Positions 1 through 64,000 are shown, counted from the first letter of the stretch. The stretch is 64,000 nucleotides of DNA from a virus (IMGVR_UViG_3300010340_001609:1-64000); one strand, 5' to 3'. Numbers and translations: made by a program. The notes: a model not told the origin generated them from the letters alone.

Positions 1-99
1 AATAAAAAATTCAAAATTACCCATTGCTTTAAGTGCAGCATTACAGAGTTTTCCTGGTGTTTTAGTATTTGTTTGTTTTTCGATTATTGCGGTAATCAT
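1..99 (-). CDS. hypothetical protein, partial (runs off window start)
   Basis: ATG at 99, open frame MITAIIEKQTNTKTPGKLCNAALKAMGNFEFFI to the window edge; not in ORF track. Confidence 0.5.
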   Translation of the reverse strand, partial: MITAIIEKQTNTKTPGKLCNAALKAMGNFEFFI

Positions 100-141
100 A
101 ATAAAATATTATTATTATTAATTTCAAATTAAAATGTTCTA

Positions 142-585
142 TTATGAAATTTTTATTAACGCATACACTTTATATACTGAGGTTCTTTGAACACTAAATA
201 AAGAAGAAGACAAGGGTTCCGAGGTTTCTTGAATTGTATTCTCAAGAAATTTTAATTTAATTTGATCTTTTGCAGGTTCAGTATATTCTTGTTTTGACAA
301 AGGTTCAGCCTTACCCATTTTTTCAGAAAATGCTTTATAATCTTCTTCGATTTTTTTCATTCTATTTGTTATATCAGATATAGCATCTTGTTTCCATTTC
401 TGTTGAAGTTCTATTCTTACCGATTGGTGTCCAGCAGAAACAAAAGATTGATGAATTACTTTGATTAATCCATCATCCAATGCCTCAAATTTTATCCAAT
501 GATTTTTTCGTTCGTCTTGTCCAGTGTTTAATGCAAGAATTTTTACTAATCTTTGATATGTTAAATAATTTTTTACTTCTGCCAT
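142..585 (-). CDS. hypothetical phage protein
   Basis: 147 aa ORF with a TATTTA hexamer 14-19 nt upstream; no family motif recognised. Confidence 0.65.
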   Translation of the reverse strand: MAEVKNYLTYQRLVKILALNTGQDERKNHWIKFEALDDGLIKVIHQSFVSAGHQSVRIELQQKWKQDAISDITNRMKKIEEDYKAFSEKMGKAEPLSKQEYTEPAKDQIKLKFLENTIQETSEPLSSSLFSVQRTSVYKVYALIKIS

Positions 586-612
586 TTTTTTATAGTAATA
601 AATACTTTTTAT

Positions 613-879
613 TCATTTAAAGTCAAATGTAAAATTACTTCTTTGTTTTCTTTTAAGAATGTATTCTTTGTACTTATCACTTTTTTTATCAACTTTTATA
701 GAAGATTTAATAAATACCATCTCGCATTCAAAACAACATTTTGATTCTTTATAAGACAAAATGTCTTCAAAGGTTCTCATGGTAAAATCACAAACAGGAC
801 AAAAAATAGGAATAGGTTCGTGATTTTCTGGTTTAAATACGTAAAATTCTTCGTTGATTAATGAATCACTCTGCTTCAT
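613..879 (-). CDS. small zinc-finger protein
   Basis: CPVC...CCFEC cysteine pairs; directly downstream of the Mre11-Rad50 fusion. Confidence 0.65.
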   Translation of the reverse strand: MKQSDSLINEEFYVFKPENHEPIPIFCPVCDFTMRTFEDILSYKESKCCFECEMVFIKSSIKVDKKSDKYKEYILKRKQRSNFTFDFK

Positions 880-883
880 TCAA

Positions 884-3800
884 TTAATTGTATCTTACAA
901 AAGATTGTAATGTTTTTGGATCTTGATTAATTTCTATTATATTATCCATATATTCTTTTAATGAAGGAATATGTGTGATAACATAAATTGCTTTAAATTT
1001 TTCTTTTAGTTTGCATAAAATCTTAACAACATTTCCCAAATTATTTTGATCAAGAGCATCGAAACCCTCATCTATTATCAAAGAATCCAATTTTGGTAAT
1101 GGTGTTAATTCCATTAACGCAGCCCTGATAGCAAGAGAAGAAACCATTTTTTCCATACCAGAGGCTAACTCAATCATTCTTTTGGATTTATTATCTTCAA
1201 TGAAGATATCTAAAGTGTTTACTCCTACTTCTGTTTCAAATTTTAATTTAAAATCAACATTGTCTTGCAAGTAAGAATTAACTAAATTATTGATAATTGG
1301 AAGCTGAGAATTCAACAACATCGCTGGTATTCCATTCTTGGAAAAGGCTTCAAGAATGCTTTCCAGGAGCTTCATTTTTTTATACGAAATTTCTTTCACT
1401 TCTTTTGAAGTCAATAAATTTTGAAGTATGTTTTCGTTTTTACCAATATTCATAATGCAATCATTTAAGGTGGCAAATTTTTGTTTTTTACGTGAAAGTT
1501 TCTCTTCTTTAAGTTCTTGAATCCCAGATAAAGAAAACAACAATTCACATTTAGTTTTTAAAACTTCTTTTTGATTTGTATATTCTTCAACATCTTTTTC
1601 TAAGGACGGAAGAAGTCCTGAATTTTTTGAAGAAAGTTGCATTTCTAATTGTAAAATTTTATTTTTCAATTCAGATAATTCGATTTCCAGTTTTCTTTTT
1701 TGAACTTCTTCCTTAGCTAATAAAGTTTTAATTCCTTCAAATAATTCTATTTTAGAATTAATTTTCTCTTCATCAAAATTAATTTCAATTAATTTTTTAT
1801 TAATTGTATCTAATATTTTTTTAGATTCATGGGCATCTTTTATATAAACACAACTTTGAAATTGATCACCACATGGAACTGTCGATAGTTTTTTAACTAT
1901 CTTTCTATTATACTCTGCTTCCTTATTTAAGGACTCATAAACGTTTTTAAGTTTGTTTAATTCTTCATAATCACTTTCAAGAAATTTCATTTCTTTTTCG
2001 AAAATTGAAATATTTTCTTCGATTTCAGCTAAATCAACTTTTGTTTTCTCTTTTAATTTATTTTTAGCCTGTAATAATGCGTTTATACTTTCAATAGCTT
2101 TATTTTCTTGTTGTAATTCATTTATTTTTCTATTAAGTTTATTTGAAACGATTTCTAATTGCTGATGCAAAGAATTATATTCTTTTATATCAGGAAGTGA
2201 ATCTAATTCAAGAGCTAAAGTATCTATTTCGACTTCTAATTGAGTTTTAAGCTCCATTAAAGACATAAGAATATCTTTTGTCTTTTCAATTTCATGTTCT
2301 AACGCAATTTTATCATAGTCTTTCAAATCACCTTTTTTAAGAAAATTATATTCTTCACTTACAGAAGAGTGTAATTGTTTAAAAACATCTAAATCTAAAA
2401 ATTTATTTAAAAGTTCTTTTCGGGAAGTCGCACCAGAGTTAATGAAACTATTAATTTGACCTTGAGCGGATAAAGATGTAAATAAAAAATCTTCAGGGGT
2501 TCCAATAATATTTCTTAAAACTTTTTCAGTGTCTGTTCTTGTAATTGAGTTTTCATTTTTTAATTCAAACTGTGATCCATTTCTATCTAACTTAAAAAGT
2601 TTTAATGAAGTTGCCGCTTTATCTTCCGCTTCAAGCTTTTTATTTTTACTTTTTTGAATTTGCTTCTCAATTTTTCTTTCGAGAAGATATTTTTGCCCTG
2701 AAACAGAAAAAAGCATTCTCATGTTTGCTTCTTTTTCATTGCTGTTAACGACAAAGGCTGATTTAACTGGGGCTCTATCCGTGACATTGTACAGAGTAAG
2801 TGCAAGTGATCCAATTAAAGACGATTTTCCAACCCTGTTTTTTCCATGTATCCCAATCAATCCTGATAATTTAGAAAAATTTAATTTATTATTCTTTCCA
2901 TACGAAAGAACGTTATCGAACTCATAAGTTTCAAGTTTGATAATGGCGTCTCTAACTTGATCTGAAACACCTATTAATTTTTCGACATGTTCATCTATGA
3001 TCGATTTCGCAATTTTCAAATCTACATTTTTATAATTGTCTTTGTTTCTTAACAAGAATTTTTCGTATAATTCTTTAATTTTTTCTTTATTTGTTTTAAT
3101 TTCTTGTTTTGAAATTTGTTCACCATGTAAATCAACTGAATCTAAACGCAACACAATATTTTCTTCAAAAGAAACATCTTTAGCACCCAGTTTATTTACA
3201 ACGAAAGATTTCAAAGATAATTTATCGTTATCACTTATTTTCAGATTACTTTTAATTTTTAATTTCCATCCAATTGCAACTTTGTGCAATTGAACCATGT
3301 TTAATATATCTTTTTGAGTTTCTTCAAGGGAAGAAAAATTCACATTCAAAAATAAAAATGGATTTGTTACTTTAATAAAAGATTTTTGAAATTTATCTTT
3401 TGATTCAATCTCCCATAATGTAAATCCTTTTTCTATAGATTCTCCATGATCTAATTGAGATAAACTTCCTGGGTAATGTACCTTTCCCGCTTTATCCATA
3501 TCTTGCCGCTTGTGAATATCTCCTAACATGGAATAATCAAAAGGTTTAAAAAACGAAATTTCGGCTTCTGAATGTTCTGCATCATTTGCAATAACACCGT
3601 TTTCATAAACACAACCAAGAACCGAACCATGAAAAACGGAGATGTTAATTTTATCATTTTTTGGAGATTCTAATGTTGTCCAACCTTCTTTATCAAAGAG
3701 AGAATAAAAGAAAAACTTATAATCTCCTTTAACAAAGGTTTCAGTTTTTTTATGAAGAAATAAATTACTGTTATTTATTGCTCTTATGATTGGAGAAATT

Positions 3801-4078
3801 GAGTCTTCTCTTTGTTCATTTTTTAAGTTACCATCATGGTTTCCAAGTATTATATGGGTTTCCGCGACAGAAGCCAAAGAATTAAAAAAATCCACTAATA
3901 GTGAAATGGATTCAGGAGTTATGTTTTCAGTTTTAGTATGAAAAATATCCCCAGCTAAAATGATTAATTCAGGGTTTACTTTTAGTAGCGATTTATATAA
4001 ATTTTCAAAGATTACTTTGTTTTCTTGTATTCTTTCTTTTCCTTGAACATGTATATCTGCTAAATGTGCTATTTTCAT
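884..4078 (-). CDS. fused Mre11/SbcD-like nuclease + Rad50/SbcC-like ATPase (T4 gp47-gp46-like)
   Basis: Phosphoesterase motifs ADIH, GDIFH, GNHD, FHG, LGDIH, YPGS; then Walker A GKNRVGKSS, Q-loop SAQGQ, coiled coil, signature ASGME, Walker B LIIDEGFDALD, H-loop ITH. Confidence 0.93.
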   Translation of the reverse strand: MKIAHLADIHVQGKERIQENKVIFENLYKSLLKVNPELIILAGDIFHTKTENITPESISLLVDFFNSLASVAETHIILGNHDGNLKNEQREDSISPIIRAINNSNLFLHKKTETFVKGDYKFFFYSLFDKEGWTTLESPKNDKINISVFHGSVLGCVYENGVIANDAEHSEAEISFFKPFDYSMLGDIHKRQDMDKAGKVHYPGSLSQLDHGESIEKGFTLWEIESKDKFQKSFIKVTNPFLFLNVNFSSLEETQKDILNMVQLHKVAIGWKLKIKSNLKISDNDKLSLKSFVVNKLGAKDVSFEENIVLRLDSVDLHGEQISKQEIKTNKEKIKELYEKFLLRNKDNYKNVDLKIAKSIIDEHVEKLIGVSDQVRDAIIKLETYEFDNVLSYGKNNKLNFSKLSGLIGIHGKNRVGKSSLIGSLALTLYNVTDRAPVKSAFVVNSNEKEANMRMLFSVSGQKYLLERKIEKQIQKSKNKKLEAEDKAATSLKLFKLDRNGSQFELKNENSITRTDTEKVLRNIIGTPEDFLFTSLSAQGQINSFINSGATSRKELLNKFLDLDVFKQLHSSVSEEYNFLKKGDLKDYDKIALEHEIEKTKDILMSLMELKTQLEVEIDTLALELDSLPDIKEYNSLHQQLEIVSNKLNRKINELQQENKAIESINALLQAKNKLKEKTKVDLAEIEENISIFEKEMKFLESDYEELNKLKNVYESLNKEAEYNRKIVKKLSTVPCGDQFQSCVYIKDAHESKKILDTINKKLIEINFDEEKINSKIELFEGIKTLLAKEEVQKRKLEIELSELKNKILQLEMQLSSKNSGLLPSLEKDVEEYTNQKEVLKTKCELLFSLSGIQELKEEKLSRKKQKFATLNDCIMNIGKNENILQNLLTSKEVKEISYKKMKLLESILEAFSKNGIPAMLLNSQLPIINNLVNSYLQDNVDFKLKFETEVGVNTLDIFIEDNKSKRMIELASGMEKMVSSLAIRAALMELTPLPKLDSLIIDEGFDALDQNNLGNVVKILCKLKEKFKAIYVITHIPSLKEYMDNIIEINQDPKTLQSFVRYN

Positions 4079-5169
4079 TTGTTTGTAATGCTTTCGATTA
4101 TTTTATCTTTTTTACTTTTTGGAGTCCAACTTTTTTCTTCAGTAAAATTTAATTTTTCTAGTCCGAGTTCTTGAAGCTCTGCAAAATCTTTTGCAGATTC
4201 ATGCTTTATATCTAAAATTTTTATTTCTGTTCCAAAATCGATTAGAACGGAAAAAGTTTTTGCAATCTGCTCTCTCTTTTTAACCTCATTTTTATCTAAT
4301 GCAATTCTTAAAAGTTTTGGCTTGTTTTTAAATATCATTTCAAATATTTTAGAATTTTTCGTTATTGTTGAACCAAAAATTGGAATTGTATTTTTAAATG
4401 GACTACAAATATAATCAAATGGACCTTCAACTAAAGTGTATTCATTTAATGAATGATCCAAAAACAATTCGTTAAATATAATTTGGTTATTATTTGGGGT
4501 ATTATTATATTTTGATCGTCGGTCATTTTTCATAAATGATCGGCCAATATAAAAATCAATTTCAAAATTTGAATTAAAAGATGGAATGATAACTCGATTT
4601 TCGAATTTAAACTTTTCTTTCGGGGATGTGAAATCAAAAAACAAACCAAAACTATTTGAGAATATTTGCTCTTCAGTTAATTTTCTTTGATTCAGAAGAT
4701 AGTTTAAAGCTTCATTAGCGACTTTAATTTGTTTTTTCGAGGAAAGAGACTTTGATAATAATTGAAACCCTCTAAGGTCTATTATCGCCCTCTTTTCAAT
4801 AATATTATTTTTTAATATAGCTGATTCGATTTTATCATGAAATGTCGAGCCAACATATTCACTATATGAAGTTTTCTTGTAAAACTTTTGTTGATATTCA
4901 TCAAGAAAAGATCTTTTGTAGTTTAAAATTAATTTAAATAAATTTTTACTTTTATACCCACAAACCCAACAGTGTAACGCAAAATCAGTTGTTCTTATAA
5001 CAAGTTTCTTTTTTTCATATTGAATACCGTTTTTTTCTTTACATATAGGGCATACAACGTTAATATTCATACCAGCATTTGATAACTGATAATCTCCAAA
5101 ACACTTTTCTATAAAAGGTATTGTGTCAAGTTTGGAGTACATTTCCACAATGTAAGTCGTGCATTGCAC
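4075..5169 (-). CDS. DNA primase-like protein (zinc finger + TOPRIM)
   Basis: CPIC...HCWVC zinc finger, RVIIP..GRS..SKY segment, TOPRIM VEGPFD and IALD; real start probably ATG at 5142. Confidence 0.8.
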   Translation of the reverse strand: MQCTTYIVEMYSKLDTIPFIEKCFGDYQLSNAGMNINVVCPICKEKNGIQYEKKKLVIRTTDFALHCWVCGYKSKNLFKLILNYKRSFLDEYQQKFYKKTSYSEYVGSTFHDKIESAILKNNIIEKRAIIDLRGFQLLSKSLSSKKQIKVANEALNYLLNQRKLTEEQIFSNSFGLFFDFTSPKEKFKFENRVIIPSFNSNFEIDFYIGRSFMKNDRRSKYNNTPNNNQIIFNELFLDHSLNEYTLVEGPFDYICSPFKNTIPIFGSTITKNSKIFEMIFKNKPKLLRIALDKNEVKKREQIAKTFSVLIDFGTEIKILDIKHESAKDFAELQELGLEKLNFTEEKSWTPKSKKDKIIESITNK

Positions 5170-5180
5170 CGACGCAAGGC

Positions 5181-5438
5181 TTAAAGCCTCTTAACGCCTT
5201 TGCCTTGTGTTATTTGAAAGTATACGGTATTTTCCTGTTTTTTCTTTGGAACAATCAGCACATGCTTAGAGCTAACATTCAACTTCGACTCTTTTTTACT
5301 TTTATCAAAACTCCATTTAATTTCCAATATACCTTCATATTTTTCTTCGTGATAAGCTTCACTCAATAATTCTTCAATTGCTAATTCCAATTGAAATTCT
5401 ACAGTATTAGAAAATTTTTGTATTTTAGGTGTATCCAT
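5181..5438 (-). CDS. hypothetical protein
   Basis: 85 aa ORF packed within the operon. Confidence 0.55.
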   Translation of the reverse strand: MDTPKIQKFSNTVEFQLELAIEELLSEAYHEEKYEGILEIKWSFDKSKKESKLNVSSKHVLIVPKKKQENTVYFQITQGKGVKRL

Positions 5439-5441
5439 AAA

Positions 5442-6014
5442 TTAACTTCCTTTTGCTATTACGTAAGCATCAATCATGTCTCTCGCATGTTCTTCGTAAT
5501 CTATTTGTCCTTTTCTTGGACCAGACTTAAAAGTTTTTTTCGGTAAAAAATTTACAACTTCACTATAATTGGCAATCACATAGCGAAAAACTTGATCTTT
5601 TATTTTCTCTTTTGAATCTTTTGCTTTTTTAAAACCAATTTTTTTTCTAGCTGATGCAACTTGGGTTTCTTTAACTTTAAGGTTTGGAAAATTTTTCCAA
5701 ACCGTATAAGCAATCAAAGCATTTATTTTAGCTAAAATGAACATTGTGTGAGCAGTTGTTTTTCCACCAGAAAAAGCTTTGGCATTAGCTTCTATTCTAA
5801 CTTCATCTAATTCAAAATTGTTTTTTGTCAAATAATCATTTAACATTTTTTCAAATGTTTCAACTTTATTAAATAAAATAATATAATTTTCAATTTTTTC
5901 ACTTTTAAATTTTAAAAATTTTAAATCTATTAATTTCATAGATGAATTGAAAATAGAAATTCCGATTACACTCGAAGAAATATCTAACCCAACTATGATT
6001 TTTTCTTTGTTCAT
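5442..6014 (-). CDS. RuvC-like Holliday junction resolvase
   Basis: IVGLDISSSVIG, RIE and C-terminal DMIDAYVIA acidic tetrad of the RNase H fold. Confidence 0.8.
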   Translation of the reverse strand: MNKEKIIVGLDISSSVIGISIFNSSMKLIDLKFLKFKSEKIENYIILFNKVETFEKMLNDYLTKNNFELDEVRIEANAKAFSGGKTTAHTMFILAKINALIAYTVWKNFPNLKVKETQVASARKKIGFKKAKDSKEKIKDQVFRYVIANYSEVVNFLPKKTFKSGPRKGQIDYEEHARDMIDAYVIAKGS

Positions 6015-6586
6015 TTTTTTATTTTAGTCTTGACCCTAGTGCATTTGTTATACGTTTCAAAAAGTTTTTCGGCTACTGGGTCTTTTACTCTCGACTCTTT
6101 TGGTTTACTCTTTCGACTAGTCGATTTTTTAGATTGCTTAGTGTTTTTCTTTTTTTCTGGTGGCGGTAATTTGTACCCTAGTTTTTTCTTATATTCATCA
6201 ATCGTTTTTTTATTCCATATTTCATAAGTTGTATTAACTAAATTTGCTTTAATATACTTTTCTGCTGCGGCAGCTTTTGTTTTAACAATTTTTGTCTGGA
6301 CACGATCATCTCTTTTAATTTCTATTATTTTTTTAGTTCCATCAATAAATTCAATTAAAAAATCTGGAAAATATATTTTAACTTTTCTTGTTCTAATATT
6401 TGTAATATACGGAATTCTTAAAGATTCGTATTCTACAGAGACGATTGAACTATCGAAATCAAACATCAATGAAACATCTTTTTCCCATCCGCTTCTATAC
6501 TCTATTTCTTTTTCGCATTTTGTGATTTTTAATTTACCTTGATGGTACCATTTTCTTTTTTTTCTCTTTTTGATGTTAGTACTCAT
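6011..6586 (-). CDS. T4 gp4-like head completion nuclease (TnsA-N/PD-(D/E)xK family) with basic C-terminal tail
   Basis: YRSGWE, YESLRIPY, YFPDFLIEF, IEIK motifs. Confidence 0.75.
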   Translation of the reverse strand: MSTNIKKRKKRKWYHQGKLKITKCEKEIEYRSGWEKDVSLMFDFDSSIVSVEYESLRIPYITNIRTRKVKIYFPDFLIEFIDGTKKIIEIKRDDRVQTKIVKTKAAAAEKYIKANLVNTTYEIWNKKTIDEYKKKLGYKLPPPEKKKNTKQSKKSTSRKSKPKESRVKDPVAEKLFETYNKCTRVKTKIKK

Positions 6587-7116
6587 AACACGTTATCCTT
6601 TGTCAATAGATAATCTATTCCTAGACCCTCCTCCCTCCCCGTGTTTACTAACACTAAAGGAAAGGGCTCCTGGGAGGGTATTATTTTTCTTATATGGTAA
6701 GAGTATAATACTCTAAAGAGAGTAATAGACCTAAACCAATCTACATCGAGATATGATAGATACTCATCATTACCTAAATGATAATGAGTATTGGAACAAT
6801 CCATTACTGTTAACCCTTCAGAGCTTACCTCGACGACTGATATTTCTTTATTTCTAAGAAATGAGTTCCAGATTGAAACCGTTTTTTCTGAACAAGCCTC
6901 TCTGTCATTTGTGAATTTTGAATTTTTCATTATTGAGAATAACTTTCTATACATTTTGAAAGCTAGACCATGTTGTTTAGAACAAACTCTTTTTATTTCA
7001 TATGAATTTAAATCATCATTCCATCTAGAGTGAATCATTCCTAAAATGTTATTTTTTTCATTTTTGACAACAATTCCTATTACTTTTTTAGGTTTTACAT
7101 ATATTTTTATATTCAT
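6583..7116 (-). CDS. hypothetical protein, possibly degenerate GNAT-like fold
   Basis: EIKRV..KQHGLAFKMY..ND..CS....IW resembles phage GNAT-like proteins; 3' third has atypical base composition. Confidence 0.4.
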   Translation of the reverse strand: MNIKIYVKPKKVIGIVVKNEKNNILGMIHSRWNDDLNSYEIKRVCSKQHGLAFKMYRKLFSIMKNSKFTNDREACSEKTVSIWNSFLRNKEISVVEVSSEGLTVMDCSNTHYHLGNDEYLSYLDVDWFRSITLFRVLYSYHIRKIIPSQEPFPLVLVNTGREEGLGIDYLLTKDNVL

Positions 7117-9441
7117 TTAAAAGTTTATTGGTAACTTGAATAAAAAAGCCTCTCCAGTTCTCTTTAAAACTGGTTGAGCCAAATTTGCTCTAGCAATTAC
7201 ATTTAAATTATCATCATGAATTAATACTTCGGATATTAAAGTATATTGCGTATCTGAATCGTTTGCTAAGTTTGAAGCTTTTAAGTTTTCATTCCACGAC
7301 GCATTTGCAGAGTCGGTTTGCTCAAGGGCATTAGCATAACAATCAATTGTCAGCGTGTAAACGCTCGAATTGCCTTTACACGATAGTTTGTACTGGTTTT
7401 CTCCAAACCAAATCAGCGAAGGGTGCTTAATTACGATAATTCCCTCGTTGTAAAATACATTGCCAACTGAATTCCATGAAGAATTGTTTGAAATTGAATC
7501 TGCACGATAAAGATTGCCTCGACCATCGTCTTTTAATGTGATTGAAATTTTGTCATCAGACCCATACAAAGAATTATCTGTTAAAACAACAGTTCCAGGC
7601 TCTATTCTTGATCCATAATAAAGATTTGATATATCAAAAAATCTTATATTATTTGATGACGGATCTCTTGTTTGTTGTAAAATAAAAGGAACAATAGATG
7701 GGGGATTAATAAAACTTGCTGAATTTGTTGGATCTGGACTTACAGATCCGAAACCAAGAGAAGAAGTTATAGAACTATTTAAAAATGCACCATACCAGGA
7801 TGAAGATACAACATTTCTTAAATGAATATAACCATAATCTGTAGTTATATCATTTTTAAACAATGAGTTAGATAAATTTGTTAACCAACTATAATTTGGA
7901 GTAAAAATTCCATTATCATTAGGTAGAATAAATAAATTTCTTTTTAATACGGATTCAGATTGATATAAAATTGCATTCCCAGAGGAACCTGTAACCGAGG
8001 TGTTAAATATATCAGGAGTTAATCCAAAAAGTCTGGGGTAAATTCCTTTCGTTAATTCTCTTGTGTGGTTTTCAAGGTTTATATAATGACTACCAATATA
8101 AAGAGCTAATTCCGTACTGTAAGGCGATCTAGTTGTCCCAGTTGCGTTATAATATGGCGTTTTAAGTATTCCACCTTTAGAACCATTTTTAGTTCTATAT
8201 GGACTTTCCTCAGTGAAAAAAGGCGGAACAAAAAAGATTAGATCTTCAGCATCTTTTTCTGGTCCAAATTCAATTAAATTATTAATTTTATCTATTGTGA
8301 GATATTTATTGTAAATTTTCAAATCATGTATTTCAGCATTTAAAGGAAATTGAAAATTATACAAATCAGGTTCGGTAAAACCGCTGGCTCCATTTAATAC
8401 CAATAGCCCATCATTTGCTCCAGTGTCAGAACCAAAGAACCTAGACACACCAGAAGAACCAATATTCGTGCCATTGTAAAAATTGCCAACAAATAATGCG
8501 TTTGGACCTTCTGAACTAGAAGTTATATGATAGTTTAAAAAACTGTTGGATAGGACAAATGAGCTGACAGGCTCTCCATTTATTAAAATAGAACCTGTGC
8601 CAAAATTATAATCAGAAGTCCCCCAACGGGCAGTAATATTATACCAAGTGTTTTTATCCAAACTGTTATCAGGCGTTTCAACAATTGTTGTTCCATTTGG
8701 AACTGCGACATTGGGTAAAGTTTTACTGTCAGTTTCAAACTGAAATAAAAGTTTAAATTTATCCACTTCCCCATTTATGTCTTTATGTGACCCAGTTAAC
8801 AATGAAATGCAAAACCCACCAGAGGCGTGCATTATTGTTCCTGGATTTTCAAAACTATATCTTGGATTTATCCAAAAATTTATAGTAAATTCATCTATTG
8901 GTAAAAAACTTGAAGAAACTAATGTTGACCCACTTAAAGTTATTTCATTTGGATATATTAACACTGAAGATGTATTAAAATGTGAAGATGAGAAAAAATT
9001 AAATGTATGATAATTTGTGTATGAAAAGTGTGCTTCTGGATATTCAGGCTTATAATATGGAGAATATAAGTTAGAAACTATAGATTTCTTTTTATTATAA
9101 TTTGATCCAGAGCCTAGTAATGGAGTAAAAGATAAAATTTCTGTTTTTTGTTGATATTTCAGTTTTTCTGGTAATTCATTAATTTTGTCAAGATATAAAC
9201 TTATATCAGAATTATTATTAGGGGCAGAAAGTTTAGCCTGTTTAATGGTATCTGTTAGGTTTGCCAACGAGTTATTAAATGATAAATTTGATGAATCAAA
9301 ATTTGTTTTTTCGACTTTTGATTTTTCATTAAAAACAAATTTTGATCCCGTGGAACCAGATAACGAAGAAGAAGTATATTCTATTGCTGGGTTTAGTTTT
9401 AAGTTGGTTAGTGATATATCTTCTTTATTAATTTTAAACAT
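7117..9441 (-). CDS. virion structural protein with LamG/concanavalin A-like domain (baseplate/tail associated)
   Basis: FTINFWINP..WYNITARW..ILING..IHDLKIYNKYLT LamG pattern; C-terminal ISEVLIHDDNLNVIARANLAQPVLK shared with 9476..10621. Confidence 0.75.
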   Translation of the reverse strand: MFKINKEDISLTNLKLNPAIEYTSSSLSGSTGSKFVFNEKSKVEKTNFDSSNLSFNNSLANLTDTIKQAKLSAPNNNSDISLYLDKINELPEKLKYQQKTEILSFTPLLGSGSNYNKKKSIVSNLYSPYYKPEYPEAHFSYTNYHTFNFFSSSHFNTSSVLIYPNEITLSGSTLVSSSFLPIDEFTINFWINPRYSFENPGTIMHASGGFCISLLTGSHKDINGEVDKFKLLFQFETDSKTLPNVAVPNGTTIVETPDNSLDKNTWYNITARWGTSDYNFGTGSILINGEPVSSFVLSNSFLNYHITSSSEGPNALFVGNFYNGTNIGSSGVSRFFGSDTGANDGLLVLNGASGFTEPDLYNFQFPLNAEIHDLKIYNKYLTIDKINNLIEFGPEKDAEDLIFFVPPFFTEESPYRTKNGSKGGILKTPYYNATGTTRSPYSTELALYIGSHYINLENHTRELTKGIYPRLFGLTPDIFNTSVTGSSGNAILYQSESVLKRNLFILPNDNGIFTPNYSWLTNLSNSLFKNDITTDYGYIHLRNVVSSSWYGAFLNSSITSSLGFGSVSPDPTNSASFINPPSIVPFILQQTRDPSSNNIRFFDISNLYYGSRIEPGTVVLTDNSLYGSDDKISITLKDDGRGNLYRADSISNNSSWNSVGNVFYNEGIIVIKHPSLIWFGENQYKLSCKGNSSVYTLTIDCYANALEQTDSANASWNENLKASNLANDSDTQYTLISEVLIHDDNLNVIARANLAQPVLKRTGEAFLFKLPINF

Positions 9442-9475
9442 AGGGAACCCAGTGAGTTGAAATAACTATAGAATA

Positions 9476-10621
9476 TTAATAATCTATTCTAACAGTCAAT
9501 TGCAATGATCTTGTTGAATCTTTGTAAACTGGTCTGTTAGTTTTGCCAATCGCAATTAAATTATTATTTGCATCATAAAAGCCTACAGAAGTAAACATTA
9601 CAAAAGATTTTTGGATATCTTCTTGACCTTGTTCTATTACTACTATTCGTCCATTTGAATCAACAAATGACGGATTAGATGAGTAATTGAAATTTGCGTA
9701 TGGTAATTGAACAGTAATGTATGAGCTGTTTAGTATAGTTTGATTTTGGAATGCAATTGATGTATATGAAGATGAACCAAATCTAGTTGAAGCAACATGA
9801 TCTATTACTTCATCAACTGATCCACTTATTAATAATTGATTAAAATTTCCGCTAAAGGCAGTTGTTCCTGAAACAGAAACGGCATCAATGCTCCCAGTCA
9901 TTGCAAGTGAAGTATCAAAAATTCTTTGCGTGTCTAGTACAGCGATACCCTTGTCAAGATAAAGTAGTCCAACAGGATAACTTGTATTACTACTATCAAC
10001 TATAGTTGAGTATCCACCTCCAAAACTAAATTCTTGATTGGTTGAAGATCCAATATCTGTGTATATTTTTTCAACGGTTGCAGAGCCACTTAAATTACCG
10101 CTAGATGTAGTTAATAATTTAATTGCAAATGTCTCACGTTTAATTCTATCTCTAACAAATAATCTCTTGAATGTTATAAATAATGGTTCTCTTATTGTTG
10201 TAGTAGTAGAACCAGAAGAAATAGAAAACTCACTATCAGGATTTCCAAGAAGAGTTTGAGCCATTTCTCTATAGCGATCTATTTTTTCTCTCATCATTAA
10301 TGATTGACTGGGGAAATACATTTGGCCAGTTAAACTATCTTGAGATAACATCGTTGAAGTTACCAACGAAGAACTTTTCGCCAATCCAAAAGTCATATCA
10401 AAAACAGCATTCGCTGTGGGCAATGTGAAATTTTGATCATATATAGTCTGATATAGGCTCGAAGTAACACTGCTTGCACTCAATGCGCCAGTAACAAAAT
10501 GTTGATATTTTCTTCTAGAACTTGAAGAAGAAATATCTGATCCAATAAAATCAATGACTAGATCTAATCCATCATTATTGTTTGCAAAATCAGCGTTGGT
10601 TAATTCTTGAAATATAGGCAT
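9476..10621 (-). CDS. virion structural protein (baseplate/tail)
   Basis: S/T/G-rich beta protein; C-terminal TSVGFYDANNNLIAIGKTNRPVYK motif; within structural operon. Confidence 0.7.
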   Translation of the reverse strand: MPIFQELTNADFANNNDGLDLVIDFIGSDISSSSSRRKYQHFVTGALSASSVTSSLYQTIYDQNFTLPTANAVFDMTFGLAKSSSLVTSTMLSQDSLTGQMYFPSQSLMMREKIDRYREMAQTLLGNPDSEFSISSGSTTTTIREPLFITFKRLFVRDRIKRETFAIKLLTTSSGNLSGSATVEKIYTDIGSSTNQEFSFGGGYSTIVDSSNTSYPVGLLYLDKGIAVLDTQRIFDTSLAMTGSIDAVSVSGTTAFSGNFNQLLISGSVDEVIDHVASTRFGSSSYTSIAFQNQTILNSSYITVQLPYANFNYSSNPSFVDSNGRIVVIEQGQEDIQKSFVMFTSVGFYDANNNLIAIGKTNRPVYKDSTRSLQLTVRIDY

Positions 10622-10635
10622 TATTTACTCTCTAA

Positions 10636-11349
10636 TTATTCTGTTTTCGAAATTTGAACTTGGAACTGTTTTGTTGCGCCGCTTGCAGTACCTGTTATGA
10701 CTATATAAGTATTTATTAAAGATTTGTTATTTCTTGCGCCATATATAGTGAAATAACTTTCAGGAATACTATTAACTCCTAAAGTAAAAGTCAAACGAGT
10801 GCCCCCAAGAGAATTTTCTCCAGAATCTCTATCTAAAAGATAACTCGCTCTTCTCAAAGCATCTAAATTATCTGGTTGTTTGCCAACAATGTTCAAAAAT
10901 CTTGAATCTAATGAGATTAAAAATGTTTGATCTCTTAATTCTGGATCAATTGAAACTTCTTCTCTAATTGTTTGTTCCAGAGAAATTGTTCTAGTTCTTG
11001 TTGAAACATTACCAATTGATAAAATATTTGAAGTTGAATCAAAACCAACTCCTTGAAGGGAAATTATTGGCAATCTTAGAAGATTTGGATTTGAAATAGA
11101 AATACATTTATATTTTTGGGCATAACTACCATTTGCTAATGCTTCAAAAACAGGTGTGTTTTTTTCTATTTTTTCGACACCGATTGTTCGTCCATATTTT
11201 TGTATAATTGTGTAATCAACCTCATCATCTCCAATCGCAAATTTAGAGATTCTAAATGAACCGTCTCCTCTTGCTATTAATTCTCTGCCTTTTAATGTTA
11301 AAACAGTATCAATTGTTATATTTGCCGTTGTTGAATCTAAAATACCCAT
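10636..11349 (-). CDS. virion structural protein (baseplate-associated)
   Basis: N-terminal IDTVLTLKGRELIA..ISKFAIGDDEVDY resembles tail-fibre-anchor/baseplate N-termini of large myophages. Confidence 0.7.
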   Translation of the reverse strand: MGILDSTTANITIDTVLTLKGRELIARGDGSFRISKFAIGDDEVDYTIIQKYGRTIGVEKIEKNTPVFEALANGSYAQKYKCISISNPNLLRLPIISLQGVGFDSTSNILSIGNVSTRTRTISLEQTIREEVSIDPELRDQTFLISLDSRFLNIVGKQPDNLDALRRASYLLDRDSGENSLGGTRLTFTLGVNSIPESYFTIYGARNNKSLINTYIVITGTASGATKQFQVQISKTE

Positions 11350-11388
11350 TTTTAATCTAAAGATAAATAAGTGAGTAAATAAAATGTA

Positions 11389-13320
11389 TTATTGTTTTTT
11401 AAATAATGAATTTATTTTTTTATCAATGTAACCTATAGATTGACCTTCTTCAGATAATTTTAATCCATTTCTTTTTTCAGAATTAAGTTTTCTTTTAACC
11501 AAAGTTCTGTTAATAGATGAATCAATTGGATCTTTTATTATGTTTTCAGTTTTATCGTTTAATTTTATTGTTAATATTTCTTGCTGATTAACATCTAAAT
11601 TTATTAATTGTATTTGATAACAATTTTGATTTGTCTCACTATTCAAAGCCAATAATTCTAATTCATTATCAAATTTATTGAATAATTTCAAATATTCTGG
11701 GTTAAAATATATTTCCATTGTATTCGCATATTCACTTTTTAAACTGTCAGTGAAAGCATCTTGATTAATTAATATGTTTGGGTACGCTTTGGGTGCCCCG
11801 CTTGCAGATAAGACATTAACATTTAATTTATTAATGATTTTGTCAAATTTTATTTTATATTGAGTTGAATAATTTGAAGAAATTCCATGCGCATCAATTG
11901 AAACTAAAGAGTAAATAAAAGTTTTTTTCCCATTGAAATCATAATCGAAATAAATTGTTTTTGGTCCTGAAAGTTTTTCTACCAATGTTTCTAAAGGAAA
12001 CTCCGCTGAAATTTCTTTAATTTCCGAATCATCAAAATCATATTCTTTTAAAAGTTCAAATGGTTCATTTATTGATTCTCTTCTAAAAACTTGAAATTTT
12101 TTTATGTCTCTTTGTGTGTTTATTGGCAAATTCCATGATATTTTTAATGCTTTTTCTTCTGGAATATATTTGAAAATAATATCTTGTGGAGGAGGTGGTG
12201 GAGTAAGTTCTTTGCAATGTATTAAAGTTGAACCCGTTGGTTTGCTTGCGACTAGTATCCCCAGGGCACTAGAAAGTCCAGTTGATTCATCTATCCCTTC
12301 TACTTCGACATAAAAAACTGTTCTGATATTATATGAATATAATGCACCATATTTGATTTCAACATCCAAAAAATTATTTTTATTTTTAGATTCTAAAACA
12401 ATAATAGGATATATAGTTTGTGTCCCATCTGAAAGATATTCCGTTTTTTCAATTAAATAACCCACTGATTGGACAATAGAGTCATGAACGGAAGCGAAAA
12501 TTGGTTTTTGTGTAATATAATTTTCTATTTCCATTTCATATTCATCAACACTGATTCTCGTTGAATCAGAATTTAATTTTGCTTCTTGTTGAATTTTTTG
12601 AGCTTCTGTTTTAAAATTTAAAAATTCATTTTGATTTGGATTTAATAGATTTATATTTGAATTGTATTCAATAAGATCTCCAATTAATTTATTGTTAATT
12701 TGAAAATCTGTTTTGATATTTGAAATTAATCTATTATATTCATTTGAATCTATTTCTTTCATTTTGTCATCAAAGAAAGAAATTCCATATTCTGATGGTT
12801 TAAAACCTAATGAAATAATTTCTGGTTTAATTGAAATGTTAGTTTCCGCATTCGTTCTTCTAACCATTTCGGCACTCGATGAACCAGTTAAATTAGAATC
12901 AATCGAATTTAATAAGGTTTCAGAAAATAATTGTATTTTTTTATCTGGTGAATAATCTTGTATTTCCAAAACAGAAAATGTTTCATAGCTATAATCATCT
13001 TCATAATAAATTGATTTTAAATTATTTTTTATTTTTATATTTTCACTTATTTCTGTATTATTGCCAATATTAACTGGCGTCCAGGTTAAAACGTTATATC
13101 TTGGTATTCTTGAGTTAAAATCATTAATTTGTGAAATGTTTAAAGGCGCATCAGATGTGTTGAGGTTGTTGAAATTTTTTGGAAGATTAGTATTTGAAAT
13201 ATTTGATCTTTCATCTTTGGTGAAAAAATTATATTGAAATTTAACATTAAGATTTTCAACTTCTTTAACATCTATAATTGATATTTTTTTCGATGGCAGA
13301 GTTATTTGTTTTGTAAACAT
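11389..13320 (-). CDS. putative virion protein with fibronectin III-like domains
   Basis: PPPPPQDI..LKISWNLP..KKFQVFRR..YSLVSIDAHGISSNYS Fn3-like pattern. Confidence 0.6.
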   Translation of the reverse strand: MFTKQITLPSKKISIIDVKEVENLNVKFQYNFFTKDERSNISNTNLPKNFNNLNTSDAPLNISQINDFNSRIPRYNVLTWTPVNIGNNTEISENIKIKNNLKSIYYEDDYSYETFSVLEIQDYSPDKKIQLFSETLLNSIDSNLTGSSSAEMVRRTNAETNISIKPEIISLGFKPSEYGISFFDDKMKEIDSNEYNRLISNIKTDFQINNKLIGDLIEYNSNINLLNPNQNEFLNFKTEAQKIQQEAKLNSDSTRISVDEYEMEIENYITQKPIFASVHDSIVQSVGYLIEKTEYLSDGTQTIYPIIVLESKNKNNFLDVEIKYGALYSYNIRTVFYVEVEGIDESTGLSSALGILVASKPTGSTLIHCKELTPPPPPQDIIFKYIPEEKALKISWNLPINTQRDIKKFQVFRRESINEPFELLKEYDFDDSEIKEISAEFPLETLVEKLSGPKTIYFDYDFNGKKTFIYSLVSIDAHGISSNYSTQYKIKFDKIINKLNVNVLSASGAPKAYPNILINQDAFTDSLKSEYANTMEIYFNPEYLKLFNKFDNELELLALNSETNQNCYQIQLINLDVNQQEILTIKLNDKTENIIKDPIDSSINRTLVKRKLNSEKRNGLKLSEEGQSIGYIDKKINSLFKKQ

Positions 13321-16170
13321 TTATTCTATTACCTCTATAGCTACATAATATTCATCCATAAAAGCATCATTTTTAGGAATTAAAAAGGATTTATCTCCAT
13401 TTTTAATTATTCTTTTTCCTATCGAATCATTTCCAAGCACTCTTTCTGGTGTTTCTTCAATGTTGATTTCAAATTCACTAGGATCTATTAAAATATTAAA
13501 AATTTTGTCAAAAGTTTTTGGTGTAAAAATCATTGAATCTATTAATGTTTTGTTGCAAACTCCAACGGTTTTTTGAAGTAGTAATACACTATCTTTTATT
13601 GAAGATTTAATTAAGGGATTTTGATAAAACTGTTCTAAAGAACTTATCGGTGGAATGTTGAATAAGTTTAAATATAAGTTTATTAAAGGAATAAACTGGG
13701 TGTCTTGTCTATAATTGTATGATATTATTGGGTAAGTTCCTTCAAATTGATCAAATCCCGTACTTAATAATAAGTGTTTGTTCAGCAAAAAAGAAATAAT
13801 CGTATTGTTATAAAGCGTCTCTTTTTCTTGCGGAAGCAATTTGTTGTATTTTTCTTGGTTTAAAAAATCTTGTTTTGAAAGTTTTTTATCAATTAAAGAA
13901 GTCGTATCATTTAATTTAATGAAATTATTTAAATTAATAAAATTTTCATATGGATCAATTTCTAATGTCTCATCGTAATCAACAACTGATAGATTCATAT
14001 CAAATAAAAATTGTTTTGGTTTATAAATAATTTCTTCATCTAATAAATTTCGTTTGTAAACGTTTATTTTAATAATAGTATTTTCCACTTTAAAATCAAC
14101 GACCTGTTCTTGACCAGAAATTGCAGATAGTTTATTCAATCTTCCTCTCAATGAATCTATAAAACCATATGGGATACCGACTGACAATAGTTTTTGTTTT
14201 TCATTTTTTTTATAAAAGTTATTAAATGATAAGAGATGATAATATTCATTTTCAGATATTTTATCTTTAGTAAAAAAATTATTTTTTGCCTGATTTAAAA
14301 TTGACTGACTTATTTTATATTGTGTTTTATTAATTAATCCTTGATTTTGATTAATAAATGTTTTATCTTGACTTGAAAAAGACGCAAATAAATTTACAAC
14401 TGATTTTTTAATCAAATTAAAGTTGAGTGATATGCTGTCGAAAATTGATAAAATATTCTTAATAAATGTATCTTCTTCTTGCAATGTATTGATTAGTTGT
14501 TTGTAATTTTGATAAAAAGTATCAAATTTTCTTATGTATTCTTGATCTGAAAAAATTAAAGAATCACCAAAAGGAATTAATTGAGATTGATTTGTTGATT
14601 GATTTGTATATTCAACATTTGAAACGGTTGCAAATGAAACTAAAGATGTGGTTTCTATTTCTGATATAGCTTTTTCAATGGCTTTTGATGAAGCTTTTAA
14701 AAATTTAATGTTATATAAGATACCAAATAATTTACCATTTTCAATATCAAATTTTACAGATACGAATTTATTTATTAACGAACAAAAACCTTCAAATAAA
14801 ACCAATAAAATGTAAGATAAACTAACATTTAAATAACTTGATAAAGTTGATTGTTCATTAATACTAAAAGGTTTCGAATTTTCATAAAAAGTTAATGAAA
14901 GATCTATAAAATCTTTGAAAAAATTAGGTTTGTTTGAAGTGGTTGCACTTACTGTATCTGTTAAAATTTTATTTATTAGATTAGGATTTGATAAATAAAA
15001 ACTTGAAAATCCATCGGTTCTAATTGGAGGCGAAAAATTGCCATCTGTATTAATTTGTAATGTTGAATTTTGAGTTAAATATTCCGTAATATAGTTTCCA
15101 ATTTTTATAGCTAATGCATTTGCAGCAAGCTTAATATTTGAACTTTGATCAGTTGTTAAAGTCAAATCAATTGGAATGTCCACAGCAGACAAAACAGAGG
15201 TTGTCTTTAATTCACTTTTTAATTTCTTAAATAATTCAGGACTAGAATCCCCAGTTACTCTGGAGAGGCCAAGTAAAATACAAAATTGATACAAATAGAG
15301 CTTTAAGACTTTATCTGTATTAGCTAATGAAAAAATTGCTGGAATTAATATAGTTTCAGGTGAAACTGCTGTTGCTGTTGTGTTATTTAATGTGTTTTTA
15401 AGAGTTTCAAATATTTGTTTTATAACATTTTGAGGAATTAATTTATTTGTGCTATTGTAAAAATCAAATATTTCGTTATAAACAGTTTGAGTATTTGAGA
15501 CTTTTGTTGAAAAATCTTCACCAAATGATATAAAACTAAACGAATCTAGATTTGTTAAAAGCGAGTTTTTAAAATAAATGCTGCCTGGCACATATTCTGT
15601 TTCACCATCATCTACTATTGTGTTTTCAAATGGTAAAACCTTTATTGATGGATTAGTTGTATCGTTTAATAATAATGTGCTGGCAATTGTCCCCGATCCT
15701 AATGGACTCGAAAAAATATCGGAAGGAATCGTTCCTAAAATGTTATCAAATGGATTAAAATCAGTTGATGGAGAATATACTCTGGTAAGTAAATTTTTAA
15801 CATTTGGTTTATTTAAACCTTTTGAAATTCTTAAAATTCTTGAAAAAACGTGAAATAATAATTTTGATCTATCTAAAGAATCTGTAGGTAATGAATTTAA
15901 AAAATTAAAAAAATTATCTTCTTGTGTTCCAAGTTTTGGTAATCCTCCATTTATTTTTGTGCTTAATGAGTTAATGTCAAAATTAAAATTATTAGTCTTA
16001 ACATAAGATGTATCAAGTTTCACTGAATTAACATCTGATACTCTATCTAAATCTCTAAAATTTAAAAGATTAATACTATAAGACTCAGAAGCTGATCTTA
16101 AATCAAATAATAATTGATATAGAATTTTCGTATCCGAAAATGTGTTAAATGAATTTAAGCTGTAACCCAT
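13321..16170 (-). CDS. large putative virion protein, C-terminal part (probably one gene with 16155..16937)
   Basis: 949 aa; its frame stays open about 55 nt upstream of the ATG, overlapping the upstream ORF in the -1 frame. Confidence 0.65.
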   Translation of the reverse strand: MGYSLNSFNTFSDTKILYQLLFDLRSASESYSINLLNFRDLDRVSDVNSVKLDTSYVKTNNFNFDINSLSTKINGGLPKLGTQEDNFFNFLNSLPTDSLDRSKLLFHVFSRILRISKGLNKPNVKNLLTRVYSPSTDFNPFDNILGTIPSDIFSSPLGSGTIASTLLLNDTTNPSIKVLPFENTIVDDGETEYVPGSIYFKNSLLTNLDSFSFISFGEDFSTKVSNTQTVYNEIFDFYNSTNKLIPQNVIKQIFETLKNTLNNTTATAVSPETILIPAIFSLANTDKVLKLYLYQFCILLGLSRVTGDSSPELFKKLKSELKTTSVLSAVDIPIDLTLTTDQSSNIKLAANALAIKIGNYITEYLTQNSTLQINTDGNFSPPIRTDGFSSFYLSNPNLINKILTDTVSATTSNKPNFFKDFIDLSLTFYENSKPFSINEQSTLSSYLNVSLSYILLVLFEGFCSLINKFVSVKFDIENGKLFGILYNIKFLKASSKAIEKAISEIETTSLVSFATVSNVEYTNQSTNQSQLIPFGDSLIFSDQEYIRKFDTFYQNYKQLINTLQEEDTFIKNILSIFDSISLNFNLIKKSVVNLFASFSSQDKTFINQNQGLINKTQYKISQSILNQAKNNFFTKDKISENEYYHLLSFNNFYKKNEKQKLLSVGIPYGFIDSLRGRLNKLSAISGQEQVVDFKVENTIIKINVYKRNLLDEEIIYKPKQFLFDMNLSVVDYDETLEIDPYENFINLNNFIKLNDTTSLIDKKLSKQDFLNQEKYNKLLPQEKETLYNNTIISFLLNKHLLLSTGFDQFEGTYPIISYNYRQDTQFIPLINLYLNLFNIPPISSLEQFYQNPLIKSSIKDSVLLLQKTVGVCNKTLIDSMIFTPKTFDKIFNILIDPSEFEINIEETPERVLGNDSIGKRIIKNGDKSFLIPKNDAFMDEYYVAIEVIE

Positions 16171-16937
16171 TTTTCTATTAAAAAATTCTTCGATTGATAA
16201 AAGTCCATTAATTTTAAATATTCTTTATTTAATTCTTTCGGCTGAAACGCTTTATCAATAGATTCAAAAATATTTAAAAGAGTTTCAATTAGTTTTAATT
16301 TTTTTTCTTCGTTAGAAATAAATGTATTATATTCATTTTTTAATTTTACAAATTCTGTTTTTATTGTTGATTTACTTTCTAGTAAAATTTGCAAATTTTT
16401 ATTTGTCTGATCTCTTAATTTTGTGAGCTGAAATTTATAATCAAAAAAATATCCTAAATCATTAAATTTTAAATTATCAACATTTTGAAATATTGATTTA
16501 AAATCAAAAAGTGAAATAATTTCTGGTCTTTGTGAGGCAAATCCTTTGACTGCATCAATATTAAATTGACTATTCAAAAAACTATTTGATGGCAAACTTA
16601 AAGAATCAGGTTTAAAAGATAAATCTTGAACTATTTTTTCTTTTCTTGTTTTTGCAGTATTTGAAACTTTTACACTTGGATTAACAGTTGTCGCTGGAGA
16701 AATTTGTGTTAAAGAAAATGGATTTGTTTCAGGTTTTCTTGCGGCTTCAATAATTTCCTTGCTAATTACGACATTTGCTGATGAACCTAATACGCCCGCA
16801 GAGATATTTGTCCCTGGTTTGACGGTTTCAGCAATCGATTTAATATTCGTCGGCAAAACAGCTTGAGTAGACAGGTTTCCGTTACTGACATTTTTAGTTC
16901 CACTGCGGATTCCTATTCCGTTATTTACAATACCCAT
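16155..16937 (-). CDS. putative virion protein, N-terminal part of probable frameshifted gene
   Basis: 260 aa; ends 16 nt inside the next ORF. Confidence 0.6.
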   Translation of the reverse strand: MGIVNNGIGIRSGTKNVSNGNLSTQAVLPTNIKSIAETVKPGTNISAGVLGSSANVVISKEIIEAARKPETNPFSLTQISPATTVNPSVKVSNTAKTRKEKIVQDLSFKPDSLSLPSNSFLNSQFNIDAVKGFASQRPEIISLFDFKSIFQNVDNLKFNDLGYFFDYKFQLTKLRDQTNKNLQILLESKSTIKTEFVKLKNEYNTFISNEEKKLKLIETLLNIFESIDKAFQPKELNKEYLKLMDFYQSKNFLIEKWVTA

Positions 16938-16941
16938 ATCA

Positions 16942-19326
16942 TTATATAATGATAGTATTTGTTATAATTTCTTGACCTAAAGAGTAATCAAAATAAACAG
17001 GAATTATAGAATATGAAACTTGTCCTTTTTCTTTATTTAAAATATCTAAATATTCAAATCTATTAGAATCAGAAACTGCATGTGCTGCCCCACAAATTTT
17101 TTTATTTCCAAGTTGGTTTAATAAAATAATGAAATGGTCAATTTTATCTGTATTTCCATCGACAATCCAAGAAATTAAATTTTCATTTTCATTAATTGCT
17201 AATGTTAAAGTTTCTTTAATTGATGGTAAGATATTTGTAAAATCAGCCTCAACTTGGATAATTTCAGATGATGGCCCAAAGGAAAAATCTGTTTCAGCAT
17301 GTTGTTCTTTTATGCTGTTTTCCGTAACAATAGTTCCATATTTTAAAGAATATGGATGCCTTGAGTAATAAGGCAAATAAGTGTATTCTGTTTTAGAATT
17401 ATTAACATTGACTTCTAAATTAGGAATCAATGTAGATGGGGTTCTAAAGTAAGTAAATACCTTGTATGTATATTTATAACCTGCTTCTATAGGTGTAATG
17501 CCAAGTTTTTTTCCTAAAACAGAATCGTTGAATTTTGAATCTAGTACAATTCCAAAATCAGCCTCGTCCCCAGTTTGATTATTCGTTCTTAAAATTCGAT
17601 GAACAAAAGAGACGTTCAAATCTGTAGATTTAATATTGTCTTTAAATAAATCATAAACTCCTTGTTGTTTAAAAACATCAATCACAAGATTTGTTTTATT
17701 TTTTTCAACAGTCGTTGATAAATCAAATTCAACATTCAGCTGATTTGAATTTATTGAATTCTTTTGATTATTTATTTGAGTGTTAAGTATGTTTGTTTTT
17801 ATTTCTTTATTGTAAACATCCAACACTGAAACCCCTGGGATTTTTGTTCCGTCTTTTTTTATATATTCAATATAATATTGGATACTTATGTCTTTTTTGT
17901 TCCCAACGTCTTTGAATGATATAAAATTATTTTGAATTTTAGTCGGTCCAAAGATTAACTGCTTATTAGTTTGATTTTCTGTAAGTTTGAAAATCATTGC
18001 TGAAATTAAATTTTCATCTTCATTTACACAATCGATTACAATAGAATTATCTTCTTTTATTTCGTAATTCCATGTATTGGCTATACTTTTTTTTGTTAAA
18101 AATTCTTGTGATGTTACTGTTTTAGTTAAGTCCAAAATCACTGAATCAAATAAAAGACCTTTTTTAGAATCGTTAAATTCTGAAAAAGCTCTTAAAATAA
18201 TTTTTTTATTTAAGAGCTTATTTATTTCAAATTTTTTTTCACCATCAGAGTTTAATAAACTATATTTTCCTAAGAAATAATATTTTTGATTTTTTGAATT
18301 TAATTCTTTGTAATACAAGAGAACATCTGTCGCGAGTTTATCAACTTGTTTAATGTTAACAATTAATTTTTCTGTATTAGATCTAAATGCGGAAACAATT
18401 TTTGGAGCAAATTTTGGCAATGTAAAAATATCATAAAGTTTTTTATGATTAACAACTATTTCCTTTGTTGTTGTTGGTCTTCCATTTTCATCATACAATT
18501 CTATTTCAAAAAACAGTTCATTAAAATTTTCTAAATTTCTCTTATCTATTTCTAAATTTACAATAAAAGTTTTCTTTGTAGTTGTTAACTTAACAATTTC
18601 AGAAACAATTGTTTGATTTGAAACAAAATTTTTATTTGAATTTTGTTCTATAATAGATTTTTGCAATAAATTTAAATTGGAGTAGTTTACAACAGTACCA
18701 GCTTTTATTGTATTTAAATTTTTTATTCCATTTGTGCGTTGAAGTAAAATTGCTGGATCTTTATTTTCTTTTAAAAAATTCAACATTATTTTACTCGTAG
18801 CTAAAGAATCTGCCGTTAAATTTGTATTATAATTCGGTTTACTTTCTTTTAAAGATGTTACTCTTTGATCAATTGTCGATAAGTTATTTATTTCTACCGT
18901 TTGCTGAAATTTATTTTTTTTCGCATCTTCTAAATCTTTTAATGAAAGATTATCAAGAATTGAAAATGATTTTGTATAAAAAATATTTTCATCATTTTTG
19001 GTTAAATTGGTTTTTCTTATTGTTTGAATAGATAATAAATTATCTATTATTGTTTTATTAGCTAAATTTCCTTTGTTGTCTAGAAATTTATTAGGTTTAT
19101 TTGGTAATAATTTATCAATATTTATTATTGGCTGAATACTACTTTTTTTATTTTTATAAAGAAAAATCTTGCCATTTATGGTGTTATTTTTTGATATAGC
19201 TTCATTAATATCAATATCAAATTGCAATTGATAGCTAAAATAATCAGGAGTTACATCTTTTAATGTTGCAAATTTTTTTTCATCAACAAATAAAATTGTA
19301 TCAATTGCAGCATTTTTAAATTTCAT
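16942..19326 (-). CDS. putative virion structural protein (Ig/Fn3-like C-terminus)
   Basis: 794 aa; NLISWIVDG..IDHFII..YSIIPVYFDY Fn3-like end; structural context. Confidence 0.6.
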   Translation of the reverse strand: MKFKNAAIDTILFVDEKKFATLKDVTPDYFSYQLQFDIDINEAISKNNTINGKIFLYKNKKSSIQPIINIDKLLPNKPNKFLDNKGNLANKTIIDNLLSIQTIRKTNLTKNDENIFYTKSFSILDNLSLKDLEDAKKNKFQQTVEINNLSTIDQRVTSLKESKPNYNTNLTADSLATSKIMLNFLKENKDPAILLQRTNGIKNLNTIKAGTVVNYSNLNLLQKSIIEQNSNKNFVSNQTIVSEIVKLTTTKKTFIVNLEIDKRNLENFNELFFEIELYDENGRPTTTKEIVVNHKKLYDIFTLPKFAPKIVSAFRSNTEKLIVNIKQVDKLATDVLLYYKELNSKNQKYYFLGKYSLLNSDGEKKFEINKLLNKKIILRAFSEFNDSKKGLLFDSVILDLTKTVTSQEFLTKKSIANTWNYEIKEDNSIVIDCVNEDENLISAMIFKLTENQTNKQLIFGPTKIQNNFISFKDVGNKKDISIQYYIEYIKKDGTKIPGVSVLDVYNKEIKTNILNTQINNQKNSINSNQLNVEFDLSTTVEKNKTNLVIDVFKQQGVYDLFKDNIKSTDLNVSFVHRILRTNNQTGDEADFGIVLDSKFNDSVLGKKLGITPIEAGYKYTYKVFTYFRTPSTLIPNLEVNVNNSKTEYTYLPYYSRHPYSLKYGTIVTENSIKEQHAETDFSFGPSSEIIQVEADFTNILPSIKETLTLAINENENLISWIVDGNTDKIDHFIILLNQLGNKKICGAAHAVSDSNRFEYLDILNKEKGQVSYSIIPVYFDYSLGQEIITNTIII

Positions 19327-19341
19327 ACAATTAACTAGATT

Positions 19342-20313
19342 TTAGCTAAATACTAAAGTAAAAATGTTTATAAAAGTATGAGTATTATTATCATCTAAAA
19401 ACAATTTTCCAACAAAGTAAATTTGTCTATTTTTCTGAATCCCATTTTCTGTATATTGTTGATTTCCAAAATCAACAATATCCAATTTGGAAATATTTTT
19501 ATTGTTAATTTCGAAAATTTGACCAATAATTCTATTACTTTCAGATGCATTTGAAAAATTTATTTTTTGATATGATCCTCTAGCTTGAATTTTTTCAAAT
19601 TCTTCAGTTAGTTTTTGTTCTGTTAACTCTTCTTGATATCCAAAATTTGGATAAATCCCCAACGAAGAAGTTGTTGCCGAGAGTTTTTTATTTATTGGTG
19701 GTAAAAATTTAAAATTTGGTAAATTCGATAATCGTTTATCTATAAAAAGACTTTCAGCATCATTAATATTTGTTTCGAAAATTTCTTTTGAAACAATAAT
19801 AGGACTGTTTCTTGTAATATTAAATTCAATTGAATTTGTAGATAATTTAAAATCTACATTTTGATTATTAAAATTTTTTGTTTGTAAAATCGACAATTGT
19901 TTGTAATTGTTAAAACTTGTAGATAGGATTTGTTTTCCAAACTCAGATACAAGTGAAGCACTTACTTTTTGTAAAAATCCACCAGAAGTAAAATTAATTT
20001 GACCATTAATAACAGTAAAAGTTTCGTTGGAACCTGAAAGTCCAAGCACAGATGGAATTTTTAATTTACCACTATCATCCACACTAAAAATAATTGTATC
20101 TTGCGGTCTTCCTTTTGCTTCAAGGTTTAATCTTTTTGTGTTAAGCGTTTCATATGAGCCACTATCATATTGATCTAAGTTTGAGTAAAAAATACCAGCA
20201 TCAGAAAAAGAAGCATAATTGATTTTCAAAGCCCCTAATGACAGTTGTTTTTTTCCTTCATTGGTTAATTGAATATCTAAAATTCTTTCTTTTGGATTTA
20301 AAAACCCTGACAT
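19342..20313 (-). CDS. virion structural protein (N-terminus paralogous to 10636..11349)
   Basis: MSGFLNPKERILDIQLTNEGKKQLSLG..YASFSD aligns by eye with MGILD..IDTVLTLKGRELIARG..FAIGD. Confidence 0.6.
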   Translation of the reverse strand: MSGFLNPKERILDIQLTNEGKKQLSLGALKINYASFSDAGIFYSNLDQYDSGSYETLNTKRLNLEAKGRPQDTIIFSVDDSGKLKIPSVLGLSGSNETFTVINGQINFTSGGFLQKVSASLVSEFGKQILSTSFNNYKQLSILQTKNFNNQNVDFKLSTNSIEFNITRNSPIIVSKEIFETNINDAESLFIDKRLSNLPNFKFLPPINKKLSATTSSLGIYPNFGYQEELTEQKLTEEFEKIQARGSYQKINFSNASESNRIIGQIFEINNKNISKLDIVDFGNQQYTENGIQKNRQIYFVGKLFLDDNNTHTFINIFTLVFS

Positions 20314-20344
20314 AATTGTAAATACAAACTCATTATTTTATTTT

Positions 20345-21676
20345 TTAATCAAAAAATGGCCTGCCCGCTCGATAAAACGAATCATATACACCAGAGTCTC
20401 TTGTGTTTAAGGTCGAATTTAAATTTATTTCACTACCACTCGAACCACTTAAAAAAGTTACCTTCAATGGATAAGTTATTGTTTTATTTTTTGAATTAAA
20501 CATTGCTGAAAAAAGACGGCCGCAATGTTTAAATTGTAACTGTTCATGAGCTTTATTAGACAATAAAGCTTTTGATTTCTCTGGGAAGCCAGATTTAAGT
20601 CCATATTTCCAACCTCTAATTAAAGCACCAAAAAAAACTGATTCACATCTATAAATCCCAATGTTGTGAATAACATTTGTTATAAATTGTCCTCTATTAG
20701 CATATCCATCTCCAAAACCATAAACAAATTTAATGTTTGTTTCATTCGAAGCACTCTGAATAATATTTGTAGTTGTATTAAACATGGTGCCAGCACCATT
20801 TTGTTTGTCTGCAAAAATTCCGTGTATCGGTTTTGATGTGGTTAATGGCAACCCTGAAGTTTGAATTGATGTTGATGGAAAAAGAAAACCAAAAAAAATA
20901 TTTGTTTTATATTCAATAACATAAGGTGCGCTAGGCAAATATCCCCAAAAACCATCAGGATTCGAAGGTAAAAACTCTGGGAGCATTGTTATTGGTTTTG
21001 ATGTCTCAACTTCTTCATGATTAAAATTTATTCCATTGCTACCTTCTGTAGTATCGACAGATCCTGAAATGGAATAATACATTTTTTCAGGGGAGAAAAT
21101 CTTTCCTTGAAGTCTTTCTGCATTTTTATATTTTATTTCAAAAGGAAAAGACGTGTTCCACTTATCATTAGAAACTTGCTTAATTCCTGTGCTGCTCGTC
21201 GAAAATAAACTGTTGGGAACAATTGTGTTGGTTATTGGAGAATATAAATCCCCACCAAAAATATATTCCAACATAATAGATTGAGTAGCAAATCCTTTGC
21301 CTACATTTATCATTACTAAATTTCCACCATCAACATTGAATATTTCATTCATATCTGGTACAAAACTATCATAGTAATATTCATTTTCTGATTCAGCAAC
21401 AGAAAATTTATTATTCTTACTTATTAAAGTAACACTTGTTGATAATGCAGTTCTATAATCTGCAAAAGAGTTTGAGTAATATTCTGGTTTTATTAATGTG
21501 CTAGTAGGTAAACTATTTAGTAACCCGCTGCCAAATTTAGATATTGAGACGCCTCTATTTGTGTTTGTAGAAAGTTGCCCGTTTTCTTGCCTTGTAACAA
21601 GAAAAGCCCCAGTTATATAGTTGTCTGTATACGAGCCAACATAACTTGATCTTGAGTTAAGGTCTAAAATTGGCAT
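20345..21676 (-). CDS. putative virion structural protein
   Basis: 443 aa, S/G/T-rich, coupled in structural operon. Confidence 0.55.
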   Translation of the reverse strand: MPILDLNSRSSYVGSYTDNYITGAFLVTRQENGQLSTNTNRGVSISKFGSGLLNSLPTSTLIKPEYYSNSFADYRTALSTSVTLISKNNKFSVAESENEYYYDSFVPDMNEIFNVDGGNLVMINVGKGFATQSIMLEYIFGGDLYSPITNTIVPNSLFSTSSTGIKQVSNDKWNTSFPFEIKYKNAERLQGKIFSPEKMYYSISGSVDTTEGSNGINFNHEEVETSKPITMLPEFLPSNPDGFWGYLPSAPYVIEYKTNIFFGFLFPSTSIQTSGLPLTTSKPIHGIFADKQNGAGTMFNTTTNIIQSASNETNIKFVYGFGDGYANRGQFITNVIHNIGIYRCESVFFGALIRGWKYGLKSGFPEKSKALLSNKAHEQLQFKHCGRLFSAMFNSKNKTITYPLKVTFLSGSSGSEINLNSTLNTRDSGVYDSFYRAGRPFFD

Positions 21677-23350
21677 TTATTTTTTCTCTCCAATGTTAAT
21701 AGTAGATATTGTGTTTAGTGCAGATTCGTTTGAATCATATTTGTGTGATTCAATATAATCTAAAGAATCATTCATTTTTAGATAAGATCCAAATAGAGTG
21801 ATTTTTATCTTACCAGAGATTGAAAGCGTCGCAACATCTGTTTCTCCTGGCGGGAAAAAATTTAAACCTCTTGATGTTAGTGATAAGATATCTAAAAAAC
21901 TGGAATGATCAAAAATTGGTGCCTGAAATCCTAAAATAAGATTATCTTCTGGTAAAAGTATATATGGAATATTCACTACTGCAGAATTCTGAAAGCCAAG
22001 TGAAACACTTTTATCAGAATCTGAGTTGGTAATATCACTTAAATTAACTTTGCCTTCACTCGCTATTTGTTTGATTTGATTTCTTAAAGAAAAATCTTCA
22101 GCGTTTGATCTTGTTCCGTTGAAAGTTGATAATTTCTGAGAAAAAACTCTTTGAGTTCCTAGTGGATTGTCTATAAAATACATTAAATATGGCGGATAAT
22201 CATTTTTTGTTGCAACATTTGGAGCAAATTCAATAAGATTCTCTTCCGAAAGTGAAAAAGCAAATGTACCTTCATTTGATGCCAAATATTCAATATTATT
22301 TCTTATTTTATTTTCAATATTAGAATCCGCATATACACATCCCATTCTATAAAATCCAATTAAATCATTTGTTTCAGAACCTGCATGAATATATGGAAGC
22401 TCTAAATTAGTAAATATAGAATTTGGAGTTGATGGAAAATTAGGGATATTATCAAAAAATTGAAAATATTTGTATTTTGAATTACGAATAAAAATTTCAG
22501 ATTTTCTTTGATTCATTAAAAATATAGTGGCTAATGCAATCGAACTTGTAGTAAAATTTAAATTATCGTTCATTACGCAAGAAAGTTCTTCGATTTGTAT
22601 TTGTATTTTTTCTAAAACAAATGGTTCTTTAATATAAGAACCTAAATTTAACAAATTTTTAGAACTTCCTCGATAAGTTGGGGAACTTGGGAAACCAAAA
22701 TCTGAGATTGGCAACCCTAAATTTTCATAAATATCATCGGATTGATAAGCTTGATAAGTTTTATTGGTATCAACTATACTTGGACCAAATCCAAATGCTT
22801 TTTCAGTAAAATAACTATTAATTCCTATCGCTCCAAATGCTAATTCTGCAGAACCGCTATTAATTCCTATTTGATCTATTGTTTTCGTATCAAAATTGTA
22901 ATAACCAAATGGATTTTCTTTTGAATTTTTTGATGTTAAATTTTGTTCTGAACTTAATGGAAGTTCTAAACTAATGATAGTTTTGTCTTTCAATGGGCCA
23001 GAAAACCCAACGACGGAACTCCCAGTTGCATAATAAGAAGAAGTTAATAAATTTATTTTAGAATCATTAAAAGGATTATCGACTGAAGGATTTATTTGAT
23101 AAAAAAATGAAGACTCTGCATTTATTGGAGTTTTTGCATTAATTGATATTGAAGTTGAAAGTTCTGATGTTAACAATTCTGATGTGCTTGGAAGCATAGA
23201 AGGAAAATTAATTGATTGAGTTTGATTAAAATTAATTGTTTTAATATCAGAAAATGCATTTTCATCAACTAAAGATTTTTCCTGTTTTGTTTTTTTAACT
23301 TCATATGGATTTAATCCACGAATTCTGCTTAATTTTTCTATTCTAGCCAT
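21677..23350 (-). CDS. putative virion structural protein
   Basis: 557 aa, coupled in structural operon. Confidence 0.55.
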   Translation of the reverse strand: MARIEKLSRIRGLNPYEVKKTKQEKSLVDENAFSDIKTINFNQTQSINFPSMLPSTSELLTSELSTSISINAKTPINAESSFFYQINPSVDNPFNDSKINLLTSSYYATGSSVVGFSGPLKDKTIISLELPLSSEQNLTSKNSKENPFGYYNFDTKTIDQIGINSGSAELAFGAIGINSYFTEKAFGFGPSIVDTNKTYQAYQSDDIYENLGLPISDFGFPSSPTYRGSSKNLLNLGSYIKEPFVLEKIQIQIEELSCVMNDNLNFTTSSIALATIFLMNQRKSEIFIRNSKYKYFQFFDNIPNFPSTPNSIFTNLELPYIHAGSETNDLIGFYRMGCVYADSNIENKIRNNIEYLASNEGTFAFSLSEENLIEFAPNVATKNDYPPYLMYFIDNPLGTQRVFSQKLSTFNGTRSNAEDFSLRNQIKQIASEGKVNLSDITNSDSDKSVSLGFQNSAVVNIPYILLPEDNLILGFQAPIFDHSSFLDILSLTSRGLNFFPPGETDVATLSISGKIKITLFGSYLKMNDSLDYIESHKYDSNESALNTISTINIGEKK

Positions 23351-24225
23351 TAACTTCCTCTTATTTTCCCATTATAAGCAATCGAATCTGTTCCCGAATA
23401 ATTGTAAATCATATTAGAAACAGATGCACCTGCATTACAACTTTTAATTTCAAAACATTTTCTAATATCGTTATCTCTTGAATATTTTAAAGCAGCAATA
23501 GCTGATTCAAAATTTGAATCTGAATTTAGCACCAACGAATCTGAATTATTTTCTTTTTCAGTGTAAGCTGTGATATAAACTGTTTTATATATTTTATAAC
23601 CAGGAATTGTAATTCCACCCAAAACAGTTTGTCCTAAATCTAAAAATGGTTTAGCATTTTCTATTGAATTATCTATGTGTTCTAATACAAATTGGCTTAT
23701 TACTTGATTTCCATTATTTAATCCGTCTAATGGTCCACAATTTAAAAATCCACGAATACCTTTTGGTATATATCCACTTTCAATTGATTTAAGTCTATAA
23801 GATATTGGGAATGGTTCTATTATATTAGCTATTTGTGATGGTAATCCACCATTGGTTTCGATTGGATATGAATATAATTCAGAATTAGAAACAAATGAAA
23901 CTGGATCAAATTTAATTTCTTGTTCTGTAAAACAAACAATTCCTGTTGTTGCAGTAAATGAAGGTGTTTGACCAATAGAATTTATTTCTTCTTCTTTAAG
24001 TCCTTGTTCTATTTTTCCATCGGGTAATATTTTACCTGTCCATAGTTTCATTTTACTGTTTTGGTATAAATCTGTAGCTATTCTTAATTCAATACCTTGT
24101 CTGTGGGAATTATATTCAAGAATATTTGTAATTGAAGAATTGTCAGTATTTTTGATACTTTGTTTTCCAAAATCAATTTCATTAAATGCAGATTTTTCAT
24201 TTTCTGATAAAAAATTTATTGCCAT
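23350..24225 (-). CDS. putative virion structural protein
   Basis: 291 aa, coupled in structural operon. Confidence 0.55.
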   Translation of the reverse strand: MAINFLSENEKSAFNEIDFGKQSIKNTDNSSITNILEYNSHRQGIELRIATDLYQNSKMKLWTGKILPDGKIEQGLKEEEINSIGQTPSFTATTGIVCFTEQEIKFDPVSFVSNSELYSYPIETNGGLPSQIANIIEPFPISYRLKSIESGYIPKGIRGFLNCGPLDGLNNGNQVISQFVLEHIDNSIENAKPFLDLGQTVLGGITIPGYKIYKTVYITAYTEKENNSDSLVLNSDSNFESAIAALKYSRDNDIRKCFEIKSCNAGASVSNMIYNYSGTDSIAYNGKIRGS

Positions 24226-24226
24226 T

Positions 24227-27200
24227 TTAATATGTTTTAATTACTCCTTGAATTGTTTGAGCTACATTTGGAGCTGCTGAAGAATTTAAATTTGCTCTGT
24301 TTAGATATTGGTTATAAAATTTATACTGTACTTTAGAACTTTCTAAGATGTGTGGTTGAATAACAAAGTTAATACCTTTAAATTTAACATTTTTAGATAA
24401 TAATGATTTTATAAAATCATTTAATGTCATATTAAACCATTTATAAAATTCAAAAAAGGATTTTATGTTTAAATTCGTAGTTAATCTATTAAAGTAAAGT
24501 GTTCTTAAAGACTCAAGTTCTGGGTAATCTACACTAAAAAGATTTGCAGGGTCACCTAAAATATTTTCTAACATTGAAAAATCCCCAAATAGATTTACAA
24601 TATCTGCATTTAAAACTTCTGCTATACCAAAATCAATGCTTAATTTTGTACTGTCTGTCGGCTGTTCTTCGATTTCTAAATTGTATTTTGGCGCGACAGA
24701 TACAATTTCATTATATTCATTAGGATTTATTAAGCTTCTAATTCGAACTTTATTATCTGATATCGCTTCTGTAAATGATGTTGCGGGAATACTATATCTT
24801 ATTGGTTGTTTTGTTATTGGTGATTCAGAAAAACCAGAACCAAATAGATTGAAATTATTCTGACTTAAGTCTAAAAGTTTAAAGTTAGAATAATCTGAAA
24901 CACTTTCTTCAAAATCGTGGATCATTCTGATTTTCTCATAGGAACCAGACCTAACTGTTTCAAATTGATTATTTGTTAAAGGGTCTTCTACACCAATAGA
25001 TTTGATATTTCTAATATGCTCAAAAGTTTCAGTGTTTGTAACATATTTCGACCAAAATCTTAATTGACTCACCTTTCCATCAAAATAATTTATTTTATTT
25101 GTTTTAGATACAAGTTCTGACACAAAAGAACCACTTCCAATTGATAGGTAAGACCCACTAGGAACAAACCCAGAGGAAGGTAAAGTTGTTAATAAATTTG
25201 TAGAAGGACTTGTGCCTATATCATCGTAAAAGCTTGTGGTTGAGAAAAAATCAGTAATTTCTCCTTGGTTTTGTTTTCCAATTTTTATAAAAAATGAAGA
25301 TGAAGTTGATTGATTGAATTCAATTGAATCATAACGTTGTTTTCCAAAAGAAATAAACCAAGGAGATTGATCAAAAAGATCAAATGATCCAGTTAATGAA
25401 AGACTCATTGACATTGAACTGCTAAAGGCTGAGTTTGGTAAATAATCTAAAACTAAACTATTAGGACCAGTAGTATAAAGATTTCCAATGACTGCTTCGG
25501 ACCCAACAGATCCAGAGTCTACAGAAATTCTCATTAAACTTTGCGTTGCGGTTTGATTTTGATTTAATATGAATAAACCTTCAAATGCCCAACTTCCAGA
25601 AGTCAAAAGATTATCAGATGAAGTCGATGAAATCGTTGGATAACCTGGTTCAATTCTTGGAGATTGAAAATATGAAGAAGTCAATAAGGATGCACTTGAG
25701 AAAGTTAAAAAATTGAAAATTTCCTGCTTCGTTTCTCTTGTGTTTTTTAATGTTCGTTCTATTGAACCACCGTATTCTTTAATTTTAAAAAATGAATATG
25801 GTTCCAGACCAATAGAACGTAAAAACACATCAATCGAATATCGTGTTCCTTTAGAAACCAAAATGTCTTTTGCGTTTATTAAAATTCTCTTCCAAATTTT
25901 ATTTTGGATTGTTTTTAATGATAAACTTGAAGTGCTTGAATCTTGGTCATCCACATCGTCACCATATACAAATTGAGTAATATTTGCATTCGAAAACAAA
26001 TCTGGTAATTCAATTCCATATCGTTTAGCTAAAAATTCTAGAAAATAGTCAGAAATAACATTTGTGTCGTCATAATCCACATGAATTAAATTACTAAACT
26101 CTTTTATGAAAATTTGTATTTCATCAAAAAAATCTGCGGTTGCATATAATAGGCTATTCAACGTTTGGGTAGAACCAAGCTGAGCAGTTTTTGGTAGAGA
26201 TCCATTTAGTTCATTTTCAATTCCCCCAGTATTTGAATTTATTCCATCTGCTATCTTACCTTCCTCAAAGTAATGTGGTGGAATTAAATTTGTAATCAAT
26301 GCTGGGTTTTCATTGTCAAATTCTATAGCTGATGAAAGTATTGTTTCTCTCATTTGTTGAACTGAACTTATATTTGAAAACAAAATTGGATTTAAATTTC
26401 TTTGCTCATAGGTTACAGGGGGATTTCCTATTGAGTTCGTCATAAAACTTCTTGTAGTATACAATCCAAAAAGATTGTTTGAACTATAGTCTAAAATAAT
26501 TTTTTTACTTGTGCCTTCAGGTTCATTAAACTTATAATATAATTTTAATTCTGGTAATTGAAAGATATTTTTTAGTTTAGATTTTTGAATGTCTTTTTCG
26601 GTTTTTAATTCATGCCAAATTCTCAATTCATCAATTGCACCTGAAAGAATTTCTGTTGGGGTAAAAATAGAAGAGTCGATATTAAAATTCGATCCACTAA
26701 AAATTGTTAAATCAGCATTGTTGATGTTTAAATCATTAAGTTCTGTTCTTGAACTTGTTTGTGTCAACACAGCATCGACAAACATTTCTAATTGATTTTT
26801 TCTATCAGAACGATCCCAGTTAAAACAAACATGATTCCAAACTCCTTTAGACAGAGATGCCGAAGTCGATAGTGAAAAAGCACCAGAATTCACGGTGAAT
26901 CCACAAAAATATTCTGAGGTTGTACTTGCACTTACCCACTCAGTAAATCCGTGTGAACCACTTAATTTTTGTAAGATTATTGAATTTCCATTTGTTTGAT
27001 TTGGCACCCAAATCCAATTTTCAATTGATAAATTTTTAGAACCAGTTGGATTTAATCTGGAGACGCCATTTTTATTTTGAGAAATTTCTAAATCGTTTGT
27101 ACCACTTGAATCTTTTGTTGTTATGACCGCATTACCCTCGGAATAAAAATATCCAAAATTATAAGGCATATTATCAAAAATATACTTTTGGTATCCTGTT

Positions 27201-27520
27201 AGTGAATCTTCAAAATTTTCAAATTCTTTTTGAGTTCCATCGAATGGAAAATTGTTTATTATGGTTTTAAAAGCTTCGTTTGTTTTTACCTGTGCTGAAC
27301 CATAAAAAACATGTTGTGAAAAATTACTCCAATCAATATTAAATTGTTGAGTTGATTTTAAGCCAGTATTCAAAGGATCATATCTAAAAGACGAAGAAGT
27401 ATCTAAATTAATTGATTCATCCAGTCCATATTGTTTAGCAACAAGCCCTTTTGAAGAATTTGTTTTTATATTAAAAAACCTTGGTTTCAGAGTCACTAAA
27501 ACATTAGAATTTGACTTCAT
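24227..27520 (-). CDS. baseplate wedge-like protein with LamG domains
   Basis: LSIENWIWVP..WNHVCFNW..MFVDA..GAIDELRIWH LamG; LEFLAKRYGIEL..IWKRIL..SKGT..IKEYGG resembles gp7/P2 gpI-type wedge segment. Confidence 0.7.
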   Translation of the reverse strand: MKSNSNVLVTLKPRFFNIKTNSSKGLVAKQYGLDESINLDTSSSFRYDPLNTGLKSTQQFNIDWSNFSQHVFYGSAQVKTNEAFKTIINNFPFDGTQKEFENFEDSLTGYQKYIFDNMPYNFGYFYSEGNAVITTKDSSGTNDLEISQNKNGVSRLNPTGSKNLSIENWIWVPNQTNGNSIILQKLSGSHGFTEWVSASTTSEYFCGFTVNSGAFSLSTSASLSKGVWNHVCFNWDRSDRKNQLEMFVDAVLTQTSSRTELNDLNINNADLTIFSGSNFNIDSSIFTPTEILSGAIDELRIWHELKTEKDIQKSKLKNIFQLPELKLYYKFNEPEGTSKKIILDYSSNNLFGLYTTRSFMTNSIGNPPVTYEQRNLNPILFSNISSVQQMRETILSSAIEFDNENPALITNLIPPHYFEEGKIADGINSNTGGIENELNGSLPKTAQLGSTQTLNSLLYATADFFDEIQIFIKEFSNLIHVDYDDTNVISDYFLEFLAKRYGIELPDLFSNANITQFVYGDDVDDQDSSTSSLSLKTIQNKIWKRILINAKDILVSKGTRYSIDVFLRSIGLEPYSFFKIKEYGGSIERTLKNTRETKQEIFNFLTFSSASLLTSSYFQSPRIEPGYPTISSTSSDNLLTSGSWAFEGLFILNQNQTATQSLMRISVDSGSVGSEAVIGNLYTTGPNSLVLDYLPNSAFSSSMSMSLSLTGSFDLFDQSPWFISFGKQRYDSIEFNQSTSSSFFIKIGKQNQGEITDFFSTTSFYDDIGTSPSTNLLTTLPSSGFVPSGSYLSIGSGSFVSELVSKTNKINYFDGKVSQLRFWSKYVTNTETFEHIRNIKSIGVEDPLTNNQFETVRSGSYEKIRMIHDFEESVSDYSNFKLLDLSQNNFNLFGSGFSESPITKQPIRYSIPATSFTEAISDNKVRIRSLINPNEYNEIVSVAPKYNLEIEEQPTDSTKLSIDFGIAEVLNADIVNLFGDFSMLENILGDPANLFSVDYPELESLRTLYFNRLTTNLNIKSFFEFYKWFNMTLNDFIKSLLSKNVKFKGINFVIQPHILESSKVQYKFYNQYLNRANLNSSAAPNVAQTIQGVIKTY

Positions 27521-27551
27521 GCGAATAAATATGATATTATAAAAATGCTAG

Positions 27552-29129
27552 TTAAAGAACTTTAAATCTATAACCAGTATTTTTATAATACGTGGATTCA
27601 TTCGTCGAAATATTTTCCATGAATTCTAATTCATAAACTTTGTTTGATATAAAATTTTTCATTTCCAAGGTAAAAGTCATGCAGTTTCCGTCACAAGAAA
27701 TTTTGGTTGCATTACTTTCTGTTGTAAATGGGATAATTTCTTCTTTTGTATAAGAATCAACCACTCTAAAGAAGAAGTTATCACTTAATAAAATGTTACT
27801 ATTATTTATTCTTGAAAATTTATTTATTTCAGAACTGTTATTTGTTAATAAACAACTAAATTTTACATTTTGCTCTTTTTTATATTCATGTTTAAAATTT
27901 AAGATTGACAATACGTTCATTTCATTTAAATTCCCACCAATAAATGTTGTGTCTTTTTTAAATTTCAAATTTTCTTCTTGTCCAAAACTTACCGATCCAT
28001 CATTACTTTTCCAATAGCCTTTAAAATAAATTTCTGATAAAGAATTTGAATGAAAATTTATGAAATCTGGATCATTATAATCGATATCTACAGTCGCAAG
28101 ATAAGATCCAGTTATTTCTTTTGAGTTTAAAACAAATTGAGAGCCAGAAAATGATTTACTGTAATAAATCACACTCCTTGTGTTATATGTTATACTCCTT
28201 GAGTGAGATGGACTAAATGAAGTCGTTTGATACGACACCGAACGCGACGCGATTAAATTTAATGTGACACAATTAGAGCCAGTTAATTCTATAGAATTTG
28301 AAACAAAATTTTTATACTGTCCGAATTTTTTATTTTTAATACTGATTTTATTTTCAAAATTAAAATATAAATCTTCATTATTTTGAAAATAACTGTCATC
28401 TAATAAACAAATAACTTTTGGCTGTAATGTCTCTTTGTTTATGTGACGAGAACCAAATCTTTTAACAAAAAACGTGTTTGTTGAATCTTCTATTGAAGAA
28501 GTAAGAGATAATCTAAAGCCATTGTTTTCAACAACTCCTGCTAAAACAGCAGAAACGAAAGGTGTTATATCAGCAACAAGGTCTTCGGTCCCAACTGTAA
28601 AATCAACATCTTGCTGGAAATTCGAATAAAAATCAACGTTAGGAGTACCTATCGAACCAGAAGAATTAGCTCCAGAAACTGTCCATAAAATCGGAGTCCC
28701 ATTATCAATGCTTGAAGTTTGCCAATTACAAGCATCAATATCTCTGTATTCTATTACATCAAAACCAATACCCTCATTGAAAGATTTTGCAAGTGGATTA
28801 ACAGAAATCGAAAAATTTGTTGGAGTTGTATTTCCACCATAAATGTTTTTTAACACTAGTTTTGCTTTAAAGCTGGGATCTGTATATGGAAACAATGATG
28901 AAGAAAGTTCAGAGAAATCAAAATAAATTAAACCCCTAGACATTTCTTTAAGGCTTTGAGAGAATGCGCTTCCTGTTAATGTTGAAGAAATACTCGCCTC
29001 ATTATAAAGATAATAAAGATCAATGCTAGATGCTAAACCAACATTTGAGGTTTCTTGCCTTTCGTTATTGATCCATTTATTTTGTATATATGTATCTTTT
29101 GTTGCTTTTATAATTTTATACATTGTCAA
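27552..29129 (-). CDS. virion structural protein (baseplate-associated)
   Basis: ATKDTYI..SRGLIYFD..DITPFV..NNGFRL..QPKV pattern (DNRLRE-like); follows the baseplate J-like gene. Confidence 0.6.
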   Translation of the reverse strand: MTMYKIIKATKDTYIQNKWINNERQETSNVGLASSIDLYYLYNEASISSTLTGSAFSQSLKEMSRGLIYFDFSELSSSLFPYTDPSFKAKLVLKNIYGGNTTPTNFSISVNPLAKSFNEGIGFDVIEYRDIDACNWQTSSIDNGTPILWTVSGANSSGSIGTPNVDFYSNFQQDVDFTVGTEDLVADITPFVSAVLAGVVENNGFRLSLTSSIEDSTNTFFVKRFGSRHINKETLQPKVICLLDDSYFQNNEDLYFNFENKISIKNKKFGQYKNFVSNSIELTGSNCVTLNLIASRSVSYQTTSFSPSHSRSITYNTRSVIYYSKSFSGSQFVLNSKEITGSYLATVDIDYNDPDFINFHSNSLSEIYFKGYWKSNDGSVSFGQEENLKFKKDTTFIGGNLNEMNVLSILNFKHEYKKEQNVKFSCLLTNNSSEINKFSRINNSNILLSDNFFFRVVDSYTKEEIIPFTTESNATKISCDGNCMTFTLEMKNFISNKVYELEFMENISTNESTYYKNTGYRFKVL

Positions 29130-29132
29130 TTA

Positions 29133-31007
29133 TTAAATAACAGACCCAAGTATATTCTCAGATGGGTATTTTAATTCAAATATACCACCATTAGGCGCGA
29201 TTACTATATTTTTTCTTGTGTTGGCAGCAAAATCATAAGAATTTGAACTATAAGTTTTCCCATTTATCGTACCAGCAACATTCGTCAATCGAACGAACTC
29301 TACAGATAACACCCCAGGATTATTGAAAATAATATTGTTTATTTCAGATAAATTTAACGATTGTTCTATTTGAAAATTATTGATTGAAAAATATTTTTCT
29401 AATTTTTTGTTAATATTTTGTATTACAATTTGTTTGTTTTGATTTTTCGTTAATGAGATTTGATATTCAATTTTAAAATTAACAATTTGTCCATCTAATA
29501 TATCAAATGAGTCTGGTATTACCCTGAAGGTATTTAAATATTTTACTAAATTTTCTTTTAGTGTATCGTTTGAAATTGTTAAATTTCCATCAATTCCTTT
29601 TGAAAGTAGATATATAATTGACGAATTGTTATTCCATGGATTTGGCTTTAACGCTGCTCTAAAAACTCTTCCAAATGTTGATGGCATTGTATATATTCTT
29701 GCTAAAACATCTCTGGTTTCAACAACTCTTGATTGTGCTGCTGCAAAAGAAGGAATTAAATTTTTAAGTTCATCAATTGAAAGTGCATCTAAACCACCAG
29801 CTGCATCAAATTCATTTTTGACTTTTATTGAATTTTTTACATAGTTTGCAATATCAACAGATGTTGAAAATGGAAATCTAAAATATAAAACATTAATATT
29901 GTTTGTAATTGATTCTGCAGGAACGTTGTGTCTTAATCCACCACCGTAACGATATGTTATTGTAACAGTGCTATTCGGTACAATAGTACCTAATGTGCTT
30001 GTTCCAAGTAAGTTATTTGGATTAATCGTAATTCTGTTTATTGCTGTTTTTCCATACAATGGTAATGCAAATTTTGAGGGATCTGGAATCAAATCATCAT
30101 CTGTTGATTCAGCATTTCCACCGCCAAAGCGTAACACAGTCAACCCAGAAGAATTACTTTGTTTTTTTACATATCTATATGGCGCAGATTTTAAAAACAT
30201 TACACTTTCAGTTTCTAAAGAATCCGAATTTACATTTTCTTGTTTTAAATAAACAACATCATTTGCTAATGTTTCTAGTTCATAATATACGTTTCCATAG
30301 TTGTCAATAACACTTATTATATCTGTAACATTTTCAAAGCTTAATACAAATTCTTTAAATGGTTCAAATCCATTAAAAGTGAAACTATCAGTCGCTAATT
30401 GTCCAGAAATACAAACACCTTTTAATTTCATTGTAAAATATGTAGGATTATTACTTGCATCTCTTTTTGAAATTTCTATTGTTGCAATATATTGATTATT
30501 TTTATCTTTTTTAGAAAAATCTAATGTTTCAGTTAAATTGAATAAAATACCTTGTTTAGAATTCAAAACAGTTCCTTCTTCTATTATTGGAAGTGCAGTA
30601 GGATCAACAGCAAATCCCGTTGCTGTCATAACTGAAGGAACTTCTATTTCGAAAGTAACTAAAACAACCGCTGGTGTAGCCCCAATCATTGGAACTCTAT
30701 TGTCTCTTAAATGTCTTTCAATATTTCTTGGTTCAACAGCAGTTTCTGGGGAAAGTTCGTGAAATTGATGATCTAAATAAAAAGACTGAGAATCTCCAAT
30801 CATTGAAACGGTATCAAGAAACATTCCCATAAAGCTACCAATTGAGACATCTTTTATTTTATCTCCATAATAACTCCTTAAATGTTTTTCCATTTCATTT
30901 CTAAAAGATTGAAAATCTTTATTAAGATATGATCTTGTTAAAACTTGTTTTAAGACTTCTTTTTTAGATAAATCATTTGACATGGTTGTTATTTCTAAAT
31001 ATCTCAT
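29133..31007 (-). CDS. baseplate wedge subunit (T4 gp6 / baseplate J-like)
   Basis: YLNKDFQSFR, SFYLD, LRFGGG, ITYRYGGG, AAGGLD, AQSRVV..D motifs; adjacent to gp25-like gene. Confidence 0.85.
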   Translation of the reverse strand: MRYLEITTMSNDLSKKEVLKQVLTRSYLNKDFQSFRNEMEKHLRSYYGDKIKDVSIGSFMGMFLDTVSMIGDSQSFYLDHQFHELSPETAVEPRNIERHLRDNRVPMIGATPAVVLVTFEIEVPSVMTATGFAVDPTALPIIEEGTVLNSKQGILFNLTETLDFSKKDKNNQYIATIEISKRDASNNPTYFTMKLKGVCISGQLATDSFTFNGFEPFKEFVLSFENVTDIISVIDNYGNVYYELETLANDVVYLKQENVNSDSLETESVMFLKSAPYRYVKKQSNSSGLTVLRFGGGNAESTDDDLIPDPSKFALPLYGKTAINRITINPNNLLGTSTLGTIVPNSTVTITYRYGGGLRHNVPAESITNNINVLYFRFPFSTSVDIANYVKNSIKVKNEFDAAGGLDALSIDELKNLIPSFAAAQSRVVETRDVLARIYTMPSTFGRVFRAALKPNPWNNNSSIIYLLSKGIDGNLTISNDTLKENLVKYLNTFRVIPDSFDILDGQIVNFKIEYQISLTKNQNKQIVIQNINKKLEKYFSINNFQIEQSLNLSEINNIIFNNPGVLSVEFVRLTNVAGTINGKTYSSNSYDFAANTRKNIVIAPNGGIFELKYPSENILGSVI

Positions 31008-31009
31008 TT

Positions 31010-31477
31010 TTAAGATACAAAAATTGATAACTTAATATAAGCTTCTGATATGTTTAACTTTGGAACATTAAAACCTATCAATATATCAATTCTACTTATA
31101 GAATTTTGAATATCTCTGAAAGGTTTATGTTTAAACTCCCTTAAATTAACATAAGGCATATAATCTCTTACAGCAGTGTTAATTCTTACCATAGCTTCTG
31201 CCTCAAAATTATCATCACTTGAATATTCAATTGAAAGTGGTTTTAAATTGGCCCCAAAAAAATATCTTCCTAATCTTTCGCCATGATTTGTCATTATTAG
31301 GTTTTTTAAATTATCTTTTAAAACTTCAGTAACATCACTTGATGTGTTAAAAAAATATTCATTTTCCTCACTAATAGTCAGAGGAGTTAATATTCCGACA
31401 GGAGTCTCTGAAACTACAGGATTTAGTAATTTACGAGTTTCATATATTTTAAAACCAACGTTTTCAAAACTTGTCAT
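31010..31477 (-). CDS. baseplate wedge protein gp25-like (sheath initiator)
   Basis: DNLKNLIMTNHGER..FGANL..YMPYV signature. Confidence 0.88.
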   Translation of the reverse strand: MTSFENVGFKIYETRKLLNPVVSETPVGILTPLTISEENEYFFNTSSDVTEVLKDNLKNLIMTNHGERLGRYFFGANLKPLSIEYSSDDNFEAEAMVRINTAVRDYMPYVNLREFKHKPFRDIQNSISRIDILIGFNVPKLNISEAYIKLSIFVS

Positions 31478-31485
31478 AAAGATAA

Positions 31486-31731
31486 CTATTTTTTTCTAAC
31501 AAAATCATTAAATTTTATTGCCCTAACTGGCATTCCGTCTGGGCCTGGACATTGAATTGCTTCTAGAATTAATTCTAACCTTTGTCCAACTTGATCTTGT
31601 ATGTAAGAATCTATTAAATTTGATAAATCCTCCGACATTTTGTCTTTTAATTCTTCTGCTGTTTGCGGGTTATTTGTAGTTTCAATTGAAAAAATTTTTT
31701 TTATGTTTTCTTTTAGATCATTTTTTGTCAT
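31486..31731 (-). CDS. small baseplate-associated hypothetical protein
   Basis: Likely start ATG 31731 (MTKND); between gp5-like and gp25-like genes. Confidence 0.55.
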   Translation of the reverse strand: MTKNDLKENIKKIFSIETTNNPQTAEELKDKMSEDLSNLIDSYIQDQVGQRLELILEAIQCPGPDGMPVRAIKFNDFVRKK

Positions 31732-31732
31732 T

Positions 31733-33316
31733 TTATTCACCGTATATTTTTTCTGATTTCGCTTCAGCCGTATTGATATTATCAAGTGATGTTTTTATTG
31801 TTGACACTTTAGCTGTAGTCGATATTCCACTTGCTTGACTTGCTTGAATCGCAACAAGAGAAGATATTGGAGAAAATGGAATTGCTATACTTGTTTTGAA
31901 CGCAGTATCGTATGCTACCGCCATTGTCTGTAACTGTTCAGCTAGATTTTTTATTTGATTTTTTAATTCTGTTATATGCCTGTCATATACAGACCATTTT
32001 ATATAAGGTTCAGCTTCTTGTGTCGCCTGGCCAAAATATATTTTTTTACCTTCCAATTGAATTTTTCCTTCATTGTTCAGATATAAAAAAGAAAGATCTT
32101 CATTTGATTGACCTTCCTTTATCAATAAAATTGTTCCATTTATATTTTGGTTTTCAGATTTTCTGGCAATTAATCTTAGATGATCTGCTTTTGTTAAAAA
32201 ATAACTGTTTCCATACAGTTGATTTTCTAAATTTGGCTGTGTAACTGAAAGTGTATTGTCTGGATATCTAATTCCTCCATCAACAGATGAATCTAATTTA
32301 AAATTCAAATCTACCCTAGAATTCATTGTAAGATAAATTCTTGCTGCATCTGAGACATAATTTAAATTACCTTCTGATTTGTTGGATTCTTTGTTTCTTT
32401 GGAATGTAGTTTTATCGGTTTCTAAATCATTAAATTTATTTCTGACTAAAAATGGAGACGTTTTAGTCTCATCTGTTGTTTGAGTTGCTTCGACCTCTAA
32501 TGGAATACGACCGCGACCAGCAACAATATCAATTGTGCCAGAATTTAAAACAGGATCTTCTTCTAATTCTGATACTCTATCATTCCCTAACACTATTAAT
32601 GTATTGTTTGATCCTTGTAAAACAAAATCTTTTGGTCTTTTTTTGAATCTAGGAACTGGTTCAAATTTTTGTGTCTTAGCTGATTTTGAATTATCTCTTA
32701 TTGTTTTAAATGGGTTTTCGTTTGGTGAATTTGGTTGAATTGTATATCGATTAACAACATCAGCACCATTTGGAAATCCTGGGGTAAGATCTATTTGTGT
32801 TTGTGAATTTTGTCGATTAGATCTTACCTGTTCTAATCCCTCTTGAGTGTTTTTAATATCGAATGATCTGTCCGAATGAGTAAAATTTGCGTCTTCTACT
32901 GCATAATTTTCATGAGGGCGAGTTAACCAGCGACCCAGAGAACTTCCAAGATATTTGTAGTCTTCGTATAAAACAAATACAATTTCCCCTGCCTGTACGG
33001 GAAGAGAAAAGTGGCTTGAAAAAAATGGATATACAATAGAAGGTGTTGAGTCTATTAAATCTTGTCCATTATTTGAAATTCTAGCCAACAAGGACATTGG
33101 GGGCATCAAATCAACTACTTCAGGATTTGTTACCGCCGATTTTATTCTATCTTTTTCACTAGAAGTTAATATTTCTGGGTCGAAAAAAATCTCTTCCACA
33201 ACTGCCCTGAAAAATGTCGGGGAACCTCCATTTTGTTTTAAGGAAGATAATAATCCCCTACCAGATTCACCGACTCCACCAACTAACAATCTTGAAACAT
33301 TAATATTTTCAGTCAT
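31733..33316 (-). CDS. baseplate hub/central spike protein (gp5/gpV-like OB fold)
   Basis: YPFF..LPVQAGEIVFVLY OB-fold motif, DFVLQGSNNTLIVLG, AARIYL; upstream of gp25-like gene. Confidence 0.65.
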   Translation of the reverse strand: MTENINVSRLLVGGVGESGRGLLSSLKQNGGSPTFFRAVVEEIFFDPEILTSSEKDRIKSAVTNPEVVDLMPPMSLLARISNNGQDLIDSTPSIVYPFFSSHFSLPVQAGEIVFVLYEDYKYLGSSLGRWLTRPHENYAVEDANFTHSDRSFDIKNTQEGLEQVRSNRQNSQTQIDLTPGFPNGADVVNRYTIQPNSPNENPFKTIRDNSKSAKTQKFEPVPRFKKRPKDFVLQGSNNTLIVLGNDRVSELEEDPVLNSGTIDIVAGRGRIPLEVEATQTTDETKTSPFLVRNKFNDLETDKTTFQRNKESNKSEGNLNYVSDAARIYLTMNSRVDLNFKLDSSVDGGIRYPDNTLSVTQPNLENQLYGNSYFLTKADHLRLIARKSENQNINGTILLIKEGQSNEDLSFLYLNNEGKIQLEGKKIYFGQATQEAEPYIKWSVYDRHITELKNQIKNLAEQLQTMAVAYDTAFKTSIAIPFSPISSLVAIQASQASGISTTAKVSTIKTSLDNINTAEAKSEKIYGE

Positions 33317-33810
33317 TTTTTCTTAATTGGTTTGCTTTCATCATTTTTTTTAAAAAAATGATTAATCATAGATTGATTTTCTTCTTTTTCTTTTTCTTCT
33401 TTGGCTTTATCTACTAACTCTGCTAATTTAAGCAATTGTTGGTTTGATTTATTCATAATATCCATATAACGATGAAGTGTTTGTCCATTTTGAAAATGTT
33501 TATCTTCATTATCATAAGTTTTCACATATAGATCTAACCATAAAGCTAATGCATGTTTTCTATCTGTCATAGCATTTGAATAAATTAGTTTCCATAAGCT
33601 TGCCAATTTTGGATCTAACTTTAAATCTGTTAACAATGACGTAAAATCTTGCAGCCCATTTTTCACTTGTACAGCAACATCTTCAGAAAGTTCATCTTCA
33701 ATATTAGAAAGAAAGTTTTTTGCCTTTTCTGCTTTTTCTAAAGGTGTGTCTATTCTTTCTTCGGTAATTTCTTCGGAAAGGTCTGTTATTATAACATCTG
33801 TTTCTTTCAT
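33313..33810 (-). CDS. hypothetical helical phage protein
   Basis: 165 aa, translationally coupled to the sigma factor gene. Confidence 0.6.
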   Translation of the reverse strand: MKETDVIITDLSEEITEERIDTPLEKAEKAKNFLSNIEDELSEDVAVQVKNGLQDFTSLLTDLKLDPKLASLWKLIYSNAMTDRKHALALWLDLYVKTYDNEDKHFQNGQTLHRYMDIMNKSNQQLLKLAELVDKAKEEKEKEENQSMINHFFKKNDESKPIKKK

Positions 33811-34538
33811 AGATCCTCAACTTCTTTTTTTGTGGTTTTATATACTTTTTTAAGAGAAGATAATGTCGTTGAAAGTTGTTTGTTATTCATAAATGTAACT
33901 TCTCTTAAAAGAGAAAGAGCAGTTTTTTTAGTGAGTTCATCATAATGATCAATATTATTGATAATATTTTCAATATTCGCTAAAACGAGTTTTTCGTTTT
34001 CTGTTGTAACTTTTTTCTTCATTTCTGAAATAATCTCTTTTATTTCTCCATGTTTCTCATTTGAAATCATCGTATCTTCAGATGAGGGATCAATTTTAAA
34101 ATTTTCAATTAATTCTAATTCATGATTTGTGAATGCTTCTTTTTCTTCCATAGAAATAACTGAATGAACATGTTTTGTTGATGCTTTTGCTTCAACAATC
34201 AAAAAATTTTTTGCTACAACGTTATAATAAGAAAAAGCTTTGGAACCTTTTGTTTCATCAAATTTTGAAATTATTTGAAATAATTGCGCGACCGCTCTAT
34301 CTCTTAATTCTTCTTTAGATTCAAACGCTGTTTTATAATTGTATACGTTTATTAAATTTTCAACTAATTTTTTAAATGGATCATAAATTTTTTCAACAAA
34401 TATTTCATGTTTTTTTTCAATATTTTCTTCGTATTTATACGCTATCGCGGCGAGTTCTGTTTCTTTTGTGAAATAATTTGCACTTGGACCAGATCCTGGC
34501 TTTCTTTTGATTATCTTCTTACCACGTTTATTAAACAT
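33807..34538 (-). CDS. phage late-transcription sigma factor (T4 gp55-like)
   Basis: NYFTKETE at the N-terminus and region-2 motif KFDETKGSKAFSYYNVVAKNFL; no clear region-4 HTH. Confidence 0.75.
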   Translation of the reverse strand: MFNKRGKKIIKRKPGSGPSANYFTKETELAAIAYKYEENIEKKHEIFVEKIYDPFKKLVENLINVYNYKTAFESKEELRDRAVAQLFQIISKFDETKGSKAFSYYNVVAKNFLIVEAKASTKHVHSVISMEEKEAFTNHELELIENFKIDPSSEDTMISNEKHGEIKEIISEMKKKVTTENEKLVLANIENIINNIDHYDELTKKTALSLLREVTFMNNKQLSTTLSSLKKVYKTTKKEVEDL

Positions 34539-34893
34539 TTTGATTTCCTTTTGATAAAGACTTACTATTTCTATTATTCATTTTTGTTTTTACGTTTTTA
34601 TCAATTTCTTCTAAAAGTTGTATTATTTGTACAGTTGCATTTTTTGATCTGATACTTGTATCAATCATTGTTTTAAATTTTTGTCCTACTTCTGGCGAAG
34701 TCATAAAATATTCATTTTCGAGTACTAAAGTTGCTGCTTTTAAACTTTCCGAGTGCGCTAACATTAATTCTGGAAATGAATCTTCAAATAAAAAGATTAT
34801 TTCGGCCATATAAGAAACATTTTTAAACAAAAAATAACAACCAAAACCTAACACAACATTTAGCAATAAACTAATCAAAAGCAGAAAAACCAT
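34531..34893 (-). CDS. membrane-anchored hypothetical protein
   Basis: N-terminal hydrophobic helix VFLLLISLLLNVVLGFGCYFLF. Confidence 0.6.
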   Translation of the reverse strand: MVFLLLISLLLNVVLGFGCYFLFKNVSYMAEIIFLFEDSFPELMLAHSESLKAATLVLENEYFMTSPEVGQKFKTMIDTSIRSKNATVQIIQLLEEIDKNVKTKMNNRNSKSLSKGNQNV

Positions 34894-34898
34894 AATGA

Positions 34899-36089
34899 TT
34901 AAAATGATAAAAATAATTTATCATAATGTTTTTTGACAGAATCGATTGAAAATTTTTCTTTTATTTTAACTTTAAGTTCATTAGCCCATTCTGTAGGAAT
35001 TTTCGAATCATTATAAAATTTTTTCAATTTATACTTAACGTCAGCTTCTTTAGGTTCTGCCCATTTTGCATTTTTCATAAAAATATTTTTATCAACTCTT
35101 GATTCATGAATTTCTTTCAACTCATAATCAAATTTTATCCATTTTCCTAAATTAAGATATTCTGTATGCGCCGACCAATTTGTTGCTAAAACTGGCAATC
35201 CAAAAGATGCTGCATTTATAGCTGGGATGTTCCATCCTTCGCCCCTTGTTGGTGCATACAATGCTTTGATTGTTGGGTTTCCATATAAACCAACAATTTC
35301 ACTAGGTGATAAGTTACCATGGACTATTGAAATTCTCGGATCTTTTTCAGAGTCGTACCCGATTTCAATTAAGAGTTGTTGAAAAGTCGCAGCAATATTC
35401 CTTCGATCCATATGTTGAGCTCTTGCGGTAGATGTTTTGATTACAAGTCCAACATCAGGGTTTCCTTTAAATTCTTCAACAAACCATTTAATAGCAAAAG
35501 GAATGTTTTTTCGATCATTAAATGGAGAATTTCCAGTTAATTGTCCGAACAAAAGAAAGTTAAATTTAGAATCAATTCCAATTTCTAAAGGTTTATATTC
35601 AGAATCAAATGCTTCATCATAGGCTTCTGGAACTACTACTATTTTAGTTGAAATCTGTTTGCCTTGTTCCTTAGATGTTGTTTCAAATGTACTTTGGACA
35701 AATTCAGATGGAACAACAACCAAAGACATGGAATTAATAGAATCGATCCAATCTGGATTTGCCACTGTTGCTTCAACTCCAGCAGTTACTCCAATATTTA
35801 TTTTTGCAATATTTGGATTCCATTCATTTGGAAGTTGAACTTGAACAGAAAGATCGAAGGCGTTAAATTTTACGTATTGTTCATCAACCATTGATTGATA
35901 AATCCAACCGATTAAACCTGAATCATATTCGGTATCAACAATAGAATAACAATCTCCCCATGGAGTCAATTCAAATTTTATTTCAAATTTATCTTGATTA
36001 TCATAAAACCATTTTGCTATTTGTCTAGCATGTACACCATAACCAGAAGAAATTGTAAATGGACCTCTAAGAAGAACTTTTTTTTTCAT
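34899..36089 (-). CDS. glycosyltransferase family 4 (GT-B)
   Basis: SGYGVHAR, DRKNI, PTRGEGWNIPAINA..GLPVLATNWSAHTEYL. Confidence 0.85.
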   Translation of the reverse strand: MKKKVLLRGPFTISSGYGVHARQIAKWFYDNQDKFEIKFELTPWGDCYSIVDTEYDSGLIGWIYQSMVDEQYVKFNAFDLSVQVQLPNEWNPNIAKINIGVTAGVEATVANPDWIDSINSMSLVVVPSEFVQSTFETTSKEQGKQISTKIVVVPEAYDEAFDSEYKPLEIGIDSKFNFLLFGQLTGNSPFNDRKNIPFAIKWFVEEFKGNPDVGLVIKTSTARAQHMDRRNIAATFQQLLIEIGYDSEKDPRISIVHGNLSPSEIVGLYGNPTIKALYAPTRGEGWNIPAINAASFGLPVLATNWSAHTEYLNLGKWIKFDYELKEIHESRVDKNIFMKNAKWAEPKEADVKYKLKKFYNDSKIPTEWANELKVKIKEKFSIDSVKKHYDKLFLSF

Positions 36090-37390
36090 TTTTTCACCTT
36101 CGGAGTTCTAATTTTTATTTCTGAAACAATATTTTGTCTAGGAGAGTTAAAATGAATCATTCCCCATGTTTTTTCTTTTTTGCCGTTTTTCCATTCTAAA
36201 ATTAAATTTTCCAATGAAAGTTCCCATTCTGACATTACTTTTTCATGATTAAAATTTTCATCATTGTATTTTAATGCCTTGATTTTAATATCTTCCTTTT
36301 CTTCTGGGGTTAATGAATAAATTTTCATTAATCCATTTGCAAATTCTTGTTTTGAAAAGTGATCGTCATAAATATATGGCGTTGCTTGTGACCCAACTAA
36401 ATAACGTTCAACTGGATTAAGTGCAACCCCTAATTCATTACCATCCGAATCAATAACTTGTTCGGTCATTCCGCCTGTTTTAAGGGCTATTACAGGCTTC
36501 CCTAAAGTTAATGCGGTTCTTATAGATAAACCGAATCCTTCCGCTCTAGAAACGTTTATAACCGTATCTGCAATATTATATATTTTATTTAATTCAGGAA
36601 TGTCAATATGTTGAGTTGAATACATGACTCTATCATGTATTTTTAACATTTCTGCAACGGCCTCTAAATCTGGACCTTCTGGATCTTTGGGATTTGTATG
36701 CATTATTAACAATGCATTTCTGTGTCCTTTGGTTTTCTCCAAATTATCTAAAAATAGTTTAAAACCTTCCATAACATCTGAAGGCATTTTTCTATGAGCA
36801 TTTCTATTAACCCACAGTGCTATAAACCACTCTTTTCGTTCTCCTAGCGTGAGTTCTTTGAGTTTTTTTATTTCTGCATCTGGAAGTTCATAATACCATG
36901 ATTTTGGTAAAACATGTGGCAAATATTTTACTTTTGTTGGATATCTGTCTTTGAGAAGATTATAGGTTTTTTTTGAAATACAATTAATGACATTTGTGCT
37001 TTCATAAAAAATTGTATTATATTCTGGAAACGGATCATTGTCCCAAACATGCCAATAAACAATTGGACAAATTTGTTTTATCTCGTCTTCCATTTGCCAA
37101 ACCCAAACAAATTGTCTTGGATCAGTAAAAAGCATTAATGCATCTGGCTTTTCCGTTATTAACAATTGTCTTAACAATCCTGGTGTTCCAAATCCATCCA
37201 CAGGTTTTACAACTATATCTGGATGCAACATTTGCACATCGTAATTTGGATGTTTAATCGCTCCACCTAATTGTCTAAAAGTAAATTTACCTGTAGAAAC
37301 CAAATGCTCAACTAACATTCTTGACTGTCCACCAACGCCAGACACACATCTTAAATCATCAGATAAAAGTAAAATTTTAAATTTTTTCAT
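36086..37390 (-). CDS. glycosyltransferase family 4 (GT-B)
   Basis: LLSDD..SGVG, NRNAHRK, IYNIAD..SRAEGFGLS..GKPVIA..GGMTEQV. Confidence 0.87.
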   Translation of the reverse strand: MKKFKILLLSDDLRCVSGVGGQSRMLVEHLVSTGKFTFRQLGGAIKHPNYDVQMLHPDIVVKPVDGFGTPGLLRQLLITEKPDALMLFTDPRQFVWVWQMEDEIKQICPIVYWHVWDNDPFPEYNTIFYESTNVINCISKKTYNLLKDRYPTKVKYLPHVLPKSWYYELPDAEIKKLKELTLGERKEWFIALWVNRNAHRKMPSDVMEGFKLFLDNLEKTKGHRNALLIMHTNPKDPEGPDLEAVAEMLKIHDRVMYSTQHIDIPELNKIYNIADTVINVSRAEGFGLSIRTALTLGKPVIALKTGGMTEQVIDSDGNELGVALNPVERYLVGSQATPYIYDDHFSKQEFANGLMKIYSLTPEEKEDIKIKALKYNDENFNHEKVMSEWELSLENLILEWKNGKKEKTWGMIHFNSPRQNIVSEIKIRTPKVKK

Positions 37391-37431
37391 TTTATATTAG
37401 TTTGAAGTTTAATTAAAAAAAAATAAATTGT

Positions 37432-40400
37432 TTAAGTATGTCTTATTCTAGTGTCTGGTCTTTCAATTAATATTTTTTCTACTTCTTTAACACCCATATG
37501 TACAGATAAATTCACTTCGACTTTAAAATTTTCATTTTTAATTGTGTATGATGAATTTGATCCCAAGCCTAAATTTGAAGCTAATCTTTGTAAATTTGTT
37601 TGAATATTAATTGGAGATAATTTTGCAAGTGTTTTAGAAGTTTGATTAATAGTGTCCACCATATCTTTTATGGTATCGGAGGTGTTTTTTATACCATTTA
37701 TTCTGGCTACATTTTCTGCACTTGACAATTGACCTTCTAGTCGTTTTAAAAGCGGAGAATTTGTAAATTCAGTTAATGCAGCTAAACTATTTGTTAGTGG
37801 CATTAAATTAGAAACGGTTATTGCATCGGAATTTTTTATTGCAAAACGTTTTATTGAGGATACAGATTGAAAGATTTCTTTAATTGAACCAATTTTACTA
37901 GACATACCTTCAATATCAATTCCTGCAAGAGCTTGGTTAACTTGTATTTCAGAAGTCCTAAGAGTTGGTCCAAGTGTTTCTACAAATGTTGTTAATCTAT
38001 TAAAAGCTTGGCGTGCTTTATTTTGATCAATATTTCCAATTTCTGTTGCAGAATTAATGGATTCTCTTATGGAAGTTACTCTTTCAGAAATGCTATTATC
38101 AGCAATAGTTCCACTTGCAGATGCTTGGGATGAAATATTTGGATTTACAGATTCGACTAAGTTTCTTTGAATCACAGGACTGCTCGCCGCGGATTGATTT
38201 TCAATTTGTTTAATCATTTGAACCCCAGGATTTTTAGACGGCGGAGGCACTGGTATTTCCATTGGTTGAATCCCAAAGAATTGTCTTATTCTTGCTGGAA
38301 TTGCATTTATTAATGTGTTTAAAGATCTTCTAAAATCTCCACTAAGTTCAGTAATCAATCTCACAAATCTTTCTTTCAAAGATTTTAATGCTTTTGTTGG
38401 TCCATCAATTAAATCATTAAAAAATGTTCCAATCGTTAAAAATGTTCTTGAAATTGTTTTAAACCCAATTGCAAATATGTTTACTATAAATGCGAAGGCA
38501 GACGTTAGAATTCTTGCCGCTTTACCAATTAATCCACCTCCTAGTTTTTGTTCTATCCAAACACCAAAGCGATTCAAACCAGTTCCCAACGAAGTAAATA
38601 AAGATTCAAAAAGCCCCGAAACAGCCCCCGCAATCCACGTTGGGATAGTTCCAATTGCCGTTATAATTGGCCTTACTGCATTTCCAATAACCATTTTTAC
38701 TGTTGTTTCAGACATTACAGCACTTAGCAATGCTGTTTTAAGACCAGAAATTAAAATTCTTCCGAGGGACTCCGCAATTTTAATCATATGGGGTTGCGCC
38801 TTCTCAAAAGATTTTGCCAACCCATCCACAAACTTGTCCGCTGGCCTTGCATTTGATGCGGAATCAGCACCAGCAGATAAAGCTGTAGCGATCGTTTCAA
38901 AAATTGCTGGCATTTTTGCTGCAAATTTTCCGATGAAGAATTTTGCGCCCTCCCAAATCGCATCCCCAAATTTAGAAAGACTATCATATATTTTTCTTCT
39001 TGTTGGAGATCCTTCTGTTCCAAATACCTCAGTAAACATTTTGGAAATTGTTGATCCTAAAGTATCTGCAGAATTACTTAATTGATCACCAGCTTTATTT
39101 AATGTGTCATTTGAAAAAATGGATGAAATTAATGGAGCAACAACTTTTCCTAATCCCAAAAGTGCTTCTTTTATTCCGCTTAGAAAAATATAACCAACAG
39201 CTTTAAGAAAAGATTTAATTCCTGAAAAAACCTTAGACGCCCCAGGGCCAGCAGCGTTAAATCTATCTGTAAACGCAGCTTGAAGTTTTTCAAGAAGTTT
39301 TGGTAGAGCTGTCGTAGGATCTGTTGTCATTTGTTTGAAAAAATCTTTAAAAGCAGAAACAGCTTTATTCAAAAATGATTTCATCACACGAGGATTAAAC
39401 ATGTCTCTCAGACCACCAAAAAATTGCTTAACTCCTGGGAATAGCTGTTCAAACATTAACCCGACTTGCCGACCAGCGTAAAATGTCATCGTTAATGATC
39501 TTGCAAGGTTTCGCATTAATTCTCTAAATTCTTTTGACATTTTAATCCCAGAGACAAAACCTTGAAGGAATCTGTCGAAAAATCCACCCTGCATTGCAGA
39601 ACCAGATTTAACCAGTCTTTCAATTGCCCCAGCGAGTTTATTTAAAACTTGTTCTTGTGTAAGTTGAGATTTTTTTGCCGCATCTCCTTTTTTTCTAATA
39701 TCATCATATGACAATGCCCTGTTTTTTTGAGCAAATGCAAGAGCAATCTCAGAATCTCCAAGACCAGTTTGTTGAGCTAACAATCTTCTTTCTTGAATCG
39801 TCATATTTTCAACAGTTCTCCCTGTAGCAAAAAATGCTTTTCTTAACATTTCAAGTTTTTTAGCTGGATCTTGTTCCTGCATCATTTTAAAAGCATCAAT
39901 ATTTAATCCAAATGCTTGAGAAAGTTGAGCCGCACTATTTGCAGCATCTTCAAAATTCATATATTTATCAATTAATTTTCCAAGCGCCTTAACATCGATC
40001 CCTAATCTTCTTGCATAAACTGATGCTTGGGTAAGTTCCTTGACTGCAAGGTGTCCAAAGTGTTCAAAATCTGCCATCATGTTTCCAACGTCTCTTGAGA
40101 CAAGTTTCATTGAAACACCAAAGGCTTTGCTTAGTTGAATGGAAAAATTTCCAACTTGTCTGTTAATTTCATTAAGACTTTCACCAGTTGCTAAAGATCT
40201 TTGGGCCACTGCTTTTAACCCTTCATCTGTAAATCCCAAGCCTTTATTAAATGCTCCAAGCGCTTCAGCTTCAGTCACAGACAAGTTTCTAAAGACTGCA
40301 TCAATTGTTTCTCCAAGTTTTTGAGCGTATTCTCTGAAATACCTTAATCTTTCGACAAGGTTTCCAAACGTTCTCCAAACTGATAATCCTGTGTTGGCCA

Positions 40401-41028
40401 ATTGGCCTTTCATGTTTTTTGCAAGGTCAATTATTGTAACTCCTGCAGTTTTGTTCAAATAACCAAATTGTTTTCTTATTTCCTCAAGTTCTTGTGCAAG
40501 TTCATTACTCCCACCAGTACTTGACATTGAAATTAAACCTTCAAGAATTTTAAATGGAAATGCAAGCACAGATTTTCCAATTTCGAAAATACCACCACCG
40601 ATCCCAGAAATCATTTGTAGAGCTGCCTGACCAGTTTGTAAAACAAATGATAATGCTTTCCCAATACCTCCAATCACGGCAATCCCAGCACTCATCTTAG
40701 TTAATTCTTTTGAGGTATCACCAAAACTACCAGCCAAACCTTTACTTGAAGTCGTTGATTCATTTATTTTGGCAGTTGCTTTTTCCATTGAAGACTGAAC
40801 TGTATCGCCAACTTCAGAAGCTTTTGTTTTTGCCTCGTCAAAAGAATCAGCAAGTTTACCACCAGCTGAAGTTTTGTTAAGCATTTCATTCATTCTTTTA
40901 ATGGCAGCAGTCATGGCATCCAATATTTTTGTTTGTTTTCCATATTGGCTATTCATATTTTCAATTTTTTCAGAAGCTTCGTCTAAAAGCTTATTTAATT
41001 GAATTTGAATTTCTAAAGTACTTGCCAT
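37432..41028 (-). CDS. tail tape measure protein
   Basis: 1198 aa Ala/Gly/Lys-rich helical protein with periodic aromatic residues; SD-like AAGGAG upstream. Confidence 0.8.
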   Translation of the reverse strand: MASTLEIQIQLNKLLDEASEKIENMNSQYGKQTKILDAMTAAIKRMNEMLNKTSAGGKLADSFDEAKTKASEVGDTVQSSMEKATAKINESTTSSKGLAGSFGDTSKELTKMSAGIAVIGGIGKALSFVLQTGQAALQMISGIGGGIFEIGKSVLAFPFKILEGLISMSSTGGSNELAQELEEIRKQFGYLNKTAGVTIIDLAKNMKGQLANTGLSVWRTFGNLVERLRYFREYAQKLGETIDAVFRNLSVTEAEALGAFNKGLGFTDEGLKAVAQRSLATGESLNEINRQVGNFSIQLSKAFGVSMKLVSRDVGNMMADFEHFGHLAVKELTQASVYARRLGIDVKALGKLIDKYMNFEDAANSAAQLSQAFGLNIDAFKMMQEQDPAKKLEMLRKAFFATGRTVENMTIQERRLLAQQTGLGDSEIALAFAQKNRALSYDDIRKKGDAAKKSQLTQEQVLNKLAGAIERLVKSGSAMQGGFFDRFLQGFVSGIKMSKEFRELMRNLARSLTMTFYAGRQVGLMFEQLFPGVKQFFGGLRDMFNPRVMKSFLNKAVSAFKDFFKQMTTDPTTALPKLLEKLQAAFTDRFNAAGPGASKVFSGIKSFLKAVGYIFLSGIKEALLGLGKVVAPLISSIFSNDTLNKAGDQLSNSADTLGSTISKMFTEVFGTEGSPTRRKIYDSLSKFGDAIWEGAKFFIGKFAAKMPAIFETIATALSAGADSASNARPADKFVDGLAKSFEKAQPHMIKIAESLGRILISGLKTALLSAVMSETTVKMVIGNAVRPIITAIGTIPTWIAGAVSGLFESLFTSLGTGLNRFGVWIEQKLGGGLIGKAARILTSAFAFIVNIFAIGFKTISRTFLTIGTFFNDLIDGPTKALKSLKERFVRLITELSGDFRRSLNTLINAIPARIRQFFGIQPMEIPVPPPSKNPGVQMIKQIENQSAASSPVIQRNLVESVNPNISSQASASGTIADNSISERVTSIRESINSATEIGNIDQNKARQAFNRLTTFVETLGPTLRTSEIQVNQALAGIDIEGMSSKIGSIKEIFQSVSSIKRFAIKNSDAITVSNLMPLTNSLAALTEFTNSPLLKRLEGQLSSAENVARINGIKNTSDTIKDMVDTINQTSKTLAKLSPINIQTNLQRLASNLGLGSNSSYTIKNENFKVEVNLSVHMGVKEVEKILIERPDTRIRHT

Positions 41029-41044
41029 TTAAATTTCTCCTTGA

Positions 41045-41050
41045 TAATTA
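41045..41050. promoter_or_regulatory. candidate bidirectional late promoter TAATTA
   Basis: Palindromic TANTTA in the 31 nt gap between divergent tape measure and 41060 genes. Confidence 0.5.
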
Positions 41051-41059
41051 ATCAATATT

Positions 41060-41332
41060 ATGGAATCAGAACAAATAACCCCAATTGGAAAATTATTTTT
41101 TTCCTCGCTTCTATCATCAATCGTAAACGGGTCCGCGTTTAACTGGAAATTACAAGGCACTCCAGAACAAACCACTGATTTTATGAAAGTTGTCACTGCT
41201 GCAAAAGAAGCATATGATGAAACAAAAAAAGGTGAACAAACAACAGTTCAAAACCTTATTACAAAAATGAATGCAAAACAAGAAGCTTTGGCTGAATTTG
41301 AAAAGAAATACGGTATTAGATTACCTATTTAA
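41060..41332 (+). CDS. hypothetical protein divergent from the tape measure gene
   Basis: 90 aa; shares a palindromic TAATTA with the tape measure gene. Confidence 0.7.
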   Translation: MESEQITPIGKLFFSSLLSSIVNGSAFNWKLQGTPEQTTDFMKVVTAAKEAYDETKKGEQTTVQNLITKMNAKQEALAEFEKKYGIRLPI

Positions 41333-41340
41333 AAATCATT

Positions 41341-41598
41341 ATGATGAAAACTAAACTTACAAAACTTGGATTAGATTCTAAATCGGCTGCTGGGGAAGTT
41401 GCTAGTTTGGAAATCGAAGCTGACAAACTATCCGTTGCTGGCGTTGATATTGTTCTTGAACTAGAAAAACTAAAATCCAAAGTAAAAGAACAAGATGAAA
41501 CAATTTCTCTTTTATCTAAAGAAGTAGATAAACTAGAAAAAGATTTAGAAAAGTCTTCTAAAAAACAACCCAAAGAAAAAGAAGCTTCAAAAGAATAA
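41341..41598 (+). CDS. small coiled-coil protein
   Basis: 85 aa, K/E-rich heptads. Confidence 0.65.
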   Translation: MMKTKLTKLGLDSKSAAGEVASLEIEADKLSVAGVDIVLELEKLKSKVKEQDETISLLSKEVDKLEKDLEKSSKKQPKEKEASKE

Positions 41599-41599
41599 T

Positions 41600-41800
41600 T
41601 TATAATTCTTTTAATAGTTCTTTTATTTCATCTTTTGTCCATTCAAAAGAAATCGTTGAAAATACCTCTCCGTTGTTATAATAATAATCTATAACAACGG
41701 ATTTTTCTTTTGTGGAATCGTCTTCTAGCCAACGGATTGAAACCGTTGGAATTTCTCCATCTAATATATTTTTTTGTTTGATTATTTTCTTCTCGTTCAT
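41600..41800 (-). CDS. hypothetical protein
   Basis: Likely start ATG 41800 (MNEKK) right after the tdk stop. Confidence 0.55.
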   Translation of the reverse strand: MNEKKIIKQKNILDGEIPTVSIRWLEDDSTKEKSVVIDYYYNNGEVFSTISFEWTKDEIKELLKEL

Positions 41801-41801
41801 T

Positions 41802-42383
41802 TTATAATTTCCAACAATTAAAACATCTAGATTCATAGATATCTTCCCCACCAATTAATATTTGCGAATCATTTTTTATTTCATTTTTTCTAAAAGTTCT
41901 TGAAGCCTTTTGACAACCACATTTTTTACATGTGCCTTCTATTTTTTGTACACTTGTCGCCAATGATAGAATGGAAGGCATTTGACCGAATGGATTCCCT
42001 TTAGAGTCTAAGTCTAATCCAGCGACATGAATTGTTTTACCAGTGTTTAAAAGTCTTTTAATAAGATCAATAATTTCAATATTAAAAAATTGTATTTCGT
42101 CAATTAAAAATATTTCTGCACCAAAATTAATATTTTTCCACTCTTCTTTTGGAAGGTCCAACGATAAACATGCAACATATTCTTTATCTATTTCTTTTTT
42201 AGAGTGTGTTATTATTGAATCACTAGAATATCTATTATCTATAATAGGTTTTATAACTTGGATAGTTTTTTTGGCTACTTTATTATAATTCCAAACATTA
42301 TACAACGCCGTGCTTTTTCCACTATACATTGGTCCGCAATAAACTATTAATTGTGGTAATTCTGTTTCGTTTGTTCCTGTCAT
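41802..42383 (-). CDS. tdk: thymidine kinase
   Basis: GPMYSGKST, KPIIDNRY, IDEIQFF, AGLDLD..PFG, CKKC..RCFNC, IGG. Confidence 0.95.
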   Translation of the reverse strand: MTGTNETELPQLIVYCGPMYSGKSTALYNVWNYNKVAKKTIQVIKPIIDNRYSSDSIITHSKKEIDKEYVACLSLDLPKEEWKNINFGAEIFLIDEIQFFNIEIIDLIKRLLNTGKTIHVAGLDLDSKGNPFGQMPSILSLATSVQKIEGTCKKCGCQKASRTFRKNEIKNDSQILIGGEDIYESRCFNCWKL

Positions 42384-42429
42384 GATTTACCTTAAATAAC
42401 CACCGTATTTTTTTCATGCAACATCAATA

Positions 42430-42763
42430 TTATATTCTGTTTCGTCTAGAGGTTGTATGCGGACGAGCAGAAGGATCAGGGATTAAAGATTGCACCATTG
42501 GATCATTTGCGGATAAAACATCTTTTCCGTTCGGGGTATTTGATTTATTTCGTTCGGAAATTCTTTCTTGAAGCATTTTTAAATGATATTCGATTTCTTT
42601 TCTTGTATAAGAAAAAAAATCTTTTTTAGTAACTCCAAGATAATACAAGAACAATTCCATTGGTTTTAAAATTCGCTCTTGTTTTAGAGCTTCCAAATAT
42701 CCGTAAAACTCTACTAGTTTTTCAGTGCTTTCGAAATCATTATTTGAGCAGTGGAAAAAAAAA
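42430..42763 (-). CDS. tail assembly chaperone frameshift extension (gpT-like part of a G/GT pair)
   Basis: Frame opens three codons before the T9 run at the end of the upstream gene and continues into the 42430..42696 ORF, whose first possible start is a TTG. Confidence 0.6.
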
Positions 42764-43594
42764 TGAAGCGTCTAGTTTCATATCTGATTTTTCTTTATGC
42801 TTGCAATCTCGCTGACTACACTCAAAATCAAAACTAGTGTCTAGTCCTGGTTCAGTATTCATAATATGTTTTCTCAATGCAGCGCTATCTCTCGTAGAGA
42901 TGTTTGTCATTACTTCTAAAATTTTTGCTCTATCTGTAATTCCATTGATAGAAATAATAACAGACGCTAGATCATGAACCAAATCCATTCTCGGATCAAT
43001 TCCTGCTTTTTGTCTATCCTTTTTCTCTTTCGATACACGTTTTGCGTCTCCAACAGTCAAATATTTGTATATCACTTCAAATTGAGACTTTGGAAAAGTA
43101 AATTTAAATAAATTTGAATTTGGTTTCAGCTGAACAACTGAGTTTAAATCTATTGCTTTAAAATTTAATTTTTCCAAAATATTAAATGATATTTCTTGGA
43201 CAGTTTCACATTTTGGACACTCCATATCAAATTTATAAATTTCGTCGAAGCAAACACCTCTTAAAATAGAGAAAATACCGTCTCTATCTCCTGATAAAAG
43301 AGTGTTTACATTTAACATTTTATTTTGTAATGAAACTTGAACAATATCATCAATGACTGTTCCATTTCTAATTCTTGTTTTATCATAAAGAATAGATTCT
43401 TCTAATGGAGTCAATTCAACAAACGTAACAATTTCTTGTTGAAACAATGGATGCCCTGGTTCATATACAGAATATCTCGCAGAAGATAATGGCACATCAA
43501 CTGTATCTCTTGTTATTTCAAGTTCAGGATAATCTGATTTTACTGGCTCTGCAACATTTGAATCATTAAAAAGAGAATTATTTTTTTCAGACAT
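42740..43594 (-). CDS. tail assembly chaperone / baseplate hub assembly protein (T4 gp26-like)
   Basis: VPLSS..Y, LT..EE.IL, LLSGDRD, CPKC, YKYLTVGD, RDSAALR..EPG.D, CxxxxC, terminal SFFFP; likely start ATG 43594. Confidence 0.7.
   Translation of the reverse strand: MSEKNNSLFNDSNVAEPVKSDYPELEITRDTVDVPLSSARYSVYEPGHPLFQQEIVTFVELTPLEESILYDKTRIRNGTVIDDIVQVSLQNKMLNVNTLLSGDRDGIFSILRGVCFDEIYKFDMECPKCETVQEISFNILEKLNFKAIDLNSVVQLKPNSNLFKFTFPKSQFEVIYKYLTVGDAKRVSKEKKDRQKAGIDPRMDLVHDLASVIISINGITDRAKILEVMTNISTRDSAALRKHIMNTEPGLDTSFDFECSQRDCKHKEKSDMKLDASFFFPLLK
42755..42763 (-). other. candidate programmed frameshift site (U9)
   Basis: TCA TTT TTT TTT CCA at the end of the chaperone gene; the +1/-2 frame leads into the downstream ORF. 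Confidence 0.6.
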
Positions 43595-43636
43595 AATATT
43601 ATATATTAACAATATTATTTTACAAATATCAATTTG

Positions 43637-44434
43637 TTATTTAACGGTTGCTTTAACTGTTTTTTCTTCCTGGGAAGTTGCTTGTGGCCTTTTAATGTTT
43701 TTTGTGGCGTCATTCATGGACGAATTATTACTTGGGTAATTTGTCGCATTTGAATTTTGCAATGCTTTTATTTTTTCTTTTTGGGCTCCAATAATTTGAC
43801 TTTTATTCTCAGTTGTTAAGCCCGTATCCAACATTACAGGTCTTCCATTTGGATCTAATCCCCAGTTATGCGGATTTGCCATATCACTTATTGCATATCC
43901 ACAATCTTTCATTACTGTAACTGCAATTAAAAAATCTCTATGAGCTTTAACTTCTGCGATGTCTTCTTTTGACGCAGCTTTTGCATTATTTGAAACTATT
44001 TGTAATGCATTTTCAAATTTTTCGAACGACTCAAATTTAAAATAAGAAGAAATTTTTTCTTTAGAGCCATCATCGAGATTTTCAACTTTTTCTGCTATAA
44101 CAAAAAGAAAATCATCTCCGACTTCGTAAATTTCTGGGATCAGTTGTGCTTTCTGCGCAATTTTACAGACCTTGCTTTCCGCTTTCGTTTGAGAAATAGA
44201 GCTTGCAATGTCGTATGTAGCTGATTCTGAAAAGGAAATTTTAATTATTTTTCCATCTCCAATATCAAATGCTGTTCTATTGGAACCCATACCTATAAAA
44301 GTTAGATTTTCTTTTGCAATTTTAAAAATTATTTTTGCTCTTTCTTCTAAAGAAAAATTTTTAAATTCAGAAACTCTTTTTATTTTTGTTAACGAATCTA
44401 CAGATTCAAAAATGAAAACTTTGAGTGATTTCAT
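43637..44434 (-). CDS. protein kinase-like protein
   Basis: Gly loop IGMGSNRTAF, IIKIS lysine, helix-C Glu, catalytic loop DMANPHNWG, DFG-equivalent LDTG. Confidence 0.75.
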   Translation of the reverse strand: MKSLKVFIFESVDSLTKIKRVSEFKNFSLEERAKIIFKIAKENLTFIGMGSNRTAFDIGDGKIIKISFSESATYDIASSISQTKAESKVCKIAQKAQLIPEIYEVGDDFLFVIAEKVENLDDGSKEKISSYFKFESFEKFENALQIVSNNAKAASKEDIAEVKAHRDFLIAVTVMKDCGYAISDMANPHNWGLDPNGRPVMLDTGLTTENKSQIIGAQKEKIKALQNSNATNYPSNNSSMNDATKNIKRPQATSQEEKTVKATVK

Positions 44435-44862
44435 TATTCTTCTTCTCTTGGGAAAGATTTTAATCTACCAATCGCATCCTGAACCGCAGCTTGTACTTTT
44501 GCACTCATTTCATCCATTATTTCTGCATAAGATTCTTGGAGGTCATCTTGAAGGCTATCTACAGACTGAAGATTTAAAACTTCAACTATTGTTTGTTCGA
44601 AATCTAATGATGCTTCTTGGGCTTTAACTCGCAATCTGCGTTCCGCGTTAATATCACGCCCAGAATTTGTTGCATTAACTGTAGATGTATTTAAATTTTC
44701 CGAAGAAGCGGAAGTGGTTTCTACTTCTTCATTATCACCAGTTGATTCTGTTGGCAATAATGTTTTTTCAGCAAATGAAACAACATGTTCCTCTTTTAAT
44801 CTTTTCTTTAATAAGGCTCTAATAGCAAGTCTTAATTCTTTTTCTTCAAAAATATATGCCAT
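44434..44862 (-). CDS. acidic hypothetical protein, putative capsid-internal protein
   Basis: N-terminal ELRLAIRALLKKRLKEE; TAATTA upstream. Confidence 0.6.
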   Translation of the reverse strand: MAYIFEEKELRLAIRALLKKRLKEEHVVSFAEKTLLPTESTGDNEEVETTSASSENLNTSTVNATNSGRDINAERRLRVKAQEASLDFEQTIVEVLNLQSVDSLQDDLQESYAEIMDEMSAKVQAAVQDAIGRLKSFPREEE

Positions 44863-44879
44863 TTTTTCTCTTTCTATAA

Positions 44880-45437
44880 TTAAGACGCAAAAAATATTTT
44901 CAATTTTATTAATGCATCTTTCACCTGTTGTTTATCTCTTAATTCTTTATTTTTAATTAATTTTGATAAAAATTTATTAAATTCTTCAGGTTCAAGTTCA
45001 TTAAATTTTGATTTAAAAAATTTCAACAAATCATAACTATCCTCTGTTTGTTCGACTAATTTTTCAAATTCTTCTAATGTTGAATCAGATGGAGATTTTT
45101 TTTCTTCCTCTTTTGGTTGATCTTCATTAGATTTTGAATCATCCTCTGTTTCTTGAACATCATCTCCATTATTATCTGTTTCATCTTTTGTATTTGAATT
45201 TTCACCCGAATCTACATTAATATCGTCTGGAGCTGCTCCTCCAAAACCTCCATCGGTACTATTTTCAATATTATCATCTGATGATGCATCATTTACTTTT
45301 GCACTTTGTTCCGCGTCAAAACCATTTGTTGTTGGTTCTGCGGGTAGATTGTCTTCTTTTTCAGTAATATTTTTTTCCGCGCTCTCATTTACTATTGATT
45401 TTCTTAACATTTTAAAAACAAATGGTTTATGATTCAT
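44880..45437 (-). CDS. acidic low-complexity protein, putative capsid-internal/scaffold-like
   Basis: Likely start ATG 45437; SIVNES, NITE motifs then a D/E/N/G-rich disordered stretch. Confidence 0.6.
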   Translation of the reverse strand: MNHKPFVFKMLRKSIVNESAEKNITEKEDNLPAEPTTNGFDAEQSAKVNDASSDDNIENSTDGGFGGAAPDDINVDSGENSNTKDETDNNGDDVQETEDDSKSNEDQPKEEEKKSPSDSTLEEFEKLVEQTEDSYDLLKFFKSKFNELEPEEFNKFLSKLIKNKELRDKQQVKDALIKLKIFFAS

Positions 45438-45442
45438 ATTAA

Positions 45443-45448
45443 TAATTA
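45443..45448. promoter_or_regulatory. candidate bidirectional late promoter TAATTA
   Basis: Centred in the 16 nt gap between divergent ATGs at 45437 and 45454. Confidence 0.45.
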
Positions 45449-45453
45449 ATAAC

Positions 45454-45603
45454 ATGAATAATGACAAAGAACAAAAAATTCTTCTTCTTATTGAAGAATT
45501 AGAAGACCGAATTGAAAAACTTGAATCTGAACTTAAAAAAATAAAAAATCTTCAAGAAAACTCATTGGAAAAACAGCCAAAAAAAGTATTACTTAAAGAT
45601 TAA
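45454..45603 (+). CDS. 49 aa coiled-coil microprotein
   Basis: MNNDKEQKILLLIEELEDRIEKLESELKKIKNLQENSLEKQPKKVLLKD; fills the gap; below ORF-track cutoff. Confidence 0.65.
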   Translation: MNNDKEQKILLLIEELEDRIEKLESELKKIKNLQENSLEKQPKKVLLKD

Positions 45604-46288
45604 TAAAATCTTCATTAAAGAATTTTTTTATTTCTTCTTTTATTTCAATTTGATTTATATAATTCTCGAATTTTTCATCTGTATAAAATTTTTCAATTGG
45701 CATGGTAAAATAATAACTTGAAGTTGAAAGTTGACCCTTTATCCAATTTTTTAGTTGTGAAAGATACCAATCTTCAAGACCAAGCATTTCCGCGATAAAC
45801 AGGCTAGAACTATAAGCACGCATTTCCCAGTGATATCTTCCGTATTTAGGAATCGGAGAAATACAAATCAAGGCAAAGAAAAGAAAAACAGATCCTAGAA
45901 TTAATAATTTAAATATGAAAAAAAATATTGAAAGTATCAATAATGGTAAGCCAAAAAAAAGCTCTGGTAAATACGTTGGCTTGTAAACTATTTTATTATT
46001 TTGTTCATCTATAGCATGAATAGATTCATGTATTATGGTTTCCATAAATCTTTTAGGATTTATCGAAGCAATTAATTCTTTGGGAAAATAAATTGTATTG
46101 TTAATTGTTGTAATATATGAAGACATAAAACGAGTGTTTATTTTAAAAAAAGAAAGAAAAAAACCAATAAAAGCCATCAGTTTGCTACTTTCTTTTTCAA
46201 TTATTTTTATTGGTTTTTTTAATTTTTTATTTAAATGATTTTGAAAAAAATTATTTGCATTTAATAAATTTACTTCTTTGTAACTCAT
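45593..46288 (-). CDS. membrane-associated zinc metallopeptidase-like protein
   Basis: TTINNTIYFP, IIHESIH, hydrophobic hairpin, downstream WEMRAY Glu ligand. Confidence 0.65.
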   Translation of the reverse strand: MSYKEVNLLNANNFFQNHLNKKLKKPIKIIEKESSKLMAFIGFFLSFFKINTRFMSSYITTINNTIYFPKELIASINPKRFMETIIHESIHAIDEQNNKIVYKPTYLPELFFGLPLLILSIFFFIFKLLILGSVFLFFALICISPIPKYGRYHWEMRAYSSSLFIAEMLGLEDWYLSQLKNWIKGQLSTSSYYFTMPIEKFYTDEKFENYINQIEIKEEIKKFFNEDFINL

Positions 46289-46355
46289 GTGCTTTCCTTT
46301 TACCCTGTCATAAATAATTTATTATATACAAATTAAAATATTTATAACAATTATA

Positions 46356-46808
46356 TTGTTTATGACATTTTTTTTAACATCCTCCACAGCAAATTATGAT
46401 CTGTTAGCGTCTGCAACAGATTATAGTATGTTAACAACTAATACTTCAGACAATATAACAATTTACGATTTTACGTGTGATAACATATCCAACACTTCAC
46501 GTTCTTTTATGTTTTATAATGATATGAATAATACAATAAAAAAATTTAACAAGACTAAAACTGGTGATTATGAATTCAATTTCAATTTCTCTTCAAAACC
46601 ATCTGTAACCTTAGAAGCTTTTAATAAATGGATCATTGTTGCTCAAAATTCATTAACTTTTAAAATTGAAATACCTTCTGATATGGATTTAACGACAATT
46701 AATTTTCGATTAATTGAAATTAGTGATATAGATTATAAATTGACAATAGAAGGAAAAAAATACAATTCAGAAGATTTGCAAAAATTTAAATCAATTAAAA
46801 TCTTTTAA
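46356..46808 (+). CDS. hypothetical protein (possibly degenerate Hsp20-like C-terminus)
   Basis: FKIEIPSDMDLTTI..LTIEGKK..KSIKI loosely resembles the alpha-crystallin domain end. Confidence 0.4.
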   Translation: MFMTFFLTSSTANYDLLASATDYSMLTTNTSDNITIYDFTCDNISNTSRSFMFYNDMNNTIKKFNKTKTGDYEFNFNFSSKPSVTLEAFNKWIIVAQNSLTFKIEIPSDMDLTTINFRLIEISDIDYKLTIEGKKYNSEDLQKFKSIKIF

Positions 46809-47283
46809 GTATATCTCTTTTTTGTTGACGATTTAATAAAGTTAAATCAAACAAAGTTTTACCTTCTAAGTGAGACAGTTCATGTTGAACTATAATAGAA
46901 AAATCTTCTGTTAAATTTTCTTCGTTTTCCTTGTTTCCATCAAACCATTTTATTGTTATAAACTTATGTCTTTTAATGGGTAAAAATATTTTTGGAATAG
47001 ACAAACATCCTTCAGTCGTAACAACAGTCTCTTCTGATGCCTCTATTATTTTTGTATTGAAAAACAGTTCATATTCTTTGCTATTTTCACGTTTTGCAAT
47101 GAAAAAATGTTCGGTTAATCCTACCTGGACAGAGGCCAAACCTATTCCTTTTGAGTCATCGCAGATTTTTTTCATTAATTCAATTTTTGTCTTGTAATTT
47201 TCGAAATCAAAATTTGCGATATCAATTTCAATTCCTTTTTTCCCTTGTATTTTATTAAATAATAAAGGTTTATTATTCATCAT
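46795..47283 (-). CDS. def: peptide deformylase
   Basis: GIGLASVQVG, EGCLSIP, QHELSHLEG. Confidence 0.93.
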   Translation of the reverse strand: MMNNKPLLFNKIQGKKGIEIDIANFDFENYKTKIELMKKICDDSKGIGLASVQVGLTEHFFIAKRENSKEYELFFNTKIIEASEETVVTTEGCLSIPKIFLPIKRHKFITIKWFDGNKENEENLTEDFSIIVQHELSHLEGKTLFDLTLLNRQQKRDILKRF

Positions 47284-49378
47284 TTTCTCCTAATATTTCT
47301 TTTAGTTCAGAAGCTTTCAACAATGTTTGTTCATTTGATCTATCAATGTTTAATGCAAGTTTTCTAATTTCTCTTTTTTGCATTATTTTTGATTGCATTC
47401 TGTTTTCAACACCAGAGCTTGCAACAATGTAATAACACTTAACGGGTTTTGTTTGTAATGTTCTGTGGATTCTAGCATTTCTTTGATCTATTTTGGCTGG
47501 GTTCCATGGTATTTCTGTATGTACGATTACATTGCTGACCGTCTGCAAGCCATCTAAACCAGTTCCGCCAGCATCAGAAGAAAGAAATATCATTGTTGAT
47601 GAATCTGTTTTAAACTGTTCTACAAGTTTTGGCCGTTGTTTTGTAGGAACATCTCCAGAATATATAACATATTTTATGTTTGGAAATTCTTTTTTAATCA
47701 TTCTTTCAATAATGGCGAGCATTTCTGTCCATTCAGAAAATAATACAAGTTTTTCATTTTGATTAATACAATGATCCATTATCATATTTTTGACTAAATC
47801 TATTTTTGGTTCATAGTAATCTTTACTAGTTTTGGTTAATAGTTCAGAAGCTGTACATGCTTGTCTTGCCTTTAACAAATAGGCATTAAGCATAATTTGT
47901 TCGTGTGCGCGCAAAGGTTTTTCCATCCCTTTTTTTAAAAGCGTATCTGCCATTATTCTATAAGTTTCTTCTACTTTTTTCTGCTCTTCTGATAAATCAA
48001 TGTATTTCGTTTCTTCTGTTAATGGAGGAAGTTTTTTTCTTAGTTCTTCTTCAGAAATTGAAAACACACAATGTTGTATTTTTTTGTGTAAAAGATCTAT
48101 ATTTTTAATACCATTATAAACAATTTTATATTTTGATGCAGCAATTACATTTTGAAAATTTCTATCAAATTTCCATTTTGGACCCAAGGCCGAATCATCA
48201 ACAATTTGCATTGTGTTATATAAATCATCTAATTTGTTTTCAATAATAGTTCCTGATAAACCAAAAAAATATTCCGATTTAAGTTTTCTTATAGCTTTCC
48301 AAGTTTTTGTTTCACTATTTTTAACCGTTTGCAATTCATCAACTATTAACATATCTGCAATATATCTTGTTTTTTTTCCTTCTCCAACTAAATCATCAAT
48401 ATATCTTGTCATCATATGGTAGTTTATAATTCCAATACCTTTTCCTTCCCATTCTTTTATTTCTTTTTGAGAGGACAGTATTACAGAATCCAAACCCGTG
48501 AAACGCTTAATTTCTTTTACCCATTGCTGTTTAAGAGTATTTGGAACTATAACAAATAATGTGAAATTTTCATTTTCATCATGAAATTTCTTGAATAAAG
48601 AAATAGAAGTAAGTGTTTTTCCTCCTCCTGGTGGAAGTGCAACCACAGACCGTTTAGCTGCCAAACAATCTATAAAAATATCCTTTTGATAATCAAATAA
48701 ACTGATACCAGGAACAATTGTTTCTAATTCCTTTTTAATTGATGTCTCTAGTATTTTTTCTTTATTAAAAAGAAATTTATTTACCTTACTAAGTTTATCT
48801 ATTTTAATTTCTGATTCTATTTTTATTCTGGCAGACCCTGAAATAAAAACTTCTAACTCTTCTGAATGTTCTAAAAGAAGTTCTTTGTGTTCTTTATTGA
48901 AATCCTTAAATAAAAGAAGCACTTCTTCTCTATGATTTGAACCAGTAACCGTGTACTGCTCTTTTGAAAAATTATATTGTATGAATGTTTTATATTTTAA
49001 TTTTTGTTTTATTTTGCTTGATACGTTATGAATGATTTTAAAAATTTCTTCTTTTTTATGATATTTAACTAATCTATGAAGCACAGCAATATGTTCACAA
49101 AAATTAAGTTCCTGTTCTTTAAATTCCGAACAGGAACAAAAATGATTTGAACTGTCATTTTTTTCGACACCAACAAATTCAATATAATCCTTGTTTATTT
49201 TAAGTTTTAATGGCAATTTTTCTTGATTTTCATCAAAACTAATTTTATACTTTTTCCCTGTGGAATATTGAAATATCTTTTTTCTTTCCAAATCATCTGC
49301 CGCAGCGGAATCTTCGAAATTTGAATATTCTTTTTCGTTTTTTTCTTTATCCAAAGATAAAAGTTCATGTTCAATCAT
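47273..49378 (-). CDS. SWIM zinc finger + SNF2-family helicase
   Basis: CSC..FCEH SWIM; PPGGGKT, DELQ, LSGT.IEN.LDDL, LFSEW, SDAGGTGL, WNPA..QRNARIHR. Confidence 0.88.
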   Translation of the reverse strand: MIEHELLSLDKEKNEKEYSNFEDSAAADDLERKKIFQYSTGKKYKISFDENQEKLPLKLKINKDYIEFVGVEKNDSSNHFCSCSEFKEQELNFCEHIAVLHRLVKYHKKEEIFKIIHNVSSKIKQKLKYKTFIQYNFSKEQYTVTGSNHREEVLLLFKDFNKEHKELLLEHSEELEVFISGSARIKIESEIKIDKLSKVNKFLFNKEKILETSIKKELETIVPGISLFDYQKDIFIDCLAAKRSVVALPPGGGKTLTSISLFKKFHDENENFTLFVIVPNTLKQQWVKEIKRFTGLDSVILSSQKEIKEWEGKGIGIINYHMMTRYIDDLVGEGKKTRYIADMLIVDELQTVKNSETKTWKAIRKLKSEYFFGLSGTIIENKLDDLYNTMQIVDDSALGPKWKFDRNFQNVIAASKYKIVYNGIKNIDLLHKKIQHCVFSISEEELRKKLPPLTEETKYIDLSEEQKKVEETYRIMADTLLKKGMEKPLRAHEQIMLNAYLLKARQACTASELLTKTSKDYYEPKIDLVKNMIMDHCINQNEKLVLFSEWTEMLAIIERMIKKEFPNIKYVIYSGDVPTKQRPKLVEQFKTDSSTMIFLSSDAGGTGLDGLQTVSNVIVHTEIPWNPAKIDQRNARIHRTLQTKPVKCYYIVASSGVENRMQSKIMQKREIRKLALNIDRSNEQTLLKASELKEILGENDE

Positions 49379-49393
49379 TGATTTTAGCCTTAT

Positions 49394-49421
49394 AATTTAA
49401 CCTAACAGTTTGACTTGTCAA
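49394..49421 (-). promoter_or_regulatory. candidate sigma70-type promoter for the SNF2-def operon
   Basis: Minus strand TTGACA-N16-TAAATT; the -35 lies in the inverted repeat TTGAC-TT-GTCAA. Confidence 0.35.
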
Positions 49422-49448
49422 GTAAAATCATAATTAGATTAAAATCTA

Positions 49449-50428
49449 ATGCTGTTTGAAGTAGCTCCCCCTGGCAAAAAATACGAAAAATTAGTCTTGA
49501 AATTGAAAAAGAAATACGGCGAAAACAGTGAGAAACCGTTTGCGCTGGCTTGGGCAATTTACAATAAAAGGAACAAACCCAGGCACGCCGACGAATCTGT
49601 CGGTGACAAGTATGGTATAACTGGAATGCAAGATCAACTGTTAGCAGAAAAAAAGAATTCAAAACAAAATGAATTTAAACTAAAAGAATTATTGTTCGAG
49701 TCTAGTTCAGATATTGAAGAAAAAGAAGATCAAATAGAAGAAGGAAATTCTTTTCAAGATATTGTAGAATCAATGTCATTGAAAGAAATATTCCAATACG
49801 CTTCTGCTAATTTTAAAAAATTAGGAGAAGGAGAAGGAAGAGCTGTTTTTGATATTGGAAATAATAAAGTTGTTAAAATTGCAAAAGATAAAAGTGGTAT
49901 AGCTCAAAATAAAAATGAATCTCTTACGTATGATGTTTTGTGAGCAATAATGAAGAAGAAATTTTACCAGAAATATTCTGGTCAGACCATAAATACAGAT
50001 TTTTAGTCGTTGAAATGGTAAATCCAATCACAGAGTCCCAGTTTGAATCTAAAACTGGGATTCCCTGGGATCAGTACGAATATGAATTAGAGGGACTCTA
50101 TCGGGCATACAAAGCTAATATATTTGATCCAAATGAAGATGATACGGTCAACATGACTGATTTAGAATCAGGTCATAATTTTTCTTCTCGATATCAATAT
50201 GAGGAATGGAGAACAGATGAAGATGGATCACTTATAACAGATGAAGAAGATGATATCAGAACTGTTACTCAGTTTGAAAAAAAGATAATAAACCTTATTT
50301 CTCAAGGTGATCTTTTATTAGGTGATTTGTTATATCTACATCATTACGGTTTAACAAATGATGGAAGAATTGTTCTTATCGATTCAGGGTTCACATTTCA
50401 AACAAAACTTGCCAATTATTATAATTGA
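49449..50428 (+). CDS. protein kinase-like protein split by a one-base frameshift at ~49935-49943
   Basis: 49449..49943 holds LGEGEGRAVF, VVKIA and helix-C QNKNE; 49940..50428 holds ILPEIF..LVVEMV, GDLLYLHHYG and LIDSG; colinear with paralog 43637..44434. Confidence 0.72.
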
Positions 50429-51477
50429 TATACTAATCCTTCAGATGAACCTGATTCACTTATTTTTTCAAATCCTAATTTAATAAGAAGGTTTTCCATT
50501 AAAGGATTGATCACTTGGGCCTGTATTTTCGTTCCGTGTTTTTTATAACGACTTATAATATTAGTTATTAATTTTGTCGCAATTCCGAGATTTCTATGAG
50601 AGTCGTCAACAGCAATACTAAATCTAACAATAGATTGAATACCAGAATCGTAATCATCTTCATTGGGCATTTCTTTAGAAATTACTGAACCACCTATCAC
50701 TTTTCCATCTTCTGTAATTGCAGCTTCAAATGGGTGTTCTATAGACATTATTCGAACCTCTGCATTTGCAAAAATTTGACTTAAATCATAAAATAAATCG
50801 CTCGCTTCAATAGTTTGACCATTCTGAAGATTTATTTCGTAATCTTCTTCATCTGAATCAGATATATCAATTATATTATAATTCGTTTTTGCTTCAAAAA
50901 GAAATTCATCCTTTTCTTTTAATGACATATCAATAATATCAATAATTTTTTGATATAATTCCTCTTCCGAATCCAAAGAATCAAGTTTTATTATTTCAAG
51001 ACTTGGTTTTACCCATACTCTAACAACTTCTCTTTTAAAAACTATTTCAACTTTTATATCTTTGTATGTAAATGATAAAATATCATTTTTAAAAAGTGCA
51101 TCTGGGAACTTAATTTTAAAATAATTTACAATGCTTTTGCTTGTTGGTTTATTACCAAGTTTTTTTAAAAAACGATGTATTTCTTTTGTTAAAGAAAGAA
51201 TACCCTGTGCTTGGATACTTTCAGCTCCTACGAATTTTATTGTTTTTTCAAACTTATATAAATTATATATAATTTTTACAGTAAGAAGTTTTTTTTCATT
51301 TGAATAAAATAATTCACCGTTAAATTTGTTGTTAACAATAAATGTTAACATAGCATGTTCTATAAAATTTGATGAATGCGTTACTTTAAATTCAAAATCT
51401 GTAATTTCAGACTGAAAAAAATCAACTATATCTTTAAGTGTTTCTGTAAAATCATAGAAAAATGGTTTTAATTGCAT
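50419..51477 (-). CDS. GNAT acetyltransferase with N-terminal extension
   Basis: C-terminal FSIAVDDSHRNLGIATKL (acetyl-CoA motif A) and NP.M..LL.KLGF (motif B). Confidence 0.8.
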   Translation of the reverse strand: MQLKPFFYDFTETLKDIVDFFQSEITDFEFKVTHSSNFIEHAMLTFIVNNKFNGELFYSNEKKLLTVKIIYNLYKFEKTIKFVGAESIQAQGILSLTKEIHRFLKKLGNKPTSKSIVNYFKIKFPDALFKNDILSFTYKDIKVEIVFKREVVRVWVKPSLEIIKLDSLDSEEELYQKIIDIIDMSLKEKDEFLFEAKTNYNIIDISDSDEEDYEINLQNGQTIEASDLFYDLSQIFANAEVRIMSIEHPFEAAITEDGKVIGGSVISKEMPNEDDYDSGIQSIVRFSIAVDDSHRNLGIATKLITNIISRYKKHGTKIQAQVINPLMENLLIKLGFEKISESGSSEGLVYQL

Positions 51478-51497
51478 TATACTTTACTATAAGTAAA

Positions 51498-52304
51498 ATG
51501 ATAGAAATTAAATCAACAGAGCAAATAAAATTAATGAAAGATTCTGGTAAACTTGCCGCGGATACACTTTTAGCAGTCGGAGAATTAATCAAACCAGGAA
51601 TAACAGGAAAAGACATTGATTTATTTGTTAAATTCTTCACAGAAAAACATGGCGGCAAATGCGCTCCTTTTGGATATAGAAATAAAATTAATGAGAATTA
51701 TCCATTCCCAGCGTATAGTTGTATATCTCCTAACAATGTAATTTGTCATGGAATTCCGACTTCAGAACCTTTAGACAATCAAATTTTTAATGTTGATATT
51801 ACAACTATTTTAAATGGGGCTCACGGCGATACAAGTGCAATGTTTTATTTAGGAAACATTTCAGAACAACAAATTAAAATAATGAAAGTCGCTAAAGAAT
51901 GTCTTGATCTTGGAATTTCCAAACTAAAAGAAAATATTAGAATTGGGGAATTAGCTTCTACAATAGAAAAACACGCGATAGAAAATAATTTCAGTATTGT
52001 AAAAGAATTTTGTGGGCATGGCATAGGAATTGGAGAAAATGGATTTCACATGGTTCCAAATATTTTACATTTCGATAATAAAGAAAGAGGAATAAGACTT
52101 CCTAAAAATTTGACACATACAGTTGAGCCTATTTTAATAGAAAAAGAAAATTATGAATTAATTTTAGATTCAAATGATTATTGGACTTTTTATTCTAATT
52201 TTATTTCTGCACAATGGGAACACACTGTTTTAATCACCGAACAAGGATGTGAAATTTTAACCCAAAGAAATGATATACTTAAAAATAGTATTGAAACTTT
52301 TTAA
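51498..52304 (+). CDS. map: methionine aminopeptidase type I
   Basis: CISPNNVICHGIP, NVDIT, HGDTS, FCGHGIG, FH..P, HTVEP, SAQWEHTV; likely start ATG 51498. Confidence 0.95.
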   Translation: MIEIKSTEQIKLMKDSGKLAADTLLAVGELIKPGITGKDIDLFVKFFTEKHGGKCAPFGYRNKINENYPFPAYSCISPNNVICHGIPTSEPLDNQIFNVDITTILNGAHGDTSAMFYLGNISEQQIKIMKVAKECLDLGISKLKENIRIGELASTIEKHAIENNFSIVKEFCGHGIGIGENGFHMVPNILHFDNKERGIRLPKNLTHTVEPILIEKENYELILDSNDYWTFYSNFISAQWEHTVLITEQGCEILTQRNDILKNSIETF

Positions 52305-53272
52305 AATTCTTGTATTAAAGTTTGAATTTCTTTAATAACGTTTTCATACGTATTTTTAAAATTAGAAGCACAAGATATCTTTTCTTCTAATGTTCTTTTT
52401 TTAATTTGATTTAAACTCTGCAAAAATTGATTTGCAGAATGAAACTTAATCATTTCAGGTATTTTTTCTGTTTTAAGGATTTTTTCATACAAGGGCAGTG
52501 TTTCAATTAATATAATTTTACAACCAGAAGCACTTGCCTCACCAACTCTAACTGGATATTCTAATATTACTGGGTTTGTTTGTTCGTGCAATACATAATC
52601 CGTTTCTTTATACATTTTAATACATTCCATTGGATCAATCGGACCACCTTGCTCAACAAAATGAAAATTAACTTGCCCAGGAAGATTTTTAACAATCTCT
52701 AAAATATTTGGTCTGTTAGACCCTGTTCCAAAATATGAAAATTTATATTTAGATTCTTTAATTTCTGACAATTGAACACTCTCAGATAAAGAACAGGGAA
52801 TGTATGTTAGAATTAAATTATCTAATATTTTAACTGATGTTTGATTTAGCTTTTTTTTAGAATTAAAAATTTCTAAAATATTATCTATATTTTGCCCTTC
52901 AAATCCAATTGTTTGATACATAGCAGTTCCATAAGATTCTGAATATCTTTCATTTACTTCTTGGTCTATCATAAATGACTTTGGAGCTAATATAATATTC
53001 ATTTCTTTGTTTTTTAACGCATATTCTATTATTTTATTTACATCATAATTTGACCATAAAATTAAAGTTTTTATACGTTTTGTATGTTCAGGTAAATTTC
53101 CATCTTCAGAAAATAAGATTTCGATTTCTCCTAATTTTGCAATTTGTGCTTCATCTATAAATCTTAAATGAGATACTTGATATTCAAGTTTTGAAAATCC
53201 ATTAATAAAGCCTTCAATTTTTTTATAATTGTAATTTTCTTTACCTATTCCTACGACTACTACATTTTTCAT
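52301..53272 (-). CDS. putative glycosyltransferase (CgeB/GT-B-like)
   Basis: FSYFGT..R, MYK..YVLH, RVGEASASGC pattern; in glycan cluster. Confidence 0.5.
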   Translation of the reverse strand: MKNVVVVGIGKENYNYKKIEGFINGFSKLEYQVSHLRFIDEAQIAKLGEIEILFSEDGNLPEHTKRIKTLILWSNYDVNKIIEYALKNKEMNIILAPKSFMIDQEVNERYSESYGTAMYQTIGFEGQNIDNILEIFNSKKKLNQTSVKILDNLILTYIPCSLSESVQLSEIKESKYKFSYFGTGSNRPNILEIVKNLPGQVNFHFVEQGGPIDPMECIKMYKETDYVLHEQTNPVILEYPVRVGEASASGCKIILIETLPLYEKILKTEKIPEMIKFHSANQFLQSLNQIKKRTLEEKISCASNFKNTYENVIKEIQTLIQEF

Positions 53273-53284
53273 ATTTTTACCTTT

Positions 53285-53941
53285 TTATTTTTTTCGTAAA
53301 AATAAAGCATCTCCCCATTGTTGGGGCACAGTTTCAAGCAATACCATTTCAAATCCATAATTTTCCAAAAATTTCTTTAATTCCTCAAGTTTAGGAGCAC
53401 CTATATAAAGTTCTTCAAGATTTATTTCTGTGTAAATTGCCTTAATGTTAGAATTATTTAATATATCACCAAATCCTTTTAAAACTTCTAATTCTGCGCC
53501 CTGGACATCTAAATTGATAAAATCATATAAATTCATGTCTATATTTTCATTTTTAACAATTGTATCAAATCTTTTTGATTTAAGTTCGACAGTTTCTACA
53601 ATTGTTATGTGTGGATAATAATCCTTATGTGTTCCTAACTCTAAAATTGAACTTGATTGATTGTTATTTGTAATATTAAATTTAATAGTCTCATTATCTT
53701 TTGACGTAAGAACTTCATTAAAAAATATTTGATTCATTACATTGTCTTCTGGTGGAACCAGAAGCTCAGTAAGTTCTTTAAGAGAGTCCATTAACTTATG
53801 GTTTGCTTCGACCCAAATTACATTTTTAATTTCATTATTTCTGTATGATTCACACTCTTCACCTAAATGTGCTCCAATGTGAATAACGCCCTTAAATTTT
53901 GCGCCATTTGTTTTAACGCATTTTTCCATTGATATTAACAT
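53285..53941 (-). CDS. FkbM-family SAM methyltransferase
   Basis: IHIGAHLGEE, WVEAN, SSSILE, FINLDVQGAELEVLKG, WGDALF. Confidence 0.88.
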   Translation of the reverse strand: MLISMEKCVKTNGAKFKGVIHIGAHLGEECESYRNNEIKNVIWVEANHKLMDSLKELTELLVPPEDNVMNQIFFNEVLTSKDNETIKFNITNNNQSSSILELGTHKDYYPHITIVETVELKSKRFDTIVKNENIDMNLYDFINLDVQGAELEVLKGFGDILNNSNIKAIYTEINLEELYIGAPKLEELKKFLENYGFEMVLLETVPQQWGDALFLRKK

Positions 53942-54033
53942 TAATTTTATATTGATGTTAATTTCATCTAAATGTTTTAGTTTTGTTTATATAAAACTTA
54001 CTTTTCATATTACTAAAACTTATAATACTAAGA

Positions 54034-54453
54034 ATGGATTCTAAACTTTATAAAGAGCTTTATGCAAGAAAATTTGATCCTAATCTAATAAAACTCTTAT
54101 ATTTGAAACTAGAAAAAGAAATTAGTAATTTATCAAAATCATCAATTATTCTTGATTCCATTGAAGTTGAAATTCTATCTTATTATATAGAATTTAAAAT
54201 AAATTTTATTTCTAAAAATAAAATTGATACAAAAAAATTTATTTTTAATTTTATTGATTCATATGAATCTTTTAAAGAAAATTATTTTAATGATAAAAAA
54301 AATTCGATTTTATCATTTTTTATTACAGTTAAATATATTCCTTTACAAATTACAAATATAAATATAGATATAGATATAGATTTTTCATCTTTAAGCAAGG
54401 AAGAATTAACAATTTCAGAATTGTTTGGAATATTAAAACTTTTTACAAGTTGA
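54034..54453 (+). CDS. hypothetical protein
   Basis: 139 aa, very AT-rich; TATAAT 7 nt before ATG. Confidence 0.55.
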   Translation: MDSKLYKELYARKFDPNLIKLLYLKLEKEISNLSKSSIILDSIEVEILSYYIEFKINFISKNKIDTKKFIFNFIDSYESFKENYFNDKKNSILSFFITVKYIPLQITNINIDIDIDFSSLSKEELTISELFGILKLFTS

Positions 54454-54864
54454 AAATTACTTTAGGAGGTTCATTAACCCGTATTTGACAAGTTTTATAA
54501 AGTTTTTCAAAATCTTTTTGACATAAAACAAAAAACTCATATTCATTTTTTATTTTAAAATCTTTTTTATTTTTAATAGAATGTGGATATTTTTTACTAT
54601 AAAATTGAAAAATGACCAATGATTTTTTTGAGTTTATTCCAAAAAAAGATTTGAGTTTTCTTGTCGAGAAAACACCGACTAAATCTATTTCAAGACTATC
54701 ATCAACAACAACTGTTCCAGGAATTATTTTTATTGAAGATTTGAAAAAGAAATAATGTATAGATACATAATATCCTTTTGATTTTTTTTATTTATTGTAA
54801 ATTTTACGTCTTTTGAAATCAGATCAAAATTATTTCTATTGTTATTATTTTTTATTTTTTTCAT
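54443..54864 (-). pseudogene. ~140 aa hypothetical gene interrupted by a frameshift at an A8 run (probably an intact gene with an assembly error)
   Basis: ATG overlaps the gmd stop; MKKIK..FTINKK, then the -1 frame KSKGYYVSIH..PPKVIFNL* is open to 54443; one extra A at 54782-54789 restores it. Confidence 0.6.
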
Positions 54865-55841
54865 GATTTACTATTCAATTTCAAATCTGCATCATACATT
54901 ATTTTTGCCAATTCTTTAAACCTAATTTTAGGTTCCCAACCAAGTTTTGCTTTTGCTTTCGAATAATCGCCACACAGAAAAGGAACTTCATGCACTCTAA
55001 AAAGTCTTGGATTGATTACTAAATATTTGTTTAAATCTAGTTCTGCGTACTCAAAAACAGTCTTAGCGAATTCTTCAACCGAATGAGATTCCCCAGTTGC
55101 AATGACGTAATCTTCTGGGTTTTCCTGTTGAAGCATTTTATGCATTGCCACGACGTATTCCTTTGCATATCCCCAGTCTCTTTTTGCGTATAAATTTCCT
55201 AATTCAAGTTTTTCTTGTAGCCCAAGTTTAATCCTTGCAGCAGCCATAGTAATTTTTCTAGTAACAAACGTTTCTCCCCTTCTTGGACTTTCGTGATTTT
55301 CTAAGATCCCACAAGAAATATGCATTCCATAACCAGTTCTATAATTGTTAGCTAAATTATGTGCAAATACTTTTGCACAAGCATATGGAGATGCTGGCAT
55401 AAATTTTGTATTTTCATTTTGTGGACATTCAGTATTATCTCCAAACATTTCGCTTGAAGATGCTTGATATATTCTAGCCTTTGGGACAATTTCTTTCGCT
55501 GCGTTTAATAATTTTAAAAAACCCATTCCAACAACATCTAATGTTTCTTCAGAAACTTCAAAAGATGCTTTAACATGAGATTGTGCCGCCAGGTTATATA
55601 TTTCGTCTGGCTTGTGTTTATTTAATAGATTCCATAGCGAACTACTATCAGACATATTACCATATTCAAGAATAAAATTTGGATTAGAATAAATTTCATC
55701 AATTCTACTTGTTGAAATAATACTTGTCCTACGTTTCATTCCAACTACTTTATATCCAAGCTCAAGTAAATATTCAGCTAAATAACTTCCATCTTGACCT
55801 GTAACACCAGTTATAAATGCAACTTTCTGTTGGATTTTCAT
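54861..55841 (-). CDS. gmd: GDP-mannose 4,6-dehydratase
   Basis: ITGVTGQDGSYLAE, YNLAAQSHV, YQASSSEMFG, SPYACAK, NHESPRRGETFVTRKIT, RDWGYA. Confidence 0.95.
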   Translation of the reverse strand: MKIQQKVAFITGVTGQDGSYLAEYLLELGYKVVGMKRRTSIISTSRIDEIYSNPNFILEYGNMSDSSSLWNLLNKHKPDEIYNLAAQSHVKASFEVSEETLDVVGMGFLKLLNAAKEIVPKARIYQASSSEMFGDNTECPQNENTKFMPASPYACAKVFAHNLANNYRTGYGMHISCGILENHESPRRGETFVTRKITMAAARIKLGLQEKLELGNLYAKRDWGYAKEYVVAMHKMLQQENPEDYVIATGESHSVEEFAKTVFEYAELDLNKYLVINPRLFRVHEVPFLCGDYSKAKAKLGWEPKIRFKELAKIMYDADLKLNSKS

Positions 55842-55876
55842 TTTATGAATTATGAAACAAGTTTAGTTAAATTGTT

Positions 55877-56695
55877 TTATTTTACTTTTAACTCTAATTC
55901 AACATGAACCGTATTGAAGCTTTTTCCTAAATAAAAATCTAAATCAAGAATTTTATCTTCTAAATACAATTGATTTAATTCTGATGCAGATCGTATATTT
56001 CCATGTTTATTTTTATAAACATTCTGGACAATGTTTGCTGGGATGTTGATTAGCTTTGGCGCCTCTAAAAAACAAGACGCATATTTTATTGATCGATCTA
56101 CAGTTTCAGCCAACGCTGATTCAAATTGATTTGGGTATTTAAAATTTATTAATGCTGTTTTCCCTTTTATGAAAGAAGTTAAAAACACATTTCCATCACA
56201 AGACATTGGATACCCCCAATCACCAGAAGCTAATTCCCAATTCCAACAAAATTCGTTTAAAAATTTTGGCTGTGGGCTGTTAGTATTTGTTGCATAACAA
56301 AAATCAATCCCACTCCATAATCTTAATGAAGTCGTCATGACATTCTTATCTGTTTTTAATATTTGAATTTCTTTGTCTTTTAAAGACCAATTATTTACGA
56401 AAATAATATCATCACATAAGAACATAGTAAATTCTTTTGTTTCATCCATTAACCTCAACAATGTTTCTTTAAATGTTCCAAATTCGTTATCAGTAAAAAA
56501 ATTAATATTTGTAGGACATTTCTCTTTTAATTTTTCATAAGCGTCAAAATATTCTATTGAAGTAAAGTCATAGACAACATTTATTTGAGTTTGATTAAAT
56601 TCTTTAAATGTTTTTTCTAAACTTCTTAAATGTAAGTCAAGTTGCATTGCTCTGTCACGACTAAAAACAATTATATTTATTTTATCTTCACACAT
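55877..56695 (-). CDS. putative glycosyltransferase (GT-A-like)
   Basis: IIVFSRDRAMQL, FLCDD (DxD-like), WGYPMSCDG, PNQFE. Confidence 0.65.
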   Translation of the reverse strand: MCEDKINIIVFSRDRAMQLDLHLRSLEKTFKEFNQTQINVVYDFTSIEYFDAYEKLKEKCPTNINFFTDNEFGTFKETLLRLMDETKEFTMFLCDDIIFVNNWSLKDKEIQILKTDKNVMTTSLRLWSGIDFCYATNTNSPQPKFLNEFCWNWELASGDWGYPMSCDGNVFLTSFIKGKTALINFKYPNQFESALAETVDRSIKYASCFLEAPKLINIPANIVQNVYKNKHGNIRSASELNQLYLEDKILDLDFYLGKSFNTVHVELELKVK

Positions 56696-56735
56696 ATCTG
56701 AAGATTATAAATCTTGTGATTATTATTTGTTTTTA

Positions 56736-57176
56736 TCAATTATATAGATTAGTATCAATTTCTTCGTTAATTTCTGCTTCGATAATTCTGAAAGTGTTTT
56801 CATTAGAAAATTTATCAATAAAAAGAAAATCAAATCTATAATAGAAAACACTTTCATCTTTTTTTGGATATACCAAAGAAGTAAGAGATAAATTTATATT
56901 TCTTTTGATTTTATCTATTACAAATGGGATATCTTTTATTGATCCAATATTGTTAAATTCATTTAGCAAAACTTTTTGATCATTAAGAATTTTTTCTTTT
57001 TCTTTTGTTGATTCAAACTTAACAGCTTGTTTAAATTCTTCAAAAGAATTATTTTGAAATTCGTATAATTTTTTTATATGAGAAACAATTCTATCAAGAG
57101 CAAATAGTTCTGATGAAAATGATCCCCAAAAATCTAAACTATAATCTGAGTAATGAAAAAGATTGTATACTTTCAC
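56736..57176 (-). CDS. hypothetical protein
   Basis: 146 aa ORF. Confidence 0.55.
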   Translation of the reverse strand: MKVYNLFHYSDYSLDFWGSFSSELFALDRIVSHIKKLYEFQNNSFEEFKQAVKFESTKEKEKILNDQKVLLNEFNNIGSIKDIPFVIDKIKRNINLSLTSLVYPKKDESVFYYRFDFLFIDKFSNENTFRIIEAEINEEIDTNLYN

Positions 57177-57189
57177 TGTTTGTAACTTT

Positions 57190-57630
57190 CTATTTTTTTA
57201 GTTTTTTTTCATCTTTATCAAAAACATGTAATTCAAGTTTTCTATTAAAAACAATAACAAGTATACTATATTGTTTTTTAGAATGATTAATACCTAAACG
57301 TCTTATTTTATTTTTTTCAAATACTTTAGAAAATATATCAAATAAATGTTCATAAAAATATGAACAATCTCGATAAGATTGAAGATTTATTCGTTCTTTT
57401 AAAAGAACTGATATTAAATCATCATCAGAATTAATGAGTTTTTTGGTTAAATCTGTATGAAAAATTAAACTTTTTCTGTAAGATGGATAGGCATATTTAT
57501 ACCTTATTATTTGATAATCTAAATCAGGATCATTTTCAAAATTTGTTTTAATGCTACATAAAAGATATTCTACTGCCAAGTTTGCAACATCTTTTTCAAA
57601 GACATTTTCTGTGACTTTATCAACTATCAT
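57190..57630 (-). CDS. hypothetical protein
   Basis: 146 aa ORF. Confidence 0.55.
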   Translation of the reverse strand: MIVDKVTENVFEKDVANLAVEYLLCSIKTNFENDPDLDYQIIRYKYAYPSYRKSLIFHTDLTKKLINSDDDLISVLLKERINLQSYRDCSYFYEHLFDIFSKVFEKNKIRRLGINHSKKQYSILVIVFNRKLELHVFDKDEKKLKK

Positions 57631-57666
57631 ATTATCTATAATAGTTTTTTCGCTGAAAAAAGTAAA

Positions 57667-58299
57667 TTAAAATCTTAAATTGTTCCAAACTCTTTTAAAT
57701 TCATTAACTTCTCTATGCGTGACTTCTATTGATGGAATTGATGAAATTCTATTAATTTCATTAAATACAGACTGGGATTCAAACGCATCAGTATAATCTA
57801 GCCCTGGGTTCATAAACGAGATTCCATAAGTTGATTGTGCGCAATCGTTAACTTCTGCTTGTTTTCGACAAATATGCCCAATTCCCAGTGCATGACCGAC
57901 TTCATGCATAAATGTTGATTTTAATTCAATCGAAGAACGAATACATCCTGGGTGAATTATAATAACCCGCTGAGAAGCGATATACTCGCCAGCATAGCAG
58001 TTTCTTGTATATTGTTGATTGGTGTCTATCAATACGGAAATATCTTCTCCTGAGTCAACTAGACGTACTGTTGGGCCAATTCTATTTAATTCTTGCAATG
58101 TTTCAACTATATAATTTTTTCTATTAAATCTATTCCATTCTTCGCCAACTAAACGTAAATCTAATGATCCATATTTTTGTTCATTATGATTGTTTATTTT
58201 GACTTTATTATATATAACAAAAGACAAGAAAAATATTGCTGCAACCACAAGCAATGAAATTCCAAAATATAAAAAACCTTTTTTTGTTTGTTCAGTCAT
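57667..58299 (-). CDS. membrane-anchored metzincin (matrixin-like) metalloprotease
   Basis: N-terminal TM helix, HEVGHALGIGH, Met-turn SFMNP. Confidence 0.85.
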   Translation of the reverse strand: MTEQTKKGFLYFGISLLVVAAIFFLSFVIYNKVKINNHNEQKYGSLDLRLVGEEWNRFNRKNYIVETLQELNRIGPTVRLVDSGEDISVLIDTNQQYTRNCYAGEYIASQRVIIIHPGCIRSSIELKSTFMHEVGHALGIGHICRKQAEVNDCAQSTYGISFMNPGLDYTDAFESQSVFNEINRISSIPSIEVTHREVNEFKRVWNNLRF

Positions 58300-58307
58300 A
58301 TTAATAA

Positions 58308-58838
58308 TTAAATTATTATTTTTCTTTTGATAAAGAATTCTTTATCTGCGTTGTAATCACAATACTCTCCAAAGTACAAATTTTCAAGAAAATTATTTCT
58401 TTTATCTGTATATTCAATATAATAGTTTTTATTATTAAAATCTAATAAGTAATAGGTACTATAAAATGACATTAATTGTTCAAACCATTTAAATGTTTTG
58501 TGATTTCCATGACTATTAAATAATTCGTGAAATAACTGATCAAAATCGTCTGAAAAATTCTTTTTATATGGAAGATTCGTATAGTTTTGCCATCCTTCAA
58601 TTTTAAACTGAGTTTCAAAAGACTTTTTAAATTTTGAGTTTATTACTTGTTCAAATTCTACACGATCATCTTCATTTATTTTTCTATATGAAAAAACAAG
58701 ATCAGTATAAGGAGCTGGAATACCCAATAAAACTAAATTAGTATTATCCTCGATGTAGTCGGGCGATAAATCGTAAATATTTTTGATTATAAAATTCCTA
58801 TACAATCTAACTGAATCTTCTATTATTTTTTCTTGCAT
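58308..58838 (-). CDS. hypothetical protein
   Basis: 176 aa ORF. Confidence 0.55.
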   Translation of the reverse strand: MQEKIIEDSVRLYRNFIIKNIYDLSPDYIEDNTNLVLLGIPAPYTDLVFSYRKINEDDRVEFEQVINSKFKKSFETQFKIEGWQNYTNLPYKKNFSDDFDQLFHELFNSHGNHKTFKWFEQLMSFYSTYYLLDFNNKNYYIEYTDKRNNFLENLYFGEYCDYNADKEFFIKRKIII

Positions 58839-58876
58839 TGCTTTATTTTTTTCTATTTATTTAGAGCTGAATTGTA

Positions 58877-59419
58877 ATGAAAAAGAAAAAAATTTTAATA
58901 TCTGAATCAAATTTTAAAAAATTTATTAATAAGCTTCTTTTGGAAGTTATGATTGATATGAATGAAATCAATCAATTAATGAGATTAAAGCCAATTTTAA
59001 TTGCATTTTATAATATAGAAAATGACTTGGAAGAATTATTAAGGAATAATTTTCAAAATTATTCTAATTTAGTAGAATATGCAAATCGATTAGATCAAAT
59101 TGGAAATAATATTCCAAAATATATAGATAAAATTGAAGAATTAAGTTCTAAAGAAGCAGATCAATATTCTGAATTTAAAAAATTTTCACAAGCTGTATTG
59201 TCTAGAATAATTTTAGAAGATGAAAAATTATCTAATGTAGAAAAAATTCTTGGATCTCTTGGCCCACAACAAATTGAATTTGGTAAAGAAGGAATTTCTT
59301 TAATAAGAAAATTGAAATATCAAATCTCAAGATTAAAAGAAGTCCAGTCAAAACTTAATACACAACAATCTTCACAGCAAAACACAACTCAAGTTAACCA
59401 ACAAGTTCAACAGTCTTAA
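58877..59419 (+). CDS. putative capsid-internal protein
   Basis: N-terminal KKILISESNFKKFINKLLLEV; TATTTA upstream; Gln-rich tail. Confidence 0.6.
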   Translation: MKKKKILISESNFKKFINKLLLEVMIDMNEINQLMRLKPILIAFYNIENDLEELLRNNFQNYSNLVEYANRLDQIGNNIPKYIDKIEELSSKEADQYSEFKKFSQAVLSRIILEDEKLSNVEKILGSLGPQQIEFGKEGISLIRKLKYQISRLKEVQSKLNTQQSSQQNTTQVNQQVQQS

Positions 59420-59732
59420 TGTCTGAATTTAAAATATCTTCATAATGAAGATATGGTTTTCCTGTATCTGTGTCAAACCCTTTTCTTAAAAAGGTTAATA
59501 CTGTTATTGTTTTTTTATCAAAATTTCTTTTATTGATTCCCACCAATTCAGCGTTGAAAAATTCAATTGTCCTGTCAATTTCATTCGCATAATGTAGATA
59601 ATTTTTCGTTAAGAATACCCTATATGTTTTATTTAATTCATAAGATATTTTTTTAGTTTCAGGAATAATCTCTTTATTTTCAATAAATTTTAATATTAAA
59701 TCTAAAAAACGCAAAATTGCAAGATATAACAT
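59394..59732 (-). CDS. hypothetical protein
   Basis: 112 aa ORF. Confidence 0.5.
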   Translation of the reverse strand: MLYLAILRFLDLILKFIENKEIIPETKKISYELNKTYRVFLTKNYLHYANEIDRTIEFFNAELVGINKRNFDKKTITVLTFLRKGFDTDTGKPYLHYEDILNSDIKTVELVG

Positions 59733-59747
59733 GCTTTAATTTTAATG

Positions 59748-60257
59748 TTAAGGTTTATAATATGTTCCAAAAATATAATCAAATAGTGGGTAAACAACAT
59801 TAAAAGAATGTTCCTGATTTCCTTTTTGATGATGTTCAACATGCCAAGGAATCCAATTTTCAGCCCATGTTTGATCTAAATGAGATAACATATGAACAAT
59901 ATAATATAAAAATCCATATGATATTATGCCAGCTGCAACAAATGGAGAAATTGGAACTAATGATTTGTATATGACAAGCATTGCGAATGTTAATGCTATA
60001 AATTCTGGAGTTTGAAACAAAAATTTTATTCCCATTTTATAATCTGGGTCTGTCATTTGTTTGCGACATTGTTTATGATGTTTGTACCAATGAAAGTTCC
60101 AAATTGAATTTTTCTTTTTACCTAAACCATGTAATACATGTTTATGAAACAACCATTCTGTTAGATTTCCAATGGTTAGCCCAATCATTGTTTTACCTAT
60201 ATTTTTCACCAAGACATTTAGCATATCTTTATAACTCCACTTGTTATTAAGTAACAA
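59748..60257 (-). CDS. fatty acid hydroxylase / sterol desaturase family membrane di-iron protein
   Basis: His boxes EWLFHKHVLH, HWYKHH, YYIVHMLSH, WHVEHH and terminal FNV..PLFDYIFGT. Confidence 0.85.
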   Translation of the reverse strand: MLLNNKWSYKDMLNVLVKNIGKTMIGLTIGNLTEWLFHKHVLHGLGKKKNSIWNFHWYKHHKQCRKQMTDPDYKMGIKFLFQTPEFIALTFAMLVIYKSLVPISPFVAAGIISYGFLYYIVHMLSHLDQTWAENWIPWHVEHHQKGNQEHSFNVVYPLFDYIFGTYYKP

Positions 60258-60267
60258 AACAAATAAA

Positions 60268-60594
60268 TTATTTTTTATATTTTAGAATGACTTCATCGCT
60301 TATTTTAAATGCGAGTATTGCTTCTTGGTCATAATATTTTATTGTATGATCTATAATTTTTTCAATTTGAGTTCTTGTCGCTAAGATTCTAACAGGAATC
60401 ATTCGTTCGATAAACAATTTACCAGAGGGAGAAACCCAATTTCCTTTTGTTACAGGGCAAATTGTTAATCCACCAGAGATTTCTCTAATTTTTTTATCCC
60501 AAACTTGATGATATCTTTTTCTAAAAGGTTTGCCGTTATTTCTAATTGTTGGTACTAAAATTTCCCACATACATATCATTTCTTGTGTTTCCAT
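60268..60594 (-). CDS. PII/GlnB-like fold protein (DUF3574-like)
   Basis: GGLT....GNW..P.G.LFIE..IPVRI..YYDQEAI pattern. Confidence 0.5.
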   Translation of the reverse strand: METQEMICMWEILVPTIRNNGKPFRKRYHQVWDKKIREISGGLTICPVTKGNWVSPSGKLFIERMIPVRILATRTQIEKIIDHTIKYYDQEAILAFKISDEVILKYKK

Positions 60595-60649
60595 ATTATT
60601 TCACACCCTTGTCGCGAATAGGGTATTTTAGGGACTCAAGAGAGATTTG

Positions 60650-61048
60650 TCAATCGGCTGCGTTCAAACCAAACAGTTGAGATAAATGACGACTTTGTTC
60701 TTCAGGATTATTTTGATATTGCTCTATTAATTTTTTAAGCTCTTCTTTTTTTGCAGCATCAATAGATTCAATTTCTATCTTATGTTTTTCCTTTAATTCT
60801 TGTAAAGTTGCTTGAAATTTTTCATCTATCTCTTTTTGTTTTTTAGCCTGAGCTTCTTCCAAAATTTTTAATTCTTGCAACTCTTTTTCTCTAGCTTTTA
60901 ATCGATCTTGAAGAATCGAAATAAACTCAAATGCCTTTTGTTGTTTGTAGAACAAAAAACATATTAATGCCGTAGCAGCCAATCCAATTATTATCGCATA
61001 TGTTTTAAACGATGAGAAAAAAGATATAAGTTTTTCTTTAAAAGTCAT
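60650..61048 (-). CDS. membrane-anchored coiled-coil protein (inner-spanin-like)
   Basis: One N-terminal TM helix followed by a long coiled coil. Confidence 0.45.
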   Translation of the reverse strand: MTFKEKLISFFSSFKTYAIIIGLAATALICFLFYKQQKAFEFISILQDRLKAREKELQELKILEEAQAKKQKEIDEKFQATLQELKEKHKIEIESIDAAKKEELKKLIEQYQNNPEEQSRHLSQLFGLNAAD

Positions 61049-61069
61049 AATATTATTAAATATTGACTT

Positions 61070-61450
61070 TTAGTTTTTCATTCCACCAGTACCACCAGAA
61101 GAAGACTTGTTGTCAGAAAATGCCAATAAAATTTCAGAATTTTTATTCTGCTCTTCAACTTCCTTGATAACTTCCCCAGTCAACATACTTAATGAATTAT
61201 TTAATTCATCAATGATACTAAGATAACTTAAATTAATTTCTTCAAGTTCAATAACTCTTTTATCTAATTTAATCATTAATTTAATTAAATTATCTAATTT
61301 ATCAAGAACCATTTGATTTTCAAATTTATCAAGCGTCTTCCTCAGTTGTTTTGAACTTCCCGATGATGTTAAGATATTTTTCGTATTCTTCTGAGTTGTT
61401 TTCTTTTTCGAGACTGTTGGTGTTGTTTTTTTGGTTTTTGAATTCTTCAT
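61070..61450 (-). CDS. hypothetical coiled-coil protein with basic N-terminus
   Basis: 126 aa ORF. Confidence 0.55.
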   Translation of the reverse strand: MKNSKTKKTTPTVSKKKTTQKNTKNILTSSGSSKQLRKTLDKFENQMVLDKLDNLIKLMIKLDKRVIELEEINLSYLSIIDELNNSLSMLTGEVIKEVEEQNKNSEILLAFSDNKSSSGGTGGMKN

Positions 61451-61805
61451 TTTCTTCTTTAATAATATTATTACTTTTTTTTCTATTTTTAAATGAATTA
61501 TTACTTTCTAATATAGAATATATATTTTTTTTATCTTTTGTTAAAGATTTTATTAAGACAAGTTCATCACTTTCTTTTAAGTTAATAATTTCATTTATTA
61601 AAAGTTCAAATATCTCTTTATAAGATTCATTTTGTTCTATTATATGAAATACGAAACTTATGAATTCTTTTAATGATATATTTTTATTATGTAAAATTCT
61701 TTTAACTTGAATTAAGCTTTCAATTGAAAAATCTAACTTAACCGTATATTTGTCTGATTTATTTATTAACTTATCACTTGTTAAAAGTAATTTTTCTTTA
61801 TTCAT
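61329..61805 (-). CDS. hypothetical protein (possible ribbon-helix-helix-like); true stop probably ~61470
   Basis: YTVKLDFS..VKRIL..ISLKEFISF; the 122 nt overlap disappears if the A8 run at 61475-61482 is A9. Confidence 0.5.
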   Translation of the reverse strand: MNKEKLLLTSDKLINKSDKYTVKLDFSIESLIQVKRILHNKNISLKEFISFVFHIIEQNESYKEIFELLINEIINLKESDELVLIKSLTKDKKNIYSILESNNSFKNRKKSNNIIKEENEEFKNQKNNTNSLEKENNSEEYEKYLNIIGKFKTTEEDA

Positions 61806-61819
61806 ATTAACCTAAAAAA

Positions 61820-62503
61820 TTAAACAGCACCACCACCAGTGATATCTCCACCGCTAGGTAAAGAACCACTGCCATCGGCAACGTTACCATTTCCTGAAAA
61901 ATATGCGGACCCACCCTGTAAAGATGTTGAAGTTTTTGAATTTGGAGAAAGCTGATAATATTTTTTCAAAACAATCATGCATTCTTTTGCAGTTTGTTCA
62001 TTGTAATTTTTTAGAAGATACACATAAACACGATTTAAAATCACCGTTTTTGGATCCAACATTACATCGTAATTGCCAACAAGTCTTGCTATGTTTGAAG
62101 CAAATTTTTGAATATTCAGCATTGTTTCTGGAACTTCTGGTTCCGTAGGAGCAGTTTCTTCAGCTCCTTTATTTGAATCATCTCCTCCCAAATCCAACCC
62201 GCCAGCATCATCTGGCGATCCTAATTCTAAATCTGGATCGTCCGCCTCGAAAAGTATATTTGAGATACTAATTTTTTCTGTTAAGTTTGCTAATGCGGAA
62301 GGTATGGTTTTAGGAGCTTCTCCAACGCCAGAAAACATTTGTGATGCAGGAATAGATTCTCTTTCATATTGAATTAGATATCTATCTACTTTTTGGTCTA
62401 AAGACATGTCTTGTGGAAGAGTAGTTGCTTTGGTAGAAACCACTGGAATAGTTTGAACGTCTTTTTTCTTCTCTTCTTTAAGAATTAATTTCTTAAGTTT
62501 CAT
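61820..62503 (-). CDS. putative capsid-internal/scaffold-like protein
   Basis: MKLKKLILKEE, NLTE, NILFEA motifs then an acidic Gly-rich linker. Confidence 0.6.
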   Translation of the reverse strand: MKLKKLILKEEKKKDVQTIPVVSTKATTLPQDMSLDQKVDRYLIQYERESIPASQMFSGVGEAPKTIPSALANLTEKISISNILFEADDPDLELGSPDDAGGLDLGGDDSNKGAEETAPTEPEVPETMLNIQKFASNIARLVGNYDVMLDPKTVILNRVYVYLLKNYNEQTAKECMIVLKKYYQLSPNSKTSTSLQGGSAYFSGNGNVADGSGSLPSGGDITGGGAV

Positions 62504-63396
62504 TTTGATTTTTTACTTTCTTGCATTGTGGTTAATGGAGGTAATGAAATTTTTTCCGCATTTGTTACTGGGTTAATTGGCATTTTATTAATTGGGTCTG
62601 CTAGAACGACTGATGATTCTAGTCCTGAAGTATACATTGGTTGAACCGCATAAATTTGATCCAAATTGGCTCTTTCTGCAATCATCATTCTTTGTTCAAT
62701 CACTGACCAATTTAATTCTTGAAGCATTCCATTTAAATATCCCTTTTTATCAGCATTATAATCTTTAAACCAAGCATGATGCCAAGTATCAATAACAATC
62801 ACGGGAATTCCTAATAGTGGAACATTTTCCGTGTGTTTTTCGACAACACAATTCATATATTTTTTTGTGTAAGGATCATAATAACAAACTACCCATCCTT
62901 CTGTGGCAACCATACCACATGAACGAAAATCAAGTTGCCACTGTTCAAATGTCCCAAAATCTTTGGATAATCTAATAAATGGAATACTATCTGCTCTGAT
63001 TTGAGAATTTAAATCTGAAATATTTGAAAAATATAATTCATGAAATTTAATTCCGTTAAAATTATGTTGTTCATCAAGTTTTAATCGTCTAAATTCAGAA
63101 TCATTTGGATTCATGGAATCCATGACTTTATTGATAGTATCAATCTTAGGACTAATGTGATTTAAACTTTCTATATAACTTCTATATAAATTAAAATGAT
63201 TATCCTTTGTAAAGGTACCAAGTTTTTCAGTTTTTAATATAAAAGGCTTGGCAATTAAATAAACAGCTTCCGAAATAAAAGTTTTTGTTTCAATAATTTT
63301 TTGGGTTATTTCATTTACTTTTTTTGGGAATTGTTTATTTAATTTTTCTCTTATAACTGAATTGATATTCAAATCTTTTGGTTTACTGTCACTCAT
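62500..63396 (-). CDS. Fe/Mn superoxide dismutase family protein with terminal extensions
   Basis: Ligand motifs HFNLY..Y, FHELYF, DFGTFEQW, GWVV, P.IVIDTWHHAW..DY, LNW. Confidence 0.85.
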   Translation of the reverse strand: MSDSKPKDLNINSVIREKLNKQFPKKVNEITQKIIETKTFISEAVYLIAKPFILKTEKLGTFTKDNHFNLYRSYIESLNHISPKIDTINKVMDSMNPNDSEFRRLKLDEQHNFNGIKFHELYFSNISDLNSQIRADSIPFIRLSKDFGTFEQWQLDFRSCGMVATEGWVVCYYDPYTKKYMNCVVEKHTENVPLLGIPVIVIDTWHHAWFKDYNADKKGYLNGMLQELNWSVIEQRMMIAERANLDQIYAVQPMYTSGLESSVVLADPINKMPINPVTNAEKISLPPLTTMQESKKSK

Positions 63397-63442
63397 TGCA
63401 AAAATAATTATGCAATTATAAAAGAAACCTATTATAAGAAAT

Positions 63443-64000
63443 GTTATCTACCAGATATATTTGCAACAAGCTCCATGTAGTCAATATTTAAACGACTTGG
63501 AGCTGTTCCCACAGATTTTACAATAATAGCTCCAGGACCAACTACTCGACCAGCACCAACTGGTAAAGTTGTTGAAATTGTTGCAACAAGAACATCATCA
63601 ATATAATAACTTGCTTGACTTAAAGCGTTGTTTGTTTCAATTCTAAGCTTGACAAAATTTGTTGTCCCAACTGCTACGCCCGTATCAACTGTTGTGCTTG
63701 TTGTTGCGGTTGAAACTGCTTGCCAATTATTTCCATTTACAAGTCTATTATAAGTAAAATAAAGACCAGCAGTTTGTGCAAGGGCAGACGCAGTATTTAG
63801 CCAACCAATTGATAACGCATATTCTTGTGTCGCTGTTGAAAGCGCTGGGATGTAAACTCTCCACTCTTGAATAGAGTTTTCAAGATTATCTAGCCTCCAG
63901 CCAATTAAACTTTGCGCAAGACATATACGTCCAACAGCAGTAGTTCCAGTTGTTAACTGAACTTCGCCAATTGCCTTTCGTTTAACGTCAGTTAAAATAA
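63443..64000 (-). CDS. tail fibre / receptor-binding-like protein, C-terminal lectin-like domain (partial)
   Basis: Frame open from window end: ..VQLTTGTTAVGR..GLYFTY..NWQAVS..VDTGVAV..KLRIE..YYIDDVLVATI..NIDYMEL..SGR*; not in ORF track because it has no start in the window. Confidence 0.65.

Follow-up and report, generated by a model that had tools for sequence, protein, structure and literature searches.

The stretch of DNA analysed here, called the window, comprises the 64,000 nucleotides IMGVR_UViG_3300010340_001609:1-64000 and is part of a 92-kb fragment (the contig) of an uncultured phage of about 390 kb that belongs to the T4 superfamily. Two relatives serve for comparison below: G001, which is complete at 390,884 bp with terminal repeats and whose proteins in common with the window are 37-75% identical, and G002. 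An initial annotation had proposed that eight genes of the window encode head-packaged, protease-matured proteins, among them kinases, a GNAT acetyltransferase and a superoxide dismutase (SOD), on the basis of (I/L/V/F)-x-E motifs and a TANTTA box upstream. The features concerned are the following, with a slash after the Glu at which cleavage would occur.

43637..44434, minus strand: K1, kinase-like, 265 aa (phrog_4301, E 2.9e-12)
44405-44434, minus strand: K1 leader, residues 1-10, MKSLKVFIFE/S
44434..44862, minus strand: p44434, 142 aa, family unassigned, first gene of a pair with K1
44880..45437, minus strand: p44880, acidic, low-complexity
49449..50428, plus strand: K2, kinase-like, split between two ORFs in different frames (49449-49943 and 49940-50428), the first matching phrog_4301 at E 7e-8
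49689-49700, plus strand: K2 internal leader L-L-F-E/S, an ancestral leader now inside the ORF
50419..51477, minus strand: in-frame fusion of domain X and GNAT (PF00583), 352 aa
50893-50904, minus strand: former GNAT leader F-L-F-E/A at the fusion junction
58877..59419, plus strand: p58877, 180 aa, leader-like N-terminus MKKKKILISE/S
61820..62503, minus strand: p61820, 227 aa, mostly disordered viral protein
62246-62257, minus strand: second conserved site of p61820, I-L-F-E/A
62500..63396, minus strand: Fe/Mn-SOD-like protein (Sod_Fe_C), 298 aa, in an operon with p61820
63268-63276, minus strand: I-S-E/A, the end of a variable N-terminal extension of about 43 residues in the SOD-like protein
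44877, 45443, 49431 and 63405 (63405-63410): TAATTA upstream of genes in this list
51490: TACTTA upstream of the GNAT fusion gene
58854 and 58858: TATTTA upstream of p58877
66149-66775 of the contig: K3, a third kinase-like gene, overlooked by the initial annotation

Every peptide motif cited in the initial annotation is present in the ORF named for it. Having any (I/L/V/F)-x-E within 60 residues does not set a protein apart: there are 717 instances of [ILVF]-x-E in 29,997 residues, and the motif falls within the first 60 residues of 78% of 101 ORFs (33% for [ILVF]-x-E-[SAEV]), the carriers including DnaB, DnaE pieces and the tape measure. Comparing the motif between the proposed genes and the rest is circular, because those genes had been picked for it, and the individual sites RLKE/E, ITE/K, LLLE/V and MQE/S found no support. 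What the sequences do contain is a more restricted pattern at the N-terminus, a leader of the form M-x(3-7)-hydrophobic-[ILV]-F-E whose Glu falls at residue 8-12. Counting a strict core ([ILVFM][ILV]FE, no more than nine residues from a Met), we found it near 4 of 201 Mets in the first 60 residues of the contig's proteins against 1 of 348 later Mets (p=0.06), and near 19 of 1,016 against 4 of 1,335 in G001 (p=1.6e-4); the signal is weak on the window alone and real once the relatives are added.

Within the window the tag heads K1, p58877 and p61820, in each of which the Glu is residue 10 (residue 9 in K3); p44434 and the N-terminal part of K2 begin with shortened forms of it. The leader is common to otherwise unrelated proteins whose similarity stops after about ten residues, and its codons differ synonymously while the residues stay fixed. 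G001 contains 19 leader genes, encoding six phrog_4301 kinase-like proteins, a GNAT, an ADP-ribosyltransferase of the ART-PolyVal family (E 7e-16), a ParB-C-like protein and proteins of no recognized kind. Five of the leader genes stand in a row, with about eight other ORFs between them and the capsid gene, in a 20-kb stretch that also contains the protease gene.

No Pfam family matched K1, K2 or the G001 paralogues at E<=0.01. The only family match of the kinase-like proteins is PHROG 4301, whose function is unannotated and which is large, a profile search returning 4,095 representative clusters; we did not find it in T4, immuto or PA5oct. In Foldseek searches of the PDB, the AF2 model of K1 (pLDDT 78 overall) retrieved PRPK/Bud32 (E 1.3e-4, probability 1.0), followed by RIO, choline kinase and APH, at moderate TM scores of 0.40-0.46, and on this model the family has a predicted protein-kinase-like fold resembling Bud32 and RIO. 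Residues 1-11 of the model fall below a pLDDT of 50, and the leader is accordingly predicted to be disordered. Only 10 columns are invariant among 15 kinase-like sequences, including K65, E86, D184 and D203, with G48 and G50 nearly so; we take these to be the kinase motifs (Gly-rich loop, beta3 Lys, alphaC Glu, catalytic Asp and metal-binding Asp). F9 and E10 of the leader likewise do not vary in 15 of 15 homologues with identities of only 21-29%, and are kept in 8 of 8 metagenomic orthologues of K1. Across the wider family the profile search found the strict core in the first 14 residues of 22 of 97 short members, and it is absent from the junctions of tandem multi-kinase homologues.

The sites that had been described as lying in linkers of the kinase at 49449 and the GNAT at 50419 are present; they turn out to be former N-terminal tags at fusion junctions. 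Each K2 orthologue, of 237 aa in G001 and 236 aa in G002, is a single ORF whose start coincides exactly with the internal leader site of the window's gene. K2 itself has an out-of-frame ATG at 49669 and a frame break at a run of four Ts (49936-49939), and this frame-shifted gene may be a pseudogene. The fusion at 50419 consists of domain X, which bears a leader and covers residues 1 to about 190, followed by a GNAT domain (Acetyltransf_1, residues 247-322, E 8.9e-6; 26.4 bits, the cut-off being 20.7). G002 has the two as separate genes some 4.5 kb from each other, its domain X (190 aa) possessing a leader of its own; the GNAT of G001 is a protein of 166 aa (24.3 bits) with the leader at its start, and both GNAT orthologues begin exactly at the internal site of the window's fusion.

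The remaining proteins carry the pattern to differing degrees. p44434 has a short N-terminal I-F-E/E at residues 4-6, and its G001 orthologue (61% identity) has the same N-terminus with V for I. The likely start of p44880 is the ATG at 45437, 5 nt past the TAATTA at 45443-45448; near its N-terminus lies I-V-N-E/S, at the place where the G001 orthologue (37% identity) has L-K-E/E, and its composition suggests that it may be a prohead-core-type protein. The N-terminal leader of p61820, MKLKKLILKE/E, and its second site are both kept in the G001 orthologue (71% identity); its Atlas cluster is viral and its structure model is of low confidence. p58877 is the weakest member of the set, and no homologue of it was found in five related records, IMG/VR patterns or the Atlas. 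The SOD-like protein matches Sod_Fe_C (E 1.7e-16, 60.6 bits against a cut-off of 20.9) and gave no match to the Pfam N-terminal SOD domain; aligned with 1coj (E 1.7e-20), it has identical His, His, Asp and His at the four positions that we take to be the metal ligands.

TANTTA is present at all the positions reported for it, 5-23 nt before start codons, the TAATTA of p44434 spanning 44877-44882. The box had also been ascribed to the tape measure and baseplate genes; it precedes the tape measure gene (TAATTA at 41045), and there is none in range of the gp26-like hub gene at 42740-43612. TANTTA is depleted in the window as a whole (207 occurrences against 415 +/- 19 in shuffles) and concentrated before genes: it precedes 28 of 100 gene starts, compared with 3% of random positions, and the upstream enrichment is 12-fold for TAATTA and 5-fold for TATTTA. 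By contig block, the box precedes 15 of 37 structural genes, 11 of 32 genes in the region described here and 3 of 33 replication genes, and it also lies upstream of one thymidine kinase and one glycosyltransferase gene. In Flavobacterium phage immuto, TATTTA lies upstream of the terminase, portal, sheath and tube genes. The proposed co-occurrence of motif and box across a genome was borne out for the refined leader in G001, where TANTTA lies 2-25 nt upstream of 14 of 19 leader genes and 69 of 508 others (p=1.3e-8). The box ties the tag genes to the structural blocks, with which they are probably transcribed from compact TA(A/T/G)TTA promoters; their expression would then be late.

Annotation of the window's own 92-kb contig yielded no capsid, portal, terminase or protease gene, and the window's tag genes adjoin baseplate and tail genes, not head genes. 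A gp21-like protease, absent from this fragment without head genes, is encoded by both relatives: Peptidase_S77 matches exceed the cut-off in G001 (E 2.5e-24) and G002 (E 6.1e-25), and both also match the Gp23 capsid family (E 3e-59). With T4 gp21 the G001 protease shares 29% identity (E 3e-18), and it keeps the columns of T4 His85 and Ser140. From the relatives we infer that the window's phage likewise has a gp21-type prohead protease. Alignment with T4 did not place the cleavage site of the capsid protein.

These features recall the capsid-targeting sequence (CTS) of T4. As described in PMC9026906, gp21 cuts after L/I-X-E, and the CTS consists of residues 1-10 of IPIII, within which residues 4 and 7 function in targeting, and 8 and 10 in processing. 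T4 IPII and IPIII begin MKTYQEFIAE/A, and the Glu of gp24 is also at residue 10; K1 matches IPIII at residues 1, 2, 7, 8 and 10. As with the CTS of IPI-III, a leader of about ten residues ending in (I/L)-x-E stands on otherwise unrelated proteins, in a lineage that has a gp21-family protease and a gp23-family capsid protein, here seen in the relatives. The present consensus differs: it is hydrophobic-[ILV]-F-E, and P2 is nearly always Phe. The set is also far larger, G001 having 19 such genes and T4 a handful, and differs in content, since the T4 internal proteins are small basic DNA-binding or anti-restriction proteins whereas those considered here are enzymes.

We therefore favour, with a probability of roughly 0.65, the explanation that the leaders are T4-style capsid-targeting tags on injected host-modifying enzymes. 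The earlier proposal of protease-matured head cargo, kinases and GNAT included, is in this respect retained on the strength of the relatives' gp21 and gp23 genes, the shared CTS-like leader and its co-occurrence with TANTTA; the generic motif on which it had relied is given up. For the tagged proteins we infer a course that runs from late expression and head targeting through cleavage and ejection to substrates in the host. The tag would carry each protein into the assembling prohead core, where the gp21-type prohead protease would cut after the tag's Glu. The freed enzymes would remain in the head alongside the DNA, to be ejected into the next host cell and there phosphorylate, acetylate or otherwise modify their targets before any phage gene is expressed. 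Because the tag lies inside the ORF at the fusion junction in K2 and the GNAT gene, their products would be cut apart at that internal tag, like small polyproteins.

The tag could be real and yet serve another purpose, as an element of translation initiation or of the mRNA in one promoter class, as a degradation or chaperone signal, or as a tail or baseplate tag. Since the tag always occurs together with TANTTA and a very short 5′ leader, some of its conservation could act on the RNA, and the neighbourhood of the window's tag genes is one of baseplate and tail genes. However, the codons vary synonymously while the residues are fixed, and the tag persists at internal fusion junctions that have neither promoter nor start codon. 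I/L/V at P3 with Glu at P1 also fits the specificity of gp21 as given in PMC9026906, and in G001 five tag genes share 20 kb with the capsid and protease genes; we consider a different purpose unlikely. That the pattern is merely a product of composition and paralogy we judge highly improbable. Lys-rich starts followed by Ile, Leu or Phe and Glu are common at 29% G+C, the generic motif is everywhere, "MK" starts are frequent, the window-only statistic reached only p=0.06, and three of the clearest cases are kinase paralogues that could have inherited one N-terminus. Against this, different folds carry the tag (GNAT, ART-PolyVal, ParB-C-like and unknowns), the Phe-Glu pair equals the catalytic residues in invariance, and neither the excess of the core near early Mets in G001 nor its co-occurrence with TANTTA would be expected.

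It has also to be considered that some of the tag proteins, chiefly p44880, p44434 and p61820, belong to the prohead core or scaffold and are degraded by the protease and expelled like T4 gp22, gp67 and gp68. The acidic, low-complexity character of p44880 and the disorder and two conserved sites of p61820 would suit such a role; T4 gp22 and gp67 likewise start with short I/L-x-E sites, and core proteins are described as being cut into several fragments (PMC9026906). We give this small weight, as it is inapplicable to folded enzymes with intact catalytic residues, namely the kinase-like proteins, the GNAT, the relative's ADP-ribosyltransferase and the SOD-like protein, and it complements the reading of capsid-targeted enzymes more than it competes with it.

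Injection of host-modifying enzymes by T4-like phages has a precedent in Alt, an ADP-ribosyltransferase that T4 loads into its head, that gp21 trims and that is ejected along with the DNA, as described in PMC9026906 and PMC5512222. G001 encodes a leader-bearing ADP-ribosyltransferase too, although of the ART-PolyVal family and not of the Alt/VIP2 clade. We found no packaged T4 counterparts of the window's kinase-like, GNAT and SOD-like enzymes. The polyvalent proteins that phages and conjugative elements encode (Iyer et al. 2017, PMC5512222) are predicted to be injected and include ART, reduced protein-kinase domains and GNATs. The kinds of activities are the same here, and the window's two fusions also join modules in one polypeptide; the modules differ in being mostly separate small tagged proteins, not domains of one giant protein. 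In phiKZ-like phages and SPN3US the P3 residue of the cleavage sites is small, whereas here it is I, L or V as in T4, and the relatives' capsid and protease genes are detectably T4-type. In these giant phages many head-internal proteins are processed by a diverged gp21 homologue, which cleaves after Glu (PMC9026906); the cleavage logos of the phages appear apart from T4's in that review.

A more far-reaching version, which we put forward tentatively and at somewhat less than even odds, is that in a deep branch of T4-related megaphages a modular tag of 9-10 residues serves to load some twenty different enzymes into the capsid (an expanded minimal-kinase family, GNAT, ADP-ribosyltransferase and SOD), a complete modification and anti-oxidant toolkit that would be delivered as the DNA enters, the tagged fusions being natural polyproteins cut by the prohead protease. 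Phage proteins injected besides the DNA are known for only a few model phages. If the favoured reading is true, the T4 targeting-tag principle holds also in giant phages that are distant and uncultured, and for new classes of enzyme (kinase, acetyltransferase and SOD), which would suggest that takeover of the host by injected modifying enzymes is widespread. The tag together with a gp21-type protease would then be a sequence rule for predicting virion cargo from metagenomes, PHROG 4301 would gain a function, and new tags would be available to load foreign proteins into phage heads.

For the SOD-like protein, a near-invariant (I/L)-x-E/A site precedes the SOD fold: among 112 homologues, P3 is I, L or V in all 112, P1 is Glu in 111 and P1′ is Ala in 103. 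A distant homologue in PA5oct, EST35_0261 (25.7% identity, E 7e-6), has an N-terminal I-A-E/A as well, although it is only 182 aa long and has a lead-in of 13 residues compared with about 43 in the window's protein. Purified PA5oct particles yielded 3 peptides of EST35_0261, covering 31% of it (Table S5, PMC7318152). The conserved site and this virion-detected homologue make packaging of the SOD plausible. Seven proteins regarded as enzymes unrelated to the virion are likewise listed in the PA5oct particle proteome.

Four unrelated or distantly related proteins (K1, K3, p58877 and p61820) begin alike when all N-termini of the contig are listed, and the best reading of this start is as a tag for T4-type capsid targeting and cleavage, carried by a large, enzyme-rich set of cargo proteins, to which we assign a probability of about 0.65. 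In its strict form the tag is M-x(3-7)-hydrophobic-[ILV]-F-E with the Glu at residue 8-12, and the tag counts are regular-expression matches (core [ILVFM][ILV]FE). The features concerned are as follows.

Proteins of the region, with their starts or sites (vertical bar, presumed cleavage point)
43637..44434, minus strand: kinase-like protein K1, MKSLKVFIFE|S
49449..50428, plus strand: kinase-like protein K2, L-L-F-E|S
50419-51477, minus strand: GNAT fusion, F-L-F-E|A
58877..59419, plus strand: p58877, MKKKKILISE|S
61820..62503, minus strand: p61820, MKLKKLILKE|E
62500..63396, minus strand: SOD-like protein
contig 66149-66775 (L001:3149-3775), plus strand: kinase-like protein K3, MKLKKIIFE|T

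K3, a phrog_4301 member (E 2.3e-16) with TAATTA upstream, lies just past the window and outside the range of the initial annotation.

The contig, whose first 64 kb make up the window, is 92,324 bp long with 29% G+C, and its ends are not closed. According to Pfam and PHROGs, a tail and baseplate block that includes a gp6-like wedge, the tape measure gene (37432-41028) and a gp26-like hub (42740-43612) occupies 1 to 43.6 kb of the window, followed along the contig by the region listed here and then by a replication block (a five-piece DnaE with inteins, RNR, ThyA, DHFR and DnaB; the DnaE-type polymerase fragments and intein pieces fall at contig 68079-86065). The same resources revealed no capsid, portal, terminase or prohead protease gene on the contig. 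Two relatives supply some of these genes. G001, a complete IMG/VR genome of 390,884 bp with terminal repeats, shares proteins with the window at 37-75% identity in a similar gene order. Both it and a second relative, G002, have a protease of the Peptidase_S77 family (E 2.5e-24 and 6.1e-25, respectively) as well as a capsid protein of the Gp23 family (E 3e-59). The gp21-like protease that the initial annotation suggested looking for is thus present in the relatives and absent from the window's own contig. T4 gp21 is 29% identical to the G001 protease (E 3e-18), with the columns of T4 His85 and Ser140 kept, and T4 gp23 matches the G001 capsid protein at E 3e-29; the latter has its closest cultured relatives among phages infecting Microcystis, Flavobacterium and Rhodothermus. 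Because its relatives carry a T4-type protease and capsid protein, the window's phage is, judged by sequence, a deep T4-superfamily megaphage. Elsewhere on the contig we noted four tandem paralogues of 112-116 aa (77221-78564) with a conserved block (K)HW..VP..YTGIIEW.NGD and no family match, a nascent-chain-processing set of peptide deformylase, methionine aminopeptidase and peptidyl-tRNA hydrolase PTH2 (window 46795-47283 and 51462-52304; contig 73592-73999), and a 570-aa subtilase (contig 79152-80864, L001:16152-17864; Peptidase_S8 E 5e-50) whose N-terminus looks like a signal peptide; this other protease has no relation to gp21.

The tag of K1 is kept in all eight of its metagenomic orthologues, and an alignment of 15 kinase-like sequences with identities of 21-29% has only 10 invariant columns, which include tag residues F9 and E10 alongside the predicted catalytic K65, E86, D184 and D203. 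By the regular-expression census, G001 has 19 leader genes. That such a pattern reflects composition plus paralogy is a less well supported explanation, to which several counts are relevant. Paralogues are indeed among the 19, six being phrog_4301 members, and so are a GNAT, an ART-PolyVal ADP-ribosyltransferase (E 7e-16) and a ParB-C-like protein; MKIK(P/S)LIFE starts five consecutive genes, three kinase-like and two unrelated, about eight ORFs from the capsid gene and within a 20-kb stretch that also holds the protease gene. The leader codons show synonymous variation. In G001 the core follows 19 of 1,016 Met residues within the first 60 residues, compared with 4 of 1,335 later ones (p=1.6e-4); the window's contig by itself gives 4/201 and 1/348 (p=0.06).

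The known T4 system resembles what is seen here, and two further explanations have to be set beside it, that the tag has another role and that the tagged proteins are core proteins which are degraded and not delivered; both are less well supported than a tag for capsid targeting and cleavage. In the T4 record IPII and IPIII start MKTYQEFIAE|A, and the Glu is at residue 10 in gp24 and residue 9 in gp22. In PMC9026906, gp21 is described as cleaving after L/I-X-E, the first 10 residues of IPIII as sufficient for head targeting (residues 4 and 7 serving targeting, 8 and 10 processing), and Alt as packaged, trimmed and ejected. PMC3012670 presents the T-even internal proteins as a diverse set whose only common feature is the capsid targeting sequence (CTS), and PMC5512222 predicts that polyvalent proteins contain ART, kinase and GNAT domains that are injected. 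Among the search results and excerpts covered, none describes kinases, GNATs or SODs that carry a CTS; for fHe-Yen9-04, no proteomics was found. The capsid proteins of G001 (V-L-M-E66|A-N) and of Flavobacterium phage vB_FspM_immuto_2-6A (I-V-S-E|A-N) have their sites in the same alignment column. The T4 site, L-T-E65|A, sits in a T4-specific insertion that makes its placement ambiguous, and therefore the comparison of capsid sites proposed in the initial annotation yields a match of motif but not of position. In immuto (positions 100001-150000 of its record), the head module is preceded by many genes whose products have comparable starts, rich in Lys and closing with (I/L/V)-x-E at residues 8-13, and structural genes have TATTTA(TAA) upstream; this cultured phage may hold the same kind of tag system.

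The peptides and TANTTA boxes cited in the initial annotation were all found in place. The generic (I/L/V/F)-x-E marker on which it relied has no value, with 717 occurrences in 29,997 residues; within the first 60 residues it is found in 78% of 101 ORFs, and its four-residue form in 33%. We dropped its enrichment in the chosen genes, the comparison being circular and the frequency at chance level. The sites taken there for linker motifs in K2 and the GNAT protein are real, but since the G001 and G002 orthologues start at the tag they are former N-terminal tags. The GNAT of G001 is a 166-aa protein with the tag at its start, and in G002 a tagged GNAT and a tagged 190-aa 'domain X' protein each have their own gene, with about 4.5 kb between the two; the window has both in a single 352-aa in-frame ORF with the old tag at the junction. 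Domain X ends in E-E-F-M-F, a short peptide similar to the GNAT tag, and the join falls at these two peptides, which suggests that the fusion arose by recombination deleting about 4.3 kb. K2 has intact orthologues of 237 and 236 aa in G001 and G002, both starting at the tag, and in the window its tag is in frame with a remnant of an upstream gene. Two single-base frame problems within 49669-49943, both at homopolymers, could be assembly errors, gene decay or slippage:

49669, plus strand: ATG out of frame by one base, next to an A-run at 49677-49679
49936-49939, plus strand: T-run at which the kinase domain is broken, before a TGA stop

No related loci were found when searching with the GNAT part alone or p58877 alone, and p58877 has no homologues in five related records or in Atlas.

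TANTTA is half as frequent in the window as in shuffles (207 versus 415 +/- 19), yet 28 of 100 gene starts have it 5-23 nt upstream, as against 3% of random positions, with upstream enrichment of 12-fold for TAATTA and 5-fold for TATTTA; we found no wider promoter consensus around the hexamer. The co-occurrence of motif and box proposed earlier is borne out for the narrower tag in G001, where TANTTA lies 2-25 nt upstream of 14/19 leader genes and 69/508 others (p=1.3e-8); the five leader genes that lack it are all inside operons. On the contig the box precedes 15/37 genes of the structural block, 11/32 of the region discussed here and 3/33 of the replication block, and in immuto TATTTA is upstream of the terminase, portal, sheath and tube genes. 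This distribution would fit a late promoter class, with the caveat that a thymidine kinase gene is also preceded by a box.

The predicted fold of K1 (pLDDT 78; residues 1-11 below 50) resembles PRPK/Bud32, RIO, choline kinase and APH (E 1.3e-4, TM 0.40-0.46), and no Pfam kinase family matches the protein. The kinase-like family is an extensive one, a profile search (E<=0.001) having gathered 4,095 representative clusters. The strict core occurs within the first 14 residues of only 22 of 97 short members, many others having different N-termini that bear (I/L)-x-E; in two fusion proteins the core is internal, immediately before the kinase domain, and in tandem multi-kinase members it is absent at the junctions. 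Some relatives of the family, the profile-search hits P0009-P0012, P0019 and P0025, have 2-4 tandem kinase-like domains in a single protein (600-970 aa), with untagged junctions. With tblastn, K1 and family member P0108 had no match in 50,697 phage records, and member P0140 matched only hypothetical proteins of three cultured phages. A search for phrog_4301 in T4, immuto and PA5oct gave no match, the controls being equally silent.

The SOD-like protein aligns with Fe-SOD 1coj at E 1.7e-20, and the two share the same residue at each of the four ligand positions. It lacks the standard tag; 112 SOD homologues have a variable lead-in of about 40 residues that ends in a site with P3 I/L/V in 112/112, P1 Glu in 111/112 and P1' Ala in 103/112. 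Next to the SOD operon is an 877-aa protein (window 63444-64000, ORF to contig 66077) with an SO2946-like C-terminal domain and TATTTA upstream. A distant homologue of the SOD-like protein in PA5oct (25.7% identity, E 7e-6) starts with an I-A-E|A site, and Table S5 of PMC7318152 places it among the structural proteins (3 peptides, 31% coverage).
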